Positions 1 to 64,000 of a stretch of DNA of 64,000 nt are shown piece by piece (the stretch's first letter is position 1; the number at the start of each line of letters is the position of its first letter). A model generated the notes under the pieces. That model had not been told where the DNA came from and made no database searches. It worked only from the letters and a program-made list of their open reading frames with translations. Source of the stretch: Candidatus Omnitrophota bacterium (GTDB lineage Bacteria; Omnitrophota; Gorgyraeia; Zapsychrales; Fredricksoniimonadaceae). The DNA lies in assembly GCA_963828495.1 (NCBI GenBank), contig CAWHFJ010000016.1, positions 85,353 through 149,352 of the forward strand, in the 5' to 3' direction. The position numbers and the translations under genes were made by a program.

Positions 1-1117
1 ATAAGCCCCGGGGTCGTCAGGGAACTCTTGGGTTATACCGGCATATGTCCCCCAGGCCGCATCATCATTTTTAAGTCCTTCCTGGGCTTGGGCCTTTAAA
101 AGCATCGCGGCAATCTTAATGTCACGATCAAGGCCCTTGGCTCCATTGGCCGCAGCCATCAGTTTGTCGAGGATCCCTAACGCCTCATCATTTTTATTCT
201 GCTTCAAGAACGCTTCAACAACGGATAAATGCAATCGAAAAAAAGCGGGATCTTGAAAATTGTCTTTAAATTGCTGATTATAAGAGACAATCAGCTTATC
301 TAACTGCTGGCTCTTTAAAAGGGAGGTAAACCAACGGGTCATGGCTTCCTTAAACACCGGCTTGGAAGGAAAATCAATGATGACCTGGTTAAATAACTTC
401 GCGGCCCCGGCATAGTCTTGCTGGTAAAAAAGCAACTGGGCCTGCTTCATCAGGATTTCCGCTTTGACATCGTCGCTATCGGCAAGACTGAATGCTTTTG
501 AGTATTTCTCCATGGCCTTGGCATAGTCCGCCAGGGTCGTCAAAACATTCCCCCACTGCAAATACGCTTGGGGAGTGTAGCCTCCGCTTGTCTGCACTTG
601 AGTGGCTTTTTCAAAATTAGCGACGGCCTGCCCAAAATTTTTCTGGGCCATAAAAACCTGTCCCAAATAAAAATACAAAGTCTGATAGAAAGGCGGCTCT
701 ACCATAGAGGCATCGACACTCGTCAGCTTGACTAAAGCCTCATCTTGTTTGCCTGTTAGATACAGGCATTGCCCCCACCTGAGGTAATCAAACCACTTTT
801 TTCTATCGTTAGGAAAACTTTTTGCGTATTGTTGATAAAAATCGATGGCCTTAGCATAACTTTTAAGAAAAAAATAACTATCACCGGCTCCCAGATAGGC
901 TTGCGGACAGAAAGGCGCTTTGAGGGTATTGCTGGATGAATTCCTCGAACTCGGATGCGGCCAGTTGATATTGTGATTTATTCAACAGCTGCTGGGCAAA
1001 ATCTATTTTTTCGCCCTCGTGAGTCAGCGCGGACTGGGCACGGGCCACGGGACAAAAAACTGTGCTTGTCACAAGCAGTGTCCCAAGCCCTATTCTTATG
1101 AAAAATGTGGATCTCAT
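1..1117 (-). pseudogene. TPR-repeat protein with N-terminal signal peptide, located downstream of ExbB/ExbD in a YbgF/CpoB-like position. The 3' end runs off the window. The frame is broken by an apparent 1-nt insertion near 904-915.
   Basis: ORF 881-1117 encodes a signal peptide (MRSTFFIRIGLGTLLVTSTVFCPVARA) followed by ...EEFIQQYPQSAF. The TPR helix continues one frame over as PQAYLGAGDSYFFLKSYAKAIDFYQQYAKSFP..., and that frame stays open from 903 to base 1 (own translation). Confidence 0.6.
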
Positions 1118-1533
1118 TCCCGATTTTCTGAAGTAGCAAAAGAAACATCCCTGATATTATTGCGGGCGCAAGCGTCTAACACCTGAATGACGTATTTATG
1201 AAAAGTCCTTTGGTCCGCACGGATAATCACGGATTGCTGTGGGGACAACGCGGTCAATTGATGCAACACGTTGTCCAACGCCGTTTCGCTCAAAATCCTG
1301 CCGTTAACAATAAATTGGCCCTTGACCGTGACATTGATGATAATCTGGGTGCCCGCGCCCCTCATATCATGGGCTGAGGTGGCCTGCGGAATATGGATGT
1401 CCATCTGCGCCTCAATGTTGTAGTACACGCTTAAAACCATAAAAAAAACAAGCGTAAAAAACAAGACGTCGATCAAAGGGATCATCTGGATCTGGGGGCG
1501 ATCATAAATATTTTTGGGGTCAAATCTGGACAT
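1114..1533 (-). CDS. ExbD/TolR family biopolymer transport protein
   Basis: 139 aa with a single N-terminal TM segment (IPLIDVLFFTLVFFMVL) and an ExbD/TolR-type periplasmic domain. It overlaps the downstream TPR gene by 4 nt and lies directly downstream of the ExbB-like gene. Confidence 0.85.
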   Translation of the reverse strand: MSRFDPKNIYDRPQIQMIPLIDVLFFTLVFFMVLSVYYNIEAQMDIHIPQATSAHDMRGAGTQIIINVTVKGQFIVNGRILSETALDNVLHQLTALSPQQSVIIRADQRTFHKYVIQVLDACARNNIRDVSFATSENRE

Positions 1534-1556
1534 AAAATACCTCGAGGTGTTAAACT

Positions 1557-2201
1557 TTACTTTTTGGGACCTGAACCAACAGGTTCTTCAATTAATTTCA
1601 TAACATCGGTCGCATACGCTTCGACCGTATCGGAAATGGCCTGGACCTTGCCGCGAAAATAAGAATAAAAACACAGGCAAGGGATCGCTATCACCAGCCC
1701 CGCGGCCGTACAGACCAATGCTTTAGAAATTCCCCCCACCAGCATAATCGGTTTAAGAGTGCTACCGGCAAAAGAAATCACATTAAAGGCCTGGATCATC
1801 CCTAAGACCGTACCTAATAATCCTAACAAAGGGGCTATGACGGCTATATCGCCTAAATAAGCAATGTTCTGCCACAGCTTGCCCACTTCTTTGTGGGCGG
1901 TATTCTCCATGGCCTCGCGCATCACAACCTTGCCCTTGGAACGCCTGTCTAAACCTGTCAGGGCTATAGCGGCGATGATATTAGATTCTTTTTCGCACAT
2001 GGTCCTCGCCTCTTGAAGTTGATAGCCTTCCAGTTTACGGACAAGGTCCTCGGCAAATTCCACAGGAATAAGCTGTTCAATTTTTATGACCGTAAAATCG
2101 TAGAGGATGATGGCCAGCGCAATGACGGACAAGACCCCCAATACCACCATGGCCCAACCGCCGGCCTGGATAAATTGCCAAAGAGTAATTGTTTCCTGCA
2201 T
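1557..2201 (-). CDS. MotA/TolQ/ExbB family proton channel protein
   Basis: 214 aa with three TM segments and a conserved C-terminal channel region (PLLGLLGTVLGMIQAF ... ALVCTAAGLVIAIP). Confidence 0.85.
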   Translation of the reverse strand: MQETITLWQFIQAGGWAMVVLGVLSVIALAIILYDFTVIKIEQLIPVEFAEDLVRKLEGYQLQEARTMCEKESNIIAAIALTGLDRRSKGKVVMREAMENTAHKEVGKLWQNIAYLGDIAVIAPLLGLLGTVLGMIQAFNVISFAGSTLKPIMLVGGISKALVCTAAGLVIAIPCLCFYSYFRGKVQAISDTVEAYATDVMKLIEEPVGSGPKK

Positions 2202-2286
2202 AGAAAAATCTCCTTCCTTAAAAGTTGCTTTCTAAAATAAGACTTATATAATTCTAACTCATAAAAACGACATGGCAAAGCCAATT

Positions 2287-4047
2287 CTACTGTTGCTGAA
2301 TAACGCGTAAAAGTTCCCGGGCCGCTTCTTGGGGCCCATGGCGTTCCCATCCCGACAATCCCAAACGGGTACGGATCTGCCCCACATAAACTCCCGCTTT
2401 GAAAAAGGCATGAAAATATTTCTCTGCGAGCTCATCGTGCATCTGTCGATATTGAACGGGACCGAATATGTTCGCATAATAAGAATGGACTATGCCGCTG
2501 GTCGTCGTGGTCCCCTTACTCATGACCGTCCCCTCTTTAAATACTTTAATGGCCATCTCAGGGCTGGTGAAGTTTTCAATGATGGGATGATCTTCATCGA
2601 TCTCCTCATAATTATTGGCATATAAAATAAAGTCGATCTTGTGCCCCTTGATCAGATTGTTGAAAGTCGTAACCGGAAGAATAATACGGGCATTCACTTG
2701 GTTCGCATTCATAATAATAGCCCGGTCGATCTGCCCTAAGGCATAGCCGGGCTGTAAATCATCCAGACGTAAAAAAGCGCCGATCTCCGTGCCGTATCCC
2801 AGGATCCCTCCGTCAGATAAAATGTCAAAAGACCCCATATCATCGGCGATAATAATGATGTCCTGGATGTATTCTTCACCCAAAGCCCGAAAAGCCTCCA
2901 GGGTTTCTGATTTACCGGCGCCCGTGTCCCCGATAAAAAGAAAGGTCAAATCTCTATTGCCTTTCAGGATCATCCGTATCATGGCCCCATGAAACGGCAG
3001 ACGAGAGCTCTTTATCATCTTGACATTGTGCAACGTCAGGACCATTTTCTTTAAATAACCGAAATAGCCGAATTCATCACGGCCCGGAATGGCCCCCACT
3101 AACATATTATTGGCTTCATCGTCAAAAAACACCGTCGGCATTTTAGCCAGGCCGTCAAGCTCATTGCCGGGCACGCCGAAAGTATAAACGGCATCGGGGG
3201 GGCGTTCTAAGTCCCGGTCATCCGCCATTTCAAAGAGATTGCACAAAGAAAGCCCCAGGTCTGAAAATTTCTTATGAAAATAGACGAGAATAACCAAGGC
3301 CCCGACCTTAGCCGGATAACACAACCATTCGCTTTTGTTGGGATCAAATAATTCCAAAGGATTTTGAGAGACTTTTTCAAATTTCCCGGAACGTTTATTC
3401 ATAGGAGAATTTAAAATTAAAGGCGGATAAAGGAGTACCTGCCTGATCACAGGAATTTGCTTTAATTTATCATATACACCCGACGGGAGATTAAGCGAAC
3501 GGGAGGATGCAATGACCCCGACCTCCGCCCCTGCAATGACCTGACGATAAATACGCGGATGAGATTGGGTCAGGTTCTCGGCTATGTCCCTGTAAGCGCT
3601 TCTGATCAAATGGCTCAAGGGTTCGACCATATCATTAAAAGTCCTATATGGCCTCTGGTCAAATTCACGATTGGAAGAATCGCAGACAATAAAACGCTCC
3701 ATGGAACGCCAATAGTTGTAAAGGTATTCGATAAAATCATTAAACAAATGCTTGTCTTTTAAAAATAAATCCGAACCCGGAACAATGGCAGGCAAAAGAT
3801 CGGAAGGATTTTTAGTTAAAACTTTCAACACCTTGATAAGAAAGTCGATGTCTTTCTCTTGAGGGCAAGGGTCCTTACCGAAAATATTCAGGAGAAAAGA
3901 GTTCTTACGCTGTAAATCGGCTACACAACGGGACAAAATCTTCTTAAACAAGACACTGTTGATAATATCGTCCGTCGAAAAACAAGCCCTCTCATGAAGA
4001 TGGATAACGACCTTGTCTCCGTATAGGTCGAATGTCGTATTAGGCAT
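2287..4047 (-). CDS. Protein of unknown function with an HPr kinase/phosphorylase-like P-loop domain
   Basis: 586 aa. The C-terminal third carries FLFIGDTGAGKSETLEAFRALG...IIIADDMG..., which closely resembles the HprK Walker A block GDSGxGKSExALEL...ADD. The N-terminal ~350 aa has no motif I recognise. Confidence 0.4.
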   Translation of the reverse strand: MPNTTFDLYGDKVVIHLHERACFSTDDIINSVLFKKILSRCVADLQRKNSFLLNIFGKDPCPQEKDIDFLIKVLKVLTKNPSDLLPAIVPGSDLFLKDKHLFNDFIEYLYNYWRSMERFIVCDSSNREFDQRPYRTFNDMVEPLSHLIRSAYRDIAENLTQSHPRIYRQVIAGAEVGVIASSRSLNLPSGVYDKLKQIPVIRQVLLYPPLILNSPMNKRSGKFEKVSQNPLELFDPNKSEWLCYPAKVGALVILVYFHKKFSDLGLSLCNLFEMADDRDLERPPDAVYTFGVPGNELDGLAKMPTVFFDDEANNMLVGAIPGRDEFGYFGYLKKMVLTLHNVKMIKSSRLPFHGAMIRMILKGNRDLTFLFIGDTGAGKSETLEAFRALGEEYIQDIIIIADDMGSFDILSDGGILGYGTEIGAFLRLDDLQPGYALGQIDRAIIMNANQVNARIILPVTTFNNLIKGHKIDFILYANNYEEIDEDHPIIENFTSPEMAIKVFKEGTVMSKGTTTTSGIVHSYYANIFGPVQYRQMHDELAEKYFHAFFKAGVYVGQIRTRLGLSGWERHGPQEAARELLRVIQQQ

Positions 4048-4111
4048 AATATTAATCTCTCTTATATGGCGGATAATATATCAAGATAATCGGTAGACGT
4101 CACCAATTAAA

Positions 4112-5156
4112 TTATTTTAAAGAAGCCATGTCGATGACGAATCGATACCTCACCTGGGCTTTGAGGACCCGTTCATAAGCTTCGTTAACTTTCCCAATAG
4201 GTATTAATTCAATATCCGCGGTGATGTTATGCTTGCCGCAAAAGTCCAGCATCTCTTGGGTTTCTTTAATACCGCCGATCAAGGAACCGGCCAAACTGCG
4301 ACGCCCCATAATCAAAGAAAAGGCATGAAGTTGCGGCGCGTCGCTGGGAACTCCTAAAAGCACCATGGAGCCGTCGCGCTTGAGCAATCCCAAATACTGC
4401 CCCCAATCCAATTTCATGGATACGGTGTTAATGATCAAATCAAAATGACGGGCCAATTGCTCAAATGTCTGCGCGTCGCTGGTGGCATACACATGGTCGG
4501 CACCCAATCGCTTGGCATCTTCCTTCTTATCCAAAGTCCTGGTTAAAACCGTGACTTCTGCCTTCATGGCATGGGCGATCTTAACCGCCATGTGCCCTAA
4601 GCCTCCTAAACCGACGATGGCCACACGCTTGCCCGGACCCGCCTTCCAATGACGCAAAGGCGAATAGGTCGTAATCCCCGCGCACAACAGCGGCGCTGTA
4701 CGATCCAACGGAAGATTTTTGGGAATACGCAGAACAAAATCCTGGTCGACGACAATCTTGGCGGAATAACCCCCTTGAGCTAAAGTTTTCTTGTCCCCTT
4801 CAAGACTGTTGTAGGTAAAAACCGTCCTGCCGCAGAACTGTTCCAAACCTTCCTTACAATCCGGGCACTCGCGGCAAGAATCAACCATACAGCCAACGCC
4901 CACCTTGTCCCCAACCTTAAACCGCTTCACGCTTTTCCCCACAGCCGTGACAATGCCTGCGATTTCATGACCAGGGACCATCGGATAAAGGGAATTGCCC
5001 CATTCATTACGCACTTGATGGATATCGGAATGGCAGATACCGCAATAAGCGATGTCTATGGCTACATCACGCTGTCCCCACATCACGACGGGTAATTTGC
5101 AACGGCCCCAAAGGTTGGGCGGCATTTAAAACTCCATACGCTTTAATCTGTGGCAT
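4112..5156 (-). pseudogene. NADP-dependent Zn alcohol dehydrogenase (YahK/cinnamyl-alcohol dehydrogenase family), frameshifted as assembled
   Basis: [21 protein letters not shown] and VGLGGLGH motifs; collinear with E. coli YahK to the C-terminus (...RYRFVIDM). The true N-terminus [27 protein letters not shown] lies in another frame, starting at ATG 5156 with an AAGGAGGG RBS. Removing one C from the CCCC run at 5076-5079 joins the frames. Confidence 0.85.
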
Positions 5157-5183
5157 AACTACCCTCCTTGGTAAATATTCTCT

Positions 5184-5580
5184 TTATGGGTGTCTCTTTT
5201 CCTTTAAATAGGCCATGGCTTGAAACTGGGCGAGAATGGCCCCATCTTGATTGGTCACTGTCCCTTGATAGGTGCCTAATTTCCGGCTGCGGGAAACTTC
5301 TCTGACTTCGCGCAAAAATCTCTTCTTTTACAACGGCCGGTTTAATAAAATGAATGTTGGCGCTAATGGCCAAACCTGATTCCTCCGGTGTATTTGACGC
5401 CAAGGCAAAGGCGTAATCGGCCAGAGAAAAAATCACCCCTCCATGGGCAAAATCCAAACCATTAAGAAAATCCTGCTGTATGGTCAATTTGGTCTTGGCA
5501 TAGCCTTTGGCAACCTCGACGATTTGCATCCCCAGATGCTTGGCAAATTTATCATTTAACACAATGTCCTCCTTACGCAC
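5184..5580 (-). pseudogene. PaaI/hotdog-fold thioesterase, frameshifted as assembled
   Basis: The N-terminal part (...FAHGGVIFSLADYAFALA...ISANIHFIKPA) is typical of PaaI. The family-like C-terminus REVREVSRSRKLGTYQGTVTNQDGAILAQFQAMAYLKEKRHP* is in the adjacent frame. The junction is at the AAAAA run 5314-5318. Confidence 0.75.
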
Positions 5581-5593
5581 TGCGGGTCCTTAG

Positions 5594-6026
5594 TCACAAA
5601 TTTACAATATCTTTTTTGCCGACAACCCGAATACCATTCTTGGTCAAAATGTCTATGGCCTTATCCAAATCATCAAACCGAAAAACTAAAATCGCTTTAT
5701 CCGCGCATTTCTCGACAAAAGCATACATATATTCAATATTGATTTTATTCTCATCCAGGACCTTTAACACTTTGGCCAATCCGCCGGGATGGTCCTCCAC
5801 CTCGACCGCCACAATATCGGTCATCGACGCCACAAAGTGATTGGCTTTAAGGATATCTAAAGCATTGTTCAGGATGGTCCACAATCATGCGTAAAACACC
5901 AAAATCTTCATTCTCCGCAATGGTCAGGGTCTTGATATCAATGCCCTTTTCACCCAATATGCGGACGGCATCGTATAACCGTCCTTTTTTGTTTTCTAAA
6001 AAAACAGAGATTTGGGTAATTTTCAT
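5594..6026 (-). pseudogene. Tandem ACT-domain protein (the type usually linked to phenylacetate-CoA ligase), frameshifted as assembled
   Basis: The first ACT domain (MKITQISVFLENKKGRLYDAVRILGEKGIDIKTLTIAENEDFGVLRMIVDHPEQ) starts at ATG 6026 with a GGAGAG RBS. The second ACT domain is ORF 5594-5884. The frames join near 5860-5870. Confidence 0.75.
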
Positions 6027-6044
6027 AAGCCGCGCTCTCCTAAT

Positions 6045-7343
6045 TTATAATGACCTTTTATCAATAATACGTTTGGCCTTGCCTTCGCTTCTTTCAATGG
6101 ACTTGGGCTCAACCAAACGGACTTTAACCCCGATACCTAGCACTGACTCAATCTCTTTGGCAATGTGGTGTTCAAAACTTTGCAGCTTCTTGACCTCATC
6201 TGAAAAGAAAGATTCTTTGAGCTCCACTAATATCTCCAACTGGTCCATCCCCTTTTGGCGCTCAACGATGATTTGGTAATGCGGCTCGGTCCCCTCGATT
6301 TTCAAAAGCACTTCCTCAATCTGGCTTGGGAAAACGTTGATACCCCGCACCACAATCATATCATCGGTGCGTCCCAAAACCTTACTGATCCGCGGGGAGG
6401 TCCGGCCACACGCACATTTTTCATAGTTAATCGTCACAATGTCACGGGTCCTATAACGGACAAGCGGCATGCCAACCTTAGTCAAGGTCGTGACGACTAA
6501 TTCACCGGGAGTCCCCGGCGCTAAATTTTTTAAGGTCACGGGATCAATGACTTCAGGATAAAACACATCGGAAAACACATGCAACCCGTCTTTGCAATGG
6601 CATTCACAAGCCACCCCCGGGCCGATAATTTCCGATAGACCGTAAATATCAATGGCATCGAGACCCCAACGTTTCTCAATCTCCTGACGCATCGCTTCAC
6701 TCCAGGGTTCGGCGCCAAAGATCCCGATTTTCCAGCTGCTGGCTTTAGGATCATAACCTAATTCCTCGGCTGTTTCCGCCATATATACCGCATAAGAAGG
6801 CGTGCACGCCAATACCTTGGGCTTAAAATCCTGCATGATCTTGAGCTGACGCTTGGTCTGTCCGGCAGAACAAGGGATAACGGTCAACCCCAAGAGCTGA
6901 CTGCCATAATGCAACCCCAGGCCTCCGGTAAACAACCCGTATCCGTAAGCAATCTGGATCATATCGCCGGGAACGACACCGGCACAGCACAAAGACCGGG
7001 CAATCACATCCGCCCACAAATCAATATCTTCTTTGGAATATCCGGCAACTATCGGATTACCGGTAGTGCCGCTGGAAATATGAAGTTCACGAATATCACT
7101 CAAGGCAGAAGAAAAAATCCCAAAAGGATAATTGTCTCTGAGATCATCCTTAACTGTAAAGGGCAAATGAACAATATCATCAATCGTTTTAATGTGACGG
7201 CACTGCACGCCGGCGGCGTCAAATTTCTTTCGAAAAACCCGGGAATTTTTATAAATATAATCGACAGTCCCCTGCAGCCTTTGCGATTGAATACCTTTAA
7301 GCGAATTCAACCCCGCACATTCCTTTTCTTTATTAAAAATCAT
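6045..7343 (-). CDS. paaK: Phenylacetate-CoA ligase (PaaK / coenzyme F390 synthetase family)
   Basis: 432 aa, intact, with an adenylate-forming signature (ELHISSGTTGNPIV, YGLSE, VRYRTRD, GRTDDMIVVRGINVFP). Confidence 0.9.
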   Translation of the reverse strand: MIFNKEKECAGLNSLKGIQSQRLQGTVDYIYKNSRVFRKKFDAAGVQCRHIKTIDDIVHLPFTVKDDLRDNYPFGIFSSALSDIRELHISSGTTGNPIVAGYSKEDIDLWADVIARSLCCAGVVPGDMIQIAYGYGLFTGGLGLHYGSQLLGLTVIPCSAGQTKRQLKIMQDFKPKVLACTPSYAVYMAETAEELGYDPKASSWKIGIFGAEPWSEAMRQEIEKRWGLDAIDIYGLSEIIGPGVACECHCKDGLHVFSDVFYPEVIDPVTLKNLAPGTPGELVVTTLTKVGMPLVRYRTRDIVTINYEKCACGRTSPRISKVLGRTDDMIVVRGINVFPSQIEEVLLKIEGTEPHYQIIVERQKGMDQLEILVELKESFFSDEVKKLQSFEHHIAKEIESVLGIGVKVRLVEPKSIERSEGKAKRIIDKRSL

Positions 7344-7832
7344 CGCTTGGCTCCCTCCTGACGGCCTTGAAAGAAATATTCTTTATTCTGTGCCTGTTCC
7401 CGTTTAAAAATATCATCCATAGCCTTGAATCCAGGATTCTTCTTTGATCTGTAAAAATGCGGAGACAACTCCCAGCATGTAGGTGTTTAAAAACATCTTC
7501 TGCTCGCCCACTGCTTGATGGGCACCCCTCAAATAAGAAAAAAGATCTGCCCCGCCTTTTTTAAGCTCGGATTGGAACCTCGCGTATTCACTTTCATACA
7601 AGCAAACCAAAATGTCCACTTGCCCTTCTTCAGGCAGAGGGGACAGGACACAAGCGCCAAACCGCACATAAGATTCTACAGAACCGCCGCGTTGGGCCAT
7701 GCCTTTGACTTCGGATTTCTTGACATGATAGCCGTCATGAAGCGCCGCTCTGGCGCACACTTCAGAGGCCGACAAGACGCCCTGGCCGCCTATCCCATAA
7801 AAAAGCACATTGGTGGTGTTTTTATTCTTCAT
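7340..7832 (-). pseudogene. iorB: Indolepyruvate:ferredoxin oxidoreductase subunit beta, frameshifted as assembled
   Basis: The N-terminus VLFYGIGGQGVLSASEV...MAQRGGSV is typical of IorB. The tail KAMDDIFKREQAQNKEYFFQGRQEGAKR* is in the adjacent frame, and its TGA overlaps the paaK ATG (ATGA). The junction is near 7421-7428. Confidence 0.8.
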
Positions 7833-7851
7833 GTCTTTAATCTTGTTAATC

Positions 7852-7907
7852 TTGGACCGTTTCCACCGGGGCCTTAGGGCCCCATCAAGTTACAACAGAA
7901 CTGTCCC
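7852..7907 (+). repeat. Plus-oriented, more diverged copy of the ~57-nt intergenic repeat. It forms the left arm of a 133-bp inverted-repeat unit.
   Basis: TTGGACCGTTTCCACCGGGGCCTTAG (7852-7877) is the reverse complement of 7959-7984 with 1 mismatch in 26. The inner part ...TTACAACAGAACTGTCCC resembles the TTAYGAYGGAAGTGTCCCC end of the other copies. Confidence 0.8.
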
Positions 7908-7927
7908 TTTTCTATTTTACCAGTCAT

Positions 7928-7984
7928 GGGGACACTTCCGTCATAAGTCTTTATTCTCCTAAGGCCCCGGTGGAAATGGTCCAA
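7928..7984 (-). repeat. Intergenic repeat copy A1 (minus-oriented). It overlaps the iorA stop codon.
   Basis: Minus strand: TTGGACCATTTCCACCGGGGCCTTAGGAGAATAAAGACTTATGACGGAAGTGTCCCC. Near-identical copies lie at 49757-49815 and 63776-63832. Confidence 0.85.
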
Positions 7985-9714
7985 AGGAAAGAGGCAAGAT
8001 GGCGTTGAGCTTGCATACCTTTGCACATAACTCACATCCAACGCACATCACCGGATCAATACTTAAATTGCCGTCTTTATCTTCCAAGATCGCCGGACAG
8101 TCTAGTTTCAGACACAAACCGCATTTTTTGCAAGCCCCCATGTCTATTTTAAATGGGGGTTTGCGTGAACGGTCGACAATTTTACAAGGATGCCGGGCAA
8201 TGATCACTGATAATTTATCTTCCTCCACCCTCGTCTTCAATAAGTTTCTCAAAACCCTCCATATCATAAGGATCAATAACATCGACACGATCAACATTGG
8301 CGGCTTTACATAAATCTTCTAAGGAAAGCTTCTTGGCCACCTTGCCCTGCAGGGTCACACCCGTCGTAGGATTGACCTGGGCACCGGTCATCGCCGTAAT
8401 GGCATTATCCATGATCACCACGACCCCTTTGGTATTGTTATAGGCGGCAGAAATAAGACCGCTTAAGCCCGTATGAATAAAAGTCGAATCTCCAATGACA
8501 GCAATGACCTTTTGATCCAAGGCCGTCTTACTGATCCCTTCAAAAAACGGCACGCTGGCCCCCATGCAAATTTGCGTATGTAAAGACGCCAGCGGCTCTA
8601 AGGCCCCCAGCGTATAGCAGCCGATATCCCCGGCGACGAAAAATCTGCATTTTTTCAACGTATGAAAAGCCGGCCGATGGGGACACCCCGGACAAAGCAA
8701 CGGCCGTCGGGCCTTCTGGGGACGATCATCCCGGTCACGGCCGGCCACAATGCGCTTGACGGCGTGCACACTTAACTCGCCACAGCGCCAAGAAGGTTTC
8801 TTGGCCGTCACCTTTATCCCTTCCTGCTTTAACTGCTCTTCTAAAAACGGCTCTAATTCTTCAATCACATAAAGCTTTTTGACTTTTTTCGCAAAGGCCT
8901 TGATTTTCTTAATCGGTAACGGAAACGACATACCCAGTGTCAGAATGGAGGCTTTAGGATAAGCTTCCCGGGTATAAAGAGCAGACACGCCGCTGACAAT
9001 AAATCCCATCTTCCGGTCTTTGATCTCTGCGCGATTTAATGCCGTATGCTCTGCATATGCCTTTAATCTCAACAGCCGCTTTTCCAAATCCACATGACGA
9101 AGACGGGCATGACCCGGAATCATCACGTACTTGGGAGGATTACTCTCCAAAGAACGCGTTGGCACGTCACGAGTAAGGTCAATTTCAAAAGATTCTTTAG
9201 TGTGAGAAATTCTGGTGGTGATGCGAAATAGCACGGGAATATCAAACTCTTCAGAGATGCGGTAGGCTTCTGCTATATAACGATAGGCCTCGAGAGGAGA
9301 AGAAGGCTCGATTAATGGGACCTTGGCATAAGGCGCTACCCTTCTGGTATCTTGTTCATTTTGTGATGAATACATACCCGGGTCATCCGCTACCACAACC
9401 AAAAACCCGGCATTGACTCCGCTATAGGCGGTGGTCATCAGCGGATCCATGGCCACGTTTAACCCTACGTGCTTAAAAGCTGTTAACGCTCTTTTACCGC
9501 CCAGACAAGCCCCGAAAGCCGCTTCATAGGCCACTTTTTCATTAACGGCCCACTGAGCTTCCAGGCCATCAAAAGTCCCCAGGGTTTCAAGAATTTCAGT
9601 GGAAGGTGTTCCGGGATATCCGGAAGCAAAACAAACACCAGCCACCTTCGCCCCCCAGGCAACAGCCTCATTCCCAGATAAGAATACAGTTTTCTTTTGA
9701 GTTGAATCAGACAT
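7959..9714 (-). pseudogene. iorA: Indolepyruvate:ferredoxin oxidoreductase subunit alpha (TPP- and 2x[4Fe-4S]-binding), frameshifted as assembled
   Basis: ORF 8215-9714 carries the pyrimidine-binding and TPP domains (GDIGCYTLG, GDSTFIHTG). ORF 7959-8297 carries the ferredoxin domain (CKKCGLCLKLDCP...CVGCELCAKVC). Removing one C from the CCC run at 8228-8230 gives ...EKLIEDEVEEDKLSVIIARHPC. The last 8 codons and the TAG stop lie inside repeat copy A1. Confidence 0.85.
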
Positions 9715-9779
9715 AGTAGACTCAATAATAAAAGCGTTATTATAGCCTCTTTATCGGAAAATGACAACTAACAAGAATA

Positions 9780-10472
9780 TCACCTAGGAATGGCTTCGAG
9801 TTTATCGGAAGATTTGATAGTGAGCGCAAAAATATCGGAAAAAGGCAGATCGCTCAGCCAGCTATCCATGACCAAAATATCTTTGAGGGCCTGCGTCGGC
9901 CTGGGATTAATAAACCACATATGATACATGTTGCAGTCCGGGCGCATCGGATTGCGACCGCTGGATTTTATATTGGCCCCGTCTTTAGACCATGCGATCG
10001 AAGGCAGATAAAACCAATCCCAAAACACGGGTACTGACAAGGATTTATAAACACCGTCCTGATACACAAACATGACCGTTATGGTGGAATAAAAATACTT
10101 GTCTCCAAAAAAATGCAGCAAAGAATCGTGCGTGTAACTATTGCTATAACTGCCCGATGCCAAGAAATGCACTTGGTCTACTCTCATGCCGGAACGTATG
10201 GGGATCTTGAACAAATGACCGTCTTGCAAATTCAGCCTGCCATAATCCTGCCAATTGTCCGCCCCTTGCACTAAAAAATCGACCCCGTCGTAGGTCAAAT
10301 ATTTGCCGGGGAACTTATTAGCGCCGGGCGCAATCGCGCTAAAATTCTCTCTGGTATTTTTAGCCAGAAAATAATAATTCCCCTGGGATTCCCACTGCGG
10401 GATGGCGCCCCAGGCAACCCCTAAGCTCAAAAAAATCATGACGAGCCAACAAAGTACTTTTTTTGTAATCAT
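9780..10472 (-). CDS. Hypothetical exported protein
   Basis: The likely start is ATG 10472 (MITKKVLCWLVMIFLSLGVAWGA, a signal peptide); the longer ORF to 10628 overlaps the kinase gene. I recognise no motif. Confidence 0.5.
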   Translation of the reverse strand: MITKKVLCWLVMIFLSLGVAWGAIPQWESQGNYYFLAKNTRENFSAIAPGANKFPGKYLTYDGVDFLVQGADNWQDYGRLNLQDGHLFKIPIRSGMRVDQVHFLASGSYSNSYTHDSLLHFFGDKYFYSTITVMFVYQDGVYKSLSVPVFWDWFYLPSIAWSKDGANIKSSGRNPMRPDCNMYHMWFINPRPTQALKDILVMDSWLSDLPFSDIFALTIKSSDKLEAIPR

Positions 10473-10536
10473 GCGGGAATTATAGGCCAGAATATCAACA
10501 AAAGCAACGGGAAGGTTGGCTCTTTTAAAAATAATC

Positions 10537-12334
10537 CTACTGTATAGGCAACATAACGGTAAACGTTGTCCCCATCCCCACTTGGGATTGGACATTGATG
10601 GCCCCGCCATATTTTTTGACGATTTCATAACTGATGCTTAGCCCCAGCCCTGTCCCTTGCCCGACAGGTTTTGTGCTAAAAAATGGGTCAAATATCTTTT
10701 TAAGATTCTCTTTCGGGATCCCTTTGCCCGTATCCCTCACCTCAACACACACATAATGGTCCTGTTGATAGGTCCGTATTTCTATGACCCCTTTATTCTC
10801 TATCGCTTGAACGGCATTAATCAATAGATTAATGAAAACTTGCCCCATTTTATGGGCACTGCAGTGGACTAAGGGTGTCGTCCCATAATTTTTCTTAAGG
10901 TCCGCCTTATATTTAATTTCGTTATGCACAATATTTAAAACACTGTCAATGACCTCTTCAATCTGTACGGAACTCACCTCTCCCTGGTCTTCATGGGAAA
11001 ATATTTTTAAATCTCTAATAATGGTTTTGATCCTTTCAACCCCTTCTCGAGTATGCGCAAAAAGCCCATCCATATCATTGACAATATACTCCAGGTTCAC
11101 ACTCTTTTGATACAGCTTTATTTCCTCTAAAATGCCTTTAGCCTTATTTATATCCCCATCCTCGAAACAATGCCTTAGACCCTCTACCTTTTTCAACATA
11201 TCCGTATAGACCTTGATATAACTTTCTAACACGTCGATGTTACTGCCGATAAACCCCATGGGATTATTAATCTCATGCGCCACCCCTGCGGCCAACTGAC
11301 CAACGGATGCCATCCTATCGGATTGAATGAGTTGGGCTTGAGCCGTCTTTAAGTCATCGTAAACTTTTTGCTGTGCGTCCCACAGATACAAAATGAGTAA
11401 AATAAGAAGAAGACCCAAAACAGAAAAGATGCCATAAAAAATAGCGATCCTGAACAATATCTGGTCACGTTGGGCGAACGCCATCTGCAACGGCTGCGTG
11501 ACAACGGCCACCCAGCCGAACTCATCGATCCTCTGCAAAGCCGAAAACTTCCATTTCTGCTCGAAAAAATTATACTCCTTTTTCACCACGCCGTGACCCT
11601 GCAATGCTTCACCCACGACATGCATAGAAGAAAAATCAGCTATATTGGTCTGAAAGGAAAAAAGAGGATGATAAACGATATGTCCCTTTTGGTCGAGGAT
11701 GTAAAAGATCTCCTCTTTGTCCAATCCCATATTTTTGGTGATTTTGGCAAAATTGTTCGCTTGAATCTGCAAGACAAGAATGCCAATGGTCGTATTCCCT
11801 GATTTGATCGGTATCGCAATATCAACTACCTTTGTTCTCGGTATGCTATCGCGTATAAACACTGTACTGACATACGGCTGCCAGGTCTTACTCACCCCCT
11901 TATACCAGTCTGTGTAGTTTCGCTTTGTTCCTACGGCGTTGCCCAGATGCGGCAAATCTGCCCGAATGACCGATTGGAGATCGGCTAAAAAAATACGGTC
12001 AACCAGGGGTAAATTTTCCGGAATGTCTTGTACAATAGTGATAGCGCCATCCCAATCTCCCCCGCTGATTTTCTCAACAAGGAGCGGGCGGTTGGCCAAA
12101 GAAAGCCCCAGGGTCTCTGATCCCATCGATCCTTTCATGGACCAACGTGGCACCCAACAGACTCAAAGATTTCTTGTGCTCGATCTCGGTGTTGGTCAAC
12201 GCACGGGAAGTAGTCTGATAACCGACAAACACAGCCAGAGCAACCATAAAAACAAGAATAAGGAAAAAACCCACGCGCAGCCGGGTGCTGAATTTTGTTT
12301 TTATTAAAAATAAGTCACGTAGCCTCTTTATCAT
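10537..12334 (-). pseudogene. Sensor histidine kinase with two TM segments, an extracytoplasmic sensor domain, and HisKA plus HATPase_c domains; frameshifted as assembled
   Basis: H-box AAGVAHEINNPMG; N/G boxes [24 protein letters not shown]. The N-terminal TM segment (ORF 12074-12334) joins the main ORF near 12111-12124 (...ATLVHERIDGI / ETLGLSLANRPLLVEK). Confidence 0.85.
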
Positions 12335-12347
12335 GTCGGGCCTCCCT

Positions 12348-13139
12348 TTACGCTCCCCGTCCCTTTAGCACTTCCTCAACCGCCTCAAGCAAATCCTTAG
12401 GATCAACAAATTCAACAAAACGGTCTATCCCTTCTTTTTCCCCGATTTTTTGGGAGATAGTATGCCTTTGAGCATTTTTTGCTGTATACAAAACATATTT
12501 CACATTCATGGTTTTGGCCATCCTTTTTAATTTGAAAATCACCGAATCCCCGGAAATATCAACTAATCCCCATTGCACCAAAACTACATCGGGCACTGTA
12601 TGAGAGACCCGTTTAATACCCTCCGTACCGTTTTGTGCCGGATTAACAATATAACCGGCATTTAAGAAAACAGATCCGATTTTGTCCAACATTTCAAGAT
12701 CATTCTCGATAATACATATTTCACTTGGTTCTCGCGCCCCTAATAATGCTGTTCCAACCCCGGCATTTGATTTTTTTTGGATTATGATTTCAACCTCATG
12801 AAGTAAATCAGCAATTTCAAACGGCTTAGTCATAAATCCATCAATATCCAATTGTTTAAAAAGCTGCTCCATATTGGCACGGGCGGTCAACACCAAAACC
12901 GGATAGCTTGGGCGATCTGTACCCTGACAAATTCTTTGATAAAATTCCACCCCTCCCATTTTGGGCATGTTCATATCAAGGATAATTAAATCCGGTTTTA
13001 CTGTTTCCAATCGGGCTAAACCCTCAATCCCATTAATAGCCGTTTCGACATGATACCCTTTTGACTCCAAGGCAATTTTTACCAACTGCAGCAAATCCTC
13101 CTCATCATCGATTAATAATATTGTCTTTGCGCTGTTCAC
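12348..13139 (-). CDS. Response regulator with a canonical receiver domain plus a second, degenerate receiver-like domain
   Basis: REC1: ILLIDDEEDL...LIILDMNMPKMGG...LTAR...KPF. The second half is REC-like, but Gln replaces the phospho-acceptor residue (DVVLVQWGL). Confidence 0.8.
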   Translation of the reverse strand: MNSAKTILLIDDEEDLLQLVKIALESKGYHVETAINGIEGLARLETVKPDLIILDMNMPKMGGVEFYQRICQGTDRPSYPVLVLTARANMEQLFKQLDIDGFMTKPFEIADLLHEVEIIIQKKSNAGVGTALLGAREPSEICIIENDLEMLDKIGSVFLNAGYIVNPAQNGTEGIKRVSHTVPDVVLVQWGLVDISGDSVIFKLKRMAKTMNVKYVLYTAKNAQRHTISQKIGEKEGIDRFVEFVDPKDLLEAVEEVLKGRGA

Positions 13140-13183
13140 GATGGTATCCTCCGTTTTTGTAAAGGTTTCACAATGCGCTATCC

Positions 13184-15149
13184 TTAAACTAATGCCGGTA
13201 CATCAATGATCAAAGCGACTTTCCCTGAGCCTAAAATGGTTGCGCCGCCGATGCCTTTGATCCTGGTTAAATTCTTGTCCAATGCTTTGACAATCATATC
13301 TTGCTGATTGCCCAGTCCATCCACCAGTAAACCCGCGGTCTTATTGTTGACGTTAACGACGAGAACAGGCCTATTTTCAGAAAGCCCTTCTGGGGGAAGG
13401 CAATCATCCCCCTTGAATCCCAATTCATCCCGCAGACAAATAAGCGGAATGCTTTGATTGCCATCAACAAGGACTTTTTTGTGATCAATGATTTTAATGG
13501 ATTCACCCGTTCCATAAACTATTTTCACTATATTAACGACGGGAATGGCGTATATTTGATGGTGGATCTCGACCATAAGGCCTTGGAGTATGGTCATGCT
13601 CACCGGAAGACTTATGCTGAAGGTGGAACCCATCAAAGGACGCGTCTCAATGGCAAAAGAGCCGCCGAGGCGTTGGAGGTTTTTTTTGACGATATCCATC
13701 CCCACCCCTCGCCCTGAAGTTTGTGTCACTTCTTCGGCAGTCGAAAACCCCGGAGCCACAATCAGCATCACGGCCTCTTGGTCACTCAGGCTTAATGCTT
13801 CCTCATCCGTTATCAATCCCATGCTCACAGCCTTGGTTTTGAGGCGTTGAATATCCATCCCGTTGCCGTCATCCGTCAATCTCGATTAATACCCTGCCCC
13901 TTTCTTTCCTGATTTGAATTTTAATGAGCCCTGAAGGGTCCTTTCCTTTTTGCTGACGGATGGCGGGTAGCTCGATGCCATGGTCAACACAATTGCGTAA
14001 AATATGGACTAACGGATCTTTGATCTCATCCAAAATAACCCGATCTAACCCTATCTCTGCCCCCACAATTTCTAAATTAACCTGTTTGCCTTCGCTCTTG
14101 GCCAAGTCCCTGACCATGCGCGGAAAATGGTCACAGATCGTTGCCATAGGAAAAAGACGTACATTCATGACTTGGGTTTGTAATTCAGACATCAATCGGT
14201 GCATAACTGACAAATGGTCCGAAAAATCCACATTTCCCGCCCTTTGAGCTATCGTTTCCAATTGCATTTTGTTAATGACCAATTCTCCGACTAAATTAAC
14301 AATAGTGTCTAATTGTTCTACAGACACGCGAATACTCTGCACTGAAGAAGCCATGCCTGGCGGGCTTGGAGTGCTTGCAGCAGCCTTGAGTGGCTCGGCC
14401 GGCATGAGTTGGAAATCAACAAACTCCACATCCTGAATAGACTCAATCTCCTTCTTGATGTCCTCGATGTGGCCTTTGGTCATGAAAAAAACAACAAAAC
14501 TCTTACCAAATTGGGCATTTTTGATTTGATTGTGGACATAGGCCTCATTAAGAATTTTTCCCGCTTCTTGCAAAACCTTTAAAATGACGAAGGACCTGGC
14601 TTCAGGCATCGCACAATCTTTATTAAGGACTATTTTAGTAATATAGGTGCCGATCCCTTCCAGGGCGGCTTTGGCAATAACAATTTTATCGTCATCATTA
14701 ATGCGCACCATCCGCCTTTCCGCGAAAGGGTCGGCCTGAATTTTTATTGAATCTGCTACGCTAGATGTCATTTTATTTAATCTCTTGACCACATCATCAA
14801 TTTTATCTGTGGCAACCCCAACAGAGGGGTCTTGTGATCCCGCTTGAGCGACTAACCGGGCCAACGCATCAAATGCCTCAAAGAGAACAGAGCAGATTTC
14901 CTGATCGACTCTGGATGGATTTCCCCGCAAAGCATCCAGCAGGTTTTCCATCTCATGGGATAATCGCACGATCTGGGGGTAGTTCATCGTTGCGGCCATG
15001 CCTTTTAAAGTATGGGCCATCCGGAAAATTTCATTCAAAATATCCACGGATGAAGGGGTTTTCTCCAGTTGGACAAGTAAATTATTCAACGATTGAAGTG
15101 TCTCGATCGCTTCGCTCTTAAAAAGATCCTGGTATTGAGAGGCGTCCAT
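13184..15149 (-). pseudogene. cheA: Chemotaxis histidine kinase CheA (Hpt, dimerisation, HATPase and CheW-like domains), frameshifted as assembled
   Basis: Hpt motif FRMAHTLKGMAATM; IRVSVEQLDTIVNLVGELV; DPLVHILRNCVDHGIE; then DDGNGMD...GRGVGMDIVKKNL and a CheW-like tail. The two ORFs join at ~13872-13880 (...RVLIEI / TDDGNGMD). Confidence 0.9.
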
Positions 15150-15154
15150 AGTCT

Positions 15155-15520
15155 TTACTCTTTTAATATCCTTTTTATTTCAGCAATAACAGCATTGGCT
15201 TCGAAAGGCTTGAGCAAAAAACCTTTGGCTCCCGCCTGAAGGGCATCGACGACCATAGCTTGCTTGCCCATGGCTGTCACCATCAACACTTTAGCATTAC
15301 GGTCCAAATTAATGATGTCTCTGAGCACTTCCAAACCAGTCTGGCCTGTCATCACTACGTCCATCGTGACTAAATCAGGAAGCAATTCTTTAAATTTCCC
15401 CATAGCTTGCTGGCCATTTTCAGCCTCACCAACAACCTCATAGCCATTAGTCGTTAAGATATCGCGTAATGCCATACGCATAAAAGCTGAATCATCAACA
15501 ATAAGAATTCTTTTACCCAC
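15155..15520 (-). CDS. cheY: CheY-like single-domain response regulator
   Basis: 121 aa with ILIVDDSAFMR...LVTMDVVMTGQTG...VTAMG...LLKPF. Confidence 0.85.
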   Translation of the reverse strand: MGKRILIVDDSAFMRMALRDILTTNGYEVVGEAENGQQAMGKFKELLPDLVTMDVVMTGQTGLEVLRDIINLDRNAKVLMVTAMGKQAMVVDALQAGAKGFLLKPFEANAVIAEIKRILKE

Positions 15521-15899
15521 TTTGACTTTTCCCCCCTAATATCCGCTCTACAGTTCTAATGACCAGATCTTCTTGGAACGGCTTTACTATAAAATCACAA
15601 GCACCTGCGGTGAGCATTTCGGTAATAACGGATTGCCGGCCAAGGGAAGAAATCATAAGGATCTTCGCCTGTGGGTTCTGGTGCATAATGCCCCGGATAG
15701 CCCCTAAAGTATCGATCCCCGATTCTTGCGGCATCTCAATGTCCAGAGTCATTAAATCCGGTTTTAAAACACTAAACTTCTCCATAGCCTCTTTGGCGTT
15801 GGGCCCTTCTCCGACAATCTCATGCCCTCCAGCGACAAGAATATCGATTAACAATTTACGCATAAACAGTGCGTCATCAACAATAAGGATCCGGGCCAT
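15513..15899 (-). CDS. Second CheY-like single-domain response regulator
   Basis: 128 aa with ILIVDDALFMR...LMTLDIEMPQESG...ISSLG...IVKPF. It overlaps the next cheY by 8 nt. Confidence 0.85.
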   Translation of the reverse strand: MARILIVDDALFMRKLLIDILVAGGHEIVGEGPNAKEAMEKFSVLKPDLMTLDIEMPQESGIDTLGAIRGIMHQNPQAKILMISSLGRQSVITEMLTAGACDFIVKPFQEDLVIRTVERILGGKSQSG

Positions 15900-15906
15900 A
15901 TACCCC

Positions 15907-16267
15907 CTATATAAATTTTGAAAAAATCTTCTCTATATCCAATATAACCATCGACTTCCCATCCGCCGGGACCTTAACCACATCAAACCTGTCCACCACA
16001 AACCCAAAAACTCTTTTTCTTAATTCAATAAAAATGATCCGGGCGGTTTTGGGCATTTCTGCCATAGGCGTACAACAAAACTGCCCGGTCCCAATTGACC
16101 ACGACAATAACTTGGCCTCGTAAATTGACCACCCCTCTAATAAAACCCTCAGGATCATTGATCACCGTCATATCCATCACTCCGGTGATCTCACGGATAT
16201 AGGCGATTTCAACCCCAAACTCTTCCTCATGCAGGCGAAAAATCACCACCTCAATGGCCTGAGTCAT
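15907..16267 (-). pseudogene. cheW: CheW-like coupling protein (short), frameshifted as assembled
   Basis: VVIFRLHEEEFGVEIAYIREI...GVVNLRGQVIVVVN in one frame, then ...TARIIFIELRKRVFGFVVDRFDVVKV...ILDIEKIF in the next. The junction is near 16086-16096. Its ATG overlaps the MCP stop (ATGA). Confidence 0.75.
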
Positions 16268-17391
16268 AACTGTTTAACCAACTCTTGTAAGTCGTGCGCC
16301 ATCTGCTCCATTTGTCGGGCCGCAGAAGATAATTGCTGTTTGACAATAGCTGTCTTTTCCTCAATGGAGGTGTCGGTATCCTGAGAGGCCACAACCTCTT
16401 CTTCCGCTGTCGTGGCCACCTGCACAATGGATTTAAAAACAATGCTGACGGATTCTCGAGTATCCTTGGCCACCCGGTCAATTTGATTAATAACCGTACT
16501 TACATCCGTTATTTTTTGAACGATCTGTTCAAATGAATTATCCGCTTGCAAGACCGCTTCCTTGCCGTCATGGACAAATTTATAAACATTCTTCATCGAT
16601 TCTACTGTCCCGGAAATTTCGGTATTAACGCTTTTGATCAAAGTACTGATCCCTTCTGCCGCTTGAGCGGAATTTTCCGCTAATTTGCGCACTTCTTCAG
16701 CCACTACGGCAAACCCTCTACCGGCTTCCCCGGCACGCGCAGCCTCTATGGAAGCATTTAAGGACAATAGATTGGTTTGTTCGGCAATGTGTGTAATCAC
16801 TTTCACAATATTGCCGATCTGGTCGGATTGCTGGCCCAAATGTTGCACCAAATTGGAAGAATCCGTTGATGAGGTATATATACTGTTCATGACTTCAATG
16901 GTCTTCCTGGATTTCTCGCGACCAACAAGAGCGTATTTCGACGATTCATCCGTGACTTTTAAAGCCTCGGTGGTGCATCCATAAAATGTGTCCACATTTT
17001 TGTTAAGACGGGACACTTCGATGGATACGTGCTGGACTTTTTCCGCCTGTTTTTCCATCCCTTGAGCGATTTGTCGGGAGCCAGCGGAAATTTTTTCTTT
17101 AACAGCATCCACGGCAGGGTTGGCTGATGCAAGGCCCCCGCTGAGATTAACCATTTGCTGGGCATAATTTCTCACATGAATGACAATTTTATTTAACTCT
17201 TTGACGATGTCCCTGACCAATAAAAAAGCTATCATCACCATCACCATAAGAATACAGTCGGTTACGATCATGGTCTGCCCATTTCTCAGTGCGCCCATGA
17301 CCTGATAGGCACAAAGGCCGACAAACAAAATCGCTACCAGGCCAAAACTTAAGAATATTTTCTTGCGTATGAACATTACAATCCTTTCCAT
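16264..17391 (-). CDS. Methyl-accepting chemotaxis protein with a minimal extracytoplasmic loop
   Basis: Signalling hairpin [39 protein letters not shown]. Two N-terminal TM segments are separated by about 7 residues, and no recognisable ligand-binding domain is present. Confidence 0.9.
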
Positions 17392-17424
17392 TGATCTTAA
17401 ATGTACCCGGCATCAATCATAAGA

Positions 17425-18312
17425 TCAATTTTGCCGCAACATAAGAACAATGTCCTTTGTCCCATCAAAAAGAACAACCTCGCCCGGTCTGATGGCCTTG
17501 ACCGTTGACGAGCCGACGACAGAGCCGATTGTAACAACTAGATCATTGATAATGGCACTGGGCTTTTGTTCATTCCAGAATATCCCGCTTAAATCATATG
17601 TCACGACACTTGTATTGTCTTTTTTCCCCTCTTCTTTTTTAACTATCCGGCGAGGCATAGAAGTATCATCAAACGGATTACGTTCACCCCAAGCCATGGC
17701 GGTTTTCACGGGGGCCTGGGTCATAGCATACGCCTTGATCAAAGAAAGCACTTGCTTGTGGGAGACCGATGAGGCCTTGCCTTCCTTCTTTGATGGGAAT
17801 GCCGATTTTAAACAAATATACATATGTATTTTGGCTTTTAATTTGTCAGGTTCTTGCGTGTCCCTCATTATTTGAAAACTATCAATCAGGACAATCCCTC
17901 GAGTGAGATCATTTAAAGCTCCTAAAAACCACCCCCATTGTTTATATGTCGTTCGTATTTCCAGATCGATAGGTAGTGTATTGATCTTTTTATAAGACAA
18001 TTTACTTTTATCCTGGTTAACCACTGACAAAAAAGTTATGGCGTGGGCATTGCCAAGATCTGTGATCTCTTGCATAACGATGGCAGCGTCATTCAACGCA
18101 ACCAACGACGCCTCAGAACGATTGTGATCCCGGGTCTTTATGAAGTCATCGATGAGCCCCGCATCTTTGACTAAAATACTCTCCCGGCTATCAAACCCCT
18201 GGGCGCGATACATCATGGGCAAAAGCACCAACAGGATGACGGCGGCGGCCCCCAGCAGGGTCACGGTCACAATCAAGGCAATCTGTTCATTAATCATCTT
18301 CCCCATGTTCAT
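17425..18312 (-). CDS. PilO/PilP-like (GspM/GspC-like) assembly protein
   Basis: N-terminal TM segment. The C-terminus YDLSGIFWNEQKPSAIINDLVVTIGSVVGSSTVKAIRPGEVVLF matches the PilP/GspC-type beta-domain pattern (L.GI....P.AiIng..v..Gd.i.g..V..I....V.l). It overlaps the PilMN gene by 4 nt. Confidence 0.5.
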   Translation of the reverse strand: MNMGKMINEQIALIVTVTLLGAAAVILLVLLPMMYRAQGFDSRESILVKDAGLIDDFIKTRDHNRSEASLVALNDAAIVMQEITDLGNAHAITFLSVVNQDKSKLSYKKINTLPIDLEIRTTYKQWGWFLGALNDLTRGIVLIDSFQIMRDTQEPDKLKAKIHMYICLKSAFPSKKEGKASSVSHKQVLSLIKAYAMTQAPVKTAMAWGERNPFDDTSMPRRIVKKEEGKKDNTSVVTYDLSGIFWNEQKPSAIINDLVVTIGSVVGSSTVKAIRPGEVVLFDGTKDIVLMLRQN

Positions 18313-19934
18313 TCTTTCACCGCCTCAACGCTGGCCACAATTTCAAACTCAAATTTATCCGCTTCATCTTTGACTTTTTTCAAAAGCTTCAAGTGGGCGT
18401 CTTTTAAGGAATTTTCCCGTAAACTTAAAATAAAATGGGCTAATGTGGCTTGAGAACCCGCCTCTAACAAGGCCACCCCTTTGATATGTAGCTGATGATC
18501 GCTTAAATTTAATTCGTCCAGATAAATAGCCCGAGGCATATGACTAAAGACTTTAAAAATTTCTCCCCAGGCAGGCCTCCCTTCCTTTAACTGACGCACG
18601 GCCAAGATATCTCGGACTTGCGTCAAGCGAGGCGCCAATTGCTGATCTTTAACCCTGAGCTGTTGGTCCTTGAGTTGAATCTGATTACTTAAAAATAGTA
18701 AAACAGCCGTTATCATGACTATGATGGCTATTATTAATGCTTTTAAGGGCCCCGCTTCGATGCGACGTTGCTTTTTCTTGCCTAATCCCCTTGATAATAA
18801 ATTAATCCCCTGTAGCCTCCCCAAAGCTGCCCCAATAGCCAAGACCTGTTTCGAAGCGTCATCCGTATTGATCAAGGATGGGTCAAGCACATCTATCCCC
18901 TCAAGAAGATTACTACATGTCACTCCCAACCCCAGATGACCGCTTAAAAATTCATCCAGTCTTTTTAATCGGGATGCCTCTCCAACAAGCAGTAGGCGAT
19001 CAACCTTGCTCCCTTGTAATTCTTCCCGGTAATAATCAAAAGACCTGTTGATCTCCGTGGCGAGCCCTTCGATCTTGGGGGCCATCAACATAAGAATCTG
19101 TGGGGAGGTGATTTTGGCGTTGATGAGTATTGGTTCATCGGGCTTGGGGATACCGTATTCTTTCACGATCTCTTGCGCCTCCCCAAGGGTCAACTCCGTT
19201 TTTCCTGTATCCGAAAAAAAAGTCCCGGTCATACTTTGGATAACATCCTCTGCGGTCATGGATAATTTACGGGAAAATTCCAAATGAGAATTGCGATAAA
19301 TAGCCAGCTCGGTCAGAGTTGATTGCAATACTATGACGGCCAATGTTTCGTCGGTCTTCAATTGGGACCTGCCGATCAGATTCTCCAAGGCGATCGCGGC
19401 GGGAATGCAGGAAGCCACCTTGATGTGAGCTGCCACAAACAGACCTTGCATCCTTTCAATAGTTTTACCGGGGACCACCGCCACCAAAACGTTATACCGT
19501 TCCTTCCCCTGATGAGAAAACTTATTGACCAACCGAAAATCCAGGACAGCTTCATCTAAAGAAAACGGAAAGGCATTCTTGAGTGCCAATTGCACCGCTG
19601 GGCCTAATTCCTCCAACGGCATGAGGGGTGTCGTGATCTTTCTGACAAAAACTTGCGGATCATGGAATGTACAAATAATGGTCGCAGCCCGAAGAGAAAA
19701 GCCGGATAGAACACCCTTTAATGCCGATGCGATTGCCGCATCTGCAAGCACCCCCTCTTTTAGGCTGATGGTTTGCCCAGCGGTCCTAATGAGTGTCGAA
19801 CGCCCTTTATAATTGACTACCTGCGCGGCATTTACCGAAGATGTGTCGATATGCAAACCGATCACGGATTTACCTGTGCCTAATTTGCTCTGAAGTAAAG
19901 CCACATCGGGTTTCATATTGAATTGAGCCCCCAA
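18309..19934 (-). CDS. PilM-PilN fusion (actin-like ATPase-fold assembly protein plus a TM/PilN-like C-terminal region; analogue of GspL/GspM)
   Basis: 541 aa. PilM-like N-terminus (VIGLHIDTSSVNAAQV...), a TM segment (ALIIAIIVMITAVLLFL), then a coiled-coil and PilN-like tail. Confidence 0.7.
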   Translation of the reverse strand: MGAQFNMKPDVALLQSKLGTGKSVIGLHIDTSSVNAAQVVNYKGRSTLIRTAGQTISLKEGVLADAAIASALKGVLSGFSLRAATIICTFHDPQVFVRKITTPLMPLEELGPAVQLALKNAFPFSLDEAVLDFRLVNKFSHQGKERYNVLVAVVPGKTIERMQGLFVAAHIKVASCIPAAIALENLIGRSQLKTDETLAVIVLQSTLTELAIYRNSHLEFSRKLSMTAEDVIQSMTGTFFSDTGKTELTLGEAQEIVKEYGIPKPDEPILINAKITSPQILMLMAPKIEGLATEINRSFDYYREELQGSKVDRLLLVGEASRLKRLDEFLSGHLGLGVTCSNLLEGIDVLDPSLINTDDASKQVLAIGAALGRLQGINLLSRGLGKKKQRRIEAGPLKALIIAIIVMITAVLLFLSNQIQLKDQQLRVKDQQLAPRLTQVRDILAVRQLKEGRPAWGEIFKVFSHMPRAIYLDELNLSDHQLHIKGVALLEAGSQATLAHFILSLRENSLKDAHLKLLKKVKDEADKFEFEIVASVEAVKE

Positions 19935-20380
19935 CTGCCCGCAACGGCAGTTAACGTTCTTGAGGCCGGCGGGGTGAAAGTGATATTTTCCTGCTGATGG
20001 ACAAGGCAGGTGTTGCCATTATAAACACCGCTGGAGACAATTTCGATGGCGCCACTAGCATCCTGTACCCAAATAGTATAACTGCCTCCCCCAAAAGATT
20101 CCTGTTGAGGATCGTTAGAATTCAGGCCGGGTGCCGTCGGATACGCAAGAGTACGCCAGGAGCCATCCGTGGTATTGTCAGGAGCTATATTGAGCAAATA
20201 CCAAGCCGCTTTATTTAAACCGGCTTCGGCAATATACAAAGCATGCACACCGTTAGATCGGCTATTGACTAAGACGGTGTCATATCTGATCATGGCAAGA
20301 TACGCCATGGTTAAGACAACTGAGGTTGTCATAAATAAAAATGTCAAGATCAATACGCTCCCCTTATTTTTCTTCATCAC
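19913..20380 (-). CDS. GspK/PilX-like minor pseudopilin
   Basis: 155 aa with a hydrophobic N-terminus (SVLILTFLFMTTSVVLTMAYLAM) followed by ALYIAEAGLNKAAWYL, the pattern seen in GspK/PilX N-terminal domains. It lacks the G-F-T-L-x-E cleavage motif. Confidence 0.5.
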   Translation of the reverse strand: MMKKNKGSVLILTFLFMTTSVVLTMAYLAMIRYDTVLVNSRSNGVHALYIAEAGLNKAAWYLLNIAPDNTTDGSWRTLAYPTAPGLNSNDPQQESFGGGSYTIWVQDASGAIEIVSSGVYNGNTCLVHQQENITFTPPASRTLTAVAGSWGLNSI

Positions 20381-20889
20381 AAATTCCTGGGCCTGATGCT
20401 GGTCGTCATCGTGACCTGCTCGGCACCCCTTCGGGCAGTCAAATTAATGCTAATGACCTTACCCGTCATGACGAATGGCGGGCTCGATGGTTGAGCGATA
20501 TCAGAAGACAAAACAACTCCCTGGCCATCATTAACCACACCCTGGGCAGAGAGCAAACTGTATGTGCTTTGAGTATAAGGCGGCGGCTGGGGATCATTCA
20601 CATTGTATAAATACAGACGATAACTATTACTACCATTGCCCAGATCGGCGCTGAAAGTAATGCTGCTTTCTGTAAAGGCATCAATGCTTTGAGCTTGGAG
20701 CAACCTATTGGTCATTAATGCCAACGCTTGTGACAGACGGCCTCGGATAACAGAACGCGTGTAAGTTTCATTCCATGATTTGAAATGCAAATTATAAACA
20801 AAAGCGATCGTGATCGTAAGAATGGCCATCATACAGGTGGCCACGATCAATTCCACCAAAGTTGTGCTTTTGCGGTTGTTGATCTCCAC
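20377..20889 (-). CDS. Minor pseudopilin with a prepilin-type N-terminal cleavage/methylation domain
   Basis: N-terminus KSTTLVELIVATCMMAILTITIAFVY; 170 aa; sits in the position of GspJ/PilW. Confidence 0.7.
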   Translation of the reverse strand: MEINNRKSTTLVELIVATCMMAILTITIAFVYNLHFKSWNETYTRSVIRGRLSQALALMTNRLLQAQSIDAFTESSITFSADLGNGSNSYRLYLYNVNDPQPPPYTQSTYSLLSAQGVVNDGQGVVLSSDIAQPSSPPFVMTGKVISINLTARRGAEQVTMTTSIRPRNL

Positions 20890-20897
20890 GTTATTCT

Positions 20898-21287
20898 CTA
20901 ATAGTTATAATTAGTCAATAGTGTGTCTAACTCTAGATTCTGGACGCCCCCTAGGGCATCCCAATAAATAATCACTTGAACCTCTTTAGGATCCCCGGTC
21001 ACAATGACCTCTTGGTCAAAATCAGCATAATCGCCGCCCCCTAAGTTCGTTCTGGGAGAAGCAAAAGAATCGACAGCAGCCCAACTGCCGGCATTTTTAA
21101 TCAATTCCATTTCTCCCTGGGCCAAAGCTAAAGCGATCGTTGAATGCTCGCTATTGACGTCAGCACTCATGCCGAGGCCAAACATATTGAGTGTAACAAC
21201 ACTGCCAACAACCAAAAGCACGACTGCCATTAACATCTCCAGTATAGTAAAACCTTTTTTGGACATGCCATCATTCTTGATTGCCAT
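20898..21287 (-). CDS. Minor pseudopilin with a prepilin-type N-terminal domain
   Basis: N-terminus KKGFTILEMLMAVVLLVVGSVV; 129 aa; sits in the position of GspH/GspI. Confidence 0.75.
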   Translation of the reverse strand: MAIKNDGMSKKGFTILEMLMAVVLLVVGSVVTLNMFGLGMSADVNSEHSTIALALAQGEMELIKNAGSWAAVDSFASPRTNLGGGDYADFDQEVIVTGDPKEVQVIIYWDALGGVQNLELDTLLTNYNY

Positions 21288-21720
21288 TAGTCACATAAAT
21301 ATCCGTACTCGTGACACCTGTCACTACTCCAGTATTTCCGATGGTCGTTATGGCAGTGCCGTTCGGTCCGACAGACCAAATGACATAATACTCACCGTTA
21401 TTTGATACGGCATAGTTATATTCTATGCCTGTAGCCGCAAATGGATCATGCAGAGGATGGGCCACAATTAACGGACTTGCTCCGTTAAGATACGATGCAC
21501 AAAGAGATGTTGTAGTCGGCGGATAAGCCTGCGGCGTCTGATGAATATACCATGACTCAACAGCTGTCTGTAGGGTTGTTAATTCAGCTTGAGCTTTAGC
21601 CCTATTGGCTTCCTCCTGCATGCCTTTAAACCTGGGAATAATAATCCCCAAAAGAATAGCGATAACCGTGATAACCACCAACATCTCCACCAAAGTAAAT
21701 CCGCGGTTGCATTTCATCAT
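21271..21720 (-). CDS. Major pseudopilin, GspG-like
   Basis: NRGFTLVEMLVVITVIAILLGIIIPRF...AKAQAELTTLQTAVESWY...DPF...YNY...YVIWSVGPNG. This is collinear with the T2SS GspG pattern. Confidence 0.8.
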   Translation of the reverse strand: MMKCNRGFTLVEMLVVITVIAILLGIIIPRFKGMQEEANRAKAQAELTTLQTAVESWYIHQTPQAYPPTTTSLCASYLNGASPLIVAHPLHDPFAATGIEYNYAVSNNGEYYVIWSVGPNGTAITTIGNTGVVTGVTSTDIYVTNGNQE

Positions 21721-21748
21721 TTTCTCCTTTTTAGTATTTATTAGCGTT

Positions 21749-22966
21749 TTAGTGGTGAATAGTTTTAATCATATCAAACAAGGGCAAAAGCATAGACGCC
21801 ATAATAAGGCCGACCAACATGCCCATAAGTATGATAAAAAAAGGTTCAACCAACATGGTTAACTGCTTGACCGAATTATCCACAACCGATTCATAAAAAT
21901 CCGCCACTTTATAAAGCATAGGAGCTAATTTACCTGTTGCCTCACCCGTGGCGATCATAGAAACCACATCATTAGGGAAACAATCAGAACCTTTGAGCTG
22001 ATGTGAAATCTTCTCTCCTTCCTGGACACTCTGTCTTGTCTGCACAATGATGCGTTGATAGACATTATTACCGATGACATCTTTGACAACATCCAGACAT
22101 GTTATGATAGGGACATTATTTTCCAATAGTATCCCTAATGCCCTGCAAAACCTTGTTATAAAAACTTCCTTCATTAAGTGGCCGATATACGGCAATTGAA
22201 GAATGTGCCTATCAAAATAATCTTTGCCTTTAGCGCTCGTCAAAAATTGCCTAATCAAAAAACCGGCAGTCAACACGGACGGAATGATAAGAAACCAAAA
22301 TTGTTTACACAATATGCCCAATTGATAAAGGATCATTGTCGGTAAAGGCAGAGGAACGTCAGCGGCAATGAATATGGCGACGAATTGAGGAATAACAAAA
22401 GTCACGATCAAAATAAGAACAAAGCTCCCCAAGCAAAGCAATATCATGGGATAAAATAATGCCCCCTGTATCTTTTGCCTCAAACTCTCTTCTTTTTCCA
22501 TATAAACAGCCATCCTGTTAAGGACAATATGGATCGTGCCGCTCACCTCCCCGACCTTGATCATACTGACGTACATTTCAGAAAAAGCTTGAGGGTGACG
22601 CGCCAAAGCTTCAGATAAAGAAGACCCTTCATATACTTTCTGAGAAACATCCAAAAGAATATTTTTAAGAAACGGATTCTCAAATTGTCCGGCAATAATC
22701 CGTATGCTGTTGAGTAACGGGATCCCCGCATCCGCCATACAGGCGAGTCTCATATTAAGCATGACGATATCCTGATTTCTGACTCTTTGAGGCCACAGCG
22801 TTTTCAACAATATTTTTTCTTGGACCCCACGCTCCAAACCGACGCGGACCGGCATATAATTCAAGGCCTGCAACTTTTGCAGCAAATCCTCTTCACCCAG
22901 GGCTTCCAAAACGCCGTTTACCGATCTGCCTGAATCATTACGGGCTTTATAAGAAAATACCGGCAT
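21749..22966 (-). CDS. GspF/PilC family inner-membrane platform protein
   Basis: 405 aa with duplicated GspF domains (SLSEALARHPQAFSEMYVSMIKVGEVSG...; ...ISHQLKGSDCFPNDVVSMIATGEATGKL) and three TM segments. Confidence 0.9.
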   Translation of the reverse strand: MPVFSYKARNDSGRSVNGVLEALGEEDLLQKLQALNYMPVRVGLERGVQEKILLKTLWPQRVRNQDIVMLNMRLACMADAGIPLLNSIRIIAGQFENPFLKNILLDVSQKVYEGSSLSEALARHPQAFSEMYVSMIKVGEVSGTIHIVLNRMAVYMEKEESLRQKIQGALFYPMILLCLGSFVLILIVTFVIPQFVAIFIAADVPLPLPTMILYQLGILCKQFWFLIIPSVLTAGFLIRQFLTSAKGKDYFDRHILQLPYIGHLMKEVFITRFCRALGILLENNVPIITCLDVVKDVIGNNVYQRIIVQTRQSVQEGEKISHQLKGSDCFPNDVVSMIATGEATGKLAPMLYKVADFYESVVDNSVKQLTMLVEPFFIILMGMLVGLIMASMLLPLFDMIKTIHH

Positions 22967-22981
22967 AGCTTGAAGACCTCC

Positions 22982-24589
22982 TTATTGCGTGACCCTAAAT
23001 ATTTCTTCTTTTACCGTTAATCCCGCGGCTACTATATCCAACCCGTTGTCCCTTAAATTTTTCATTCCCGTTTGTATGGCCGCCTGATTAATTTCTTCCG
23101 TGGATGCTTTTTGCATGATCAGCGTCCGCACACGTTGGTCAGGGATCATCAATTCATAAATCCCTCTGCGCCCTCTGTATCCGGTCTGAATGCAATAAGC
23201 ACAGCCTTTGCCTTTACAATCCATGCATGTTAAACGGACCAACCGCTGACCGACAACCCCGATGATCGACGAAGCCAACAAAAAAGGCTCAACCCCGATA
23301 TCAATCAGGCGTGAGATCGCCCCTGCGGCAGAGTTGGTGTGTAACGTGGCCATGACCAGGTGCCCTGTCAAAGCTGCCTGAATAGCGATTTGGGAGGTTT
23401 CGGCATCACGGATCTCACCCACCATGATGATATTCGGGTCTTGACGAAGAATGGCCCTTAATCCAGAAGCAAAAGTTAACCCTATCAGGGGGTCTACCTG
23501 TGTTTGACGGATACCCGGCAGACGATATTCAACGGGGTCCTCGACCGTATAAATGGATTTTTCCGTATTATTAATAGTACTTATGGAAGAATACAGCGTG
23601 GTTGTCTTGCCGCTACCCGTCGGACCTGTAACTAAAATGATACCGTTGGGTTTAAACAATAAAGATCTATAGTTATCCAGGTTCGCCCCTTGAAGACCGA
23701 TCTGTTCAAGGCCTAAAAGAACACTGCTGGTATTCAATAGCCTTAAAACCAGAGTCTCCCCATAAGCCGTGGGCAAGCAGGAAAGACGGACATCGATGGC
23801 TTTGTCTTCAATGGTCACCTGAAAACGTCCATCTTGGGGCAGGCGTGTTTCTGAAATATTGAGATTAGCCATGATTTTGATACGGGAGTTGATTGCCAAT
23901 TGAAAATTCTTCGGAGGAGAAGGCTGTACATACAAAAAACCGTCAATGCGGTAACGCAGGTTGATGGTATGCTCTTCCGGCTCAATATGAATATCCGAAG
24001 CATTTAATGCGACAGCCTTGGCGATCATCATATTAACAAATTTGATGACAGGAGCCTCTTCAACCATTGCCGGAATATCCGGCGGGCCTTGAGAGTTATT
24101 ATCTTTAAGTATCCGGGGCGCCACAGCACTAAGTTGGTCCCCCCAATGGCTCTGCATGGCATAATATATGGTCAAAGCTTTCTTGATTTCTTTCTCGGTC
24201 GCGATAGCCGGCTCAATGGCCAAACCCGTCTTCAATGCAATTTCATCTAACGCAAAAACATTAAAGACATCCGCCATCGCACAGGTGACAGTATTGCCGG
24301 TTTTAAAAAGCGGAATAACATGATATTTCTGCGCCAGGCCTTCAGGGATCAACTCAATGATTTTGGGATCGATCACTAAACTGTCCAACCCTATACGCGG
24401 GATATTCATCTGATCAGAAATAAAATCAACCATGGCCTTCTCGGTAACATACCCAAGACGTACCAAAGATTTATGGACCCCTTCACCGCTGGTTTGTTCT
24501 TCGGCCTTGGCATGTTCCCACTGGGCTTGTGAAATGACACCTTTCTCTAAAAGCAATGCACCAATATTTCTTGCGATCTTTTTAACCAT
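22982..24589 (-). CDS. GspE/PilB family secretion ATPase
   Basis: Walker A GPTGSGKTTTLYS, Asp box, Walker B IIMVGEIRD, His box ATLHTN, a tetracysteine motif (CMDCKGKGCAYC) and an N-terminal GspE_N/MshEN-like domain. Confidence 0.92.
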   Translation of the reverse strand: MVKKIARNIGALLLEKGVISQAQWEHAKAEEQTSGEGVHKSLVRLGYVTEKAMVDFISDQMNIPRIGLDSLVIDPKIIELIPEGLAQKYHVIPLFKTGNTVTCAMADVFNVFALDEIALKTGLAIEPAIATEKEIKKALTIYYAMQSHWGDQLSAVAPRILKDNNSQGPPDIPAMVEEAPVIKFVNMMIAKAVALNASDIHIEPEEHTINLRYRIDGFLYVQPSPPKNFQLAINSRIKIMANLNISETRLPQDGRFQVTIEDKAIDVRLSCLPTAYGETLVLRLLNTSSVLLGLEQIGLQGANLDNYRSLLFKPNGIILVTGPTGSGKTTTLYSSISTINNTEKSIYTVEDPVEYRLPGIRQTQVDPLIGLTFASGLRAILRQDPNIIMVGEIRDAETSQIAIQAALTGHLVMATLHTNSAAGAISRLIDIGVEPFLLASSIIGVVGQRLVRLTCMDCKGKGCAYCIQTGYRGRRGIYELMIPDQRVRTLIMQKASTEEINQAAIQTGMKNLRDNGLDIVAAGLTVKEEIFRVTQ

Positions 24590-24596
24590 GGGTCAT

Positions 24597-26303
24597 CTAC
24601 TTTTGTATCGCCTCAAGCATTGCTTGGGCTTCGTGACAATAAGAACTATTAGGAAATCTCTCCAGCAACTTTTTTAAGGTCTGGCGGGCCGCTTCGGACT
24701 TGTGAAAAACAGTGCTATAGATCTGGGCAATTCTATATAGGCAATAATCTGCCTTGGGAGAATCGGGGAATTGCCTGTAGATTGTTTGATACGTCTCAAG
24801 CATTTCACTATATTTAAACAGATCGGACGCCTCCGGTTTTACCCCGCCGATATCTGTTTCTATGCTCTGTATATAAGCAAACATCTTGTCTTGCGCATAC
24901 TGATCCCCATTATGCACATAATCGGGGCTATACACATTTAACTTTATTAACGGATTATGATTCATCACATCGGAAGCACGGACGATGTGAGGTGTGATAA
25001 AAACTGTCAGTTCGGTATTTTCCTTGTCTGCGCTTCGATTAGAGAATAGCCAGCCTATAAGGGGTATGGAACGTAAAAATGGGACACCGGATTTGGTGCG
25101 GTCATCTATTTTGTTGATCAACCCCCCGATAATAATGGTTTCATTGTCCCTCACGCGGATCGTTGAATCTGCCTCACGCGTGGTGATACTGGGGCCCGCC
25201 GGCAAGGAAGCGAGTATGGATGAGACTTCCGGATGGATTTTCATCGTTATCCATCCGTCGGGGGAAACCATAGGCGTGACTCTTAACATGGTGCCCACAT
25301 CAACAAACATGGTCGTTTGAGTATTGCCCACAGGTGTCGTCGTCGTCTGCAGAAAAGGAAAACGTTCACCAATATTAATCTTGGCTTCTTTGCCGTTTAA
25401 TGTAGCAATAGAGGGAGATGCCAAAAGATGGGCCTTGTTGTGCTGGATCAAAGCATCCAATTGAACATTAAGAGCCAAACTCTTAAACGTCGGCGTTACA
25501 TTGATTTGATTTCCCGGTATATTAGTCGAAGGACCGGCCAAATTAGTGCCCAGAGCGACACTTTGCGTGCTATCTTGGGCAAGAGTGCCCGGAGCCGATG
25601 TGACCGTCGATGTTGATGTCCCTGTTGAGGCCCCTGTCGAGGTGCCTTTAGCATCAAAAGTTGAGTTGATCACAGTCCCCAGATTCTCATAATCTTTAGA
25701 TTCTATATCCACGATCTTGGCTTCAATCAATACTTGAATAGGGGCAACGTCGAACTCAGCAAGGATCTGTTTGACTTTTTTAATACTTTCCGGGACATCC
25801 ACAACCACCAGGCTATTGGTGGCTTCGTTGATCTGAATGTCCCCCTGTTTAGAGATGGTTTTGCTTAATAACTGTTTGGCATCGGCAGCTGCCAAAAAAC
25901 TTAAATGAAACACTTCAGCGATCGTTTCCATATCGCCGGCGCGCATAACATAAATAATATCGTCCTTGCGCAGGAACCTGTAACCGTTCACCTTTAAAAT
26001 CGCATTTAAAACCTCATCAATGGTGATGTTCTGCAGGTGCGCAGAAACTTTCCCCTGCACATTTCCCGTCATCACCAAATTTAAATTAAAAGAATAGGAG
26101 AGCGCTTGGAGAACAGAAACCAAATTGGCTTCATGGTAATCAATCGAGAGCTTTTTACTTTGCGGGTCAACGGTCAAACCTTTGTTGTCAACGGTGCTAT
26201 GTGTATAGGGAGTGCCGACCGCCTGCTCTTGGGCATTAGCCAAAAGAGAAAACCAAAATAAATTATAAATAACAAATATAATGAAAAGAATGTCTTTCAT
26301 CAC
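24597..26303 (-). CDS. Secretin (GspD/PilQ family) with a fused C-terminal TPR-like extension
   Basis: Signal peptide, N-domains (NSLVVVDVPESIKKVKQILAEFD) and a secretin core (LASPSIATLNGKEAKINIG...VPFLRSIPLIGWLFS...ELTVFITPHIV). This is followed by ~110 aa ending FPDSPKADYCLYRIAQIY...LLERFPNSSYCHEAQAMLEAIQK (YbgF/PilF-like helices). Confidence 0.88.
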   Translation of the reverse strand: MMKDILFIIFVIYNLFWFSLLANAQEQAVGTPYTHSTVDNKGLTVDPQSKKLSIDYHEANLVSVLQALSYSFNLNLVMTGNVQGKVSAHLQNITIDEVLNAILKVNGYRFLRKDDIIYVMRAGDMETIAEVFHLSFLAAADAKQLLSKTISKQGDIQINEATNSLVVVDVPESIKKVKQILAEFDVAPIQVLIEAKIVDIESKDYENLGTVINSTFDAKGTSTGASTGTSTSTVTSAPGTLAQDSTQSVALGTNLAGPSTNIPGNQINVTPTFKSLALNVQLDALIQHNKAHLLASPSIATLNGKEAKINIGERFPFLQTTTTPVGNTQTTMFVDVGTMLRVTPMVSPDGWITMKIHPEVSSILASLPAGPSITTREADSTIRVRDNETIIIGGLINKIDDRTKSGVPFLRSIPLIGWLFSNRSADKENTELTVFITPHIVRASDVMNHNPLIKLNVYSPDYVHNGDQYAQDKMFAYIQSIETDIGGVKPEASDLFKYSEMLETYQTIYRQFPDSPKADYCLYRIAQIYSTVFHKSEAARQTLKKLLERFPNSSYCHEAQAMLEAIQK

Positions 26304-26677
26304 TTTGCCCTCTTTTCGATGATCGCATCAACCTGACGGACCAACTCATCAATCTCAAACGGTTTGGCTATAAACCCATCAACGTTCATCTGCACCAGAA
26401 GCTGTTCCAAATTAGTCCGGGCCGTGAGCACTAAAACAGGATATAAAGGGTGGTCCTGGCCACTACAGATCTTTTGGTAGAACCCCAAGCCGCCAAGCTT
26501 GGGCATATTCATGTCTAAAATAATTAAATCCGGCTTGATTGTCTCCAATTTGCTCAAAGCTTCAAGGCCGTTGTTCGCCGTCTCAACAATATACCCTCTG
26601 ACTTTTAACGTAATCTTGGTCAACTGTTGCAAATCGATGTCATCATCGATTAACAATATCATCTTTGAATCGGGCAT
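26300..26677 (-). CDS. Single-domain response regulator, first gene of the secretion operon
   Basis: ILLIDDDIDL...LIILDMNMPKLGG...LTAR...AKPF. Its stop overlaps the secretin start by 4 nt. Confidence 0.85.
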   Translation of the reverse strand: MPDSKMILLIDDDIDLQQLTKITLKVRGYIVETANNGLEALSKLETIKPDLIILDMNMPKLGGLGFYQKICSGQDHPLYPVLVLTARTNLEQLLVQMNVDGFIAKPFEIDELVRQVDAIIEKRAK

Positions 26678-26720
26678 ATAGTGACCCCTTTAATAACATG
26701 AGGTTTGGCTAAAGTTTTTT

Positions 26721-26805
26721 ATATATAGACATAAAATATTTTACATACCCCCCATTAACTAGTAAAGTTCTTTCCCATATATAAATGTAAAGTATTTTGC
26801 ATACC
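26721..26805 (-). promoter_or_regulatory. Two 29-nt direct repeats, 56 bp apart, in the 147-bp gap upstream of the secretion operon. Candidate operator or duplicated promoter elements.
   Basis: 26721-26749 ATATATAGACATAAAATATTTTACATACC versus 26777-26805 ATATATAAATGTAAAGTATTTTGCATACC (23 of 29 identical). This is the only sizeable non-coding gap near the operon start. Confidence 0.3.
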
Positions 26806-26824
26806 ACAAAATCTAAGTGGCGAC

Positions 26825-27190
26825 TTAAAACGTCCGATTAACTAAATCGACCAACTCTTGGTCATTAAATGGTTTTTGTAAAAACCCCACGGCCCCTGCT
26901 TTTAAAGCCTGTTCCTTAAGGCCGCCATCTTTATCCGCCGTAATAATAATGACCGGACGGTTAGCCCCTGATTTCATCAGTTTTTGCTGTGCTGCCCACC
27001 CGTTTAATCCCGGCATATGAATGTCCATGATTAAACACCCCAAAGCACTGTTCGACACAGCGCTAAAAAAATCCTCCGCGCTAGGGAAAGTTTCTACTGC
27101 AAACCCGTAAGTCCCCATAAGTAATTTCAAAGAGCGACACACAGACTCGTCATCATCCACAATGTAAATTTGTTTTTTGTCTAAAGGCAT
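26825..27190 (-). CDS. Single-domain response regulator
   Basis: IYIVDDDESVCRS...CLIMDIHMPGLNG...ITADKD...LQKPF. Confidence 0.85.
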   Translation of the reverse strand: MPLDKKQIYIVDDDESVCRSLKLLMGTYGFAVETFPSAEDFFSAVSNSALGCLIMDIHMPGLNGWAAQQKLMKSGANRPVIIITADKDGGLKEQALKAGAVGFLQKPFNDQELVDLVNRTF

Positions 27191-27223
27191 TTCATCACTC
27201 TCCTTAAGTTGTCGTTCTTGCGG

Positions 27224-28792
27224 TTATCCGTCTGCCTGTCCTTTGGCTGACTGCAATCTTTCAAAAAATCTATTTTTATCAAAATCACAGTTCCATTTTC
27301 TTATGATGATCCATCCCATAAAACGGATTAAATCGTTCCGCCAGTGCCGATACCATCCCTCCCACCCCTGCTTAATGTTATGTAAAAATAAAACTAACTT
27401 AGGGAATGTTAATATATCCAGCCCTATTTTAAAAAAATAGCCGAACTGATAAAAAGACGCCATAATTTTTCTCTGCGCCGCCTGCATGCCTTCAGCGGTC
27501 AGTGGCGCGTCAGGTGCAAAAACCGGGAAATTCCCGTCATAATATTCCCAGCCAACATCATGAACATCATAAATCCGATGTTGCGCCCGAAGCCTTTGGC
27601 TTAATTGCGTTCCCGGCAACGGGACGGGGAGCAAAATTTGAATAGTATCGATACGCGCTTTTCTAATAAATGTCCGGTAGCGTTTCACCCTCTGGCTTGC
27701 CGTCATATCAAAACACTGTCCTTCTTCAAGGGGATATCCAAAAATAAACATCCCGTGCACTAAAAACCCGAATTGGTGGAAAATTCTTGTGAAGGATAAC
27801 ATCTCTTCAGGCTTGATATGTTTGTTCATGGCATTTAATTCTTCAGCAATCGGAGATTCAAAACCAATACAAACCATGTTTATGCCTGCCTGGCGCATCG
27901 CTAAAAGAAGTTCCGGGTCCTTGGCCTTATCCAGCCTTATCTGTGCCGTAAAATCGAGCCGTTTACCAATGTGTTTTTGATAATCCCGAAGCTCATAGCA
28001 AAGTTGCACTGTCTCATTGCGATGCTGCCCAAAAAGGTCATCAATAATAAAAAAATGCCGCGCAGCCCTTGTTTCGACTAAAAGTCTGACCTGTTCAAGC
28101 AGCCGGTCAGGACAAGCGGCCCGAGGCTTCCCCTTGACGGTACAGAACTCGCAATCCATGCCGCATCCCCGGATACGCTCGACCGGATAAACCTTTAAAC
28201 GGGCATACCTCACCAGAGAAAAATCCGGCAGAGGCAATTTGTCAAAATCAAGCAAAGGTTCTCTCTCAGGGGTGAGGACCAGTTCTGTGTTTTTTAAAAA
28301 CGCAATGCCTTTCACCTGGGTGATATCACGTTGCCCTTCGATGGCCTCCAAAAGCTCCTGAATGGTCTCTTCGCCCTCTCCTATAACAATGTAGTCGATC
28401 CCATGAGACAAGGCGTCCATAATATTATCGCCCACAAAATGCTGACCGCCGGCGATCGTGACCACTCCCTGATCTTTGTAAAATTGTGCGACCTTATAAA
28501 GACGCGGAATAGTGCTGGTTAACCCGCCATAAAATCCAACCACATCCGCAGGCCTTTGTTGCTGCAAAAATTCGTGATCAGCTCCCCCCTCCTTCCCCCT
28601 TGGCCCATGCAAGCAGAGATTGTTTTCATCAATCACCTCAACATCCCACTTATGCATTTTGTTAACATTCGTGGCCACATAAACCGGACCTAAAGCCGTT
28701 GTCCTGGATGCCATGTCTGAATAAATATTAAATGCCGGATAAGCAGGCGTGACCATGCGAAATCTATATCTTTTCTTCAATGTATCCAACAT
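27224..28792 (-). CDS. B12-binding-domain radical SAM protein
   Basis: The N-terminal cobalamin-binding-type Rossmann region (VVGFYGGLTSTIPRLYKVAQF...IAGGQHF...YIVIGEGEETIQELLEAI) is followed by CGMDCEFC (CxxxCxxC). 522 aa. Confidence 0.8.
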   Translation of the reverse strand: MLDTLKKRYRFRMVTPAYPAFNIYSDMASRTTALGPVYVATNVNKMHKWDVEVIDENNLCLHGPRGKEGGADHEFLQQQRPADVVGFYGGLTSTIPRLYKVAQFYKDQGVVTIAGGQHFVGDNIMDALSHGIDYIVIGEGEETIQELLEAIEGQRDITQVKGIAFLKNTELVLTPEREPLLDFDKLPLPDFSLVRYARLKVYPVERIRGCGMDCEFCTVKGKPRAACPDRLLEQVRLLVETRAARHFFIIDDLFGQHRNETVQLCYELRDYQKHIGKRLDFTAQIRLDKAKDPELLLAMRQAGINMVCIGFESPIAEELNAMNKHIKPEEMLSFTRIFHQFGFLVHGMFIFGYPLEEGQCFDMTASQRVKRYRTFIRKARIDTIQILLPVPLPGTQLSQRLRAQHRIYDVHDVGWEYYDGNFPVFAPDAPLTAEGMQAAQRKIMASFYQFGYFFKIGLDILTFPKLVLFLHNIKQGWEGWYRHWRNDLIRFMGWIIIRKWNCDFDKNRFFERLQSAKGQADG

Positions 28793-28929
28793 AACTCCCC
28801 TCCTTATTTGTCTTTATAATATTGATAATATTCTAGGAAGGGATCAAAAATGAATCAATTGTACCAAGGTATAATAGATGGAAATTGAAGAAGTGACTAC
28901 GGATGGTTACTTTTAGATGCCGGGACACC

Positions 28930-30081
28930 TTATATTGTTATCTCCCTTCTTTCCTGAATGGGTAAAATAAAACTAAAGGTGGTCCCTTCTCCTTCTGTCG
29001 ATTCAACCCAAATCTTGCCTCCATGCCGCTCTATAATCTGCCGGCAAATAGCCAATCCCAAACCTGTCCCTCCTTCTTCGTTACTTTCTGCGGATTCAAT
29101 CTGCTGGAATTTTTCAAAAATTTTGGGCATACCTGATTGTGCAATCCCTCTGCCCGTGTCTTTGACAGTAATGATAATATGGTTGCTTTCTGTTTTATTG
29201 ATGCTGGTTATCGTAATGCCCCCCTTTTTGGTAAACTTAATAGCATTATTCAAAAGATTGTTCAACACCTGGGTTATCCGGTCACTATCAAAAAAAACCA
29301 ACGGTAAATGCTCGTCTAATTCCAGCTTGACATACAACCCCCTGCTGGCGGCGACGTCTTTCTGGGATTCAACGGTCTCTTGAATGACCTGGTTAATATT
29401 ATTGACCATAAAATTCATATCTAATTTACCTGATTCCATTTTAGATAGGTCTAAAATATCGTCTATCAACCGCTTCAGGCGGTCGACATTATTTTTGGCG
29501 CGTTGTAACACGTCTGCCTGTTGGGGGGTAATTTCTCCCACCATTTTCCTGATGACTAAATCAACGGCCGTTTTAATAGAGGCTAAAGGGGTACGCAATT
29601 CATGAGAAACCGTGGAGGTAAATTCTTTTTGCATTTCATACATGGCCTTTAATTTCTTGTTACTCAATTCTAATTCTTCTTCTTTGGTCCTGGCCTTCAG
29701 CAATAAATCATAATGTTCAATACACTGACGGATAGTAGACAATAATTCCGTCGTTTTCCATGGTTTACTGATAAACCGATACACTTCACCTACATTGATG
29801 GCCTCTTCCGCGGCGGAAAAGTCCGTATAACCGGTAAAAAGGACCTTGACCGTGTCCGGATAATGCTCTTTAACTTCCTGTAAAAATTGGGTGCCCGATA
29901 TATCCGGCATACGATAATCACTGACGACCACCTTTATTTTATATTTTGCCAGCGCCGCGCGCGCATCCGCCACTTTCGTGGTCGCAAAAATTTCATAGGG
30001 CTCTCTTATGAATAACCGTTTAACCCCGTCGATGATACTTTCTTCATCATCTAAAAACAAAACCTGAATTTCTTTAGGCAT
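28930..30081 (-). CDS. Hybrid receiver-histidine kinase (REC, HisKA, HATPase_c)
   Basis: REC: VLFLDDEESI...VVVSDYRMPDISG...SKPW. H-box STVSHELRTPLASI; NLLNNAIKFT, DTGRGI, GGTGLGLAICRQI. Confidence 0.88.
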   Translation of the reverse strand: MPKEIQVLFLDDEESIIDGVKRLFIREPYEIFATTKVADARAALAKYKIKVVVSDYRMPDISGTQFLQEVKEHYPDTVKVLFTGYTDFSAAEEAINVGEVYRFISKPWKTTELLSTIRQCIEHYDLLLKARTKEEELELSNKKLKAMYEMQKEFTSTVSHELRTPLASIKTAVDLVIRKMVGEITPQQADVLQRAKNNVDRLKRLIDDILDLSKMESGKLDMNFMVNNINQVIQETVESQKDVAASRGLYVKLELDEHLPLVFFDSDRITQVLNNLLNNAIKFTKKGGITITSINKTESNHIIITVKDTGRGIAQSGMPKIFEKFQQIESAESNEEGGTGLGLAICRQIIERHGGKIWVESTEGEGTTFSFILPIQERREITI

Positions 30082-30092
30082 ACGTTATCCTT

Positions 30093-31337
30093 TTAAGGCA
30101 TAGGCAAAGAAACTGTAAACGTGGATCCTTCCCCCTCTTGTGATCGGACCCTTATCTGCCCCCCGTGTTTTTTAATAATTTCATAACTGACACTTAAGCC
30201 CAATCCTGTCCCTTGACCCACAGGCTTAGTGGTAAAAAACGGATCAAATATTTTCTTTAAATGCTCAGGCTTAATCCCCTTACCTGTGTCTTTTATATCC
30301 ACACACACATTCTTGTCTTTGACATAAGTTTTGATCTCAATGGTCCCCTTGCCATCCATAGCTTGCGCCGCATTGAGCAATACGTTCATAAAAACCTGTC
30401 CTAATCTCTGGGGGCTTCCCTTAATAAGAGGCGTGTCTGCGTAATCCTTTTTCAAGTCAACCTTAGCCCCTAGTTCGTTGTAAACAATACTCAGCAGACT
30501 ATCGAGCACCTCTTCAATTTTTATCAGGTTCAGGATACCGGCATCTTCACGGGCGAATGTGCGTAAATCCGTCACAACTTTCTGGATCCTCTCGACCCCT
30601 TTTTGAGTTTGTTGAAATAATTTATGCAAATCGTCTGTCATATATTTCAAATCTATATATTGGCTAAACGACTTGATCTCTCCCACCACCTCTCTGGATT
30701 TCTTAAGGTCCCCCTGTTCAATGGCGAGTATCAAATCGTCGTAGATACCTAAAATCTTGGTATAGTCATCGATATAAATAGCCAGCATTTCCAAATTGTT
30801 GTTGATAAACCCTATAGGATTATTGATCTCATGCGCAACCCCTGCGGCTAATTGACCAATAGCCGCAAACTTCTCTGATTGTAAAAGCTGTGCTTGGGCA
30901 GACGCCAGGGCCTTCTCCATCCGCTTGGTCTCGGTGATGTCCTCATAAACTCCTAAAATTCCAATTGAATTTCCATCCAAATCTATTAGAGGCATTTTGC
31001 TTGTTTTTATCCAGATTTTATCTCCTTTGGGAGTGGTTTGAGGTTCTTCAAAATTGAATTTTGCTTTTCCTGACTGTATGACTGCCCGATCATCGTTTTG
31101 ATATATTTTAGCCTGCTCTTTCCAGCCCATCTGGAAATCATCCTTGCCAATCAGGTCTTCCGATCTGTTTTTACCTGCATCTTTAGCAAAAATCTCGTTG
31201 CAGCCCATATACCTTAAATCTTTATCTTTCCAGAATATCCTTATCGGAAGAAGGTCAATTATTTTCTGTAAGAACCTTTGAGAATCCTTACTTTTTTCAA
31301 GACGGCCCATAGGCAGCACCCCCTCTTTATTCCCCAA
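30093..31337 (-). CDS. PAS-domain sensor histidine kinase (cytoplasmic)
   Basis: PAS-like N-terminus (IFWKDKDLRYMGCNEIFAKDAG...), H-box [42 protein letters not shown]. It is paralogous to the kinase core at 10537-12334. Confidence 0.88.
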   Translation of the reverse strand: MGNKEGVLPMGRLEKSKDSQRFLQKIIDLLPIRIFWKDKDLRYMGCNEIFAKDAGKNRSEDLIGKDDFQMGWKEQAKIYQNDDRAVIQSGKAKFNFEEPQTTPKGDKIWIKTSKMPLIDLDGNSIGILGVYEDITETKRMEKALASAQAQLLQSEKFAAIGQLAAGVAHEINNPIGFINNNLEMLAIYIDDYTKILGIYDDLILAIEQGDLKKSREVVGEIKSFSQYIDLKYMTDDLHKLFQQTQKGVERIQKVVTDLRTFAREDAGILNLIKIEEVLDSLLSIVYNELGAKVDLKKDYADTPLIKGSPQRLGQVFMNVLLNAAQAMDGKGTIEIKTYVKDKNVCVDIKDTGKGIKPEHLKKIFDPFFTTKPVGQGTGLGLSVSYEIIKKHGGQIRVRSQEGEGSTFTVSLPMP

Positions 31338-31917
31338 GTAATTTCTCTATTTTTATTTTCAAATCCTTATTGCTAAAAGGTTTCGCGAGATAATCATCCG
31401 CCCCTGACTCTTGAATACGCCTGGTTTCTTTTGGTCCAATAATGCCCGACACTAAAAGTATTTTTACATTTTTATCTTTTTGATTACTGCGGATACGCGC
31501 ACATACCTGATAGCCGTCTAATTGCGGCATCCTGATGTCTAAAATGATTAAATCGGGTTGAAAATCAGCAAATTTGTGCCCCGCTTCAAAACCATCAAAC
31601 GCCACTTCCAAGTCATATATCTTTTCCCTTTTAAGAAACCGTTGGATAGTGTCCACCATACCTCTATCATCATCAACGATCAAAATACGTTTCCTGCCGG
31701 TGCCATTGTTACCCATTAAATCCGAAGGAACAGGCATCTGGTATCTGTGCAGAAAATCCAAAAATTCTTCTGCCTTAATCCTGCTATGGTTGCCCGGAGT
31801 ACGAAAGGCTTTTAATTTCCCTTCATTAATCCACTGCACTACTGTCCGTCCGGTGACATAACAATATTGGGCAATGTCATGTGTTGTAAAAATTCTCTCG
31901 CTCATCGTTGACCTCAC
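31327..31917 (-). CDS. Response regulator with an N-terminal excisionase/MerR-type HTH and a C-terminal receiver domain
   Basis: HTH: TTHDIAQYCYVTGRTVVQWINEGKLKAFRTPGNHSRI. REC: ILIVDDDRGM...LIILDIRMPQLDG...VSG...LAKPF. Confidence 0.8.
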   Translation of the reverse strand: MRSTMSERIFTTHDIAQYCYVTGRTVVQWINEGKLKAFRTPGNHSRIKAEEFLDFLHRYQMPVPSDLMGNNGTGRKRILIVDDDRGMVDTIQRFLKREKIYDLEVAFDGFEAGHKFADFQPDLIILDIRMPQLDGYQVCARIRSNQKDKNVKILLVSGIIGPKETRRIQESGADDYLAKPFSNKDLKIKIEKLLGE

Positions 31918-32408
31918 ATTTTTATTAAAAGTTTCTTTACTAATCCCAATAGCGCATCAATCTCATAAGGTTTACCTAAAGTTTGATATGTCCGGCCGTC
32001 TATATTTACCCCGGTTTCTTCCACATCTTCTTCTCCGCTTGAAATAAGTCCTGTTAAAAATACGACAGGGATATCCTTTAAGTGGCCATCTGCCTTTAAA
32101 TTCCTAACCGCTTCGGGGCCGCTGATGCCGGGCATCACAATGTCCATTAAAATCAAATCCGGGTTACGCGCTTTTATCTCTTCTATAATATTCACAGCGG
32201 AATGTAAAATAGAGGCCTGATAGCCTTTTGTCATTAAAGCGGTCTTAGTTAACTGGGCTAAATCTTTATCGTCATCAATAATCAGTATTTTGGCCATGCC
32301 GTCCTCCTCATGAGTAATCTCGCATATATCCTTCTTTTCTTGATTCTCCTGTTTCTCCTGTTTCAAACTATACCCTATAATGGGCGCTTTGTCAAGCCAA
32401 TTGGCCAA
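31914..32408 (-). CDS. Single-domain response regulator (the start may be the internal MAKILIID)
   Basis: ILIIDDDKDLAQL...LILMDIVMPGISG...LTG...GKPY. The first ~37 codons (a KQEKQENQEKK-rich stretch) may be untranslated. Confidence 0.8.
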   Translation of the reverse strand: MANWLDKAPIIGYSLKQEKQENQEKKDICEITHEEDGMAKILIIDDDKDLAQLTKTALMTKGYQASILHSAVNIIEEIKARNPDLILMDIVMPGISGPEAVRNLKADGHLKDIPVVFLTGLISSGEEDVEETGVNIDGRTYQTLGKPYEIDALLGLVKKLLIKM

Positions 32409-32446
32409 GCGCCTATAGGCAACCCGGTAAATTTTTGCTCATGTGG

Positions 32447-34316
32447 CTATGATGCAGAAGTATCAGAATTAAAAAGCTTCCGGTAACAACGCAGAACTTG
32501 GGAAGGGGCGGTTTCCACCGGAGTCAGAAACAAGCCGTGTTTGCGAAAAAACAACCCCAGAGAAGGATAACTGCAGAATACCGCTATGGGTACAGCAAAA
32601 AGAAGCGGGAGGACGATAACAGAGACCCACCAGAACAATGTCTTATTGACGGCATAGGCAATAACCGCCCAGACAAAGGCCCCCACCATTCCCGGCCAGT
32701 AAGCACTAAACGCTTCAAGGAATGATGTCTTTCTGGAACGCCGATACTGGCTTTTCCAAACTAATTTTGCCCCCAACAGATTCAACACCACATACCAGGC
32801 ATGGAAAATCATCCTCAGCGGCGCCAATAACGTCGAAAATATCACTTCCAGAAACACACTTGACCGACAACCGCATCAGCCCGCCGAACGGAATCACTTT
32901 ATGAGGAGACAGAACAATGAGAAAAACACTTAAAACCTTAGGGATCAAAAGAAACGCGGCCGTGACCAAGAGAAGATCAATAGACAATTCACGATACTGG
33001 AGAGGCCAGTGCGGAAAGAGCGTACGCTCCCCTGAAAAATACACAATCGTATGAAAAAAATCCGCTATGGCATGGATCGTCATCAGCCATAAAAGCAAAA
33101 GCCATAAAAATGACGAAAAATAAAAAAGGTTCCCATTCAAAAATAAAAGCCTGTGCCCAAAGGTAAAACCCTTCATGAACATAAGCCTCAGATGCTGGAT
33201 GTTCCCCTGACACCAGCGCTTGTCCCGCTCCAATTCTTCAAAAAGACCCGGAGGCAATTCTTCATAACTGCCCTCTAGCTCATACGCCAGCCACACCCCC
33301 CATCCTGCCCGACGCATAAGTGCGGCCTCCACAAAGTCATGGCTTAAAATTTCTCCCCCGAAGGGAGGGCCTCCCGACAAATGCGGCAATGCGCAATATT
33401 TCATGAAAGGGTCCATACGCACAATCGCATTATGCCCCCAATAGCCGGATTCATCCAGCTGCCAGAAACGTAATCCCGCAAAAAACAGCGGCCCGTACAC
33501 ATGGCTGGCAAACTGCTGCAAGCGCGCAATAAGACTTATCTGGTTGGCCGCCATCGGCGCTGTTTGCAGAATGCCGATATCCTCTCGGGCCTCCATCACA
33601 TTGACCATGCGGACCAAAAGATCCCCCTCCATCAGACTGTCGGCATCAAAAATAATCATATATTTATACTGACTCCCCCAACGCCGGCAAAAATCAGCCA
33701 CATTCCCGCTTTTCTTATGGATACGTACTTTTCTGCGACGATAGAAGATCCGGCCAAACCCATCCACATCCCGACACAATTCTGACCAGGCCGTCTCCTC
33801 CATCAAAATAGCATCGCGCGCAGAGGAATCGCTTAAAATAAAAATATCGAATCTCTCGAGTTGGCCCGTCTTTTGAAGTGACTCATAGGTCGCCCTGAGG
33901 GCCGCATAGATCCGCGCCATCTCCTCGTTATAAACCGGCATAATCAGCGCCACACGGGTCGCTGAAGCGATCGGCTGCGTCTGTTTAGGCAACGGGAGTT
34001 CATCGTCTGTTTTTCGCAGTGCTGTGATGAACCCGAAGATAACCGTCCAAAAATTAAATGAAATCCAACCAAACAGAAAAACAAAAATACCGATAATGAT
34101 CCAGGATAAAACGGTCAGCCCCTCGGCGCCCAAAATGGTCTTAAAAGCAGACCCGGCCATGGTCGTTGACACAGCAACAAGAATAAAAAATACGCTGCGA
34201 CGTAAGGCAAGGATTCTTTTGCGCCTGCGTTCAGCGTGCGATAAATCACGGGGCCTAAACAGCTGATGGGCCATGGGACTTCGATGCAAAGGAGGTTGTT
34301 TGAGGCTCTGAATCAT
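32447..34316 (-). pseudogene. opgH: Osmoregulated periplasmic glucan glucosyltransferase OpgH/MdoH, frameshifted as assembled
   Basis: GT2 core (VALIMPVYNEE...ILSDS...YRRR...KSGN...FDADS...QTAP...GHNAI...SHDFVEAALMRRAGW...ELPP...RDKRWCQGN). The C-terminal TM block FLEVIFSTLLAPLRMIFH... (ORF 32447-32857) joins near 32853-32861. The start ATG at 34316 overlaps the restored opgG stop (ATGA). Confidence 0.88.
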
Positions 34317-35864
34317 CGCAGGTAGGTGTAACTCCAGGTCTCGGTGACGGGTGAAGTCTTGTCCTTCAGGAAGGCCCTGAAATTCAATGGCAGATTTTTG
34401 GTTTAGCATCCTCAACTCCATAGGCCCGGGGACATCCCACGCCACATGAAGCACCAGACGCCATCCACCGGTGACTGTATTCTTAATCAACTGCGTGTCG
34501 GCCAAATGAGCGCCTTGACTGACCCAAACATCAGGCATCAGTGTTGTGTCCTTAAACGTCGTTTGTAACTCCTCGCCGACAAAATCGATCACAAACATCA
34601 ACCCGTCGGATTTCTTCACAACCCGGGTGGCTTGCACAAAACCCTTAAGAGGCAATTGATGCCTGGCAGAATACCAGGACAGTGTATACGCATAATTTAC
34701 AGAATCCCCACGCTCGAAGGCGGCGTTCGGGGGACCCAATACGCCACTATATTATCGTTATATTCATTGTCCGTCGGTATCTGGACTAATTCCAGATGCC
34801 CGCCACCCCAGTCGCCTTTGGGAGAAACCCAAACACTCGGCCGCCGGTCATAGCGGGCCTCCAAATCCTGATAATGATCAAAGTCAATATCGCGCTGCAG
34901 GAGCCCAAAGCCAAAGGGCTGACCGCCACCAAAGGCATTGACCAAAAGCCGGGAGGGATTAACCAACGGGTGCCAGATCCATTCACCCGAGCGGGCATTG
35001 ACCGCAAGCCCGTCAGAATCATGAATTTCCGGACGAAAATCATTATCGCTTTTAAAGCCTGTGTTCTTCCCATAAAAAAACATCGAATTTAAAGGGGCAA
35101 TCCCGATTTTTTGAATATGTTGACGAATAAAAAGCACACTGTTGACTTTCACGCGTGTCTCTTGCCCCGGCTGGATTGTAAACTCGTAGGCCCCGGTGAC
35201 ACTATTGCTGTCTAACAGCGCATACAGGATAATTGCCTTCGAGCGAGGAGAAGGATGCAGAATCCAAAACTCGCGAAAAAACGGAAACTCCTCCCCCGTA
35301 TCCTCTGCCGTATCGACCGCCAGCCCACGGGCAGATATCCCATAGGTCAAATCCCTGCCCAGCGCCCGAAAATAACTGGCCCCTAGAAATGCCACAAGCT
35401 CATCGGCGTATTTGGGGGTATTGAGCGGATAATGGACGCGAAAGCCGGCAAAACCATGACCCTGGGACAAATACCCTTTGAGGCCGTGACTGCCATATTC
35501 GAACAAATCCGCAGAAAAAGGAAACTGATGCGTCCCCTGGCGATCGACATAATGAACAATCACGGGATGCAGATAGAGAAAACCCGGATGGAAAAACTGC
35601 ACGGAAAAAGGCTCTCCCCCAAAGGCTGTGGGCGGACTTAAAACGGATGTCCCGCCATTGATCATACCCCAACTTTTTTACGACGTCGGGCAAATCCTTG
35701 GCCGGGTCCTGAAAAGGCCTTTGGGCCAGAGCTTTGGCCTGTGCGACCACATCCCGAAAATGAACACGTAGAACCGCATTGTCTGTCTTAGCGGCAACAA
35801 CAAAGGACATGCCCATCAGATAAAAACTGCAGCATAGTCCAAAAATCAAAAGCTTGTTATTCAT
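34313..35864 (-). pseudogene. opgG: Periplasmic glucan biosynthesis protein OpgG/OpgD, broken by three frameshifts as assembled
   Basis: Signal peptide MNNKLLIFGLCCSFYLMGMSFVVAA, then GYDQWRDIRFKSAHSLW | GEPFSVQFFHPGF...NIVAYWVP | PNAAFERGDSVNYAYTLSW...ELRMLNQ | NLPLNFRAFLKDKTSPVTETWSYTYLR*. The junctions are at CCCCC 35616-35620, GGGGG 34729-34733 and TTTTT 34395-34399. Confidence 0.85.
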
Positions 35865-35971
35865 AGAAATATCCACAGATCGTTGTATCAACAAAAATAT
35901 CCGGGTATTCTACAATAAAAGATATGATATTTAAAACAAAAATAATATGGGGTCGGAAAAACCGGAGAGGC

Positions 35972-36824
35972 TTAATCAAAAACAACTGTTTTATTGCCGT
36001 AACAAAGAATTTTGCGCTCCAAATGCCAACGTACGGCGCGACTTAAAACAAGCTTTTCCAAGTCTTCCCCTTTTCTCTTGAGGTCCTCCAGAGAATCGCG
36101 GTGACTGACGGCCACCGTGTCCTGGGCGATGATGGGGCCTTCATCTAAACCTTCGGTGACATAATGACTGGTGGCCCCGATAACTTTGACCCCTTTTTGG
36201 TAGGCCTGCAAATACGGGTTACTTCCGGCAAACGCCGGCAAAAATGAATGATGGATATTAATGATCTGCAACGGGAATCCGTCAACAAATTGTTTCGTCA
36301 AAATTTGATGGTATCGGGCCAGGATGACGAGATCGATCTTCCGGGTCTTGAGAAGTTCCATCTGTTTTTGCTCCTGCGCCATTTTATTATGACCTTCGAC
36401 ATTAAACTCGGCAAACTGGATGGCAAAATCTTCTGCCACATCCCTGGCATCAGGATGATTGCATAGCACAAGTGCTATATCGCAAAAAAGCTGTCCTGTC
36501 TTATGCCGGTATAAAAGGTCGTACAGGCAATGCAGATGTTTGCTGACAAAAATGGCTACCCGTGTTTTTTGATCGGCAAACGAAAGTTGCCATGCCATAT
36601 GAAACGACCGGGCGATAGGGGCCAAACGCTGGCTGAATATCCTCGCGTTTGAGTTTAAAGGCGTCCAGCGACCATTCAATGCGCATAAAAAACGTATTGC
36701 TCTGCTCATCAATGTGCTGGTCGGCGTGGACAATATTCCCTTGATGGTGGAAAATAAAATTCGTGACGGCGGCCGTGATGCCTTTTTGGTCTTTGCAAGA
36801 AATCAATAAAATGGCGTGATTCAT
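35972..36824 (-). pseudogene. purU: Formyltetrahydrofolate deformylase PurU, frameshifted as assembled
   Basis: The N-terminal ACT domain (MNHAILLISCKDQKGITAAVTNFIF...) joins the formyltransferase core (DLVILARYHQIL...INIHHSFLPAF.G..PY.QA...GVKVIGATSHYVT..LDEGPII.Q) at the GGGG run 36618-36621. Confidence 0.88.
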
Positions 36825-36852
36825 AGGCCCTTGGATCTTTATATAGGGCACC

Positions 36853-37149
36853 TTAAATTTTTCTTATTAAAAAAATCAAAACGACACCGGCAACAATAAG
36901 CAAAGAACCTAAAACCACTCTGGTTTGAGTTTTAATTATCTTTTCGTCAACATTGATAATCGAATCTACCGTTTTCCTAAAATGGGAGAAGATCCCGGTT
37001 ATTATTTTATCAAAATCTAATACCGTCCTGTTTAATATCTTATTGAAATTAGAGATAATCTTAGCTCCGAAAAGCAGATCTATGCCCGTCAAGATACCCA
37101 ATGTGCCTATAATATAAATTACTTTCTGTAGAAATATGACTTTATTCAT
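36853..37149 (-). CDS. Small hypothetical membrane protein (two TM segments)
   Basis: 98 aa with hydrophobic N- and C-terminal segments, in an AT-rich stretch. No family recognised. Confidence 0.4.
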   Translation of the reverse strand: MNKVIFLQKVIYIIGTLGILTGIDLLFGAKIISNFNKILNRTVLDFDKIITGIFSHFRKTVDSIINVDEKIIKTQTRVVLGSLLIVAGVVLIFLIRKI

Positions 37150-37179
37150 TTAATCCCCTTTCTCTAGTTTATCCAATAC

Positions 37180-37431
37180 TCAGACGTGCATGCGATTAAT
37201 AAAATTAGTGTTTTCTATTGAATGCCACATGGTCCAGTACAAATATTCACCTATATCAACACACGCATATGACATCCCTTGAATAGTGATAACATAACCA
37301 TACTTTCTGATGTAAGTCACTAAGTCCTCAAATTCAGCCTGGTTATAAGATTGACAAACACAATATTGATGGCTTTTGTCTTGACTTATTTCCCACTGAA
37401 ATTTATCAAGTAATGGTTCAGTTTCTATCAT
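37180..37431 (-). CDS. Small hypothetical protein
   Basis: 83-aa ORF in an AT-rich stretch. No motif recognised. Confidence 0.35.
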   Translation of the reverse strand: MIETEPLLDKFQWEISQDKSHQYCVCQSYNQAEFEDLVTYIRKYGYVITIQGMSYACVDIGEYLYWTMWHSIENTNFINRMHV

Positions 37432-37542
37432 ATCTTATATATTATTATACCCCTCATTCTTTAGTTGCCCACAAATATCCAATAAAAATTTTTCCGTAAC
37501 TTATTCAGCCAGAAAGGGTAAATTCAATTATATAGGCAGGTT

Positions 37543-38199
37543 TTAATGACTTGCGGGGCACCAATGAATTGTTTTAAATTCATCAATATATTCTTTTATT
37601 GAGGTGCCTATCTTTTTAAAGTCCTTGCACAGGAGCCACTCCTGTTTAAACACACTAGCCCCAAAACTGACGGCATCCGCGCCATGAGCAAAGAACGCTC
37701 TCATGTTCCGCGGCCTCACCCCACCGCATGCCAAGAGCTTGACATCATTAAAGGGGCCTTTAATCTCCCTGAAATATTCCGGTCCGAAGAAATTAGACGG
37801 AAAAACTTTCACCATCGTAGCCCCGGAATCCCAAGCCGCATAGATCTCCTGCGGGGTCAAAGCCCCGGGAAACGCGGGGATGTGCTGTTTCACACAGTAC
37901 TTCATGACGTCCTTGATCAAAACCGGCATGACGATGAATGTGGCCCCGGCATCAAGCGCGCTTGTAAGACTTTTCATATCCAGGACCGTACCGGCGCCAA
38001 TCGTCAGACGTTTTTTTGATAAGGCGACGGCCTTGTGAATCAGCGCGGGGGCGCCTATAGTATTCATGGTTATCTCAATTGTCTTTAGCCCTGCGGCCTC
38101 TACAGTGGCAAGCAAAGGCTCGAGATCTGCACTTTTGATACCGCGCAGGATCCCGAGGATCGGGAGTTTTTTAAACCCGACGACGTCCATCCTACTCAT
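37543..38199 (-). CDS. eda: KDPG/KHG aldolase (Eda family)
   Basis: Collinear with E. coli Eda (ILGILRG...IEIT...GAGTVL...PG..TP.E......G...VKVFP....G....I.GPF.....GG). The start ATG at 38199 overlaps the upstream stop. Confidence 0.85.
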   Translation of the reverse strand: MSRMDVVGFKKLPILGILRGIKSADLEPLLATVEAAGLKTIEITMNTIGAPALIHKAVALSKKRLTIGAGTVLDMKSLTSALDAGATFIVMPVLIKDVMKYCVKQHIPAFPGALTPQEIYAAWDSGATMVKVFPSNFFGPEYFREIKGPFNDVKLLACGGVRPRNMRAFFAHGADAVSFGASVFKQEWLLCKDFKKIGTSIKEYIDEFKTIHWCPASH

Positions 38200-39142
38200 C
38201 GACCTCCCCGACCAGACTCTCATAAAATTCCCGGTAATTCTCCTTATTGTCGCTCTTGCGAAACTCCATCGCGGCACGCGGATGCTCATCTAAGATACCG
38301 GCGATCGCATAAGGGATGATATAGCCCCATTCCATCTGCTGGCGCAACGGAATGAATTCCTTGGAAATCAGGTCAAGGACAGGACGAATATCGAACTTAG
38401 GGTTCTTTAAAAACCCCAGAACAAGCTCCAAAGGGCAATTCCCTGCGGCGCGGCCCAATCCGTAAACAGTCGCATCAACATAATTGGCATTATGGATGAT
38501 GGCCTCTATCGTGTTACCGAAAGCCAGCTGTTGGTTGTTGTGCGCGTGGATCCCTATTTCCTTGGACTTGAGGATATGTTTGGCTTTCTTAACAAGGAAC
38601 TCCGTTGTCTCCTGGTACAAGGCCCCATTGCTGTCGACAATGTAAATGACATTCGCCTTGCATTCTTCCTCCAGCTGCTGCAGGCATTCGGTCAATTCAT
38701 TGTCCAGGGCCCGCGATATGGCCATGAGATTGATCGTCGTCTCGTAACCTTTGGCCGCGAAATGATTCGCCAGATGGATCGCTTTATCAACATCCTTCAC
38801 ATAACACGCGACTCGGATCATATGGACCGGGCTGTCCTTACGGGGCAGGATATCCTCCACATCCACCCTGTCCACATCGACCATGACCGAGATCTTCGTC
38901 TTTGACGGTATGCCATCGATCACTTGATGGATATCCTCATCATCGCAAAATTTCCATTTCCCGAATTCCTTATTGGAAAACAGCTTTTTCGAGTTCTTGT
39001 AGCCAATTTCCATATAATCAACCCCGGCCGCTGACAGGGCTTTGTAGACCTCACGGACGAAGTGAACATCAAAATCGTGGTTATTGATAAGCCCCCCGTC
39101 GCGTATCGTGCAATCCAATACTTTAATCTGCTCTCTAAACAT
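38192..39142 (-). CDS. DRE-TIM metallolyase (HMGL-like / 4-hydroxy-2-oxovalerate aldolase-like)
   Basis: DCTIRDGG near the N-terminus and GIHAHNNQQLAFGN match the pyruvate carboxyltransferase (HMGL-like) fold. The start is taken as MFREQIKVLD at 39142. Confidence 0.7.
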   Translation of the reverse strand: MFREQIKVLDCTIRDGGLINNHDFDVHFVREVYKALSAAGVDYMEIGYKNSKKLFSNKEFGKWKFCDDEDIHQVIDGIPSKTKISVMVDVDRVDVEDILPRKDSPVHMIRVACYVKDVDKAIHLANHFAAKGYETTINLMAISRALDNELTECLQQLEEECKANVIYIVDSNGALYQETTEFLVKKAKHILKSKEIGIHAHNNQQLAFGNTIEAIIHNANYVDATVYGLGRAAGNCPLELVLGFLKNPKFDIRPVLDLISKEFIPLRQQMEWGYIIPYAIAGILDEHPRAAMEFRKSDNKENYREFYESLVGEVDE

Positions 39143-39174
39143 AATCTTCCTCGAATTTCTAATGGGGCGCCAAA

Positions 39175-39566
39175 TTAACTCTTGGCTGCCGCATCTGAGC
39201 ATTTGGAGCTAGCTTTATACCCTGCCGCTATAGCGTCTGCGGATGATTTGAAAGTCACCTTATTCGTATCTTTGATCATTTTACCATAAGAACAATCGGA
39301 AGGAAAAAAAGCTTGGAACTCTTGTTGCCAACGAACGCTGTTGTATCCATGGCAGCGGCTTGACATTTTGAACTCGCTTTATAACCAGCGGCTAGGGCAT
39401 CCGCAGCAGTTTTAAAAGTCACTATATTATCTTTTTTGATTAGCTTCACATAGGAACAATCAGCCGGAAAAAAGAATTTTGAGTCTTTATTACCAATAAC
39501 ATCAGCTTGAACTACCCCGCTAAATCCTAAAATCACTACCCCTAATACTAAAATTAACTTTTTCAT
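39175..39566 (-). pseudogene. Small secreted protein made of two tandem ~54-aa repeats, frameshifted as assembled
   Basis: Signal peptide MKKLILVLGVVILGFSGVVQA. Repeat 1 is VIGNKDSKFFFPADCSYVKLIKKDNIVTFKTAADALAAGYKASSKC. Repeat 2 is FVGNKSSKLFFPSDCSYGKMIKDTNKVTFKSSADAIAAGYKASSKC. The frames join if the A7 run at 39304-39310 is A8. Confidence 0.6.
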
Positions 39567-39604
39567 GACATTTTTCCTTTCTTGTTGTTGTTTAGTCCCA
39601 AACA

Positions 39605-40019
39605 CTAAATTAAAGGGGTATTCCCTTTAAGCATTGACAAGCCTTGAGATAATAGATCCTCATGATTTTGGGGAACACTCCCATCAGGCGTTAAATGATT
39701 GACCAGCGTAGGTAAAATCTTAGCAATCACCCCACAAGCTTCATCCATTGAAACGCCTAATTTTGAAGCTACCCCTTGTAATGCCTCTGCACTAAAAACC
39801 CGTTGAATATGTTCCGCAAGAATGGGCAGATTAGCTTCGTTACCTACCCATGAGCTAGCCTCTTGTGTCAAACCATTCTGATTAAACATGGCAAGAACTT
39901 TTGGCAAACCTCCCTGCTCTTGGACCAAAGCCATAACAGCTAATAATGCCTTATTGCTTTGGGCTTGATTTTAAAGCTGAATTAACGAGATTGCCTAATG
40001 CTCCATCAAATAGTCCCAT
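39605..40019 (-). pseudogene. YidB-family (DUF937) protein, frameshifted as assembled
   Basis: The start MGLFDGALGNLVNSALKSSP (ATG 40019) continues in the adjacent frame as NKALLAVMALVQEQGGLPKVLAMFNQNGL...LLSQGLSMLKG, collinear with E. coli YidB. The junction is near 39955-39963. Confidence 0.7.
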
Positions 40020-40124
40020 AACACCTCACTTTTCTGTTAATGTTACACATCAAACGGCGGAGAGGGAAAGATCCCGTACTTTAACATTTTTATCGTCGAC
40101 AATCAATGGATTTTTTGATTGCTG

Positions 40125-42200
40125 TCATCGCCCCTGCAACTTTCTAATTCTGTCCCTCTCGCTATAGGCCTCAAGGAAATTTTTGTTGATTTGGATGGCC
40201 TTATCAAGGTCCCTTATGGCTTGGACATAGTTGCCCTGTAAGACGTAAAAAAGACTTCGATTATAATAGGCCTCTGCAAGATTAGGACTCAACTCCAGCG
40301 CTTTATTCAGATCAGCCATGCCTAGCGAATAATTATTAAGTTGCCTATAGACAATCCCCCGGTTTAAATATGCGTACGCAGAACCGGAATTTAGCCAAAT
40401 AGCCTGATTTAAGGCATCAAGGGCCATGCCAAAATATCCAAGTTTACTATAAACAACACCCAAGTTGCAATACGCAAAAGAAAAATTAGGATTGCTCTCA
40501 ATGGCCTTACGGTAATCTGCCACAGCCAAAGAATAGTTTCCCAACTCAAAATACACCCTGGCGCGATTGTAATAGGCCAAGAAGCTATACGGGTTGACTT
40601 CCAACGCTTTCCTATAACAAACCAGGGCTTGATCAAAAAGACCTTGGTTGGCAAAATCGATACCGTGATCAAGATAATCGACATCATTAAACAAAATGAC
40701 AGGGGCCTGTGAAGCCGCATAAACATTGGGGACGATGTCAAAATTAATGCGTACGTATTTTTTCCAATTCGAATGACTGCCTAAGTCATTCATGTCTATG
40801 ACTATGGTGTTTTTATCCCGGTGATACGGTTCACCATAGCTAGAAACTGTGACTATGACCCGCTTAAGAGGACAAGAAATGTCCTCGACGGCAGCGCGGA
40901 TCAAATCAGAGGTCTTTGCCTCTGCCAGCGATGTCCCATTCAAATTATCATAAATAGTCGGCAGACCGTTATACCCTCTGTGACCCTGAAGACGGACTAG
41001 ATGGATTTCCTGCGTTGAGGCGGTCATCTGTTGGGCCAAACGCTGGCGGATAAACATTATTTCGGCATTGTAGTTCAAACAATTATACAGCAATGTCATA
41101 AATGCGCTGACCAGCCCCAAAGACATCAAAACAGCCGGCCAAATGACCGACGCTATTTGAGGGGTCTTCCATCTTCTTAATAACCATTCCCCGCACCAGT
41201 AAACCAAAACCACCGCCAAAGACTGCGCGCCTATAAATTGACGAGGCATGTAACCCTCAAACAAAAACCAGACCATATTAAAAACAACAAACAATGAGAT
41301 CAATGCACCAAGGCGGCCCCAACCCATTTCCCTGGTCACCAAAAAATCTATTGCAATAATGATGACGAGCAGCACAATCACGCAAACGCCAAAGTGCGCT
41401 GAGGCATAAATGTTCCAAAGGTTGAATACTTGTGGGGCCCCTTGGAAAATAAAGGAAATGATGTTTTGGCAGACCCTCTGTTGCGTGAATGCTATTTCAT
41501 AGCCGCTCATATTGAGGCTATGATAAAAAAACACCCTGACCGTTAAATAATAAAGCCCTGCAGCAAGGCCCCAGAAAAAAAGGTCTTTGAGCCAGATTTT
41601 TCTGGAAGCCTCCCAGTTTCTTTGAAATATTAGGGCCAGGACCGTGGGGACAAGAAACAGCAGAGGTGTTGAAGGGTACATAAAAAATGCAGCCTCCAAC
41701 AAAACCAAGGCCAGAGGCAACCGGACCCAAGACCACACCCGGCTGCTCCAAACAAAATAAGCCAACAGCGAACAAAATAAGGCCAGGACATTAAACATGA
41801 ACGGCACGAAAACAAAATCCTGTATGCCAAGAAGGGTAAAAATCCCGATGCATAAACAAACGACAGCTGCGGTTTCTTTGGCATACGATAAAACAATTTG
41901 GGCCAAGAGACACGCACTAAGCGCGATGGTGGCGATGGCCGCTAGTCTTAACCAGGAGAGGTCCGGCAGATGATGGATCCTCCGGTAGATGAATGTTTCG
42001 ATCATCGACGATAAGGGCCGGCCTTCGTGGAGCAAAAGATCATGGAAAGGATCCTCTTGGGAGATCGTCCCTTCATTGAAAAATTTGTGGAAATAACGGA
42101 TACTGTCGCCTGCCACATAAGGAAGCAGGACAGGAGAGAAAGCAAGAAGCAAACAAGCGAAAATCCCTATATATAAAACCAGAAGACGGGATATATTCAT
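40125..42200 (-). CDS. Polytopic membrane protein (glycosyltransferase-C-like N-terminal region) with C-terminal TPR repeats
   Basis: About 12 hydrophobic segments in the first ~420 aa, then at least 5 TPR units (AYYNRARVYFELGNYSLAVADYRKAIESNPN...). The start is taken as MNISRLL at 42200. Confidence 0.6.
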   Translation of the reverse strand: MNISRLLVLYIGIFACLLLAFSPVLLPYVAGDSIRYFHKFFNEGTISQEDPFHDLLLHEGRPLSSMIETFIYRRIHHLPDLSWLRLAAIATIALSACLLAQIVLSYAKETAAVVCLCIGIFTLLGIQDFVFVPFMFNVLALFCSLLAYFVWSSRVWSWVRLPLALVLLEAAFFMYPSTPLLFLVPTVLALIFQRNWEASRKIWLKDLFFWGLAAGLYYLTVRVFFYHSLNMSGYEIAFTQQRVCQNIISFIFQGAPQVFNLWNIYASAHFGVCVIVLLVIIIAIDFLVTREMGWGRLGALISLFVVFNMVWFLFEGYMPRQFIGAQSLAVVLVYWCGEWLLRRWKTPQIASVIWPAVLMSLGLVSAFMTLLYNCLNYNAEIMFIRQRLAQQMTASTQEIHLVRLQGHRGYNGLPTIYDNLNGTSLAEAKTSDLIRAAVEDISCPLKRVIVTVSSYGEPYHRDKNTIVIDMNDLGSHSNWKKYVRINFDIVPNVYAASQAPVILFNDVDYLDHGIDFANQGLFDQALVCYRKALEVNPYSFLAYYNRARVYFELGNYSLAVADYRKAIESNPNFSFAYCNLGVVYSKLGYFGMALDALNQAIWLNSGSAYAYLNRGIVYRQLNNYSLGMADLNKALELSPNLAEAYYNRSLFYVLQGNYVQAIRDLDKAIQINKNFLEAYSERDRIRKLQGR

Positions 42201-42247
42201 AGTAATTCCGGGGCCACACACGAATGGCGCTGACTTAGTTACGTGAG

Positions 42248-43048
42248 TTACTGCCTCTGCTGAACTTGACACACAGAATGTGAACCGCATTCAAAATCTG
42301 TAGCGGCGGCATAGCATTTGCAATCACAATGGTTCAGATAGGGAAGACCCTTCGGGCAACACACGTATGGGCATCCTGTATCCCCTCCGCAGAAAAAGGT
42401 CTGGGCCACAAGGTTGCCTGGGCAAAGATCTGTTGTAATAGGGGCCGTCCTATTGGGCACAGTTGGCCCACAGTTCGCCGCATACGCATGTTCGCCATGT
42501 GATTCCACCTTGGTTGATCCTGAAACACGATTCAAAGTCTGTTTAAAATAGCCTGGTGATACCTCATAGCGTGAGTAGTGCCCATTTTCCCAATATACCC
42601 TAACGGCATCCCAACTTTTTTGTATAGAATTACCGTCAACCGATAATGTATACGAAACAGTATCGGGCCATGTTTTTCCTGCAATTTCCTGCGCCAAAGT
42701 AGCCGGTTTAGAGCCTCCAGTAAATTCACCTGGAACCCATCCATCGTCCGTTATTGGATCGTTATATACCTTAACAATCTGTTTTTCACTACCAGAATAA
42801 GCAACTGGGGCACCAGCCAGGGGGCCATCTAACCACTGTACTTCATAACCGTCTCCTCGGCGCACAATTGAAATCTTTTTATTCAAGATATCTTGAGCAG
42901 AGCTATTTAGTGGACTTACCGATACGACCTCCCACACGCCTTCAACCGTCTGAGTTTCTTCTGCTCTGATAGTCCGGCCGCCTCCGCAAATAACGATTAA
43001 AAAAACAAATAAAAATCCACAAATCAGCCGTGCGGATGCACTACTCAT
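42248..43048 (-). CDS. Hypothetical exported protein with a Cys-rich C-terminus
   Basis: Signal-like N-terminus MSSASARLICGFLFVFLIVICGGG with an AAAGGAGG RBS upstream. There are 12 Cys in the last ~75 aa (CGPT...CPGN...FCGGDTGCPYVCCPKG...HCDCKCY...ECGSHSVC). Confidence 0.5.
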   Translation of the reverse strand: MSSASARLICGFLFVFLIVICGGGRTIRAEETQTVEGVWEVVSVSPLNSSAQDILNKKISIVRRGDGYEVQWLDGPLAGAPVAYSGSEKQIVKVYNDPITDDGWVPGEFTGGSKPATLAQEIAGKTWPDTVSYTLSVDGNSIQKSWDAVRVYWENGHYSRYEVSPGYFKQTLNRVSGSTKVESHGEHAYAANCGPTVPNRTAPITTDLCPGNLVAQTFFCGGDTGCPYVCCPKGLPYLNHCDCKCYAAATDFECGSHSVCQVQQRQ

Positions 43049-43103
43049 TAGTATTTTCACAAAGCCTCCTTTTGCAGAGATGAGCTTTCCCTTACCATTA
43101 AAT

Positions 43104-43147
43104 ATCAAACAAAAACCCTCCGCAACTTATTCAGCTGTGAAGGGTTT
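43104..43147 (-). terminator. Candidate intrinsic terminator downstream of tRNA-Ser
   Basis: Minus strand: AAACCCTTC-(17-nt loop)-GGAGGGTTT followed by TTTTGTTTG. The stem is 9 bp including one G-U pair. The loop is large, so confidence is modest. Confidence 0.4.
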
Positions 43148-43244
43148 CTTTAACTTTTAGGCTCATTTTGGGCACCAAGGATGATGCGGTCTTGGAATGA
43201 TTCTGTAACTTATTCTAGAGCAATAAGTTGTGAAGCATAAAAAA

Positions 43245-43336
43245 TGGCGGAGAAGGAGAGATTCGAACTCTCGAGACGCCTTTCGACGTCCACACGCTTT
43301 CCAGGCGTGCGCCTTAAACCACTCGGCCACCTCTCC
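43245..43336 (-). tRNA. tRNA-Ser (anticodon GGA), CCA-encoded, with a long variable arm
   Basis: Hand-folded. Acceptor GGAGAGG/CTTCTCC; anticodon stem-loop CACGC-CTGGAAA-GCGTG; variable arm TGGACGTCGAAAGGCGTCTC; T-arm GAGAG-TTCGAAT-CTCTC; discriminator G plus CCA. 92 nt. Confidence 0.9.
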
Positions 43337-43350
43337 GTACCAAAATCTTA

Positions 43351-43461
43351 CTATTTCAAATACATCCAGAATGCGGAGAGGTGTTGTGCAAACTTCCTCA
43401 ATTCAACAATCCAGAAAAGTTTGCCCACCTCTCTAACCTTCTATATCAAATATATCCAGAA
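43351..43461 (-). repeat. Three phased (~45-bp period) copies of a ~20-nt box upstream of tRNA-Ser, interleaved with fragments that resemble the tRNA 5' end
   Basis: Boxes: CTATTTCAAATACATCCAGAA (43351), CTCAATTCAACAATCCAGAA (43397) and CTATATCAAATATATCCAGAA (43441). CCCACCTCTCTA occurs at 43424 and 43484; compare CCACCTCTCC, the tRNA 5' end, at 43327-43336. An inverted GGAGAGGTG lies at 43375. Confidence 0.7.
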
Positions 43462-43512
43462 AATCGACCCACCTTCACTAGCGCCCACCTCTCTACCATT
43501 TTTTCAATTATA

Positions 43513-45144
43513 CTACAAACTCGTCAAACTACCGTACAACTGCTGCCTTTGCTCTTTGAGCCGCACATCTTCCAAATATTCATCATACGTCACGCCTATA
43601 CGGTCAATACAGCCGCTGGGTGTTAGTTCAATGATCCGATTGGCTGCAGTCTGCACTAACTGATGGTCATGGGAAGAAAATAAAATAGTGCCCGGAAAAC
43701 TTTCCATGCCGCGGTTTAGGGCCGTAATTGCTTCCAAATCCAAATGATTGGTGGGCTCGTCTAAAATCACCACATTAGCGCCGGTCAGCATCATCCGGGC
43801 CAACATACAGCGTACTTTTTCTCCCCCCGAAAGCACCCGCACGCTTTTTAAACTTTCTTCGCCGGTAAAAAGCATTCTTCCCAAAAACCCGCGCACAAAA
43901 TTCTCGTCCTTCTCCACAGAATACTGGCGAAGCCAGTCCACGATATTAAGGTCCACGTCAAAATATTTATTATTATCTCTGGGAAAATAAGTCTGGGTCG
44001 TGGACACCCCCCATTTAAAAGCACCGCTGTCCGCTTTTAATTCCCCCATTAAAATCTGAAACAAAGTGGTTTTAACCAAATCATTGGGGCCGACAAAAGC
44101 AATCTTGTCACCTTTATGGACATGCAAAGAAAAACTCTTGAACATCAATTGCCCGTCGATAGACTTGGTCAGACCTTCCACATGCAAAACGTCATTGCCG
44201 GCTTCGCGCTCGGGTTTAAAATTAATAAACGGGTATTTGCGCGAAGACGGTTTGATTTCATCCAAGGTCAATTTTTCCAAAATCTTTTTACGGGACGTCG
44301 CTTGACGCGCCTTGGAAGCATTCGCTGAAAAACGGGCGATGAAATCCTGCAATTCACGGCGTTTGTCTTCTATTTTTTTATTGGAATCCGAACGTTGCCT
44401 TGACGCTAATTGGCTGGCCTCAATCCAAAAGCTGTAATTACCTGAAAACATTTGAATTTTACCGTAATCAATATCACACACATGCGTGCAGACTTTATCC
44501 AAAAAATGGCGGTCGTGGGAAACCACAATGGCCGTGTTCTCGAAATTGATTAAAAATTCCTCCAACCACATGCAACTGTCCACATCCAAATGGTTGGTGG
44601 GCTCATCAAGGATCAAGATATCCGGATTGCCGAACAAAGCCTGGGCCAAAAGAACGCGCATCTTTTGGGAGCCTTCCAATTGTTTCATTTGCTGCTGATG
44701 CAAGTCTTCACTAATGCCTAAATCACTCAACAGTTTACCGGCCTCGGCCTCAGCGTTCCAGCCATTCATCTCGGCAAATTCGGCCTCAAGCTCGGAAGCG
44801 CGCAAACCGTCCGCGTCGCTAAAATCAGGCCTATTATAAAGCTCATCTTTTTCTTTCATGACCTTATACAGCTCTTTATGCCCCATCACCACGGTCATAA
44901 GCGCCGTGATTTCATCAAAAACGAATTGATCTTGGCCTAGCACGGAAATACGCTTGCCTGCGGCCACACTGATTGTCCCTGTAGTCGTATCCAAATCACC
45001 GGCGAGCATTTTCAAAAAAGTAGATTTACCGGAACCATTGGCACCGATAATGCCATAACAGTTGCCGGGGTTAAAAGTGATGTTGACCCCGTCAAACAAA
45101 ATGCGCTTGCCGAATTGAAGTGATACGTCATTAGCGGAAATCAT
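43513..45144 (-). CDS. ABC-F family ATPase (YbiT-like)
   Basis: Two ABC cassettes (GANGSGKST, LSGGQ-like LEGSQKMR, ILILDEPTNHLD; second LSGGEKVR, VVILDEPTNHLD) with an inter-domain linker containing RFSANASKARQATSRKK. Collinear with E. coli YbiT. No TM domain. Confidence 0.9.
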   Translation of the reverse strand: MISANDVSLQFGKRILFDGVNITFNPGNCYGIIGANGSGKSTFLKMLAGDLDTTTGTISVAAGKRISVLGQDQFVFDEITALMTVVMGHKELYKVMKEKDELYNRPDFSDADGLRASELEAEFAEMNGWNAEAEAGKLLSDLGISEDLHQQQMKQLEGSQKMRVLLAQALFGNPDILILDEPTNHLDVDSCMWLEEFLINFENTAIVVSHDRHFLDKVCTHVCDIDYGKIQMFSGNYSFWIEASQLASRQRSDSNKKIEDKRRELQDFIARFSANASKARQATSRKKILEKLTLDEIKPSSRKYPFINFKPEREAGNDVLHVEGLTKSIDGQLMFKSFSLHVHKGDKIAFVGPNDLVKTTLFQILMGELKADSGAFKWGVSTTQTYFPRDNNKYFDVDLNIVDWLRQYSVEKDENFVRGFLGRMLFTGEESLKSVRVLSGGEKVRCMLARMMLTGANVVILDEPTNHLDLEAITALNRGMESFPGTILFSSHDHQLVQTAANRIIELTPSGCIDRIGVTYDEYLEDVRLKEQRQQLYGSLTSL

Positions 45145-45287
45145 GAAGGCGGATTATAGCATAACGACCCATAAACGCCAATTGTAAAATAAGGAGACGT
45201 CCCTATTTTTCCTTTTCTTGCATATTTGCTCAAATAGTGTTAGTCTTACAAATTGAAGTTTAAAAATAACACCTTATCAGAAAGTCC

Positions 45288-46490
45288 ATGATGCCACACA
45301 GTGAACATAATTTTTTCGGTCTGGGGATTGCCCCTGCCATTCTTAGCGTTATCGAACGTTTAAAATTTACCGTCCCTACCAAAATTCAATATCAAGCCAT
45401 TCCCATAGGCTTACAAGGCCAGGATGTCATGGGTATTGCCCAAACAGGCACCGGCAAAACCATGGCCTTCGGCATCCCTGTCATCCAACGTCTGGCCCAA
45501 ATCAAAGGACGGGCTTTGATCGTTGTGCCCACCCGCGAATTGGCCATACAAGTTGATGAACACCTGCGCAAAATCGCGACCGCCTTTGGCATTAAGACCG
45601 CGGTCTTAATCGGCGGAGACCCCATGGGCAAACAGCTCCAAGCCCTAAAACTTAGCCCACGTATCTTAGTCGGCACTCCCGGACGTTTGATTGACCATAT
45701 GCAGCAAAAAACCATCCATTTACACGATATGCATATTCTCGTTTTGGATGAAGCCGATCGCATGCTGGATATGGGTTTTGGTCCGCAAATCCAAACTTTA
45801 ATGCGCCAAATCCCCCCGGACCGACAGACCATGCTTTTTTCTGCCACTATGCCTGAATCTATCATGAAAATTGCCCGGACTTATATGAAATTACCCGTGC
45901 GTGTGGAAGTGGCTCCGCCCGGTACCATGCTGGATACCATAAGCCAAGAACTGTTCATTGTCCGCAAAGAATTAAAAAATGAACTGTTAGCCAGCGTTTT
46001 AGCGCAATACAAAGGACCGGTGCTTATCTTCTGCCGCACCAAATTCAGCGTCGCTCGCCTGAACCGGCAAATCCGTGCCATGAAACATAATGCCGCGGAA
46101 ATCCATTCAGACCGTTCTCTGGGGCAACGCAAGGAAGCTTTGGAAGGTTTTAAACGCGGCAAGTACCGCATTTTGGTGGCGACGGACATTGCCGCACGCG
46201 GTATCGATGTCAAGGGAATAGAGTTGGTCATCAACTACGACTTGCCCGATGATCCGGAAAATTATATCCACCGTATCGGCCGCACCGGACGCGCGGGATT
46301 TGACGGACATGCGGTGTCTTTTGCGACACCTGACCAAAGATTAGACGTCAAAAATATCGAGAAGCTTATTAATCAACCCCTCCCTGTGACGGACAGCCAC
46401 CCGACCATACCTTTGGAGAAGTTTCATCAGCCCAAGAGCCCGGTCATGGCTTTTCAAACTCCCCGCCGCATGCGCTTGCGCCGCAGATAA
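45288..46490 (+). CDS. DEAD-box ATP-dependent RNA helicase (RhlE-like)
   Basis: Q-motif region; AQTGTGKT, PTRELA, VLDEADRMLDMGF, SAT, ARGID, HRIGRTGRAG. This is the only plus-strand gene in the window. Confidence 0.92.
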   Translation: MMPHSEHNFFGLGIAPAILSVIERLKFTVPTKIQYQAIPIGLQGQDVMGIAQTGTGKTMAFGIPVIQRLAQIKGRALIVVPTRELAIQVDEHLRKIATAFGIKTAVLIGGDPMGKQLQALKLSPRILVGTPGRLIDHMQQKTIHLHDMHILVLDEADRMLDMGFGPQIQTLMRQIPPDRQTMLFSATMPESIMKIARTYMKLPVRVEVAPPGTMLDTISQELFIVRKELKNELLASVLAQYKGPVLIFCRTKFSVARLNRQIRAMKHNAAEIHSDRSLGQRKEALEGFKRGKYRILVATDIAARGIDVKGIELVINYDLPDDPENYIHRIGRTGRAGFDGHAVSFATPDQRLDVKNIEKLINQPLPVTDSHPTIPLEKFHQPKSPVMAFQTPRRMRLRRR

Positions 46491-46492
46491 TA

Positions 46493-48466
46493 CTACTGAG
46501 TTCTCACCCATGTTTTAGTTTCAGGCGCGAGGTTGGATTTCTTCTTTAACACGATGTACTGTTGGCTCTTTTTATCAAGCTCATCGCGAAATTTCTTCAC
46601 CTCCGCATACGCTTGCGCGGGTAAGACGGCGCGTTTCAGGCGATAAATACTTTCCACCGTCACCGTATTGTCCCCTTGCGTATACTTCGTGGTCACTTGC
46701 ATAAAATTCGTCTGTAGATCATAATCAGCCGGCACAAAATCCACCTTCAGGCCATTAGCGATATGATACGTGTTGCTATTTTTAATCAAAGAATTAGTGG
46801 GCACAAAAATAGGATAATGACGTTTATCTTCGGCAAAATCAGGGACATCACCTTGCTGGGCCTCCCTGACTAAAATCATGTCATTCGCCAGCGAATACGC
46901 ATTCGGTGAGCTATATTTAAAATCAAACTCCAGGGGGCCATAACGGTTTTCCAGCCCCTTGACATTGCGATCGGTCACCTTGCCGCCTTGGGCGAAAGTC
47001 GCCTGCAGATTATCAAAGAATTTCTGTTTGTTATTGTCTGACGTTGAGTCCCAACCGCTCTTAAAATCCTGGGAGGCTTCCACCGGCATCTGCACATGCA
47101 CTTGGAAATCAGCTGAACCATCCTCAGCTATCGTGATATCGCTCGATGAGATCACAGAATGAAACGAGTCCTCAGCCACGGGAATGTTATCAAAACGGTA
47201 GGATTGAGGCGCAATAATGAGCACATAGGCATTGTCATAACCGGACGGCAGCTGGCCTAAATCAAATCCCTTGGTCTGTGTATCCACAAAATATTTTTGG
47301 TCCCCAAGACTAATCTGCAATATCATGTGATCAAAAGCCGAAGGATTAGGCAGGCTGTGCTGCGGATTGCCGTTGAACTCCCCGCTGAATAAACAGATAT
47401 CGGCATCTATGCCGGCGATTTTAAACATTTGTCGGGCCAAAAGGCTCAGGTCTTTGCGGTCTCCATAATGATTGTGAAAAATGCTATTGGTCGGATGAAA
47501 CTCCACCGTATGGTCGCCCATATGCATGGCCACATAACGGAAATTATCCTGAATAAATTCCAGGATAGCGCGGGCTTTATCTTTGGGAGTTAACTTGGTC
47601 GAAACCAATTCTTGAACTTTCGCGGTAATATCCGGGTCATCGACCGTGTTTTTATTAATCAACTCCCGCCACCAGTCTGCCACCTGTTTCCAATCGCTCA
47701 GGGACGATAAAGAAAGCACGCCGATGGTTTCTTCGGCAGGCGGCATAAAATCTTCATTCTCGCTGTAAGCCGTATTTTCAAAAACAAAAGAATATTTGAC
47801 CGTGCCGTCTTTTTTCTCAACAATCGGCTGCATTGTATCGTTGTACGCGTGGAACACAATGGGTTTGTTCTCCGGAAAAACAAACGTATACCGGACGTAT
47901 TTAGTGGGAATCGAAGGGTAAGTCACTTGATCCCAAAATTGATTAGGCATTCCTTCACGCAAAACCTTGGTCTTGACCCTCACGTCGATCACAGAACCTA
48001 AACTAATCTTAGGAAAACTAATGACCTTCAAACGCATATCCGCATACAACGGTGACTGATCATAAGCTTGTATATCCTTAATATCGGTAGCCTCCAATTT
48101 CTTACCGTCAGGGGTCTCCACAAAAGCTTGAATATCCGTGATCTCTTCACGGGACTTATTGTAATAAATAGGCCACTGTCCTAGCCTTTTAGCTGCCTCC
48201 TTCTGGATTTTGACACGGGCATGATAATCTTCATCAAACGACCAATCATCATGAATAGTGGTGTCTGTTTCAGTTAACAGCCCGATATAAGGCTGGTCTG
48301 TATTATTCTCTTCCCAAGACTTGGGGTTGACTTGTTTTTCTTCCACACTGCTTAAGGCCTGCTCGACGGCATGGCTGCGGTCTAAATCCGGCGTCTGCGC
48401 ACGGCTGACAGTAGAAAAAGCCAAAAATAAAATAAAAAATATAAAAGAAAATGCCCGTGTTTTCAT
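46493..48466 (-). CDS. Exported DUF3857 / transglutaminase-like protein
   Basis: Starts at an internal ATG (48466) with the signal peptide MKTRAFSFIFFILFLAFSTVSRA. Central block ...HNHYGDRKDLSLLARQMFKIAGIDADICLF...FDHMIL...FVDT resembles a transglutaminase core, but Arg occupies the position where the nucleophile Cys is expected. Confidence 0.6.
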   Translation of the reverse strand: MKTRAFSFIFFILFLAFSTVSRAQTPDLDRSHAVEQALSSVEEKQVNPKSWEENNTDQPYIGLLTETDTTIHDDWSFDEDYHARVKIQKEAAKRLGQWPIYYNKSREEITDIQAFVETPDGKKLEATDIKDIQAYDQSPLYADMRLKVISFPKISLGSVIDVRVKTKVLREGMPNQFWDQVTYPSIPTKYVRYTFVFPENKPIVFHAYNDTMQPIVEKKDGTVKYSFVFENTAYSENEDFMPPAEETIGVLSLSSLSDWKQVADWWRELINKNTVDDPDITAKVQELVSTKLTPKDKARAILEFIQDNFRYVAMHMGDHTVEFHPTNSIFHNHYGDRKDLSLLARQMFKIAGIDADICLFSGEFNGNPQHSLPNPSAFDHMILQISLGDQKYFVDTQTKGFDLGQLPSGYDNAYVLIIAPQSYRFDNIPVAEDSFHSVISSSDITIAEDGSADFQVHVQMPVEASQDFKSGWDSTSDNNKQKFFDNLQATFAQGGKVTDRNVKGLENRYGPLEFDFKYSSPNAYSLANDMILVREAQQGDVPDFAEDKRHYPIFVPTNSLIKNSNTYHIANGLKVDFVPADYDLQTNFMQVTTKYTQGDNTVTVESIYRLKRAVLPAQAYAEVKKFRDELDKKSQQYIVLKKKSNLAPETKTWVRTQ

Positions 48467-49753
48467 AAATTGCAAAACCCTCTCATCCATCAAAATATGC
48501 CGCGGCAATAAAGGCTGCTTGAGAACAATACCCTCCAGCGTGGTGCAACGGCTTAAGGCCACATACATTTGCCCATGCGAAAAAGTCCCCCCGCCGACGT
48601 CGATCACGACCCTTTCAAAGGTCTGCCCCTGAGACTTATGAATGGTCACCGCCCAAGCTAACTTCAGCGGATATTGAGTAAAATAGCCGATCGTTTTAGA
48701 GGCCAGGGCATTGATCGCCTGGTCAAAATAATACTGATAAATGTCCCACGTGTGTTTTTTGACATCAACCAAATCACCGTTTTCCAATTCAACTTTGATC
48801 GACATCTTCACCTTCGCCATCGGACATAATGGCCACGATTTTCCCCAAAGAGCCGTTGACCCAGCGTTTTTCGGGATCATTGTTAAGCATCATCACCTGC
48901 GCGCCTAGTTTAAGTTCAAGGGCCTCCGGCGTGGGCAGGGATTTCCGTTCGAATTCACCGGATACCACCCCCTGATATATTTTCACGGGCCCGGATAAAT
49001 CTTCCAGATGCCTATTGTTGACTTTTTCAGCCAGGGCATTGGTCGTTGTCAAAACAATATAAAAATCACCCGACACCCATTGATGGTCAGGTTTAAAACG
49101 GCGGTTGAGGCTCTCCCAATGATGGTCCTGGAGATTGTCGTCCCTGACGGCGTTGAGCAGCCGGATAAAATGCTCATCTTTCTGACGGTAAATTTTCTTT
49201 AACTGGATGATCCTAAAATCCAGGAATTCAAAAACTTTGGCTGAAAAAAAGAATGGGGTCGGATAATGCGTCTTAAAAATATCCTCTTCCCCGCGCCCTA
49301 CCACCGGAGGCAGTTGAAACAAATCGCCAAAGAAAATCATCTGTACGCCGCCGAAAGGCCTCTCATCATAAGGCCCATAAAGACGCAAGAAAATATCCAC
49401 GCAATCCAAAAGGTCTGCCCGTACCATGGATACTTCGTCAATAATGACCGCCTCAAGCTGCTGGTACATTTTACGCCGGCGTTTGCGCACCGGTATATCA
49501 CCGACTGTTCAGGAGTCACATCGGGCTTAAACCCAAAGAACGAATGGATGGTTTGACCTTTAATATTAATGGCCGCAACACCCGTGGGAGCCAGAAAAGC
49601 CACCTTCTTGGCGGTTTTTTGACGGAAATACTGCAATAAAGTTGATTTTCCCGTACCCGCCTTACCGGTAATAAACATATGCTCACCGGTATGCTCCATG
49701 GCCTCAAAAGCCGCAACAAATTCTTCGTTAAAGTCCAGTTCAGCGAATTTCAT
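48463..49753 (-). pseudogene. Pif1/RecD-like P-loop DNA helicase, broken by two clear frameshifts. As assembled it reads in-frame into the next gene.
   Basis: FITGKAGTGKSTLL (Walker A), AFLAPTGVAAINIKGQTIHSFFG, VIIDEVSMV, FFGDLFQLPPV, ...AWAVTIHKSQGQTFERVVID...YVALSRCTTLEGI. The junctions are near 49493-49503 and 48797-48803. A -1 reading at the AAAA run 48474-48477 would give ...ERVCNL* with its TGA overlapping the next ATG. Confidence 0.8.
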
Positions 49754-49756
49754 ATA

Positions 49757-49815
49757 GGGGGACACTTCCGTCATAAGTCCTTATTTTCCTAGGGCCCAAT
49801 TGGAAACGGTCCAAG
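49757..49815 (-). repeat. Intergenic repeat copy B. It overlaps the menD stop and ends 3 nt before the helicase ATG.
   Basis: Minus strand: CTTGGACCGTTTCCAATTGGGCCCTAGGAAAATAAGGACTTATGACGGAAGTGTCCCCC. Confidence 0.85.
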
Positions 49816-51546
49816 ATAAAATGATTTAGGGCTTGGTGCACCTTGTGAATTTTCTGCCCTGCCGGTTATGACTTCAATGATCGTGGACGTTTGTGACTTA
49901 ACCGCCCTTGTATACACTTCTTTAAAATGCTTAACCGTCATCGGCTGATGATAGTTTAGCTCAAAGGCCGCCGCCGTGTTGGCAAAAGTAAAAGAATGCG
50001 GCACCCCGAAGAACTTTTCAAACCCTTCTTTAAATTCAGCGATAGGTAAAAAAGAAAATATGCCCGCCCCCCCGTTATTGAGGACCACGATAATTAAAGG
50101 ACAAGGCAAATCGCGTAACATCCCTAAAGAATTTAAATCATGCAAAGCCGCTAAATCACCGACCATCAGCGTCACGGGTTTTTCCAGTCCTCTCGAAAAT
50201 CCTGCGGCCGAAGCCACCAGCCCGTCGATACCACTGGCCCCGCGATTACCGTTGACAATAACCTCATGCCCCTTGAAATCCGCGTAAGAATCCATATCGC
50301 GGATGGGCATACTATTGGCCAAAAATAATCCCTGATGCCGAGGGACCAACTGGGACACCAAACGGGCAATGCCGGGCTCGCATAAATACTCCTCACTTTT
50401 AAAAAAATTTTCAATGGCCCTGTCAGCCGTCCCGTTGGCTTTGGACAATAATTTTTGCGCACCGGAAGGCTTACGCGATTTGATACGCCCGATGACACTC
50501 TTAATAAAATGGGTGACACTACTTTCTATACGCAAGGTGACCTGATGATTAGGGTCATTGCGCAAAGAATGGTTAAGTACCATGATATATTCTGCAGGAT
50601 TTTGTGCCTGAATAAATTCATAATAACGTTTAGAGGTGATGCGCCCGCCTAAATGAAGCACGCCATCAAATGACAATCGTCGGGAAATTTTATCGGATGA
50701 AAGCAGCTGATCAAAATAAGAAATGAGATTAGGGTGCCTCACCCCCAGCCGTAAGCCTGAGGCAATGTCCGCAAAAACCGGCCAGCCTGTTTTATCCGCC
50801 AAACGCAGTACCATTTGCCGCTCCTGGCCCCTCTCGATTTTACCGACGACAATCACGCCGTTTTTAATTTTCTCCAGACGCTCAACAACGCCCTGGGGAT
50901 GCGCCAAGCCCGCGGACTTAAAACCCGTAACATAACGCGTATAAGGCTCTGGGGATTTGACCCAGCGGTTGAGAGATTTTGTATAGCTTGCCAGGTCATC
51001 CCGGCCTTCAAGTAATGTCAACGGTGGACGAAACATGCAATTGATGTGCACTACCCCACGGTTGCGTGTGGCCTGATACCAGGCCTGGTCCATCGTAGTC
51101 AAAACAAACTGAGGGTTGATATGGGTGTCGGGACAAGGCATGTCGGTTGTCCACTCGGTGTATTTGCCGAAAATACCCACCTGATCAATGGTCTGTGCCG
51201 CCCCTGTCTGCCTTAATTCCGGCGGACGGTCAGCGGTTAAAACGATCAACGGGAGTTTTTTCTTGGAAGCTTCAATCACGGCCGGGAAAAAATTAGCCGC
51301 GGCCGTGCCGGACGTGCAAATGAGGACCGCCGGCTTTTCGGTTGCGGCAGCATAGCCCATGGCATGAAAGCTCAGTCCACGCTCATCGAAATGCACAAAA
51401 CTTTTGGCATTTTTATTCTGAGCCACGGCAATGACCAGAGGCGAACTGCGCGAGCCCGGCGCCACACAAAAATAATCCGCTCCCAGACGCGTTAGCTCCT
51501 CAACCATCAAACCGGCCCAACAGTGATTAATATTGACGAAAGTCAT
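49789..51546 (-). CDS. menD: SEPHCHC synthase MenD (TPP-dependent)
   Basis: N-terminus WAGLMVEELTRLGADYFCVAPGSRSSPL..., TSGTAAANFFPAVIEA, and the TPP motif GDLAALHDLNSL...NNGGAGIF. The last 8 codons (LGPFPIGP*) lie inside repeat copy B. Confidence 0.9.
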   Translation of the reverse strand: MTFVNINHCWAGLMVEELTRLGADYFCVAPGSRSSPLVIAVAQNKNAKSFVHFDERGLSFHAMGYAAATEKPAVLICTSGTAAANFFPAVIEASKKKLPLIVLTADRPPELRQTGAAQTIDQVGIFGKYTEWTTDMPCPDTHINPQFVLTTMDQAWYQATRNRGVVHINCMFRPPLTLLEGRDDLASYTKSLNRWVKSPEPYTRYVTGFKSAGLAHPQGVVERLEKIKNGVIVVGKIERGQERQMVLRLADKTGWPVFADIASGLRLGVRHPNLISYFDQLLSSDKISRRLSFDGVLHLGGRITSKRYYEFIQAQNPAEYIMVLNHSLRNDPNHQVTLRIESSVTHFIKSVIGRIKSRKPSGAQKLLSKANGTADRAIENFFKSEEYLCEPGIARLVSQLVPRHQGLFLANSMPIRDMDSYADFKGHEVIVNGNRGASGIDGLVASAAGFSRGLEKPVTLMVGDLAALHDLNSLGMLRDLPCPLIIVVLNNGGAGIFSFLPIAEFKEGFEKFFGVPHSFTFANTAAAFELNYHQPMTVKHFKEVYTRAVKSQTSTIIEVITGRAENSQGAPSPKSFYLGPFPIGP

Positions 51547-52857
51547 CGGATAATTTTACTAAAATTGCTGATTTTATTTTCCACTTCATCCCATTCTTCC
51601 TGAGGCTTGGAGCCTTGCACAACCCCCGCCCCCGCGAACACGGACATTTTTTTCCCGCACGCTAAACCTGAACGAATGCCGACTACGAATTCCGCCCCAT
51701 CTATCCCCACATAACCGATAGGCGCTCCATACCATCCCCGAGAAAATCCCTCGAGCTTGCGGATAACGGCCAAAGCGCGCCTGGTGGGGCTGCCGCCCAA
51801 GGCCGGAGTCGGATGAAGGGATTGTAAGATATCTTCGTCATTTACGCCATCTTTTAATTGACCCTGAAATTTAGTCATCAGATGATGGCCGCTGGGTAAA
51901 GTCAAAACACGGGGAGACTTCGCATAGCTATAGGCTGTACAAAAATCTTTAAAAGCCGCTTGAATAGCATCAACCACTAATGCATGTTCATATCGATTTT
52001 TCCGGGAACTCTGCAATATCTTCGGATCCACAGACTTGGCCATGGTCCCGGCCAAAGCTTCGGATTCAATACAACGCCCATAACGCCTGTAAAGACGTTC
52101 CGGAGACGCTCCGAGAAAAACTACTTTTTTGAATTGGAAAGCAAAATGATAACTGTCAGGAGTGAGGTTCTTTAATTGCCGCAACATGCCCCAAGGATCA
52201 AGGATCTCCGGAAAATCCAAAGAAGTTTTACGTGCTAACACGACTTTTTCGACACTGGCATCCAGCAAAATCTTTTCAACGTCTTTTTTCCAAGATGTTT
52301 CGTTTGGCTTATCCCTGCGTCGGGAAAATGTTTTGTTCTCCTCATGCGCGGGGACGTTTCACAGGGATGACAATCCTATGTAATTGCTTTAAAACATCCG
52401 TGATATTGTCTTGGGGGCACAGATTGCAACAAAAAATCATTTTGTCATCTTGTGCCGCCAATTCAAAACGCGGCAGCACAAAACGATAAGCCCCGAATTC
52501 CTTCCAATCGGCGTCCAAATGACGATCATCAAAACAAAACCCTCCGTACCATTGCAAATAAGGGTATCGCGGCGTTAAATAACCCCGTAGTTTTTTAAAA
52601 ATCTTTTTTAAACTGCCTTTTCGCTTGGCCCTGACACACGCCGCCTCTCCAATGGCGGCAATAGCCATGGTGTCATCTTGATTAGCACCGTAAATTTTAA
52701 CTGCGGTTTGCTGAACGGAAAGCCAATTGAGCATATCCACCGGATAAACCCTGATTTCAATACGCTCAATAGATGGAGACGGCTTATAAGCGGCAATCAA
52801 GCCGGCCATCTGTTCTTTGGCCTTCTCAAGAGTAGGAAGATTATTTTTGGGCGACAT
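51543..52857 (-). pseudogene. menF: Isochorismate synthase MenF, frameshifted as assembled
   Basis: C-terminal chorismate-binding core (KVVLARK...GASPERL...ALAGT...HPTPALGG.P...E...RGWYGAPIGY...VGIRS). The N-terminal ORF 52342-52857 joins at the GGGG run 52350-52353. Confidence 0.85.
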
Positions 52858-53537
52858 AAATAGTGGCGGCCCCTCCCATGAGGGGATGAGGCTGGATATT
52901 CAATAAATCCCATCTGCTTTAGAATTTTACAAAAGCGATCCCCATAAGGAAAAGTCTGTATGGTCCGGGTTAAATAACGGTAAGCTCTGAAATTCCCGGA
53001 TAATAAAAATCCGACTATCGGCACAACTATCTGTAAATAAAGCCAATGCCCTGCTTTAAGCACAGGATTATCGGGCTTGGAAAATTCCAAAATCAACACT
53101 CTACCTCCCTTTTTGGTGACCCGGTACATTTCCAGAAGTGCCAGGCGCAAATCCGGGATATTCCGGATACCAAAAGCAATACTGACGCAATCAAAGGTTT
53201 CATTGTGAAAAGACAAAGCCTGCACATCGCCGTGGCGCAACATGAGCCGGTCATCCAAATGCCAGGCCATGATTTTCTTTTGCCCGATTTCCAGCATTTT
53301 AACGGCCATGTCCACTCCAAAGGCGCGATGGATTTTAGGATTATTCCAGGTTAAGGCAATCAAAACATCGGCGGTACCGGTGGCTAAATCCAAAATAATT
53401 TGCCCGTCAGAATCAGGCAAAAATTGCTTTAAGGCCTTGCGCCAGCGCACGTCCTGCCCCAGCGACAGCAAACGGTTTAAAAAATCATACCGTCCGGCAA
53501 TGTCATCGAACATTTTCCAGTTCTTTTCATTATCCAT
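52841..53537 (-). pseudogene. ubiE: Demethylmenaquinone/ubiquinone methyltransferase UbiE/MenG, frameshifted as assembled
   Basis: FDDIAGRYDFLNRLLSLGQDVRWRK, ILDLATGTADV, FGIRNIPD and the GGRVLILEF motif. The family-like tail ...EYPASSLMGGAATIYVAQK* appears if the GGGG run at 52882-52885 loses one base. Confidence 0.88.
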
Positions 53538-53591
53538 AATGAGTCCGGGTACGTTAATAGATAGTCTATTATCCGTTCCTATGCTGATTTG

Positions 53592-56500
53592 TCAACCTTC
53601 GGATGAGGCCGTATTTTTCAGATCGGCGAAAATCGGTAGGCTGGCGGCAGGTTTGATATCAATAATAATAGGCACTAAACCATCAATATTAATATGTTCT
53701 AAATCCTGTTGGCTGATGGGCAACGGCACCCCATGACCATCACGTTTGATCTGCAAATTCAAATTAGCCGCGTTGAAGTCGATACCACCAGGACTACTGG
53801 CTTGCATCGCTGTGTCCTTAGGCAATATTCTATTAACTTCACCTATTAATGCCGAAAGCCCATATGGCTTTTTAAGAAAAGCGTCGATGGGGACATTGGC
53901 TTTTTCCCAATCTTCCCGAGAATCTGCTCCGCTTACAGCAATAATGCGAATCCCCCTATTACTCAGTTTACTCAGAACCTCTTTAACAGGCCCAATCCAA
54001 TCGGTTGTATCAGTGACTAATAAGGACACTTCCTCCCCATGGCTTTCCATAACTTGCTTAAGTTCAGCCGGACTTGCCGCAGTTAAAACAGTAAAACCCT
54101 GTGGTTCTAGCACCAATTTTAGCACCTCCGCATTCAAAAGAAGAACTCCCGAATCATCATCTGCAACAACAACAGTCCTCTTGCCTGTAGTCATCATCGC
54201 CTCATTTCTAGTGTTCAAGAGTTTCACCACAGGTGTGATCAATCTTTTAAAATCTTCGGGGTCAAGACCATTTCTTGAAGCAATTCTGTCGACTAAACCC
54301 CATCTCTCATCCCGATCCATGGCTTTGAGCTCAGCCTCATTCATCGCTTTCATCACTTTTAAAGTTAGAATCAGTTCCCTTAATGCAGCCTTTTGATTTG
54401 AAGATAGCCTGCCTTCATTCCTATCTAAATAATCCTGATATAATCTACTGGCGTCCGGAGTTCTTCCAGTTGATCCTTGAGACAATGCCGCCGGTCGGTA
54501 TCCAGTAGTATGGCGTGGCTCTGCATCTTTTGCCCTCCTATATTCACTTTTTATTTTCATAAAAATAGCCTCGGCACTGTGAGAGACCCTCTCATCCTTA
54601 ATATATAAATTCTGGCCTACTCTTGGTCTTGGTCCTATATTGTCTAACATAACCGCTATTTCTCCTGCTACTTCTTGAATATAAGGTTTAATCAGCGGGT
54701 CATCTAACATCTGTTGAATAATCTCGCTTAATGACAATAAACCATTAACATTATGAATCGCTTCCCAATAAGCATTAAAATCAGGCCTACCGATCATCGC
54801 CTCATCTTCCTCATTAGAAGAGATGATGACTCTTCCCTCACCAGGGCCATCGGGCATGTAATTGGGATTCCCTTCGGCAGCTACGGGTTCTATATTGAGT
54901 GTCCCCTTCGCATTGACTTCTGGAGCCAAAACCGCCGAAAGAGCTTTGATTTCTTCAGGATTTAATGGGCGTATCTTGTTATAAAAGACATATCCCACAC
55001 TTTGAAAAGGAAGATAGCGGTCTATTTGATCTATAAAATCAAAAATGATATCAATGCCAGAAGACAGGTTACTCCACTCCTTAAAAAGACCTGTACTTAC
55101 CCCGACCATTTTAATTAATTTGGTGTCTATGCCCGCCTTTTCTAACTTTTTAAATATTTCTTGTAAAACATTCCCTTGCCTACAATCAAGATCCAAGATA
55201 ACAAAAGGACGATCAACCGTTGGCTTAAACTTCTGATACGCATTCTTTATTTCATCTATTAAATCAATCCCTAACCTTTTATTGAGCGAATCCAAAGAAA
55301 ATGGAGAACTGGGTAGATAACTAGGGCTCATTGAATACCTTACCAGACCATAAGATTCATGTCTTTCTAAACCCTCTCCTTCTTTGGCGCCATATGAATA
55401 TGCCTGCGCATTTGGGATCCAGCTTTGAGTCAACAACCTCCATTTAGGGAACTTCAAAACTCTTATTGCAGCTCTATTAAGTTCATAACTATGCGTCCTG
55501 TCTTTTACTTCAATGGGATCAATTAATGATGGCTCTTTTCCATTTAGCCAAACATATTGCTCTTCTGCATTAATATTGATCTTAACGAGATTCCCCTGCC
55601 AAGAAGCAAACCTTTTACCCAATGGTTTTAAGAAAAACAACGGATCCATCATCCTACCTTCGGACACACTTAATTCAACTCTTAATGAAGGGCTATACCA
55701 TGCTTCTAAAAAAAGATGGCTATAATCATTGCCAAACTTTTGCTTAACTTTAGGATTAACATGAGCAGGTTTAGGCAATTGAATATATTTTGTTTTCCCC
55801 CATTTCATGACATTCCCTATTGACTCACCTTCAGCCACCTCTACAGGGTGCTCTGGAAAGATCTCCAACTTCGAGTAAAATCCGATTCTACTATTTTTCG
55901 CAAACTTTTTGGGAAGGGAATCAATATCCCTATAATGCCATAAAATCCCTTCCTTAGTTAAAATATAAACTTCCACACTGCCAGACATCCCCTGCCTATA
56001 CTCTTCAGAAACCATATAATATAATTTCCCGCCTTGTACAGCTTTGACCGGAGTCCCCGCAGGCACCTGGATTGCTATCCCCCCTTCCTCACGAAACGGC
56101 CCCTTATCCTTATGATAAAGAGCCATATGAAAAGGCATGGTGGTATCAATAGGCCAACTCACAGTATCAGCAAGTTTACGTAGATTAAAAGGCAGATGGC
56201 CTTCGTCATTCCCCGGATTGCGAGCTGTCCCATCCAGCCCTGTCGGATAATTTAACTCACGCGCATATTCTTCCGGATCGATAAGGCCTATATCCGAAGG
56301 GATTGATGCCACTGTACGGTCAACATTTTCGGTTAAAGCTCTGGTGATGGCTCCCTTCCTGTTATCGGGCTCTTGAATATCCACTCGAACGTCTTTTATA
56401 TGCTTAGCCTGCATCGCCGCATCAACAATCATAGCTGAGCTAGGTGGATTTTCCGCAGTCCGTACATCAAGCACTTGAGGCAATTCATTTTCAAAACCAC

Positions 56501-57533
56501 CCGAAAAATATTTCCTTGGAATAGCTTCATGGGTGTATCTATCCATATCTTCCTTGATATAATTAAACACACCCTTTTTAAATGCCTTCAGATAACGCTG
56601 GTAAATTTCTTCATTGGTTTTGGGGTCCTGATCAACACCTTTGACCTTAGACTTATCCGCATAAATCTTCCCTAAAAGAGATTCCTTCAAAGCTCTTTTA
56701 TACCAGGTCGCAAGAATCATCCCGCTGTACATTTGCCGCAAGTTGGCAAAATTCTTGCCTTCATTAACTTCTTTTTCTAATTCAGGAAGAATGATGGCAC
56801 GGATAACCTGGGAGCCGATGGAGTGCGTGGCATTGGAAGAAGCCCCGGCACTAACACCGTTGTGCTTTTCTAACGACAAATAATCCTCTTCTAACATCAC
56901 CTTTAAATGGCTTTTGAGAATATAAACGCTATTGCCACTTTCATAGACAATAGCTTGATTGGGCACAACCCACACCTTGTTAAAAGTATTCACCGGTATA
57001 TCGGTCGTGTGATATTGAGTCCAGGCACGCTCGTAGACCTTGTCCCAAAATTTCTTACCCAACCCATCTTCCGGATAAATCAAACTGGAAGTGATTTGTT
57101 TGAGCATATAATCTTGAGCCAAAAGATCCCTGCCCATTTCGGTTTTGCCCAAATCATCCTTGATAATACGATCTTTTTCATAAGGCGAAAGGTTAACCCA
57201 TTGGTCTTCATCAGGAATTGTTAAAGAGGCCAAAAAATATTTAATCAGCTTGGCATACTCTTCTTCTGTCCGGCTTATAGACAAATCTTGATCCCCTTCA
57301 TGAATTAAAAAGTCGAATTGCATGGCATTATCATGATGAATAATCAGACCCACCAAATGAGCTGGAGTAAACTCCGGGCTTAAATGAACCATGACCCCAG
57401 GGGCCGGCAAACCCAACACGACTATTTCCCCTGCCTGGACTTTAGGAATAGGTAAAGAAGAACCTATAAAAGCAATGATCAACGCAATGCTTATGGTTTT
57501 ATGGAGATATTTAAATAAATTTTTAGGGTTCAT
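53592..57533 (-). CDS. 1313-aa multidomain protein: N-terminal hydrophobic anchor, large unassigned region, LytM/M23-like degenerate segment, Rossmann/methyltransferase-like segment, canonical receiver domain, and a conserved-looking C-terminal GGIDFN...NIDGLVPIII motif
   Basis: Intact ORF. The receiver domain is at ~53825-54182 (VVVADDDSG...LLVTDTTDW...IAVSG...LKKPY). GIAIQVPAGTPVKAVQGGKL resembles the M23 GxDIxAxxGTPVxA block. RPFVILDLDCRQGNVL resembles SAM-methyltransferase motif I. Confidence 0.6.
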   Translation of the reverse strand: MNPKNLFKYLHKTISIALIIAFIGSSLPIPKVQAGEIVVLGLPAPGVMVHLSPEFTPAHLVGLIIHHDNAMQFDFLIHEGDQDLSISRTEEEYAKLIKYFLASLTIPDEDQWVNLSPYEKDRIIKDDLGKTEMGRDLLAQDYMLKQITSSLIYPEDGLGKKFWDKVYERAWTQYHTTDIPVNTFNKVWVVPNQAIVYESGNSVYILKSHLKVMLEEDYLSLEKHNGVSAGASSNATHSIGSQVIRAIILPELEKEVNEGKNFANLRQMYSGMILATWYKRALKESLLGKIYADKSKVKGVDQDPKTNEEIYQRYLKAFKKGVFNYIKEDMDRYTHEAIPRKYFSGGFENELPQVLDVRTAENPPSSAMIVDAAMQAKHIKDVRVDIQEPDNRKGAITRALTENVDRTVASIPSDIGLIDPEEYARELNYPTGLDGTARNPGNDEGHLPFNLRKLADTVSWPIDTTMPFHMALYHKDKGPFREEGGIAIQVPAGTPVKAVQGGKLYYMVSEEYRQGMSGSVEVYILTKEGILWHYRDIDSLPKKFAKNSRIGFYSKLEIFPEHPVEVAEGESIGNVMKWGKTKYIQLPKPAHVNPKVKQKFGNDYSHLFLEAWYSPSLRVELSVSEGRMMDPLFFLKPLGKRFASWQGNLVKININAEEQYVWLNGKEPSLIDPIEVKDRTHSYELNRAAIRVLKFPKWRLLTQSWIPNAQAYSYGAKEGEGLERHESYGLVRYSMSPSYLPSSPFSLDSLNKRLGIDLIDEIKNAYQKFKPTVDRPFVILDLDCRQGNVLQEIFKKLEKAGIDTKLIKMVGVSTGLFKEWSNLSSGIDIIFDFIDQIDRYLPFQSVGYVFYNKIRPLNPEEIKALSAVLAPEVNAKGTLNIEPVAAEGNPNYMPDGPGEGRVIISSNEEDEAMIGRPDFNAYWEAIHNVNGLLSLSEIIQQMLDDPLIKPYIQEVAGEIAVMLDNIGPRPRVGQNLYIKDERVSHSAEAIFMKIKSEYRRAKDAEPRHTTGYRPAALSQGSTGRTPDASRLYQDYLDRNEGRLSSNQKAALRELILTLKVMKAMNEAELKAMDRDERWGLVDRIASRNGLDPEDFKRLITPVVKLLNTRNEAMMTTGKRTVVVADDDSGVLLLNAEVLKLVLEPQGFTVLTAASPAELKQVMESHGEEVSLLVTDTTDWIGPVKEVLSKLSNRGIRIIAVSGADSREDWEKANVPIDAFLKKPYGLSALIGEVNRILPKDTAMQASSPGGIDFNAANLNLQIKRDGHGVPLPISQQDLEHINIDGLVPIIIDIKPAASLPIFADLKNTASSEG

Positions 57534-57600
57534 GAGGATTATCTTCTCCTTTATCCACCTACTTATAAGTAAAACATATAAATATTAAGAAAACAAGGGG

Positions 57601-58656
57601 TTACAGCGGCTTTGGGGAAAACGTTTTCTTGACGCGGGATGATAAAAAATCTTCTATAAATTTCTTGGTGCCCTGCAATAATCCGCCGACATAACCGGCT
57701 TCAAGCCTGGGATCATAGTCTACCAAAAATTTACGGGCCACTAACACAGAATTCTTAAAACCAACAGCTTGGAAAGCCGGATAGTCATTACCTTCTTTGG
57801 AGCCATCATCTCCGATATAAACCATGTCCAAACCATGTCGGCCGGATGTATCTGAAGCTAAATCCAATGCCTGCTCACGATAACCGGGCACAGAAAGAGC
57901 CTTACCCTTAGCATCCACGAAAACTAATTCCGCCCCGCCGTTGGCTGCCACCAAAATCCTGCAAAAAACATCTTGAGGCAAGGCATCGACAAGACGTTTA
58001 AAAGAACGCTCCAGATCATTGCCGGAAACCAGCATAAATATGCCCCCGGCACGCAAATACGCGCACAGCGCCTCACGCACCGGACTTTCAGCCAAAGTCG
58101 GCAAAATCCCAAGCCGAGGGCCATCGTAAATCGTGTCATCCCCATCAGCGGCAATGACTGTCTTAGTTTGACGCGCGTCTATATGAGGTCCCGGCTGATA
58201 ATTCATGACTTTTAGCACATCATCAAAAGCCCCCTGCAAAAAACGAATAGGCACGGACTTATCCACCCCTTGCACATTAAACTCTATGGAAGATGTGCCT
58301 GCCAATTTTAAATGTATACCAACCCCGAGCTGTTGGCATTTTTGAGTAATCTCTGCCATAGCCTGGACGCGTTTGGGACCCCAAATACCTTTGGCCACCA
58401 TTTGCGCCGCCCCTTGTGAGGTTTTACCACGCACCTCTATACGTACCGAATGATTGATAGCTTGGGACCAATCCGATCCCCAGACCACTAATTGATCGTC
58501 GGAAAAATCGGCAGGATTAGCCTGAAAAGCAGCAATAGCCCCGCGGGCCTCCCCTTTAAACTGACCGGCATCGGCACGAGACAAAAAATCCCGGATGGCC
58601 TCACCGCTTAGGTGGATGATGATTTTTAGATGATTAGAGTTTATTAGAGTTAACAT
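57601..58656 (-). CDS. HAD-superfamily-like hydrolase, translationally coupled to trpF
   Basis: DGDDT (DxDxT-like), LVSGN and YIGDDGSKEGND blocks resemble HAD motifs I, II and IV. The ATG at 58656 overlaps the trpF TGA (TGATG). The order of motifs is atypical, so the assignment is tentative. Confidence 0.5.
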   Translation of the reverse strand: MLTLINSNHLKIIIHLSGEAIRDFLSRADAGQFKGEARGAIAAFQANPADFSDDQLVVWGSDWSQAINHSVRIEVRGKTSQGAAQMVAKGIWGPKRVQAMAEITQKCQQLGVGIHLKLAGTSSIEFNVQGVDKSVPIRFLQGAFDDVLKVMNYQPGPHIDARQTKTVIAADGDDTIYDGPRLGILPTLAESPVREALCAYLRAGGIFMLVSGNDLERSFKRLVDALPQDVFCRILVAANGGAELVFVDAKGKALSVPGYREQALDLASDTSGRHGLDMVYIGDDGSKEGNDYPAFQAVGFKNSVLVARKFLVDYDPRLEAGYVGGLLQGTKKFIEDFLSSRVKKTFSPKPL

Positions 58657-59309
58657 CAAATATGCTCTTTGACCTTGGCACCGCTGATGTAGCTGACGAT
58701 ATCGACAAAATCTTTCATTTTCTTGTGGTCTTTTTTCCCCACAGATTCTTCAACCCCGCTATTGACATCCACGGCATAGGGTTTTAATTCGTTGACCGGC
58801 TCAATCACATTTTGTGCATTTAATCCGCCGGATAAAATAAACGGGACATCATAGGATGATTTGACCTGTTTTAAGATATTCCAGTCAAAAGTCTTTCCAC
58901 TGCCGCCGTAATTGGTCGGCTCAAAGGTATCAAATAAAAAAGCATCCACTTTGAAAGGCTCGACAATTTGGGGGTCAAAATTCTCACCCACACGAAAGAC
59001 CTTGATGACTTTAACATTGTAACTTTTCAGCCTATGGCAAAAATGATGGTCTTCATCCCCGTGCAGTTGGACTGCGCGCAGACCGCAGTGATTGATAATG
59101 TCCCTGACCGCCCCCGCAGGGTGGTTGACAAAGACACCGACGGGCGTCACAAAGGGCGGCAGGCTTTCAATGATTTTCTTGGCCTTAAACGGAGAAATAA
59201 ACCGCGGGCTTTTTTTATAAAAAATAAATCCTAAGGCCCATGCGCCTATGCGGGCCGCTTTTAAGGCATCAATGTCGTTGGTGATACCACAAATTTTAAC
59301 GCGTACCAT
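58656..59309 (-). CDS. trpF: Phosphoribosylanthranilate isomerase TrpF
   Basis: VKICGITN...A...GA.ALGFIFY..SPR.I......I...LP..V..VGVF.N......LHGDE; 217 aa. Confidence 0.88.
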   Translation of the reverse strand: MVRVKICGITNDIDALKAARIGAWALGFIFYKKSPRFISPFKAKKIIESLPPFVTPVGVFVNHPAGAVRDIINHCGLRAVQLHGDEDHHFCHRLKSYNVKVIKVFRVGENFDPQIVEPFKVDAFLFDTFEPTNYGGSGKTFDWNILKQVKSSYDVPFILSGGLNAQNVIEPVNELKPYAVDVNSGVEESVGKKDHKKMKDFVDIVSYISGAKVKEHI

Positions 59310-60087
59310 ACATCACTTCCTTTATTTTTGCGCCGATATCCATAGAGCGCATGAAAACTTCTCCCATGAACACGGCATGGGCCCCTGCCTCTTGTACTCT
59401 TTGCACATCCTCATGTGTTTTAAGACCGCTTTCCGCCACAATAATAATCCCCTTGGGGATGCGCGGGATGAGGCCCAAACAATTATTTAAATCGACCTTA
59501 AGCGTTTGCAGATTGCGGTTATTGACCCCTATGATTTTGGCCCCGGCTAAAACAGCACGATCGATTTCTGCTTGATTGTGCACTTCTACCAGAGAGTCCA
59601 GCCCCAAGGTGTGTGCCACCCCCATTAATTGGCGCAACTGACTTTGTCGTAACATGCTCACAATCAAAAGCACCGCCGATGCTCCGTAAAAAAGCCCTTC
59701 ATAAATCTGATATTCATGCACAATAAAATCTTTCATCAAGACCGGGACTTGGCAATTCTCGCTGACCTGTTTTAAATAAGCCAATTTTCCTAAAAAATAT
59801 TTATCTTCGGTCACCACCGAAATGGCCGCGGCATTATTTTTCAGATAAACCTTAGCGATTTTTGCCGCGTTAAAATCTTCACGGATCAACCCGGCGGAGG
59901 GCGACGCTTTTTTGATCTCGGCGATTAAATTGATCCCCCCGGGTTTAGATATGGCTTTTTTGAAAACTTCATAACGCCGTTGGGATGAGGGCTTCATGTT
60001 CTTTTTCAAATTCTCATAATACGCCTTTTTAGCAGCCAGTTGCTCCAACTTATATCGGGCTATAGTTTTTAAAAAATCACCGGACAC
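59296..60087 (-). CDS. trpC: Indole-3-glycerol-phosphate synthase TrpC
   Basis: IAEIKKASPSAG, AISVVTEDKYF.G, PVLMKDFI...YQIYE, VEVH, IIGVNNRNL and VAESG motifs; 263 aa. Confidence 0.9.
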   Translation of the reverse strand: MSGDFLKTIARYKLEQLAAKKAYYENLKKNMKPSSQRRYEVFKKAISKPGGINLIAEIKKASPSAGLIREDFNAAKIAKVYLKNNAAAISVVTEDKYFLGKLAYLKQVSENCQVPVLMKDFIVHEYQIYEGLFYGASAVLLIVSMLRQSQLRQLMGVAHTLGLDSLVEVHNQAEIDRAVLAGAKIIGVNNRNLQTLKVDLNNCLGLIPRIPKGIIIVAESGLKTHEDVQRVQEAGAHAVFMGEVFMRSMDIGAKIKEVMYGTR

Positions 60088-61094
60088 GGTTAGTAAACTC
60101 CTTTAATTCTTCCAGTTTGTGCAAGGCCCGTTTGGAATCAATGGCATGCTCTGCCATACGCATACCCTGCTTTAAAGTATCCACCACCCGGGTCATATAA
60201 AGCGCATACGCGGCATTGACGATGACGATATCGCGCTTAGGCCCCCTCTCGCCTTTTAGAATTTTGTGTACAATGGCGGCATTCTCTAAGGCGTTGCCGC
60301 CTGCCAAATCCTCTATACGCGCACGGGCTATACCCAATTCATCAGGATCGATATCATAGCTGATAATGTCCAGCCCGTTAAATTCGCTGACAAAAGTTTT
60401 ATCCGTGATGGTAATTTCATCCAAGCCGTCATTGCCATGCACCACCAAAGCGCGTTTGAGCCCTAAATTTTTCAACACCTGGGCCATGGGTTCGACTAAT
60501 TCACGGCTGTATACCCCCATGATCTGGTGGGTGGCCCGCGCCGGGTTAGTCAATGGCCCTAATATATTAAAAATAGTTTTGACCCCCAGCTCCTGGCGGG
60601 CGCCGGCGACATTTTTCATGGCCGGATGCAAACGCTGGGCAAATAAAAAAGCCAAGCCAATGGTGTCCAAAGATTCGCTTAAATACTTTTCTTCCATATT
60701 CACATTGAATGCCCAACGCTTCCAACACATCCGCGCTGCCGCAGAGGCTGGAAACACGGCGGTTGCCGTGTTTGGCCACCACCACCCCGCAGGCCGCGAC
60801 AACAATGGCCGTTACCGTCGATATATTAAAAGTATTTTTATGGTCCCCACCGGTACCGACGACATCCAGAATAACTTCGTGACGGGTTTTAACCGGTATC
60901 ACAAATTTGCGCATGATCAAGGCAGAGGCGGTGATCTCCTCGATCGTCGGCCCTTTTTTATTGAGCTGTGAGAGAAAATCCTTAATATCCTCTAAAGGCA
61001 CTTGGCCCGACATAATCAGCTCCATGACAACAGTGATTTCGTCCGGCTCAAGGTTCTCTCCCTGCCGTATTTGTTTAATATAATCGCGCATCAT
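60077..61094 (-). pseudogene. trpD: Anthranilate phosphoribosyltransferase TrpD, frameshifted as assembled
   Basis: VVGTGGDHKNTFNISTVTAIVVAACGVVVAKHGNR..SS..GSADVLEALGI then, one frame over, NVNMEEKYLSESLDTIGLAFLFAQRLHPAMKNV...GPLTNPA. The junction is near 60705-60710. Confidence 0.88.
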
Positions 61095-61657
61095 AGTTGA
61101 AGGAAATTCCTGAGGATGTTGATGCCTTGTTTAGTCAAAATCGACTCCGGATGAAACTGTACGCCGTAGATCGGATAGGTTTTATGTTGCACGCCCATGA
61201 TTTCTCTGTCGTCAGTGCTTTTAGCTGTAATGTCAAGGTCCTGTGGCACATGCCGAGCGTCAATGACTAAAGAATGATAACGGGTGGCTTCAAAGGGGTT
61301 GGGTAGATTGGCAAAAATCCCCCGACCATTGTGTTTGATCATGGATGTCTTACCATGCATCAGACGTTTGGCACTTATAATCTTGCCGCCAAAGGCATAG
61401 CCAATCGCCTGATGCCCCAAACAGACACCCAAGAGGGGGATGTCAGGCCCCAATTCTTTGATAATATCCACCGAGATGCCCGCATCTTCCGGGCGACCCG
61501 GCCCCGGAGAAATGACGATTTTTTGAGGCTTCATCTTGCGGATACGATCGACAGTCAACGCATCATTGCGAAAGACTTTGACCTGGGCCTTAAGCGAGCC
61601 GAGATACTGCACAAGGTTGTAGGTAAATGAATCGTAATTATCGATTATTAAAATCAT
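61091..61657 (-). CDS. trpG: Anthranilate synthase component II / glutamine amidotransferase TrpG
   Basis: MILIIDNYDSFTYNLVQYLG, ISPGPGRP, the nucleophile motif LLGVCLGHQ, and GVQFHPES. The start is taken at ATG 61657. Confidence 0.9.
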   Translation of the reverse strand: MILIIDNYDSFTYNLVQYLGSLKAQVKVFRNDALTVDRIRKMKPQKIVISPGPGRPEDAGISVDIIKELGPDIPLLGVCLGHQAIGYAFGGKIISAKRLMHGKTSMIKHNGRGIFANLPNPFEATRYHSLVIDARHVPQDLDITAKSTDDREIMGVQHKTYPIYGVQFHPESILTKQGINILRNFLQL

Positions 61658-61722
61658 AAAATCTCCGTGCAGCAATCTCTACTATAGCGGGGCCTGGCTC
61701 GGCTTTGCTATTAAGGCGCTCC

Positions 61723-62982
61723 TCACTCTTTCTCTCTATAAACTTTGGCGCCAATACCCGTTAACTTTCCGTCGAGATTTTCATAACCGCGGTCTAAATG
61801 ATAAATACGGTAAATTTCAGTTTTGCCCTGTGCCACCAGCCCTGCGATGACTAAGGCCGCCGAAGCCCGCAGGTCGGAAGCCATGACCGGGGCTCCGTAT
61901 AAACGTTTGATCCCCTCAACAATGGCAACACCGGCATCCCGGCGAATCTGAGCGCCCATACGGTTAAGCTCGGCAATATGCATAAAACGGTCCGGAAAAA
62001 CCCGGTCGGTAATGATACTCACCCCCGGCGTGATCGCCATCAAAGCCATATATTGGGCCTGCAAATCCGTCGGAAAACCCGGATGAGGATGAGTGACAAT
62101 ATTGGCAGGATGCAACGTTTTCTTGCATTTGACGCGTATATCCGCCCCATCTTTATGCACCTGGACTCCGATAGAATGTAATTTATCAATTAACGCCAAC
62201 AGATGATTATAATGCGCATCTTTGACTAAAATATCCGCTTTTGCCGCGGCCGCCAGCAGCAGGAATGTCCCGGCTTCAATACGGTCAGAACCCATTTTAT
62301 AGCCGGTCCCATTTAATTTACGCACCCCATTGATCACAATCCGAGGAGTGCCTTGCCCTTGAATCTTGGCACCCATAGCACTTAAAAAATTCCCCAAATC
62401 TTCGATTTCAGGTTCACAGGCCGCAGACTCAATGATCGTCTCCCCATAAGCTAAACTCGCCGCCATCATCACATTGGCAGTCGCCAAGACCGACGAGCCA
62501 AAGGTGCCGCCTAAATACATTTGGGCGCCTTTAAGCTTGTGCGCCCGGGCTAACACATAACCCCCTTCAAAATCCGCCTTGACTCCCAAAGCCATAATAC
62601 CCTTCATATGTAAATCAATCGGCCGCACACCAATCACGCAACCGCCGGGCATAGACACCTTGGCGTGTCCTAATTTGGCCAGCAAAGGTCCCAGGACGCA
62701 AAAAGAACCGCGCATGGTTGATACCAATTTATAATCCGCCACATGATTATTAGTGCTGCCGGAAATGGTCACTTTATTATTACCTATTTCAACTGTCTTG
62801 CCTAATGAGCGCAACAATTTGCACATGGTTAAAATATCACGCAATTTAGGGATATTACGGATTTCACAAACGCCGTCAGTCAATAGCGTCGCCGCTAAAA
62901 TCGGTAAGGTCGCGTTTTTGGAGCCGCTGACTTTGATTTCCCCCTTAAGGGGCCTGCCGCCTTCAATAATAAACTTTTCCAT
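61723..62982 (-). CDS. murA: UDP-N-acetylglucosamine 1-carboxyvinyltransferase MurA
   Basis: MEKFIIEGGRPLKGEIKVSGSKNATLPILAATLL...PGGCVIGVRPIDLH...FPTDLQAQ...YHLDRGYE. The longer ORF to 63129 overlaps prmC and is rejected. Confidence 0.92.
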   Translation of the reverse strand: MEKFIIEGGRPLKGEIKVSGSKNATLPILAATLLTDGVCEIRNIPKLRDILTMCKLLRSLGKTVEIGNNKVTISGSTNNHVADYKLVSTMRGSFCVLGPLLAKLGHAKVSMPGGCVIGVRPIDLHMKGIMALGVKADFEGGYVLARAHKLKGAQMYLGGTFGSSVLATANVMMAASLAYGETIIESAACEPEIEDLGNFLSAMGAKIQGQGTPRIVINGVRKLNGTGYKMGSDRIEAGTFLLLAAAAKADILVKDAHYNHLLALIDKLHSIGVQVHKDGADIRVKCKKTLHPANIVTHPHPGFPTDLQAQYMALMAITPGVSIITDRVFPDRFMHIAELNRMGAQIRRDAGVAIVEGIKRLYGAPVMASDLRASAALVIAGLVAQGKTEIYRIYHLDRGYENLDGKLTGIGAKVYREKE

Positions 62983-62993
62983 GAATACTCTCC

Positions 62994-63767
62994 TTATACA
63001 ACAGCCCTGATAATCCTGTCCCGTCCTGCCAAATCTTGAATAATCTCTATACCTGAAAAAATATTCTGACTTCCAATAAGCTTTTGGATGGGTCCTGCTT
63101 GTCCGTCGCCAAACTCCATCATAAGGCAACCGTGCCCACTTAGCAAGTAGGGAGTATATTTTATAATAATCCGGTAAAAATTCAAGCCATCCTCTCTGCC
63201 ATCTAAAGCCATGGCAGGTTCTTTTTGCACATCCCGCGGCAGTTGACTCAACTGGTCTGTGGGAATATACGGCGGATTGGAAATGATTAGGTCGAAGGTA
63301 TCCTTCCCCGATGATGCTAAGTATTCATTGAAATCTTTCTGAACGAATTCAATACGATCCTCAACCCCATGCTGTCGGGCATTGGCTCGGGCGACTTGGA
63401 GTGCCTGGGCCGAAACATCAACGCTGATTATGTGCGATTGCGGGACAAATTTGGCCAAGGCAATCGCCATATTGCCTGAGCCTGTGCCTAAATCCAAAGC
63501 CCTCCCGCCCTTAAAATATTTAAGCGCCGCGTCAACCAACTGCTCGGTCTCAGGCCTTGGAATCAAGACTGATGGGTTGACCTTAAGCTCCAAGCCCATA
63601 AAATTGCACGTACCCAAAATATACTGCAAAGGCTCTCCGGCCTGACGGCGGGCTTTGTACTCTTCAAATTGTTTTTGTTGGGCAGAGGTTAATACAGGCT
63701 TATTCAGGACCAAATCAATGGCGCGGCATTGCAAGATATGTGTGAGGATAATTTCGTCTTCGGACAT
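62994..63767 (-). CDS. prmC: Release-factor glutamine N5-methyltransferase PrmC/HemK
   Basis: EPLQYILG...F.GLEL.V...VLIPRPETE, LDLGTGSG and IISNPPYIP motifs. It lies immediately downstream of prfA. Confidence 0.9.
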   Translation of the reverse strand: MSEDEIILTHILQCRAIDLVLNKPVLTSAQQKQFEEYKARRQAGEPLQYILGTCNFMGLELKVNPSVLIPRPETEQLVDAALKYFKGGRALDLGTGSGNMAIALAKFVPQSHIISVDVSAQALQVARANARQHGVEDRIEFVQKDFNEYLASSGKDTFDLIISNPPYIPTDQLSQLPRDVQKEPAMALDGREDGLNFYRIIIKYTPYLLSGHGCLMMEFGDGQAGPIQKLIGSQNIFSGIEIIQDLAGRDRIIRAVV

Positions 63768-63775
63768 ATAGTAAT

Positions 63776-63832
63776 GGGGACACTTCCATCGTAACTCTAT
63801 ATTTTTCTAGGCCCCAAGTGGAAACGGTCCAA
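63776..63832 (-). repeat. Intergenic repeat copy C, in the prfA-prmC spacer
   Basis: Minus strand: TTGGACCGTTTCCACTTGGGGCCTAGAAAAATATAGAGTTACGATGGAAGTGTCCCC, ending 8 nt before the prmC ATG. Confidence 0.85.
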
Positions 63833-63841
63833 CAAAAGGGG

Positions 63842-64000
63842 TTAGTTGATCTGCGCCTGCTCTTTGAGTTCCTTTTCAGCCGCTATCAGGGCATTGGTCA
63901 ATTCATCCATATCACCGTTGAGGATCGCCTCCAGCTGATGGCTGGTAAATCCGATGCGGTGATCTGTCACGCGCCTGTCGGGGAAATTATACGTGCGGAT
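63842..64000 (-). CDS. prfA: Peptide chain release factor 1, C-terminal fragment (the 5' part lies outside the window)
   Basis: Own translation: [52 protein letters not shown]. This is the conserved RF1 C-terminus. Confidence 0.9.

Follow-up and report, generated by a model that had tools for sequence, protein, structure and literature searches.

Homopolymer errors are classically associated with nanopore, 454 or Ion Torrent sequencing. Indels that split genes can be quantified with the IDEEL test, and correctors of frameshifts such as proovframe are aimed at them. Real gene decay is marked by nonsense mutations, deletions of varied sizes, IS insertions, a deletion bias, lesions shared within a lineage and relaxed selection. 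Long-read consensus sequences are known to contain frameshifts, and gene-splitting indels have been described in them (PMC9262707; bioRxiv 10.1101/2021.08.23.457338); collapsed-strain consensus sequences are addressed by Strainberry (PMC8302730) and Strainy (bioRxiv 10.1101/2023.01.31.526521). Here, we analysed a 64,000-nt stretch (the window) of an Omnitrophota metagenome contig from an uncultured bacterium, whose frameshifts are almost certainly consensus errors of its assembly rather than mutations of the bacterium itself.

The window was compared with 29 contigs from 11 public samples, recovered by exact-protein look-ups and 98–100% identical over most of their length. The species is described as a free-living, motile Omnitrophota. 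Indels were placed to the single base by nucleotide alignment against these conspecific contigs, protein-level tests consisted of family profiles across ORF pieces and tblastn with orthologues from related contigs, and repairs were made in silico by deleting or adding bases and comparing the resulting ORF lengths with those called in other contigs. Logan k-mer assemblies from seven runs served as a proxy for raw reads. Comparator depth per site ranged from a single contig to 5/5 contigs from five samples: sites 12117, 13877, 16094 and 16270 have one comparator each, a 'contig_N' assembly (L125), and sites 8244, 48799, 49508 and 49847 have one conspecific 'contig_N' comparator and one more distant relative. 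The relative L097 is 9% diverged from the window. The comparators themselves carry errors, including private 1-nt deletions (26055 and 29071), one in each of two Logan contigs.

In total, 23 frame-breaking loci were found in 20 genes. The original prediction had listed at least 21 frameshifts in 18 genes; all 21 exist, and two further breaks lie at the C-termini of an MCP gene (16270) and of MenD (49847). As had been proposed, the protein sequence switches frame at each site: tblastn with related-contig orthologues changes frame at each, and family profiles run on from one ORF piece to the next for CheA, CheW, PurU, PIF1 helicase, MenF, UbiE, TrpD and YidB, while IorA profile positions 3–513 lie in one piece and 511–595 in the next. 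Base repair joined the pieces of each gene into one ORF as long as its counterpart in other contigs, with the exception of YidB, which needs AA changed to G. The predicted positions were accurate to within about 20 nt, although the nearest homopolymer had often been blamed wrongly.

At 906, a TPR/YbgF-like gene carries an extra G (GCG[G]ACA, added base in brackets) that is missing from three Logan contigs of three runs. The 749-aa gene is intact in Logan contig L122, which has 1 mismatch in 3488 nt around the site, and L124 aligns over 1393 nt with 0 mismatches besides the gap. The Zn alcohol dehydrogenase gene (347 aa intact in L125) has an extra T near its N-terminus at 5073 (CGC[T]GTC), absent from L125 and L126, and not in the CCCC run at 5076–5079 to which the adh break had been assigned; the NCBIfam Ahr match in the window begins only at profile position 27. 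Alignment to conspecific contigs together with tblastn placed an extra C in the PaaI-type thioesterase gene at 5309 (CTT[C]GCG) rather than in the A5 run at 5314–5318; the 125-aa protein is intact in L125 and L126, and the PaaI profile match in the window ends at 82/114. An ACT-domain gene (143 aa intact) has an extra G at 5862 (AAA[G]CAT) that is lacking in L125, L126 and L017; here, the C of the others corresponds to G in the relative L018. The extra T of iorB at 7426 (CCT[T]GAA) is absent from L125, L126 and Logan contig L127, with the tblastn frame change falling within 7425–7456. For iorA (584 aa intact in L125), profile, tblastn and contig alignment located an extra G at 8244 (TAA[G]TTT), away from the CCC at 8228–8230 that had been held responsible.

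Further sites were placed against L125. The dCache sensor histidine kinase gene (598 aa intact in L125, the sole comparator) has an extra C at 12117 (TCT[C]TGA) and becomes a single 608-codon ORF after repair. Profile and L125 alignment identified an extra C in cheA at 13877 (CGT[C]AAT; 654 aa intact in L125) and an extra A in cheW at 16094 (CCA[A]TTG; 120 aa intact in L125). Also in cheW, with L125 as the sole comparator, two nearby deletions at 15987–15991 (A5 to A3, plus one A) together remove 3 nt, keeping the frame and changing QVF to RF; these are probably paired errors, their attribution being uncertain. An extra C at 16270 (TAA[C]TGT) affects the last codons of the MCP gene (last 6 residues), whose product terminates in ...LVKQL in the window and in ...LVKHYDSGH in the unbroken form.

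The type II secretion/pilus genes and regulators that follow, at 16271–32862, contain no window-private indel. No gap was found against L115 or L116 in 20884–27557, these contigs having 0–1 mismatches per 2 kb relative to the window from ~22 kb on, and each other gap in 16271–32862 is private to one other contig. Three stretches had been predicted to be free of breaks, and indeed no private indel occurs in 16271–32862, 39975–48798 or 52902–60704. Placement is non-uniform, as had also been suggested: the largest gap is 16.6 kb, and when as many sites were placed uniformly in simulation, 1.6% of the placements had a largest gap of at least this length (P ≈ 0.016).

The next break is an extra A in opgH (622 aa intact elsewhere) at 32863 (TTG[A]CCG), which four contigs from three samples lack; tblastn changes frame within 32853–32863. 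In opgG (526 aa when intact in conspecific contigs), a break that had been ascribed to the T5 run at 34395–34399 is an extra base at 34379 in the C-terminal region, where the window reads CC[TG]AAA and conspecifics read CCTAAA (L104 and L105) or CCGAAA (contig_26192); both alleles are present within the species. The missing base reported at 34729–34733 resolves into two insertions, A at 34718 and C at 34728, whose net +2 is read as −1 by frame arithmetic; the A at 34718 is common to the long-read contig L105. Likewise, the extra base reported at 35616–35620 is really two missing bases, a 2-nt homopolymer contraction to C5 from the C7 of L104, L105 and L107. Between purU and opgG, an intergenic A5 run at 35957–35961 is A6 in five contigs, and purU itself (283 aa intact elsewhere) has an extra A at 36617 (GAT[A]GGG) that is absent from five contigs of four samples. 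The ATGA overlaps that repair had been said to restore, at iorB/paaK and opgG/opgH, are present in intact conspecific contigs.

At 39304–39310, an A7 run in the window, A8 in five conspecific contigs from five samples, breaks a 130-aa protein with two tandem repeats and a faint Ada Zn-binding match. Contig L108, with 1 mismatch in 3038 nt around 39310, has A8. Runs of the A7 type allow transcriptional slippage in some endosymbionts, and with programmed ribosomal frameshifting or transcriptional slippage the genes would be expressed normally. As an account of the window, this is scarcely credible: the conspecific A8 is in frame, no common slippery motif was found across the 23 sites, and 0 of the sites are conserved in conspecific or related genomes, each of these genes being one uninterrupted ORF there. 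The yidB break (137 aa intact elsewhere), placed by the original prediction at 39955–39963, is a complex change at 39973–39974, AA in the window versus G in other contigs; the frame is shifted, and deleting one A alone leaves a TAA stop.

In the PIF1-helicase/DUF3857 fusion gene (1086 aa intact in L097), an extra base lies at 48799–48800, where the window reads TGA[TC]GA, contig_26192 TGACGA and L097 TGATGA. A second break with one base missing had been correctly called in this gene at ~49493–49503, and contig alignments moved it to a missing C at 49508 (CTGT-TCAGG). An extra G at 49847 (TGT[G]AAT), lacking in contig_26192 and L097, disrupts the last ~19 codons of menD, which after repair ends ...YKVHQALNHFILDRFQ, as in L097. 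The menF gene (437 aa intact elsewhere) has an extra C at 52355 (GGA[C]GTT) that is missing from Logan contig L112 and from L111, and ubiE/menG (231 aa intact elsewhere) has an extra C at 52901 (ATT[C]AAT), absent from L112, L111 and L097, and not in the G4 run at 52882–52885 as supposed. Finally, trpD (338 aa intact elsewhere) has a complex change at 60705–60706, where the window reads CACATTGAAT, conspecifics CACCTGAAT and the relative L097 CACATTAAT. Against L099 (99.56% identity), 11,008 nt align with this site as the sole gap, and the change is also missing from Logan contigs L100 and L112.

The earlier tally of 18 extra and 3 missing bases reflected frame arithmetic rather than actual events, which comprise 21 single-base insertions and 6 deletion events; the insertion bias itself was confirmed (binomial P = 0.006). 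All indels in the window are 1–2 nt. Inserted bases fall outside any run in 15 of 21 cases and in a run longer than 3 in none, and four of the six deletion events are contractions of A5–A8 or C7 runs.

All broken genes are intact in the conspecific contigs covering them, which derive from other public runs and assemblies. At multiply covered frame-breaking sites, the window's indel is found in 0 contigs (2/2 to 5/5 agreement), except for 34718 in L105. Moreover, sibling 'contig_N' assemblies (contig_26192, contig_66036, which is L105, and contig_95299, which is L114) have private frameshifts in genes that are intact in the window. Broken genes include those for DEAD helicase, ABC-F, MenD, the helicase fusion and OpgG in contig_26192 (insertions:deletions ~17:3) and for PurU and OpgG in L105 (~8:1), and the six private indels of L114 divide evenly into three insertions and three deletions. 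The intact conspecific genes and the differing private frameshifts of the siblings uphold the original prediction's preference for a consensus or sequencing artefact. Because conspecific public contigs are named in the Flye style ('contig_N') and have errors of the same type, the window was probably built from error-prone long reads.

Were the frameshifts real, they would define a sub-lineage with ~23 recent disabling indels, in early decay or with an insertion-biased mutator, which we consider very unlikely. In the segments that hold most of the sites, the window haplotype differs by SNPs from the comparators, which include no independent copy of exactly that haplotype there; the insertion at 34718 is common to L105, and host dependence is reported for some Omnitrophota (PMC10066038). 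However, the indels at 906 and 39310 are missing from virtually identical haplotypes in three to five runs, and the sets of private frameshifts differ in other assemblies of the species. No lesion common to closely related genomes was found, save 34718 with L105. Among ~500 substitutions, no independent nonsense codon was found, the sole in-gene nonsense belonging to the complex yidB event, and neither large deletions nor IS insertions were found in the window. Substitutions relative to the three main conspecific contigs are 51–63% synonymous compared to ~25% expected for random changes, a measure that very recent lesions could escape. Biosynthetic genes are struck inside otherwise intact operons (trpD, menD, menF, ubiE and purU), and in comparison with L097, the window-private sites are the only uncompensated coding indels with a length not a multiple of 3. 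To our knowledge, +1 insertions outside repeats are atypical of the bacterial mutation spectrum. A real sub-population in which +1 insertions struck ~20 housekeeping, biosynthetic and chemotaxis genes in a burst, as a mutator lineage at the onset of decay, is highly improbable; it would need the private frameshifts of the sibling assemblies to represent parallel decaying sub-lineages.

The consensus errors are associated with strain variation. Along the window, stretches identical to other conspecific contigs are interspersed with stretches 0.5–2.7% different, with almost all errors in the latter, and 24 of 25 indel loci are in 1-kb bins that also hold SNPs versus the nearest conspecific contig. 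A SNP lies within 250 nt of the indel in 96% of cases compared to 53% expected (P < 1e-4). The patchy distribution, previously taken to leave room for decay, is explained by this placement, as the indels sit in segments where the consensus departs from the nearest conspecific contig, that is, strain-variable stretches. At 6 of the 9 sites with an outgroup match judged orthologous, the inserted base equals the relative's allele of the adjacent position, for which P ≈ 3e-4 under a chance rate that was estimated rather than computed. Such allele-blending directly fits ~7 of the 21 insertions, the remainder being without informative polymorphism.

An artefact could also arise without strain mixing, through random read errors and homopolymer miscalls in low-coverage or poorly polished stretches, the SNP link being incidental. 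This origin is possible but unlikely. It accommodates the four deletions that are typical homopolymer contractions, the site at 906 within a segment identical to three other contigs, the informative second allele at so few insertions and the lack of SNP enrichment within ±3–10 nt of the indels. It sits poorly with loci that track SNP-bearing segments, with the match to the relative's adjacent allele, far above the estimated chance rate, and with segment SNPs that are mostly synonymous and therefore reflect real strain divergence, not noise.

Two classes of error are present: the contractions of A5–A8 and C7 runs, which make up 4/6 deletion events, and the 21 single-base insertions outside homopolymers, nearly all of which lie in stretches that vary among co-existing strains. 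For the second class, we propose that in a two-haplotype read pile-up a SNP may be represented by an insertion together with a deletion. A polisher that retained the insertion, not the deletion, would leave both alleles side by side and shift the frame by +1. In the resulting annotation, gene callers split or truncate 20 whole genes.

Taken at face value, the window would imply lost tryptophan synthesis (trpD), menaquinone synthesis (menD, menF and ubiE), formyl-THF hydrolysis (purU), periplasmic glucan synthesis (opgGH), aromatic 2-oxoacid metabolism (iorAB) and chemotaxis (cheA and cheW). These apparent losses could be mistaken for support of host dependence in Omnitrophota, whereas the comparison finds the genes whole in the species. 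About one-third of the contig's genes are called wrongly. Metabolism should be inferred only after frameshift-aware correction or strain-aware re-polishing, and a split gene in a metagenome-assembled genome (MAG) of this kind should not be taken for a pseudogene.

Compared to known systems, the window resembles long-read (Nanopore or PacBio CLR) consensus sequences in its ~40 single-base indels per 100 kb, in genes cut into adjacent ORFs that jointly match full-length orthologues, in indels private to each assembly and in the share of homopolymer contractions among its deletions (4/6). Unlike the homopolymer indels emphasised in the long-read literature, its errors are mostly insertions outside homopolymers; unlike typical long-read errors, these cluster in strain-variable segments, and several resemble tandem SNP alleles. 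As in pseudogene-rich reductive genomes (Mycobacterium leprae and recently host-restricted symbionts), many conserved genes are frameshifted while the flanks look functional, but none of the mixed-lesion, shared, deletion-biased or relaxed-selection marks of M. leprae-type decay was found in the window. The alternation of identical and variable stretches, with errors in the latter, is that of a collapsed-strain (chimeric haplotype) metagenome consensus. From our allele comparisons, we infer that +1 insertions at SNP positions could be an outcome of such collapse, and insertions that mark strain-variable segments, with alleles side by side, may be a mark by which consensus errors from collapsed strains can be recognised.

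Almost all genes of the window lie on the minus strand, at a GC content of ~45%, and the nearest public relatives of its OpgH, MenD and PaaK were Candidatus Omnitrophota MAGs. A tRNA gene at 43248–43336 (−) was the sole Rfam match in the window. An OpgH genome scan returned relatives with only 70–82% amino-acid identity and synteny confined to opgGH; these confirmed the frame switches and were too distant for placing indels at base level. Exact-protein look-ups with PrmC, an 83-aa protein, a 1313-aa protein, a 121-aa response regulator, ExbD and one PaaK cluster member yielded 29 conspecific contigs from 11 public samples, which matched the window at 98–100% identity along most of each contig and jointly spanned all of the window. 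Seven runs (ERR10755936, ERR11523654, ERR11523656, ERR11523660, ERR11571142, ERR11630400 and ERR11748453) were represented by Logan k-mer assemblies, and the contigs of three ENA assemblies (ERZ25039466, ERZ25039472 and ERZ25039473) bear names in the Flye style, 'contig_N'. MenD, TrpF, two CheY-like proteins and PaaK gave zero matches as exact-protein queries, in the case of MenD because of its own C-terminal frameshift. The 1313-aa protein, encoded at 53592–57533 (−) between ubiE and a 351-aa gene, had no Pfam hit on record and was identical in conspecific contigs; it is missing at the syntenic locus of L097, a relative ~91% identical to the window, which points to a loss or a recent insertion.

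The frameshifts predicted from the sequence are present in the window, as family profiles, tblastn and nucleotide alignments to relatives concurred. IorA matched profile positions 3–513 in one ORF piece and 511–595 in the next, the PaaI match ended at 82/114, the Ahr match began at 27, and the profiles of CheA, CheW, PurU, PIF1 helicase, MenF, UbiE, TrpD and YidB likewise continued across adjacent ORF pieces. With ORFs of related contigs as tblastn queries, a frame switch appeared at every site. In nucleotide alignments to relatives at 78–91% identity (L097 and three others, L017–L019), each site had a single 1-nt gap lacking a compensating partner, all other coding-region gaps being multiples of three or compensated pairs. 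The breaks listed in the original prediction held, and two had been overlooked, at 16270 (MCP C-terminus) and 49847 (MenD C-terminus), which brings the count to 20 genes with 23 frame-breaking loci. The direction of change was revised at two sites: 34729–34733, read as one missing base, comprises two insertions, and 35616–35620, read as one extra base, is a 2-nt deletion. Several breaks had been blamed on a nearby homopolymer, with the altered base lying 3–20 nt off.

At base level, 21 single-base insertions are private to the window (906, 5073, 5309, 5862, 7426, 8244, 12117, 13877, 16094, 16270, 32863, 34379, 34718, 34728, 36617, 39973, 48799, 49847, 52355, 52901 and 60706), as are six deletion events, namely −2 at 15987, −1 at 15991, −2 at 35620 (C7 to C5), −1 at 35961 (A6 to A5, intergenic), −1 at 39310 (A8 to A7) and −1 at 49508. 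Fifteen of the 21 inserted bases fell outside any run and none in a run of more than three, and no shared motif, such as a methylation site, was seen by eye at the insertion sites. An indel pair at 33617/33621 in opgH was dropped from the list as misaligned synonymous codon changes, the protein being identical to that of all relatives. The paaI–ACT intergenic spacer contains three extra bases at 5579–5592 compared with two conspecific contigs; its length also varies among related species, and the difference is probably natural variation.

Every gene broken in the window was a single intact gene call in conspecific contigs: TrpD (338 aa), UbiE (231), MenF (437), PurU (283), OpgG (526), OpgH (622), YidB (137), a two-repeat protein (130, correctly labelled a tandem-repeat protein in the original prediction), TPR (749), CheA (654), CheW (120), the kinase (598), IorA (584), ACT (143), PaaI (125) and ADH (347). 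Editing the indel positions in the window gave single ORFs of the expected lengths, with YidB requiring AA to G, and the repaired termini of CheW, MenD and MCP agreed with relatives. Programmed recoding, under which the frame switches would belong to normal expression of these genes, is extremely improbable. At 46496–49780 (−), a PIF1-type helicase, DUF3857 and a transglutaminase-like domain form one ORF of about 1086–1095 aa; because this fusion is intact in L097 (1086 aa), it is a genuine architecture, not a frameshift by-product. A repeated element of ~60–70 nt (TTGGACCGTTTCC...GGAAGTGTCCCC) was also noted in three copies at gene ends or in intergenic positions (49755–49822 (−), 63772–63840 (−) and 7854–7877 (+)), two of them at the same places in L097 (1692–1760 and 11722–11790). 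It has a predicted 10-bp stem around a 30-nt loop, with no covariation in that stem and no Rfam match.

At frame-breaking sites covered by several contigs, the window's indel was found in none of them, except that at 34718, which is also in L105 (ERZ25039472 contig_66036). Some comparators were of practically the same haplotype as the window: beyond the extra G at 906, L124 had 0 mismatches in 1393 nt; L122 had 1 in 3488 nt; L108 had 1 in 3038 nt beyond A7 versus A8; and in L099 the trpD site was the sole gap in 11,008 nt. Sites 12117, 13877, 16094 and 16270 were compared with a single contig, a 'contig_N', and sites 8244, 48799, 49508 and 49847 with one 'contig_N' and one more distant relative. 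In SNP-rich segments the comparators represent haplotypes other than exactly that of the window, and the comparison was one of assembled contigs.

Among about 500 substitutions there was no independent nonsense mutation; the sole in-gene nonsense change is a component of the complex yidB event, and a candidate at 7385 was rejected, as it sits 5' of the start codon of paaK. Of the substitutions relative to conspecific contigs, 51–63% were synonymous across the three main comparisons; they reflect real strain divergence under purifying selection. That the frameshifts are real, recent lesions in the organism is very unlikely.

The sibling 'contig_N' assemblies bear frameshifts of their own. Private frameshifts were found in contig_26192 (DEAD helicase, ABC-F, MenD, the helicase fusion and OpgG) and in L105 (PurU and OpgG), both sets falling in genes intact in the window. 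By our count, insertions outnumbered deletions about 17:3 in contig_26192 and 8:1 in L105, and L114 (contig_95299) had three private insertions and three private deletions. What these three contigs have in common is production method, not biology. Elsewhere, single bases that the window shares with 5–7 other contigs are missing from two Logan contigs, one each from L117 and L118 (window 26055 and 29071), which breaks a secretin gene in the first and a histidine-kinase gene in the second; either k-mer assemblies contain errors too or rare real variants exist. L105 also gave a second, inverted match at 8126–11661 to window 30717–33259 (93.8% identity, 35 gaps); a foldback or chimeric assembly of very poor consensus quality is the probable cause. 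We conclude that the window's frameshifts are almost certainly an assembly artefact, because the indels are missing from the species' other runs and assemblies, sibling assemblies show private frameshifts, the inserted bases lie mostly outside runs, unlike natural slippage indels, and the substitutions include no independent nonsense change and are 51–63% synonymous in the main comparisons.

The stretches originally described as free of breaks were borne out by the conspecific contigs. The widest gap between indel loci was 16.6 kb, reached in 1.6% of simulated uniform placements. Across the window, stretches in which each 2 kb differs from other contigs by 0–1 mismatches (about 22–32, 40–44, 54–58 and 62–64 kb) alternate with stretches 0.5–2.7% divergent, a mosaic that could come from a strain-chimeric consensus or from recombination among co-existing strains. 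Indel loci followed the mismatches: 24 of 25 fell in mismatch-containing 1-kb bins, and 96% had a mismatch within 250 nt compared to 53% expected (P < 1e-4). Spearman rho was 0.37 (P = 0.003). A mirror image was seen in contig_26192, whose private insertions are concentrated at 44–49 kb, a region in which the window is clean and contig_26192 diverges from it most.

At six of the nine sites with an outgroup match judged orthologous, the inserted base equals the relative's allele at the adjacent position (roughly P ≈ 3e-4, given a chance rate of ~0.1 per site that is our estimate, not computed). At 34379, the species has both CCTAAA and CCGAAA, and the window reads CCTGAAA. The likely reading of this pattern is that, where co-assembled strains differ by a SNP, both alleles were written in tandem. 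SNP enrichment was absent within ±3–10 nt of the indels, as expected if the window holds both alleles, and emerged at ±50–500 nt. The window's homopolymer contractions are ordinary long-read errors; such contractions are an error class in long-read data (PMC9262707), and another study deals with correcting frameshifts in data of this kind (bioRxiv 10.1101/2021.08.23.457338).

Follow-up and report, generated by a model that had tools for sequence, protein, structure and literature searches.

A REP/REPIN-like repeat family of Omnitrophota and its association with a short RAYT-type tyrosine transposase

The window analyzed here, a 64-kb stretch of DNA from Candidatus Omnitrophota, contains four units of one short repeat family, all of them intergenic. 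Two are joined head to head as an inverted doublet, and the other two occur singly at distant loci (Table 1). The identities of the neighboring genes, assigned in the earlier note from the sequence alone, were confirmed with Pfam for the iorA-like (POR_N, TPP_enzyme_C and Fer4 domains), iorB-like (POR), MenD, Pif1-like helicase and PrmC products, and from its translation for prfA, which has its own TAA stop ahead of unit C. Nearly all genes of the window are located on the minus strand; in the mRNA sense, the sequence of units A2, B and C is therefore TT-GGACCGTTTCC...GGAAGTGTCCCC, with A1 inverted. The GC skew of the plus strand is uniformly negative, between -0.10 and -0.15, across positions 1-64000. 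Together with the minus-strand genes, this uniform skew places the whole window on one replichore, with its genes co-oriented with replication.

Table 1. Repeat units and associated features in the window, and the RAYT gene slot of related contigs.
Feature	Position	Strand	Remarks
REP-like unit A1	7852..7907	+	reads TT-GGACCGTTTCC...CAGAACTGTCCC; diverged doublet half; nhmmer E = 2.4e-11
Doublet spacer	7908..7927	.	20 nt between inward-facing GTGTCCC ends; 21 nt counted between 54-nt cores
REP-like unit A2	7928..7984	-	reads TT-GGACCATTTCC...GGAAGTGTCCCC; nhmmer E = 1.6e-12
REPIN-like inverted doublet (A1 + spacer + A2)	7852..7984	.	between iorA-like and iorB-like genes; one long hairpin fold
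TAG stop of iorA-like ORF	7959..7961	-	within unit A2, element position +22..24
Single REP-like unit B	49758..49814	-	occupies the menD/Pif1-like helicase gap entirely; nhmmer E = 1.1e-14
TAG closing the menD ORF as the window reads	49789..49791	-	inside unit B; hinges on one extra nucleotide compared with L023 and L125
Single REP-like unit C	63776..63832	-	prfA TAA 9 nt upstream, prmC ATG 8 nt downstream; nhmmer E = 4.3e-14
ETF-RAYT-HTH-SMC slot	L009 669-4998; L046; L134 8679-14106; L136 8663-14164

A repeat search of the window returned direct copies at 7928-7989, 49758-49819 and 63776-63837 that are 84% identical to the reference copy, as well as two inverted arms (7852-7878 and 7958-7984) of 27 nt that are 96% complementary and have 79 nt between them. 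The diverged inner copy, A1, is 71% complementary to copy C over 56 nt and contains an internal hairpin, GGGGCC-TTAG-GGCCCC. The 14-mer TGGAAACGGTCCAA, with two mismatches or fewer, occurs four times against an expectation of 0.55, and none of 100 shuffles reached this number. A profile built from 162 non-identical family members (see below) found exactly four units, at E-values from 1e-14 to 2e-11, and no additional degenerate units below E = 2 over the whole window. These results bear out the dispersed repeat family that had been proposed for the three loci, along with the reading of the 133-bp element between the iorA-like and iorB-like genes as two inverted copies.

The family is not confined to the window. 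A scan of one genome per species with the pattern GGACACTTCC-N(30-40)-GGAAAYGGTCC gave eight matches with an identical 53-nt span in five MAGs, four of Candidatus Omnitrophota and one labelled Planctomycetales; four other matches, of differing spans and from unrelated phyla, were set aside as chance. A metagenome scan with the end motifs returned at least 120 stretches. At least 181 units were collected from genomes and metagenomes with a tolerant regular expression run over the retrieved DNA, so that the related MAGs, in which a count of copies had been suggested, do contain the element. Among the matches listed, 174 of 181 units are exactly 54 nt long, and the named hosts are all Candidatus Omnitrophota MAGs, bar the one labelled Planctomycetales. 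Units can be closely spaced, with at least 10 in 24.5 kb of contig Ga0101944_10001147 and at least eight on the 270-kb contig Ga0209749_1000035.

Each unit consists of GGACCGTTTCC, 32 variable nucleotides and GGAA[G/C]TGTCCC, forming a 54-nt core, or 57 nt with the flanking bases. The two conserved 11-nt ends show imperfect mutual complementarity, and both include a short GGA...TCC palindrome. The conservation of these ends is partly imposed by the search patterns; at positions that the search left unconstrained, conservation amounts to 96-98% for T37 and T38, 98% for C54, 86% for A31, about 80% for T15 and A16, and 67% for an A at -1. Positions -3 to 1 mostly read nTAG, with a G at -3 in only 12% of the units and TTG in the clade to which the window belongs, and TA adjoins the outer ends in most family members. 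The 32-nt core is wholly different between species and similar within a lineage, with the end sequences and the length constant throughout. The similarity of the cores within a lineage indicates copying, not independent conservation.

The window clade (loci L014, L030, L076, L081, L087, L098 and L124, and 7852-7907 of the window) comprises at least three core subtypes: alpha, beta, characterized by the internal GGGGCC-TTAG-GGCCCC hairpin, and gamma (AAATATCC...). Doublets of this clade mix subtypes, as alpha+beta or gamma+beta, and thereby recall the Y/Z heterodimers of E. coli BIMEs.

The arrangement of neighboring units follows a simple rule. Among the matches listed, 35 of 40 neighboring pairs are inverted with their GTGTCCC ends facing inward; 22 of these are short doublets and the remaining 13 are wide pairs, at 536-604 nt. 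The spacers of the 22 short doublets measure 2-4 nt in ten cases and 20-21 nt in nine, and the remaining three have 14, 31 and 52 nt. Within a doublet, the core similarity between the halves is no greater than that of random pairs (0.48 vs 0.47), so the doublets are heterodimers, and many of them cannot form the near-perfect hairpin of the window doublet; homodimers with a common core were rejected on the same comparison.

Contigs about 88-93% identical to the window allow loci A, B and C to be compared. L030 and L099 have retained the iorA-iorB doublet at their orthologous site, and unit B is kept as a single unit at the orthologous menD-helicase site in L023 and L125. A doublet 95.7% identical to that of the window is present in L124 between an SPFH-type gene and fumarase, a locus unrelated to iorAB, which agrees with the non-autonomous, mobile-element-like behavior ascribed to the repeat in the earlier note. 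At the ortholog of locus C in L087, a full doublet is found, versus the single unit that abuts prmC in the window; this difference is in keeping with the interpretation of single units as doublet remnants (PMC3116915). The near-identical doublet, the doublet/single polymorphism at locus C and the lack of target-site duplications described next are all compatible with mobility of the units.

The earlier note had called the 133-bp element MITE-like, and a classical MITE moved by a DDE transposase (e.g. an IS630/Tc1-type enzyme acting at TA), with the 26-nt arms as its terminal inverted repeats, would account for the inverted termini, which match at 25 of 26 nt, and for the TA beside the outer ends of most members. 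Correia and other bacterial MITEs are also similar in their size of about 130 bp, their 26-nt inverted termini, their intergenic sites and their co-transcription with neighboring genes. However, no target-site duplication above chance was found for k = 2-8, with both boundary definitions, in 22 doublets and 96 single units, and no TA duplication or DDE partner was observed. The TT...AA flanks of the window clade lengthen the inverted repeat rather than constituting a direct duplication. Moreover, the doublet is made of two independent 54-nt units, single units are common, and the only genes ever observed between two units encode Y1 transposases. The missing duplications and the TT...AA flanks argue against a DDE-type MITE and fit a Y1 enzyme. 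The family is thus not a MITE in the DDE-transposase sense, a reading to which we give next to no weight.

A second alternative is that the unit is a structured cis-acting RNA or a small RNA, its terminal hairpin serving within the mRNA as, e.g., an attenuator, a leader or a signal for processing. Its ends can pair over 10 bp with one bulge, G-U pairs are confined to the GGACCG strand, and the three good copies of the window are all in the sense orientation. Folding, however, speaks against it. The single units, on the RNA sense strand, have z-scores of +0.25, +0.11 and -1.83 relative to shuffles, and as DNA, with both strands folded, they are no better than shuffles either (z of +0.6 to +0.8). 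The doublet 7852-7984 folds strongly, with an RNA MFE of -78.2 kcal/mol (z = -8.3) and z-scores of -9.9 and -8.9 as DNA. RNAalifold on 162 units predicts only a local hairpin of 4-5 bp, (A/T)GGA-CCGTT-TCC(T/A), whose closing pair -1:12 covaries (A-T in 84, T-A in 32).

As for the pairing between the two ends, mutual information over the 162 units shows a weak signal at 12:43 and 11:44, and at the proposed pair 7:48, 40% of the units have T opposite C, a mismatch. Pair 11:44 is C-G in 150 units, T-A in five, T-G in two and C-A in four, i.e. double changes accompanied by both intermediates, giving a small hint that the unit ends do pair. Since the ends were set by the search patterns, they cannot show covariation. 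The G-to-A difference that had been taken to support the hairpin is found in one of the 162 units.

Orientation was assessed in related contigs, where single units with genes on both sides are sense to co-directional genes in 24 cases and antisense in 23. The common orientation of the well-conserved copies relative to transcription, as described in the earlier note, therefore holds in the window and does not extend to its relatives. Such random orientation makes a strand-specific RNA role unlikely, and the three-for-three agreement in the window is a matter of chance. An Rfam search of the whole window at gathering scores yielded only a tRNA. In E-value mode, applied to two of the three loci, the doublet gave MIR1514, a plant miRNA precursor, at 34 bits versus a gathering score of 90, and unit B gave nothing. 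A promoter and terminator scan of 7600-8200 found neither. The unit is also tied to a transposase gene (see below), and the similarity of its cores within a lineage implies copying. Taken together, the family is not a structured RNA, and we consider it highly improbable that such a function explains it; a conserved single-unit hairpin as a functional RNA is not supported, the small hint at pair 11:44 notwithstanding.

The transposase gene is found in related contigs. In L009, an ORF of 163 aa is located between two inverted units. Its product matches Pfam Y1_Tnp with E = 2.9e-15 and scores 93 bits with NCBIfam model NF047646 (REP-associated tyrosine transposase), above the cut-off of 80; its sole PDB match is 4ER8, the E. 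coli TnpA-REP. A tblastn search with this protein identified 21 homologous stretches in loci that had been retrieved by DNA pattern alone. Among the matches listed, a homologue of 46-63% identity is located within every one of the 13 pairs whose gaps measure 536-604 nt, so that a transposase gene bounded by the same termini, for which the earlier note had advised a search, does exist in the relatives. The gene may stand in either orientation between its units. The homologues are 160-177 aa long, and the HUH histidines H60 and H62 as well as Y120 are invariant in 20 of them.

A protein search independent of the repeat returned 523 relatives with E <= 1e-10, several of which are named by their sources as 'REP element-mobilizing transposase RayT' or 'transposase [Candidatus Omnitrophota bacterium]'. 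Three contigs from this search were examined for units over 20 kb each. Good units flank the RAYT gene on both sides in L136, one good and one degenerate unit lie beside it in L134, and L132 has degenerate RAYT flanks plus one unit 850 nt away. As units occur only beside or near RAYT in these three loci, the dispersed population does not appear to be present in every genome with a RAYT gene.

Four Omnitrophota species have the RAYT gene in a common slot, following a Fer4-ETF-alpha gene and followed by an HTH_17 gene and SMC (Table 1). Within this slot the RAYT proteins, at 63-71% identity, have changed far more rapidly than the products of the neighboring genes (about 85% for ETF). The persistence of one syntenic position despite this divergence of RAYT indicates vertical inheritance; vertical, single-locus behavior has been described for RAYTs (PMC5581495). 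Synteny is not universal and was rejected as a general feature, the slot being kept in one clade only and the neighborhoods of other clades being different. A tblastn search found no RAYT gene in the 64-kb window, and the RAYT link for the genome of the window therefore rests on its relatives. The nearest case is L121, where the flanking units carry the TT-GGACCG signature of the window clade.

In L129, two Y1 genes are located side by side (289-774 and 1026-1424), with products 60% and 37% identical to the L009 RAYT and with family units between and beside them. The second gene may represent a second, divergent RAYT with its own repeats.

The presence of a Y1 enzyme raises a third alternative, in which the units are remnants of a selfish IS200/IS605-type insertion sequence (PATE-like deletion derivatives), the 163-aa protein being a self-moving, multi-copy IS transposase and the doublets internally deleted copies. 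The protein does belong to the Y1_Tnp fold family, a gene with its two units resembles a compact element of about 0.7 kb, gene neighborhoods vary outside the one clade, and two Y1 genes are adjacent in L129. An HUH/Y1 enzyme and the lack of target-site duplication are common to our family and to IS200/IS605 with its gene-less PATEs, and a hairpin-guided, single-strand mechanism would be expected for both. However, the protein reaches only 29 bits with the IS200 NCBIfam model, below the cut-off of 55, while passing that of the RAYT model, and its conserved slot in four species points to vertical inheritance. IS200/IS605 elements have distinct left and right ends, which are not inverted repeats of each other, whereas the flanks here are whole inverted units between which the gene is free to take either orientation. 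The doublet spacers of 2-21 nt hold no gene remnant. On balance, an origin from such insertion sequences appears improbable.

The affinities of the family lie instead with REP/REPIN-RAYT systems, the terms REPIN and RAYT being used as defined previously (PMC3116915, PMC5581495). As in E. coli (REP/BIME and TnpA-REP, 4ER8) and in the REPINs of Pseudomonas fluorescens (PMC3116915, PMC5581495, PMC3479197), the intergenic repeats are short and form inverted doublets, which fold into hairpins. Decay of doublets plausibly accounts for the single units, and RAYT is flanked by inverted units. Further similarities are the fixed neighborhood of RAYT, the lack of target duplication, and membership of the protein in the NCBIfam REP-associated tyrosine transposase family. 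There are also clear differences. The classical REP is a compact stem-loop of 20-40 nt, whereas the Omnitrophota unit has 54 nt, with 10 bp of end-to-end pairing around a 'loop' of 32 nt. The GTAG/CGTC tag of classical REPs (the Di Nocera super-families) is absent, the consensus being nTAG, or TT in the window clade. Unlike REP/REPIN doublets, those of Omnitrophota have unrelated half cores.

A closer counterpart is found in TIRtrons, in which RAYT-like genes (TIRYTs) lie between long inverted repeats that are not related to REPs of the GTAG type (PMC3733652). TIRtron repeats can also be dispersed as families of single units and dimers, and the sequence GGGGWSAS is common to some of them (PMC3733652). 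The ORF 1152 and 4509 families of Stenotrophomonas maltophilia K279a, for example, combine a bracketed RAYT-like gene with dispersed singles and dimers, as here. When compared letter by letter, the inner end of our unit, GGGGACAC / GGGGACAG, fits GGGGWSAS and may correspond to this motif.

The protein comparison points in the same direction. In a BLASTP comparison with the sequences in Additional file 5 of PMC3733652, the Omnitrophota protein is 33-36% identical, with E = 1e-30 to 1e-33, to the TIRYTs sml 4509, dau 2153, gbm 2474, pfs 148A and sml 1152. Among canonical RAYTs, E. coli b228 scores E = 5e-9 and P. fluorescens 3939 E = 1e-11, and the E. coli RAYT/TnpA-REP is about 21% identical. 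These scores place the Omnitrophota protein closer to the TIRYTs than to canonical RAYTs. In contrast to TIRYTs, which have 216-238 aa and a C-terminal extension, the Omnitrophota protein has 163 aa and lacks the extension. The TIRtron survey does not include this host phylum (PMC3733652), and the strict 54-nt length with two conserved boxes is a feature of the Omnitrophota unit. Overall, the family most resembles the TIRtron/TIRYT variant described by Di Nocera et al. 2013 (PMC3733652). The earlier note had treated the element as novel, while stating that a match to a known REP, MITE or IS family would take this away; the family matches the known REP/RAYT kind, and most of the novelty is thereby removed.

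We therefore consider that the four units of the window are, with a probability of about 85%, non-autonomous copies of a REP/REPIN-type family tied to a Y1 transposase of the RAYT/TIRYT class. By analogy with homologous systems, the units would be mobilized by a RAYT encoded once elsewhere in the genome and acting on the dispersed units in trans. The enzyme would recognize the folded unit ends on single-stranded DNA, and would cut and rejoin them without target duplication, like IS200/IS605 TnpA and E. coli TnpA-REP. Doublets could then spread through intergenic space, and single units would be the leftovers once one half of a doublet decays or is deleted. The copies in the window would be passengers with side effects, such as filling intergenic gaps and providing the iorA stop from A2. 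The doublet is expected to form a hairpin of about 60 bp in the transcript of iorA and iorB, and this hairpin could influence RNA stability or processing.

It is conceivable, albeit rather unlikely in our judgment, that a short Y1 transposase of the TIRYT class uses the 54-nt unit as a minimal two-ended substrate, whose ends each carry a small hairpin box and are kept a fixed distance apart; this would be a distinct architecture of RAYT substrate. If so, the unit would not be a palindromic REP at all.

To our knowledge, REP/RAYT systems have so far been studied almost entirely in Proteobacteria. The present family adds a well-populated example in an uncultivated phylum with small, tightly packed genomes. 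Our literature search found no published description of this family, nor of REP elements in Omnitrophota. The family opens no new class of system, but adds a previously undescribed member to a known kind of mobile repeat in bacteria. It may be convenient for biochemistry, with a very short enzyme of 163 aa and a fixed-length, two-box substrate.

The units also leave their mark on neighboring genes. Among 94 same-strand ORFs located upstream and at least 100 codons long, half (47) reach the unit without meeting a stop codon and terminate within it or at its first base. Within these 47, 16 end at a TAG formed by the flanking TA and the first G of the unit, 11 at a TAA at positions 15-17, and seven at the TAG at positions 22-24 of the window clade. 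Near its GGACCG end, the family carries stops in different frames. Possible explanations include insertion at or over stop codons, and selection for units that restore a stop. The iorA gene of the window ends in this manner in A2, and its intact 584-aa orthologue in L030 is arranged identically.

The menD gene illustrates how such ends can shift. An extra nucleotide at about 49845, absent from L023 and L125, changes the frame in the window, and the tail of MenD in L023, LDRFQDSLRKI, is read from the unit in another frame than that of the window gene. The named relatives of the MenD of the window belong only to Omnitrophota MAGs, which places the window in this phylum; its nearest database relative is 89% identical at the protein level. 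Most MenD relatives align over only 97% of the query, which fits tails derived from the repeat. For annotation, the units explain odd, lineage-specific C-terminal tails of some Omnitrophota genes, such as ...GPFPxGP or ...LDRFQ, as well as stop codons within repeats and intergenic spaces filled by a conserved 54-nt block. The idea that a unit supplies a Shine-Dalgarno sequence or start codon for the downstream gene was rejected: an ATG in unit B is in frame with the helicase, whereas those of A2 and C are not in frame with their downstream genes.

Compared with close relatives, the window has several broken genes. Its iorA-like gene consists of two ORFs, 8215-9714 and 7959-8297 (overlap 8215-8297), versus an intact 584 aa in L030, and the Pif1-like helicase is split into three ORFs (breaks at 48789-48880 and 49337-49490), versus an intact 1086 aa in L023. 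The iorB-like ORF (7413-7832), with just 139 aa, spans half of the POR profile. The frameshifts of the window relative to its close relatives reflect either indel errors of the assembly or a decaying genome.

A second short repeat, GAATAAGTTRCRGA, occurs in the window in three minus-strand copies (37480-37519, 43106-43145 and 43202-43215), against 0.07 expected. Two copies lie within the loop of an ACCCT...AGGGT hairpin that is followed by a T-run, an arrangement resembling a terminator, and one copy adjoins a tRNA at 43248-43336.

Follow-up and report, generated by a model that had tools for sequence, protein, structure and literature searches.

The window analysed here is a 64,000-nucleotide stretch of DNA from an uncultured Omnitrophota bacterium, in which positions 12348-32408 and the kinase gene that follows form a run of minus-strand genes for a T2SS/T4P-like machine, a chemosensory (Che) module and several two-component proteins. 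Read in the direction of transcription, the run opens with RR164, a single-domain response regulator (RR; 164-aa ORF at 31914-32408, receiver domain (REC) at residues 41-156, Pfam Response_reg 66 bits), a regulator with an N-terminal HTH_17 and a C-terminal REC domain (31327-31917; HTH_17 32 bits, Response_reg 88 bits), a PAS sensor histidine kinase (HK; 30093-31337; PAS_4, HisKA and HATPase_c) and, directly downstream of it, the 383-aa REC-HisKA-HATPase hybrid kinase REC-HK (28930-30081). A B12-binding radical SAM enzyme (27224-28792; B12-binding and Radical_SAM) is followed by two further single-domain RRs, RR121 (121 aa, 26825-27190; Response_reg 91 bits) and RR125 (26300-26677), the stop of which overlaps the start of the secretin gene. 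Downstream of the machine and Che genes described below, the run closes with a 263-aa protein carrying two Response_reg stretches (REC-REC, 12348-13139) and a dCache sensor HK (10537-12334; dCache_1 and HATPase_c). All genes listed for this strand in an earlier note on the DNA were recovered from the ORF list and from Pfam and NCBIfam searches, and its count of four kinases and about nine receivers agrees with the four and nine found by Pfam, one of the nine being a receiver without its phospho-acceptor Asp (see below). The close packing it described was equally borne out: apart from the two gaps of 137 and 147 nt that it had pointed out, neighbouring genes overlap or lie at most 48 nt apart, and much of the run may be co-transcribed. 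Promoter and terminator scans of the region performed no better than shuffled sequence. The Pfam scan covered 54 window ORFs, namely three short fragments and, of the 79 ORFs that reach 110 aa, all but 14 on the plus strand and 14 on the minus strand. Among the 54 there was neither a PilT nor a prepilin peptidase, a CheB or a CheR, as the earlier note had held, and a tblastn search of the whole window for ATPase paralogues found none.

The machine begins with a secretin (24597-26303) composed of an STN/N0 domain, one Secretin_N, the secretin domain and a C-terminal TPR, with no AMIN, N2 or N3 domains; it scored 245 bits against PilQ and 223 against GspD in NCBIfam, both under cut-off, and of the PDB sequences M. 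xanthus PilQ matches it best. The assembly ATPase (22982-24589; T2SSE 437 bits), which has an MshEN-type N-terminus (70 bits) and a compressed zinc motif (CxxC-x4-CxxC), was almost evenly matched by the GspE and PilB models (562 vs 557 bits, both under cut-off); among PDB sequences PilB scored 468 bits and GspE 393, with PilB aligning over residues 6-460 and GspE from near residue 80 or 170. The inner-membrane platform (21749-22966; T2SSF) matched GspF at 357 bits and PilC at 312, again both under cut-off. Four pilin-like proteins are encoded at 19913-21720, two of them with a clear G/FT(L/I)(V/L)E prepilin motif, one with S at position -1 and one without E5. The major (pseudo)pilin (149 aa, 21271-21720; N_methyl 36 bits, T2SSG E=0.0013), in which the leader MMKCNRG precedes FTLVE, has no C-terminal disulphide pair and appears weakly GspG-like, on a 49-bit NCBIfam match confined to its N-terminus. 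The three minor pilin-like proteins (129, 170 and 155 aa, 19913-21287) comprise one with an N_methyl match and GFTILE (129 aa) and two with no Pfam match and only an N-terminal hydrophobic segment; a 360-aa gene in the related locus L005, equated with the 155-aa protein by position alone, gave a weak PilX_N match. A PilM-PilN fusion (18309-19934; PilM_2 70 bits, PilN 21 bits) joins an actin-like cytoplasmic domain through one transmembrane segment (about 391-422) to a periplasmic PilN domain, an architecture resembling that of GspL in T2SS, which we take to be its equivalent in domain layout, and NCBIfam favoured pilM (83 bits) over GspL (21 bits). The last machine gene encodes PilO (17425-18312; 31 bits) with a C-terminal extension that may be a PilP/GspC-HR-like domain, judging from the separate PilP-like gene of relatives, where T2SSC matches are sub-threshold (E=0.0014-0.07); PilO and the PilP-like part are two genes in L001, L003 and L007 and are likewise fused in L045, L048, L049 and L050. 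No counterpart of GspC with a PDZ domain is present in the machine. The earlier reading of a T2SS/T4P mosaic holds, with T2SS-leaning platform and pilin scores, PilMNO-type alignment proteins and a secretin closer to PilQ than to GspD.

The Che module comprises an MCP (16264-17391; MCPsignal 146 bits), CheW (15907-16267; two CheW half-hits), CheY1 (15513-15899), CheY2 (15155-15520; both Response_reg) and CheA (13184-15149; Pfam matches on two halves), and lacks CheB, CheR and CheD. The MCP consists of a transmembrane hairpin with a loop of at most 10 aa, without HAMP or sensor domain, and cytoplasmic arms of about 159 and 157 aa, or roughly 44 heptads as judged from hydropathy and the position of the hairpin tip. 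The two CheYs, whose genes overlap by 8 nt, share 45% identity with one another and 68-88% across lineages. CheA has a single Hpt, a P2 domain matching PF07194 (the Thermotoga/Bacillus-type P2 model), dimerisation, HATPase and CheW domains, and no REC. CheAs of the Tfp class have multiple Hpt domains, lack P2 and end in a REC (PMC10782961), and the window CheA differs on all three counts; together with the absence of CheB and CheR, this sets the module apart from the Pil-Chp kind. Its likeness is rather to F1 systems, through the Thermotoga-type P2 and the CheC found in relatives (L001, L003 and L049). The nearest outgroup CheA (P0182, 44% identical) lies in a CheY-CheD-CheY-CheB-CheA-CheC×4 cluster, and the next named matches come from Negativicutes, Methanoperedens and Firestonebacteria. 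The module thus looks derived from an F1-type, CheC/CheD-containing system, a class assigned from domains, gene context and nearest matches rather than from MiST. The Che genes abut the 3' end of the machine, as had been proposed: the distance from PilO-P to MCP is 33-48 nt in the window and 31-86 nt in L001, L003 and L049, and shrinks to 0 nt in L048 and L050. Inside the module, neighbouring genes of the window, L048 and L050 overlap or stand 2-8 nt apart, and in L001/L003 the gaps reach about 150 nt.

The synteny search suggested by the earlier note showed the core linkage to be kept across seven lineages, in which PilMN is 55-100% identical and the flanking genes are wholly different, in the order RR, secretin, ATPase, platform, four to six pilins, PilM-PilN, PilO(-P), MCP, CheW, CheY, CheY, CheA (±CheC), accompanied by the REC-kinase and the REC/pseudo-REC protein. 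Its repetition in seven lineages puts this order beyond chance. In L007 (PilMN 49%), which has the machine and shares its downstream neighbours with L001 (VTT, CNNM-CBS, OmpA-LysM), MCP, CheW, CheY1 and CheA are missing and a CheY2-like RR (68%) and REC-REC remain, indicating that the Che cassette was gained or lost as a block. RR125 (82-88% identical in L001, L003, L048, L049 and L055) is the most conserved protein of the cluster, except for one ATPase comparison (91%, L049), and shares 63% identity with REC1 of the REC-REC protein, which co-occurs with the cluster in L001, L003, L007 and L050 and in which the phospho-acceptor Asp of REC2 is replaced by Q/K/N in a five-lineage alignment. REC-HK orthologues (68-70%) adjoin the cluster in L001, L003/L054 and L050/L055; the kinase core of the PAS-HK is 55-63% identical to the HK adjoining REC-HK in L001, L003 and L050, so that a sensor HK is kept beside REC-HK with differing sensor domains (dCache-HAMP, HAMP, HAMP-GAF). 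By these comparisons, the co-travelling unit should be taken to run from RR125 to CheA and to include the sensor-HK/REC-HK pair and the REC/pseudo-REC protein.

The remaining genes do not belong to this unit in the same way, and the claim of a single 20-kb supercluster has to be narrowed, since radical SAM and RR121 are restricted to the species, the positions of RR164 and HTH-REC are not conserved in relatives, and the sensor kinases swap sensor domains between lineages. The position of the dCache kinase is likewise specific to the window's lineage. The radical SAM protein, which scores far below all NCBIfam cut-offs, had no tblastn match in any related locus; outside the window its gene was found on the same-species contig L057 only, and RR121 on same-species contigs L057-L059 only. 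Both are absent from the four related lineages with sequence upstream of RR125 (L056 ends before that region), and in L050/L055 kinases stand there instead, with no tblastn match to either gene. The radical SAM gene is a lineage-specific insertion outside the conserved system, RR121 having been inserted together with it. The HTH_17-REC protein is a possible transcriptional regulator of the region; in L005 and L049, too, small HTH_17 proteins precede the machine.

Beyond these lineages, MAGs of Omnitrophota, Planctomycetia and Elusimicrobia carry the same machine with a kinase and an RR, usually without Che genes, and in most of the loci that extend far enough an HK-RR pair closely precedes the ATPase gene. 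The machine would form a distinct family, marked by the PilMN fusion (47 homologues, the complete ones mostly 500-565 aa) and the shortened ATPase zinc motif. Four Elusimicrobia-type loci (L034, L040, L041 and L044) join CheW-(MCP)-CheR-CheY-CheB-CheA to the same family; their CheAs fall outside those of the window's clade in a neighbour-joining tree without support values, consistent with a second, independent machine-Che linkage.

CheW, CheA and the sensor kinase are present, as the earlier note had it, yet not as unbroken genes, three frameshifts having been overlooked: private 1-nt insertions at 16093, 13877 and 12117 split CheW (from which 3 nt are also missing near 15988-15992), CheA and the dCache kinase, respectively, and another 1-nt insertion at 16270 alters the MCP C-terminus. 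Three interrupted signalling genes might mean that the cluster is decaying, with a pseudogenised signalling arm in this organism, and if the insertions were real in the window's strain the Che module would be dead there. We consider decay very improbable, however. None of these indels is present in L045-L047, three independent assemblies of the window's species from short reads (99.4-99.7% identical), which encode intact CheW (120 aa), CheA (654 aa in L045) and dCache kinase (598 aa in L045); in L057, of the same species, frameshifts hit other genes (REC-HK, PilMN and both CheYs) and leave CheA and CheW intact; and unrelated window genes are split too, MdoG and a Pif1-like helicase each lying in three pieces. 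This pattern fits random indel assembly errors, and because the genes are intact in three near-identical assemblies we read the CheW, CheA and kinase frameshifts as such errors in what is presumably a long-read assembly.

A different question is whether the machine works as a T2SS, a short pseudopilus piston exporting folded proteins, with the Che and two-component proteins gating secretion. The GspF-leaning platform, GspG as the best NCBIfam match of a major pilin without the disulphide pair, the near-level ATPase scores and the GspL-like layout of the fusion speak for it, as does a single locus with central pilins and no PilT: central pilins are typical of T2SS and PilT is often lost, while T4aP loci tend to be dispersed (Denise et al. 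2019, PMC6668835). Set against these are alignment proteins that fit PilM far better than GspL and include PilN and PilO, the lack of a PDZ-bearing GspC, the PilQ-leaning secretin with only STN and one Secretin_N, the PilB-like ATPase N-terminus, and the absence of candidate exoprotein genes from the cluster. Omnitrophota systems have moreover been typed as T4aP, though these may differ from the PilMN-type clusters (Seymour et al. 2023, PMC10066038). On balance a T2SS role seems unlikely, if still deserving serious consideration. That the adjacency is incidental, an ordinary flagellar chemotaxis operon lying downstream of a pilus operon without functional coupling, strikes us as distinctly less probable: CheA, CheY and CheC are of the flagellar or archaellar F1 kind and motility-related genes often cluster in bacterial genomes, but the adjacency persists in seven lineages despite changing flanks and at the short machine-MCP distances given above, L007 retains a CheY2-like RR beside the machine without CheA, and the Elusimicrobia-type MAGs join a different Che set to the same machine family. 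One sensor-less MCP without CheB, CheR or CheD would also be a poor design for gradient chemotaxis, and no flagellar genes were found among the 54 Pfam-scanned window ORFs or within 10 kb either side of seven annotated related loci.

We therefore favour, with moderate confidence, the reading that the region is one co-inherited functional unit, a type IV filament machine with its own chemosensory module. The machine would span the envelope and use a single PilB/GspE-type assembly ATPase. Its ancestral control across the family may have been an HK with one or two single-domain RRs, represented in the window's clade by the sensor HK, REC-HK, RR125 and the REC/pseudo-REC protein, and this clade would then have appended to the 3' end of the operon an F1-derived cassette of a sensor-less, membrane-anchored MCP, CheW, a P2-bearing CheA, two CheYs and, in most lineages, CheC. 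The signal read by the MCP-CheW-CheA array might arise close to the membrane or from the machine itself instead of being a periplasmic ligand, and CheA would phosphorylate both CheYs. CheY~P could act through one of the machine's cytoplasmic parts, binding to the PilM domain, the ATPase N-terminus or the platform, to switch filament assembly on or off or shift its location, the second CheY and CheC serving perhaps as antagonist or phosphate sink. Since a methylation system is absent, the pathway would be a non-adapting switch; a second, slower input may come through the HK, REC-HK and RR125/REC-pseudoREC branch.

The usual targets of F1-type CheA and CheY are flagella or archaella, and flagellar genes elsewhere in the genome could be the real target of these CheYs. 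The literature searched yielded no account of this joining of a type IV filament machine and a Che module in one gene string, in keeping with the earlier judgement that Che genes coupled to a T2SS-type operon are non-standard. The arrangement suggests a machine steered by its own sensory array.

Almost all transcription of the 64-kb window is from the minus strand, and running Pfam and NCBIfam on all ORFs between 10.5 and 32.9 kb bore out the gene list and coordinates that an earlier note had drawn from the sequence alone. In the direction of transcription, the minus strand carries a response regulator (RR, 31914-32408), a protein with an HTH_17 and a receiver (REC) domain (31327-31917), a PAS histidine kinase (30093-31337), a receiver-kinase hybrid (REC-HK, 28930-30081), a B12-binding radical SAM enzyme (27224-28792) and, beside it, a second RR (RR121, 26825-27190). 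The machine itself follows a third regulator (RR125, 26300-26677) and comprises a secretin with STN, one Secretin_N, the secretin domain and a C-terminal TPR (24597-26303), a PilB/GspE-type ATPase with an MshEN-type N-terminus (22982-24589), a GspF/PilC platform (21749-22966), a 149-aa prepilin (leader MMKCNRG, then FTLVE) together with three more pilin-like proteins (19913-21720), a PilM-PilN fusion (PilMN, 18309-19934) and PilO with a C-terminal extension that is putatively PilP-like (PilO-P, 17425-18312). Next come an MCP (16264-17391), CheW (15907-16267), two CheY proteins (15513-15899 and 15155-15520), CheA (13184-15149), a two-receiver protein (REC-REC, 12348-13139) and a dCache kinase (10537-12334). 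The junctions are as tight as had been described, with overlaps or gaps of at most 48 nt save for the two wider gaps of 137 and 147 nt that the note had recorded. The absences that it listed also hold, since neither Pfam on 54 ORFs nor tblastn across the whole window found a PilT-like ATPase, a prepilin peptidase, CheB or CheR; three of the 54 ORFs were shorter fragments and the other 51 came from the 79 window ORFs that reach 110 aa, with 14 plus-strand and 14 other minus-strand ORFs of this size standing outside the set.

Promoter and terminator scans of 12340-32330 gave counts not above those of shuffled sequence and are therefore uninformative on operon structure. An Rfam scan of the window placed no riboswitch (e.g., of the c-di-GMP type) near the cluster, and its sole match was one tRNA (43248-43336). 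Just upstream of the machine, an HTH_17 (excisionase/MerR-like) domain is found in the window and in the related loci L005 (1982-2227) and L049 (1352-2169), joined to REC in the window, alone in L005 and joined to a bactofilin in L049; this protein is a possible cluster-specific transcription factor. Elsewhere in the window, a tryptophan-biosynthesis run lies upstream of the cluster (58656-61675; PRA isomerase, IGP synthase, anthranilate phosphoribosyltransferase and glutamine amidotransferase), with a chorismate-binding enzyme separate from it at 51543-52268, and two ORFs of 1313 aa (53592-57533) and 586 aa (2287-4047) have no Pfam match at E ≤ 1e-4.

In the window, the reading frames of CheW, CheA and the dCache kinase are each broken in two. 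All three genes are whole (120, 654 and 598 aa, respectively) in the three contigs L045-L047, which were assembled from short reads, belong to the same species and are 99.4-99.7% identical in nucleotide sequence; relative to these, the window has private 1-nt insertions at 16270, 16093, 13877 and 12117 and a 3-nt deletion near 15990. L057, a further contig of this species, breaks elsewhere (in the REC-HK, PilMN and CheY genes) and has CheA and CheW unbroken. Outside the cluster, MdoG is in three pieces (32715-35894), the last of them in frame with an MdoH-like glycosyltransferase ORF, as is a Pif1/RecD-like helicase (46493-49774), and many more overlapping minus-strand ORF pairs across the window suggest indel errors throughout. 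Because the sister contigs are whole, the breaks in L057 differ and unrelated genes of the window are split too, we treated the frameshifts as probable assembly errors and the genes as presumably whole in the organism, and we infer that the window stems from an indel-prone long-read assembly. The idea that the Che module is a pseudogene remnant was rejected, its genes being whole in the same species.

The gene set is co-inherited and tightly packed, and its small RRs are strongly conserved. A search with PilMN returned only 47 relatives among 5.8 billion proteins, and neighbourhoods taken for the relatives of both PilMN and CheA were compared as gene-order strings. The same string was found in seven lineages, namely the window's species, L049 (PilMN 77% identical to that of the window), L001 (69%), L048 (63%), L050/L055 (59%), L056 (56%) and L003/L054 (55%). 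It reads RR, secretin, ATPase, platform and four to six pilins, followed by PilMN, PilO(-P), MCP, CheW, CheY, CheY and CheA, with CheC last in three lineages, and in L048 and L050 the MCP starts at the base right after the PilO-P stop. The genes bordering the string are wholly different from lineage to lineage, so that the synteny check proposed in the earlier note, once run, shows the order of machine and Che genes kept amid changing flanks. A metagenome scan added no lineages beyond those already known.

Of the ~20-kb supercluster that the note had proposed, the linkage between machine and Che genes is thus conserved, whereas the B12-radical SAM gene and RR121 occur only in the window's own species. 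Given this restriction, we regard the pair as a lineage-specific insertion outside the system; a role of the radical SAM enzyme as a pilin modifier or system member was rejected on its absence from all related lineages whose loci cover this region. RR125 is 82-88% identical between lineages, a level that only the L049 ATPase (91%) surpassed among our comparisons. REC-HK (68-70% identical), preceded by a sensor kinase with a variable sensor domain, co-travels with the system, as does the REC-REC protein (59-61%), and the place of both shifts from upstream in some lineages to downstream in others. The first receiver of REC-REC is 63% identical to RR125; the second has Q, K or N at the position of the phospho-acceptor Asp in five of five lineages (the window, L001, L003, L007 and L050) and is therefore a pseudo-receiver, and the protein has no other output domain.

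The earlier note had read the machine as T2SS-like in its gene order with PilMNOP-like alignment proteins, and both halves of this description are borne out: the order of secretin, ATPase, platform, major pseudopilin, minor pseudopilins and alignment proteins is that of a T2SS, and the alignment protein scored 83 bits for PilM vs. 21 for GspL in NCBIfam. For the other components, NCBIfam gave 562 bits for GspE (cut-off 630) and 557 for PilB (TIGR02538, cut-off 676), 357 for GspF (cut-off 424) vs. 312 for PilC, 245 for PilQ (cut-off 284) vs. 223 for GspD (cut-off 351), and for the major pilin 49 for GspG (cut-off 89), with the N-terminus alone aligned. All T4aP and T2SS machine scores are under the equivalog or subfamily cut-offs, and none of the T2SS equivalog cut-offs for GspE, GspF, GspD and GspG is reached. 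In Pfam, PilM_2 (70 bits, cut-off 27) and PilO (31 bits, cut-off 22) were recovered and PilN reached 21 bits, just below its cut-off of 22.8, and comparison with PDB sequences modestly preferred PilB to GspE and PilQ to GspD. The PilP-like domain had sub-threshold T2SSC matches only (Pfam, E up to 5), and a profile built from nine of its sequences had no meaningful match among PDB sequences. An AlphaFold2 model of PilO-P (295 aa) from the single sequence was unusable (mean pLDDT 42).

The system resembles T4aP machines in its PilM, PilN and PilO domains, in a secretin akin to PilQ, in an ATPase whose N-terminus is like that of PilB, and in having a prepilin with a short leader and a set of minor pilins; the set of PilM/N/O/P plus PilQ is present, with PilP sub-threshold, PilQ below cut-off and the PilM-PilN fusion atypical. 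Unlike those machines, it has PilM and PilN fused, a single locus with neither PilT nor PilD nearby, a GspG-like pilin without a disulphide pair, a compressed zinc motif in the ATPase and a secretin without AMIN domains but with a TPR at its C-terminus. No second T2SSE-family ATPase was found by window-wide tblastn or by Pfam on the 54 window ORFs, and, rather than being dispersed with the pilin set apart, all components but PilD and PilT share one string that has the pilins in its middle. In the T4aP model of Denise et al. 2019, PilT is mandatory and the genes usually lie over several loci with the pilin apart, while a single locus with pilins in the middle and no PilT are features that these authors tie to T2SS (PMC6668835). 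Systems in Omnitrophota were classed as T4aP by Seymour et al. 2023, who do not mention chemotaxis there (PMC10066038). A T2SS reading is favored by the gene order, the lack of a retraction ATPase, the GspF-like platform, the GspG-like pilin without a disulphide pair, the mid-locus position of the pilins in a single locus and a fused alignment protein reminiscent of GspL; against it, the alignment proteins are PilM, PilN and PilO by sequence and not GspL and GspM (GspL scores far below PilM and the match of the membrane partner is to PilO), a GspC PDZ domain is lacking and the secretin has a single N-domain. We left the machine unclassified among type IV filament machines, with a core that is T4aP-like, and put the reading as a pilus ahead of that as a secretion piston.

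The ATPase offers a candidate marker for this family of machines. At residues of about 466-477, its tetracysteine zinc motif is shortened to CMDCKGKGCAYC (CxxC-x4-CxxC), and of the 120 ATPase homologues listed (about 55-100% identical), 117 are full-length and 109 of these share the compressed form, while the usual spacer of 26-54 residues is kept in homologues that are less than about 54% identical; the compressed motif thus looks like a marker of the machine family. Residues 1-60 resemble the MshEN c-di-GMP-binding motif (NCBIfam 35 bits, cut-off 38) and also align with the C-terminal part of the model for NfrB, a c-di-GMP-activated glycosyltransferase; by eye, they match the MshEN motif only in part.

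As to the class of the Che module, the intact 654-aa orthologue of its CheA has a single Hpt, a P2 domain (PF07194, 47 bits), H-kinase_dim, HATPase_c and CheW domains, and no REC. This is the five-domain CheA with a Thermotoga/Bacillus-type P2 that is expected of the F1 class, the PF07194 model having been built on Thermotoga and Bacillus CheAs, whereas CheAs of the Tfp class as a rule combine multiple Hpt domains with a receiver at the C-terminus and have no P2 (PMC10782961). Membership in the Pil-Chp (Tfp) class was rejected on this architecture. About ten CheAs are at least 56% identical to that of the window, and all those with a known context are machine-linked. The nearest CheA outside the window clade, P0182 (44% identity), lies in a CheY-CheD-CheY-CheB-CheA-CheC×4 cluster (four CheC/X genes) with no pilus genes, and the nearest named matches are from Negativicutes, Methanoperedens and Firestonebacteria (37-41% identity). 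Against PDB sequences, CheA scored 278-281 bits with the Thermotoga P3-P5 and 265 with an E. coli construct of equal length, which is a weak indication. CheC is present in L001, L003 and L049 and missing from the window and L048, and CheD is missing clade-wide. Taken together, the CheA domains, the nearest CheA relatives and the CheC of three lineages point to a probable F1-like ancestry.

The MCP consists of a TM hairpin with a loop of at most 10 aa, without HAMP or a ligand-binding domain, and cytoplasmic arms of about 159 and 157 residues, roughly 44 heptads; 44H receptors accompany F1 systems. With the F1 class (Thermotoga, Bacillus, archaea) the module shares this arm length, besides the P1-P5 CheA with its Thermotoga-type P2 and the CheC of relatives. 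It differs in having no CheB, CheR or CheD and one receptor without a sensor domain, in lying inside a secretin-bearing pilus/T2SS-like operon with no flagellar or archaellar genes nearby, and in that no CheF-like adaptor was identified. CheB and CheR were found in none of six of the seven lineages (the window, L001, L003 and L048-L050; L056 genes were labelled by BLAST only). The archaellum is itself a machine of the type IV filament family, controlled in archaea by F1 Che via CheF. In layout, a close parallel is the Pil-Chp system of Pseudomonas aeruginosa (PilJ, PilI, ChpA, PilG, PilH, PilK, ChpB), which shares an MCP/CheW/CheA array feeding two single-domain RRs; here these are CheY1 and CheY2, kept in all seven lineages and like PilG and PilH in architecture only. 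Pil-Chp acts through its array on a type IV filament machine, and by analogy the same layout may apply here. In contrast to Pil-Chp, however, the system lacks CheB and CheR, its MCP has no periplasmic domain, its relatives have CheC, its Che genes lie within the structural operon where those of Pil-Chp have a locus of their own, and the nearest relatives of its CheA are F1-like. The Pil-Chp cue arises from the pilus itself, and a machine-derived cue in this manner would also fit the sensor-less MCP.

Beyond the seven lineages, the Che genes are gained or lost as a cassette. L007 (PilMN 49% identical) has the same machine and also the downstream neighbours of L001 (a VTT-domain protein, CNNM-CBS and OmpA-LysM), is without MCP, CheW, CheY1, CheA and CheC, and keeps a CheY2-like RR (68% identical) and REC-REC. 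More distant members (PilMN 27-36%), retrieved in a scan of GTDB representatives, are Omnitrophota, Planctomycetia/Scalindua and Elusimicrobia MAGs with the common order ATPase, platform, pilins, PilMN, PilO and PilP, and in most loci with enough upstream sequence the ATPase is closely preceded by a histidine kinase together with one or two single-domain RRs. Among named organisms, the ATPase has its closest relatives in Omnitrophota, at no more than 62% identity. Four loci (L034, L040, L041 and L044, labelled Elusimicrobia, 'Clostridia' or unclassified) carry another Che set after the secretin, with CheW, an MCP with HAMP, CheR, CheY, CheB and a CheA without P2 (domains from Pfam on L044). 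A neighbour-joining tree of CheA, built without support values, unites the CheAs of the window clade, with P0182 in their sister group and the L044 CheA elsewhere. Since this set differs and the L044 CheA stands apart, either Che modules were joined to this family of machines at least twice or the module was swapped.

Other members of the family show further departures. L005 has a GIY-YIG domain ORF (8167-8916) amid its minor pilin genes, and a 421-aa T2SSE-family ATPase of PilT size (18220-19485) about 6.5 kb downstream of its machine. In L016, an uncultured Planctomycetia MAG, a second partial ATPase-platform-pilin-PilMN set comes after the first, downstream of about 13 kb, and the machine appears to be tandemly duplicated.

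How the parts might work together can be outlined as follows. The array of sensor-less MCP, CheW and CheA would answer a membrane-proximal or machine-derived cue, and CheA would phosphorylate both CheY1 and CheY2. One CheY~P would then act at the cytoplasmic face of the machine, on the PilM domain, the ATPase N-terminus or the platform, and so switch or localise filament assembly, and the remaining CheY, with CheC, may serve as antagonist or phosphate sink by analogy with PilG/PilH; one account of Pil-Chp has its two regulators acting antagonistically (10.1101/2022.11.15.516588). Lacking methylation enzymes, the pathway would work as a switch without adaptation. Environmental input would be brought by a branch that runs from the sensor kinase through REC-HK to RR125 and the REC-pseudoREC protein, probably the ancestral control of the family. 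In its fullest form, which we consider possible and on balance rather unlikely, this model has an F1-type non-adapting array, evolutionarily independent of Pil-Chp, driving a bacterial type IV filament machine directly, with a receptor that lacks a ligand-binding domain sensing the state of the machine (e.g., the pilin pool or the load on the PilMN/PilO complex), CheY~P docking on PilM or the ATPase, and such a system assembled at least twice, in the window clade and in the Elusimicrobia-type clade.

That type IV pili can be under chemosensory control is already well known, from the Tfp class (Pil-Chp and the cyanobacterial Pix/Tax) and the ACF class (Frz), and to our knowledge the genes of both classes sit apart from pilus structural genes. 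The literature that we searched held no description of Che genes embedded in a pilus/T2SS structural operon. What sets the present system apart is a flagellar/archaellar-type (F1-like) module, without adaptation enzymes or a sensor domain, placed in a pilus/T2SS-like structural operon whose machine family is little known and comes from phyla without cultured members. It is a natural case of a Che cassette re-targeted to a new output, apparently twice in one machine family unless the module was swapped. The 16 to 20 genes, from RR125 through CheA with CheC, REC-HK and REC/pseudo-REC where present, are a compact and tractable set for finding the target of CheY on a type IV filament machine. If the direct control outlined above is true, it would be a bacterial counterpart to the control of the archaellum by CheY in archaea; if the machine is a T2SS-like piston, it would amount to chemosensory gating of protein secretion. 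A host-attached or predatory life has often been proposed for Omnitrophota-like and Elusimicrobia-like bacteria, and the system bears on how such bacteria might control attachment organelles.
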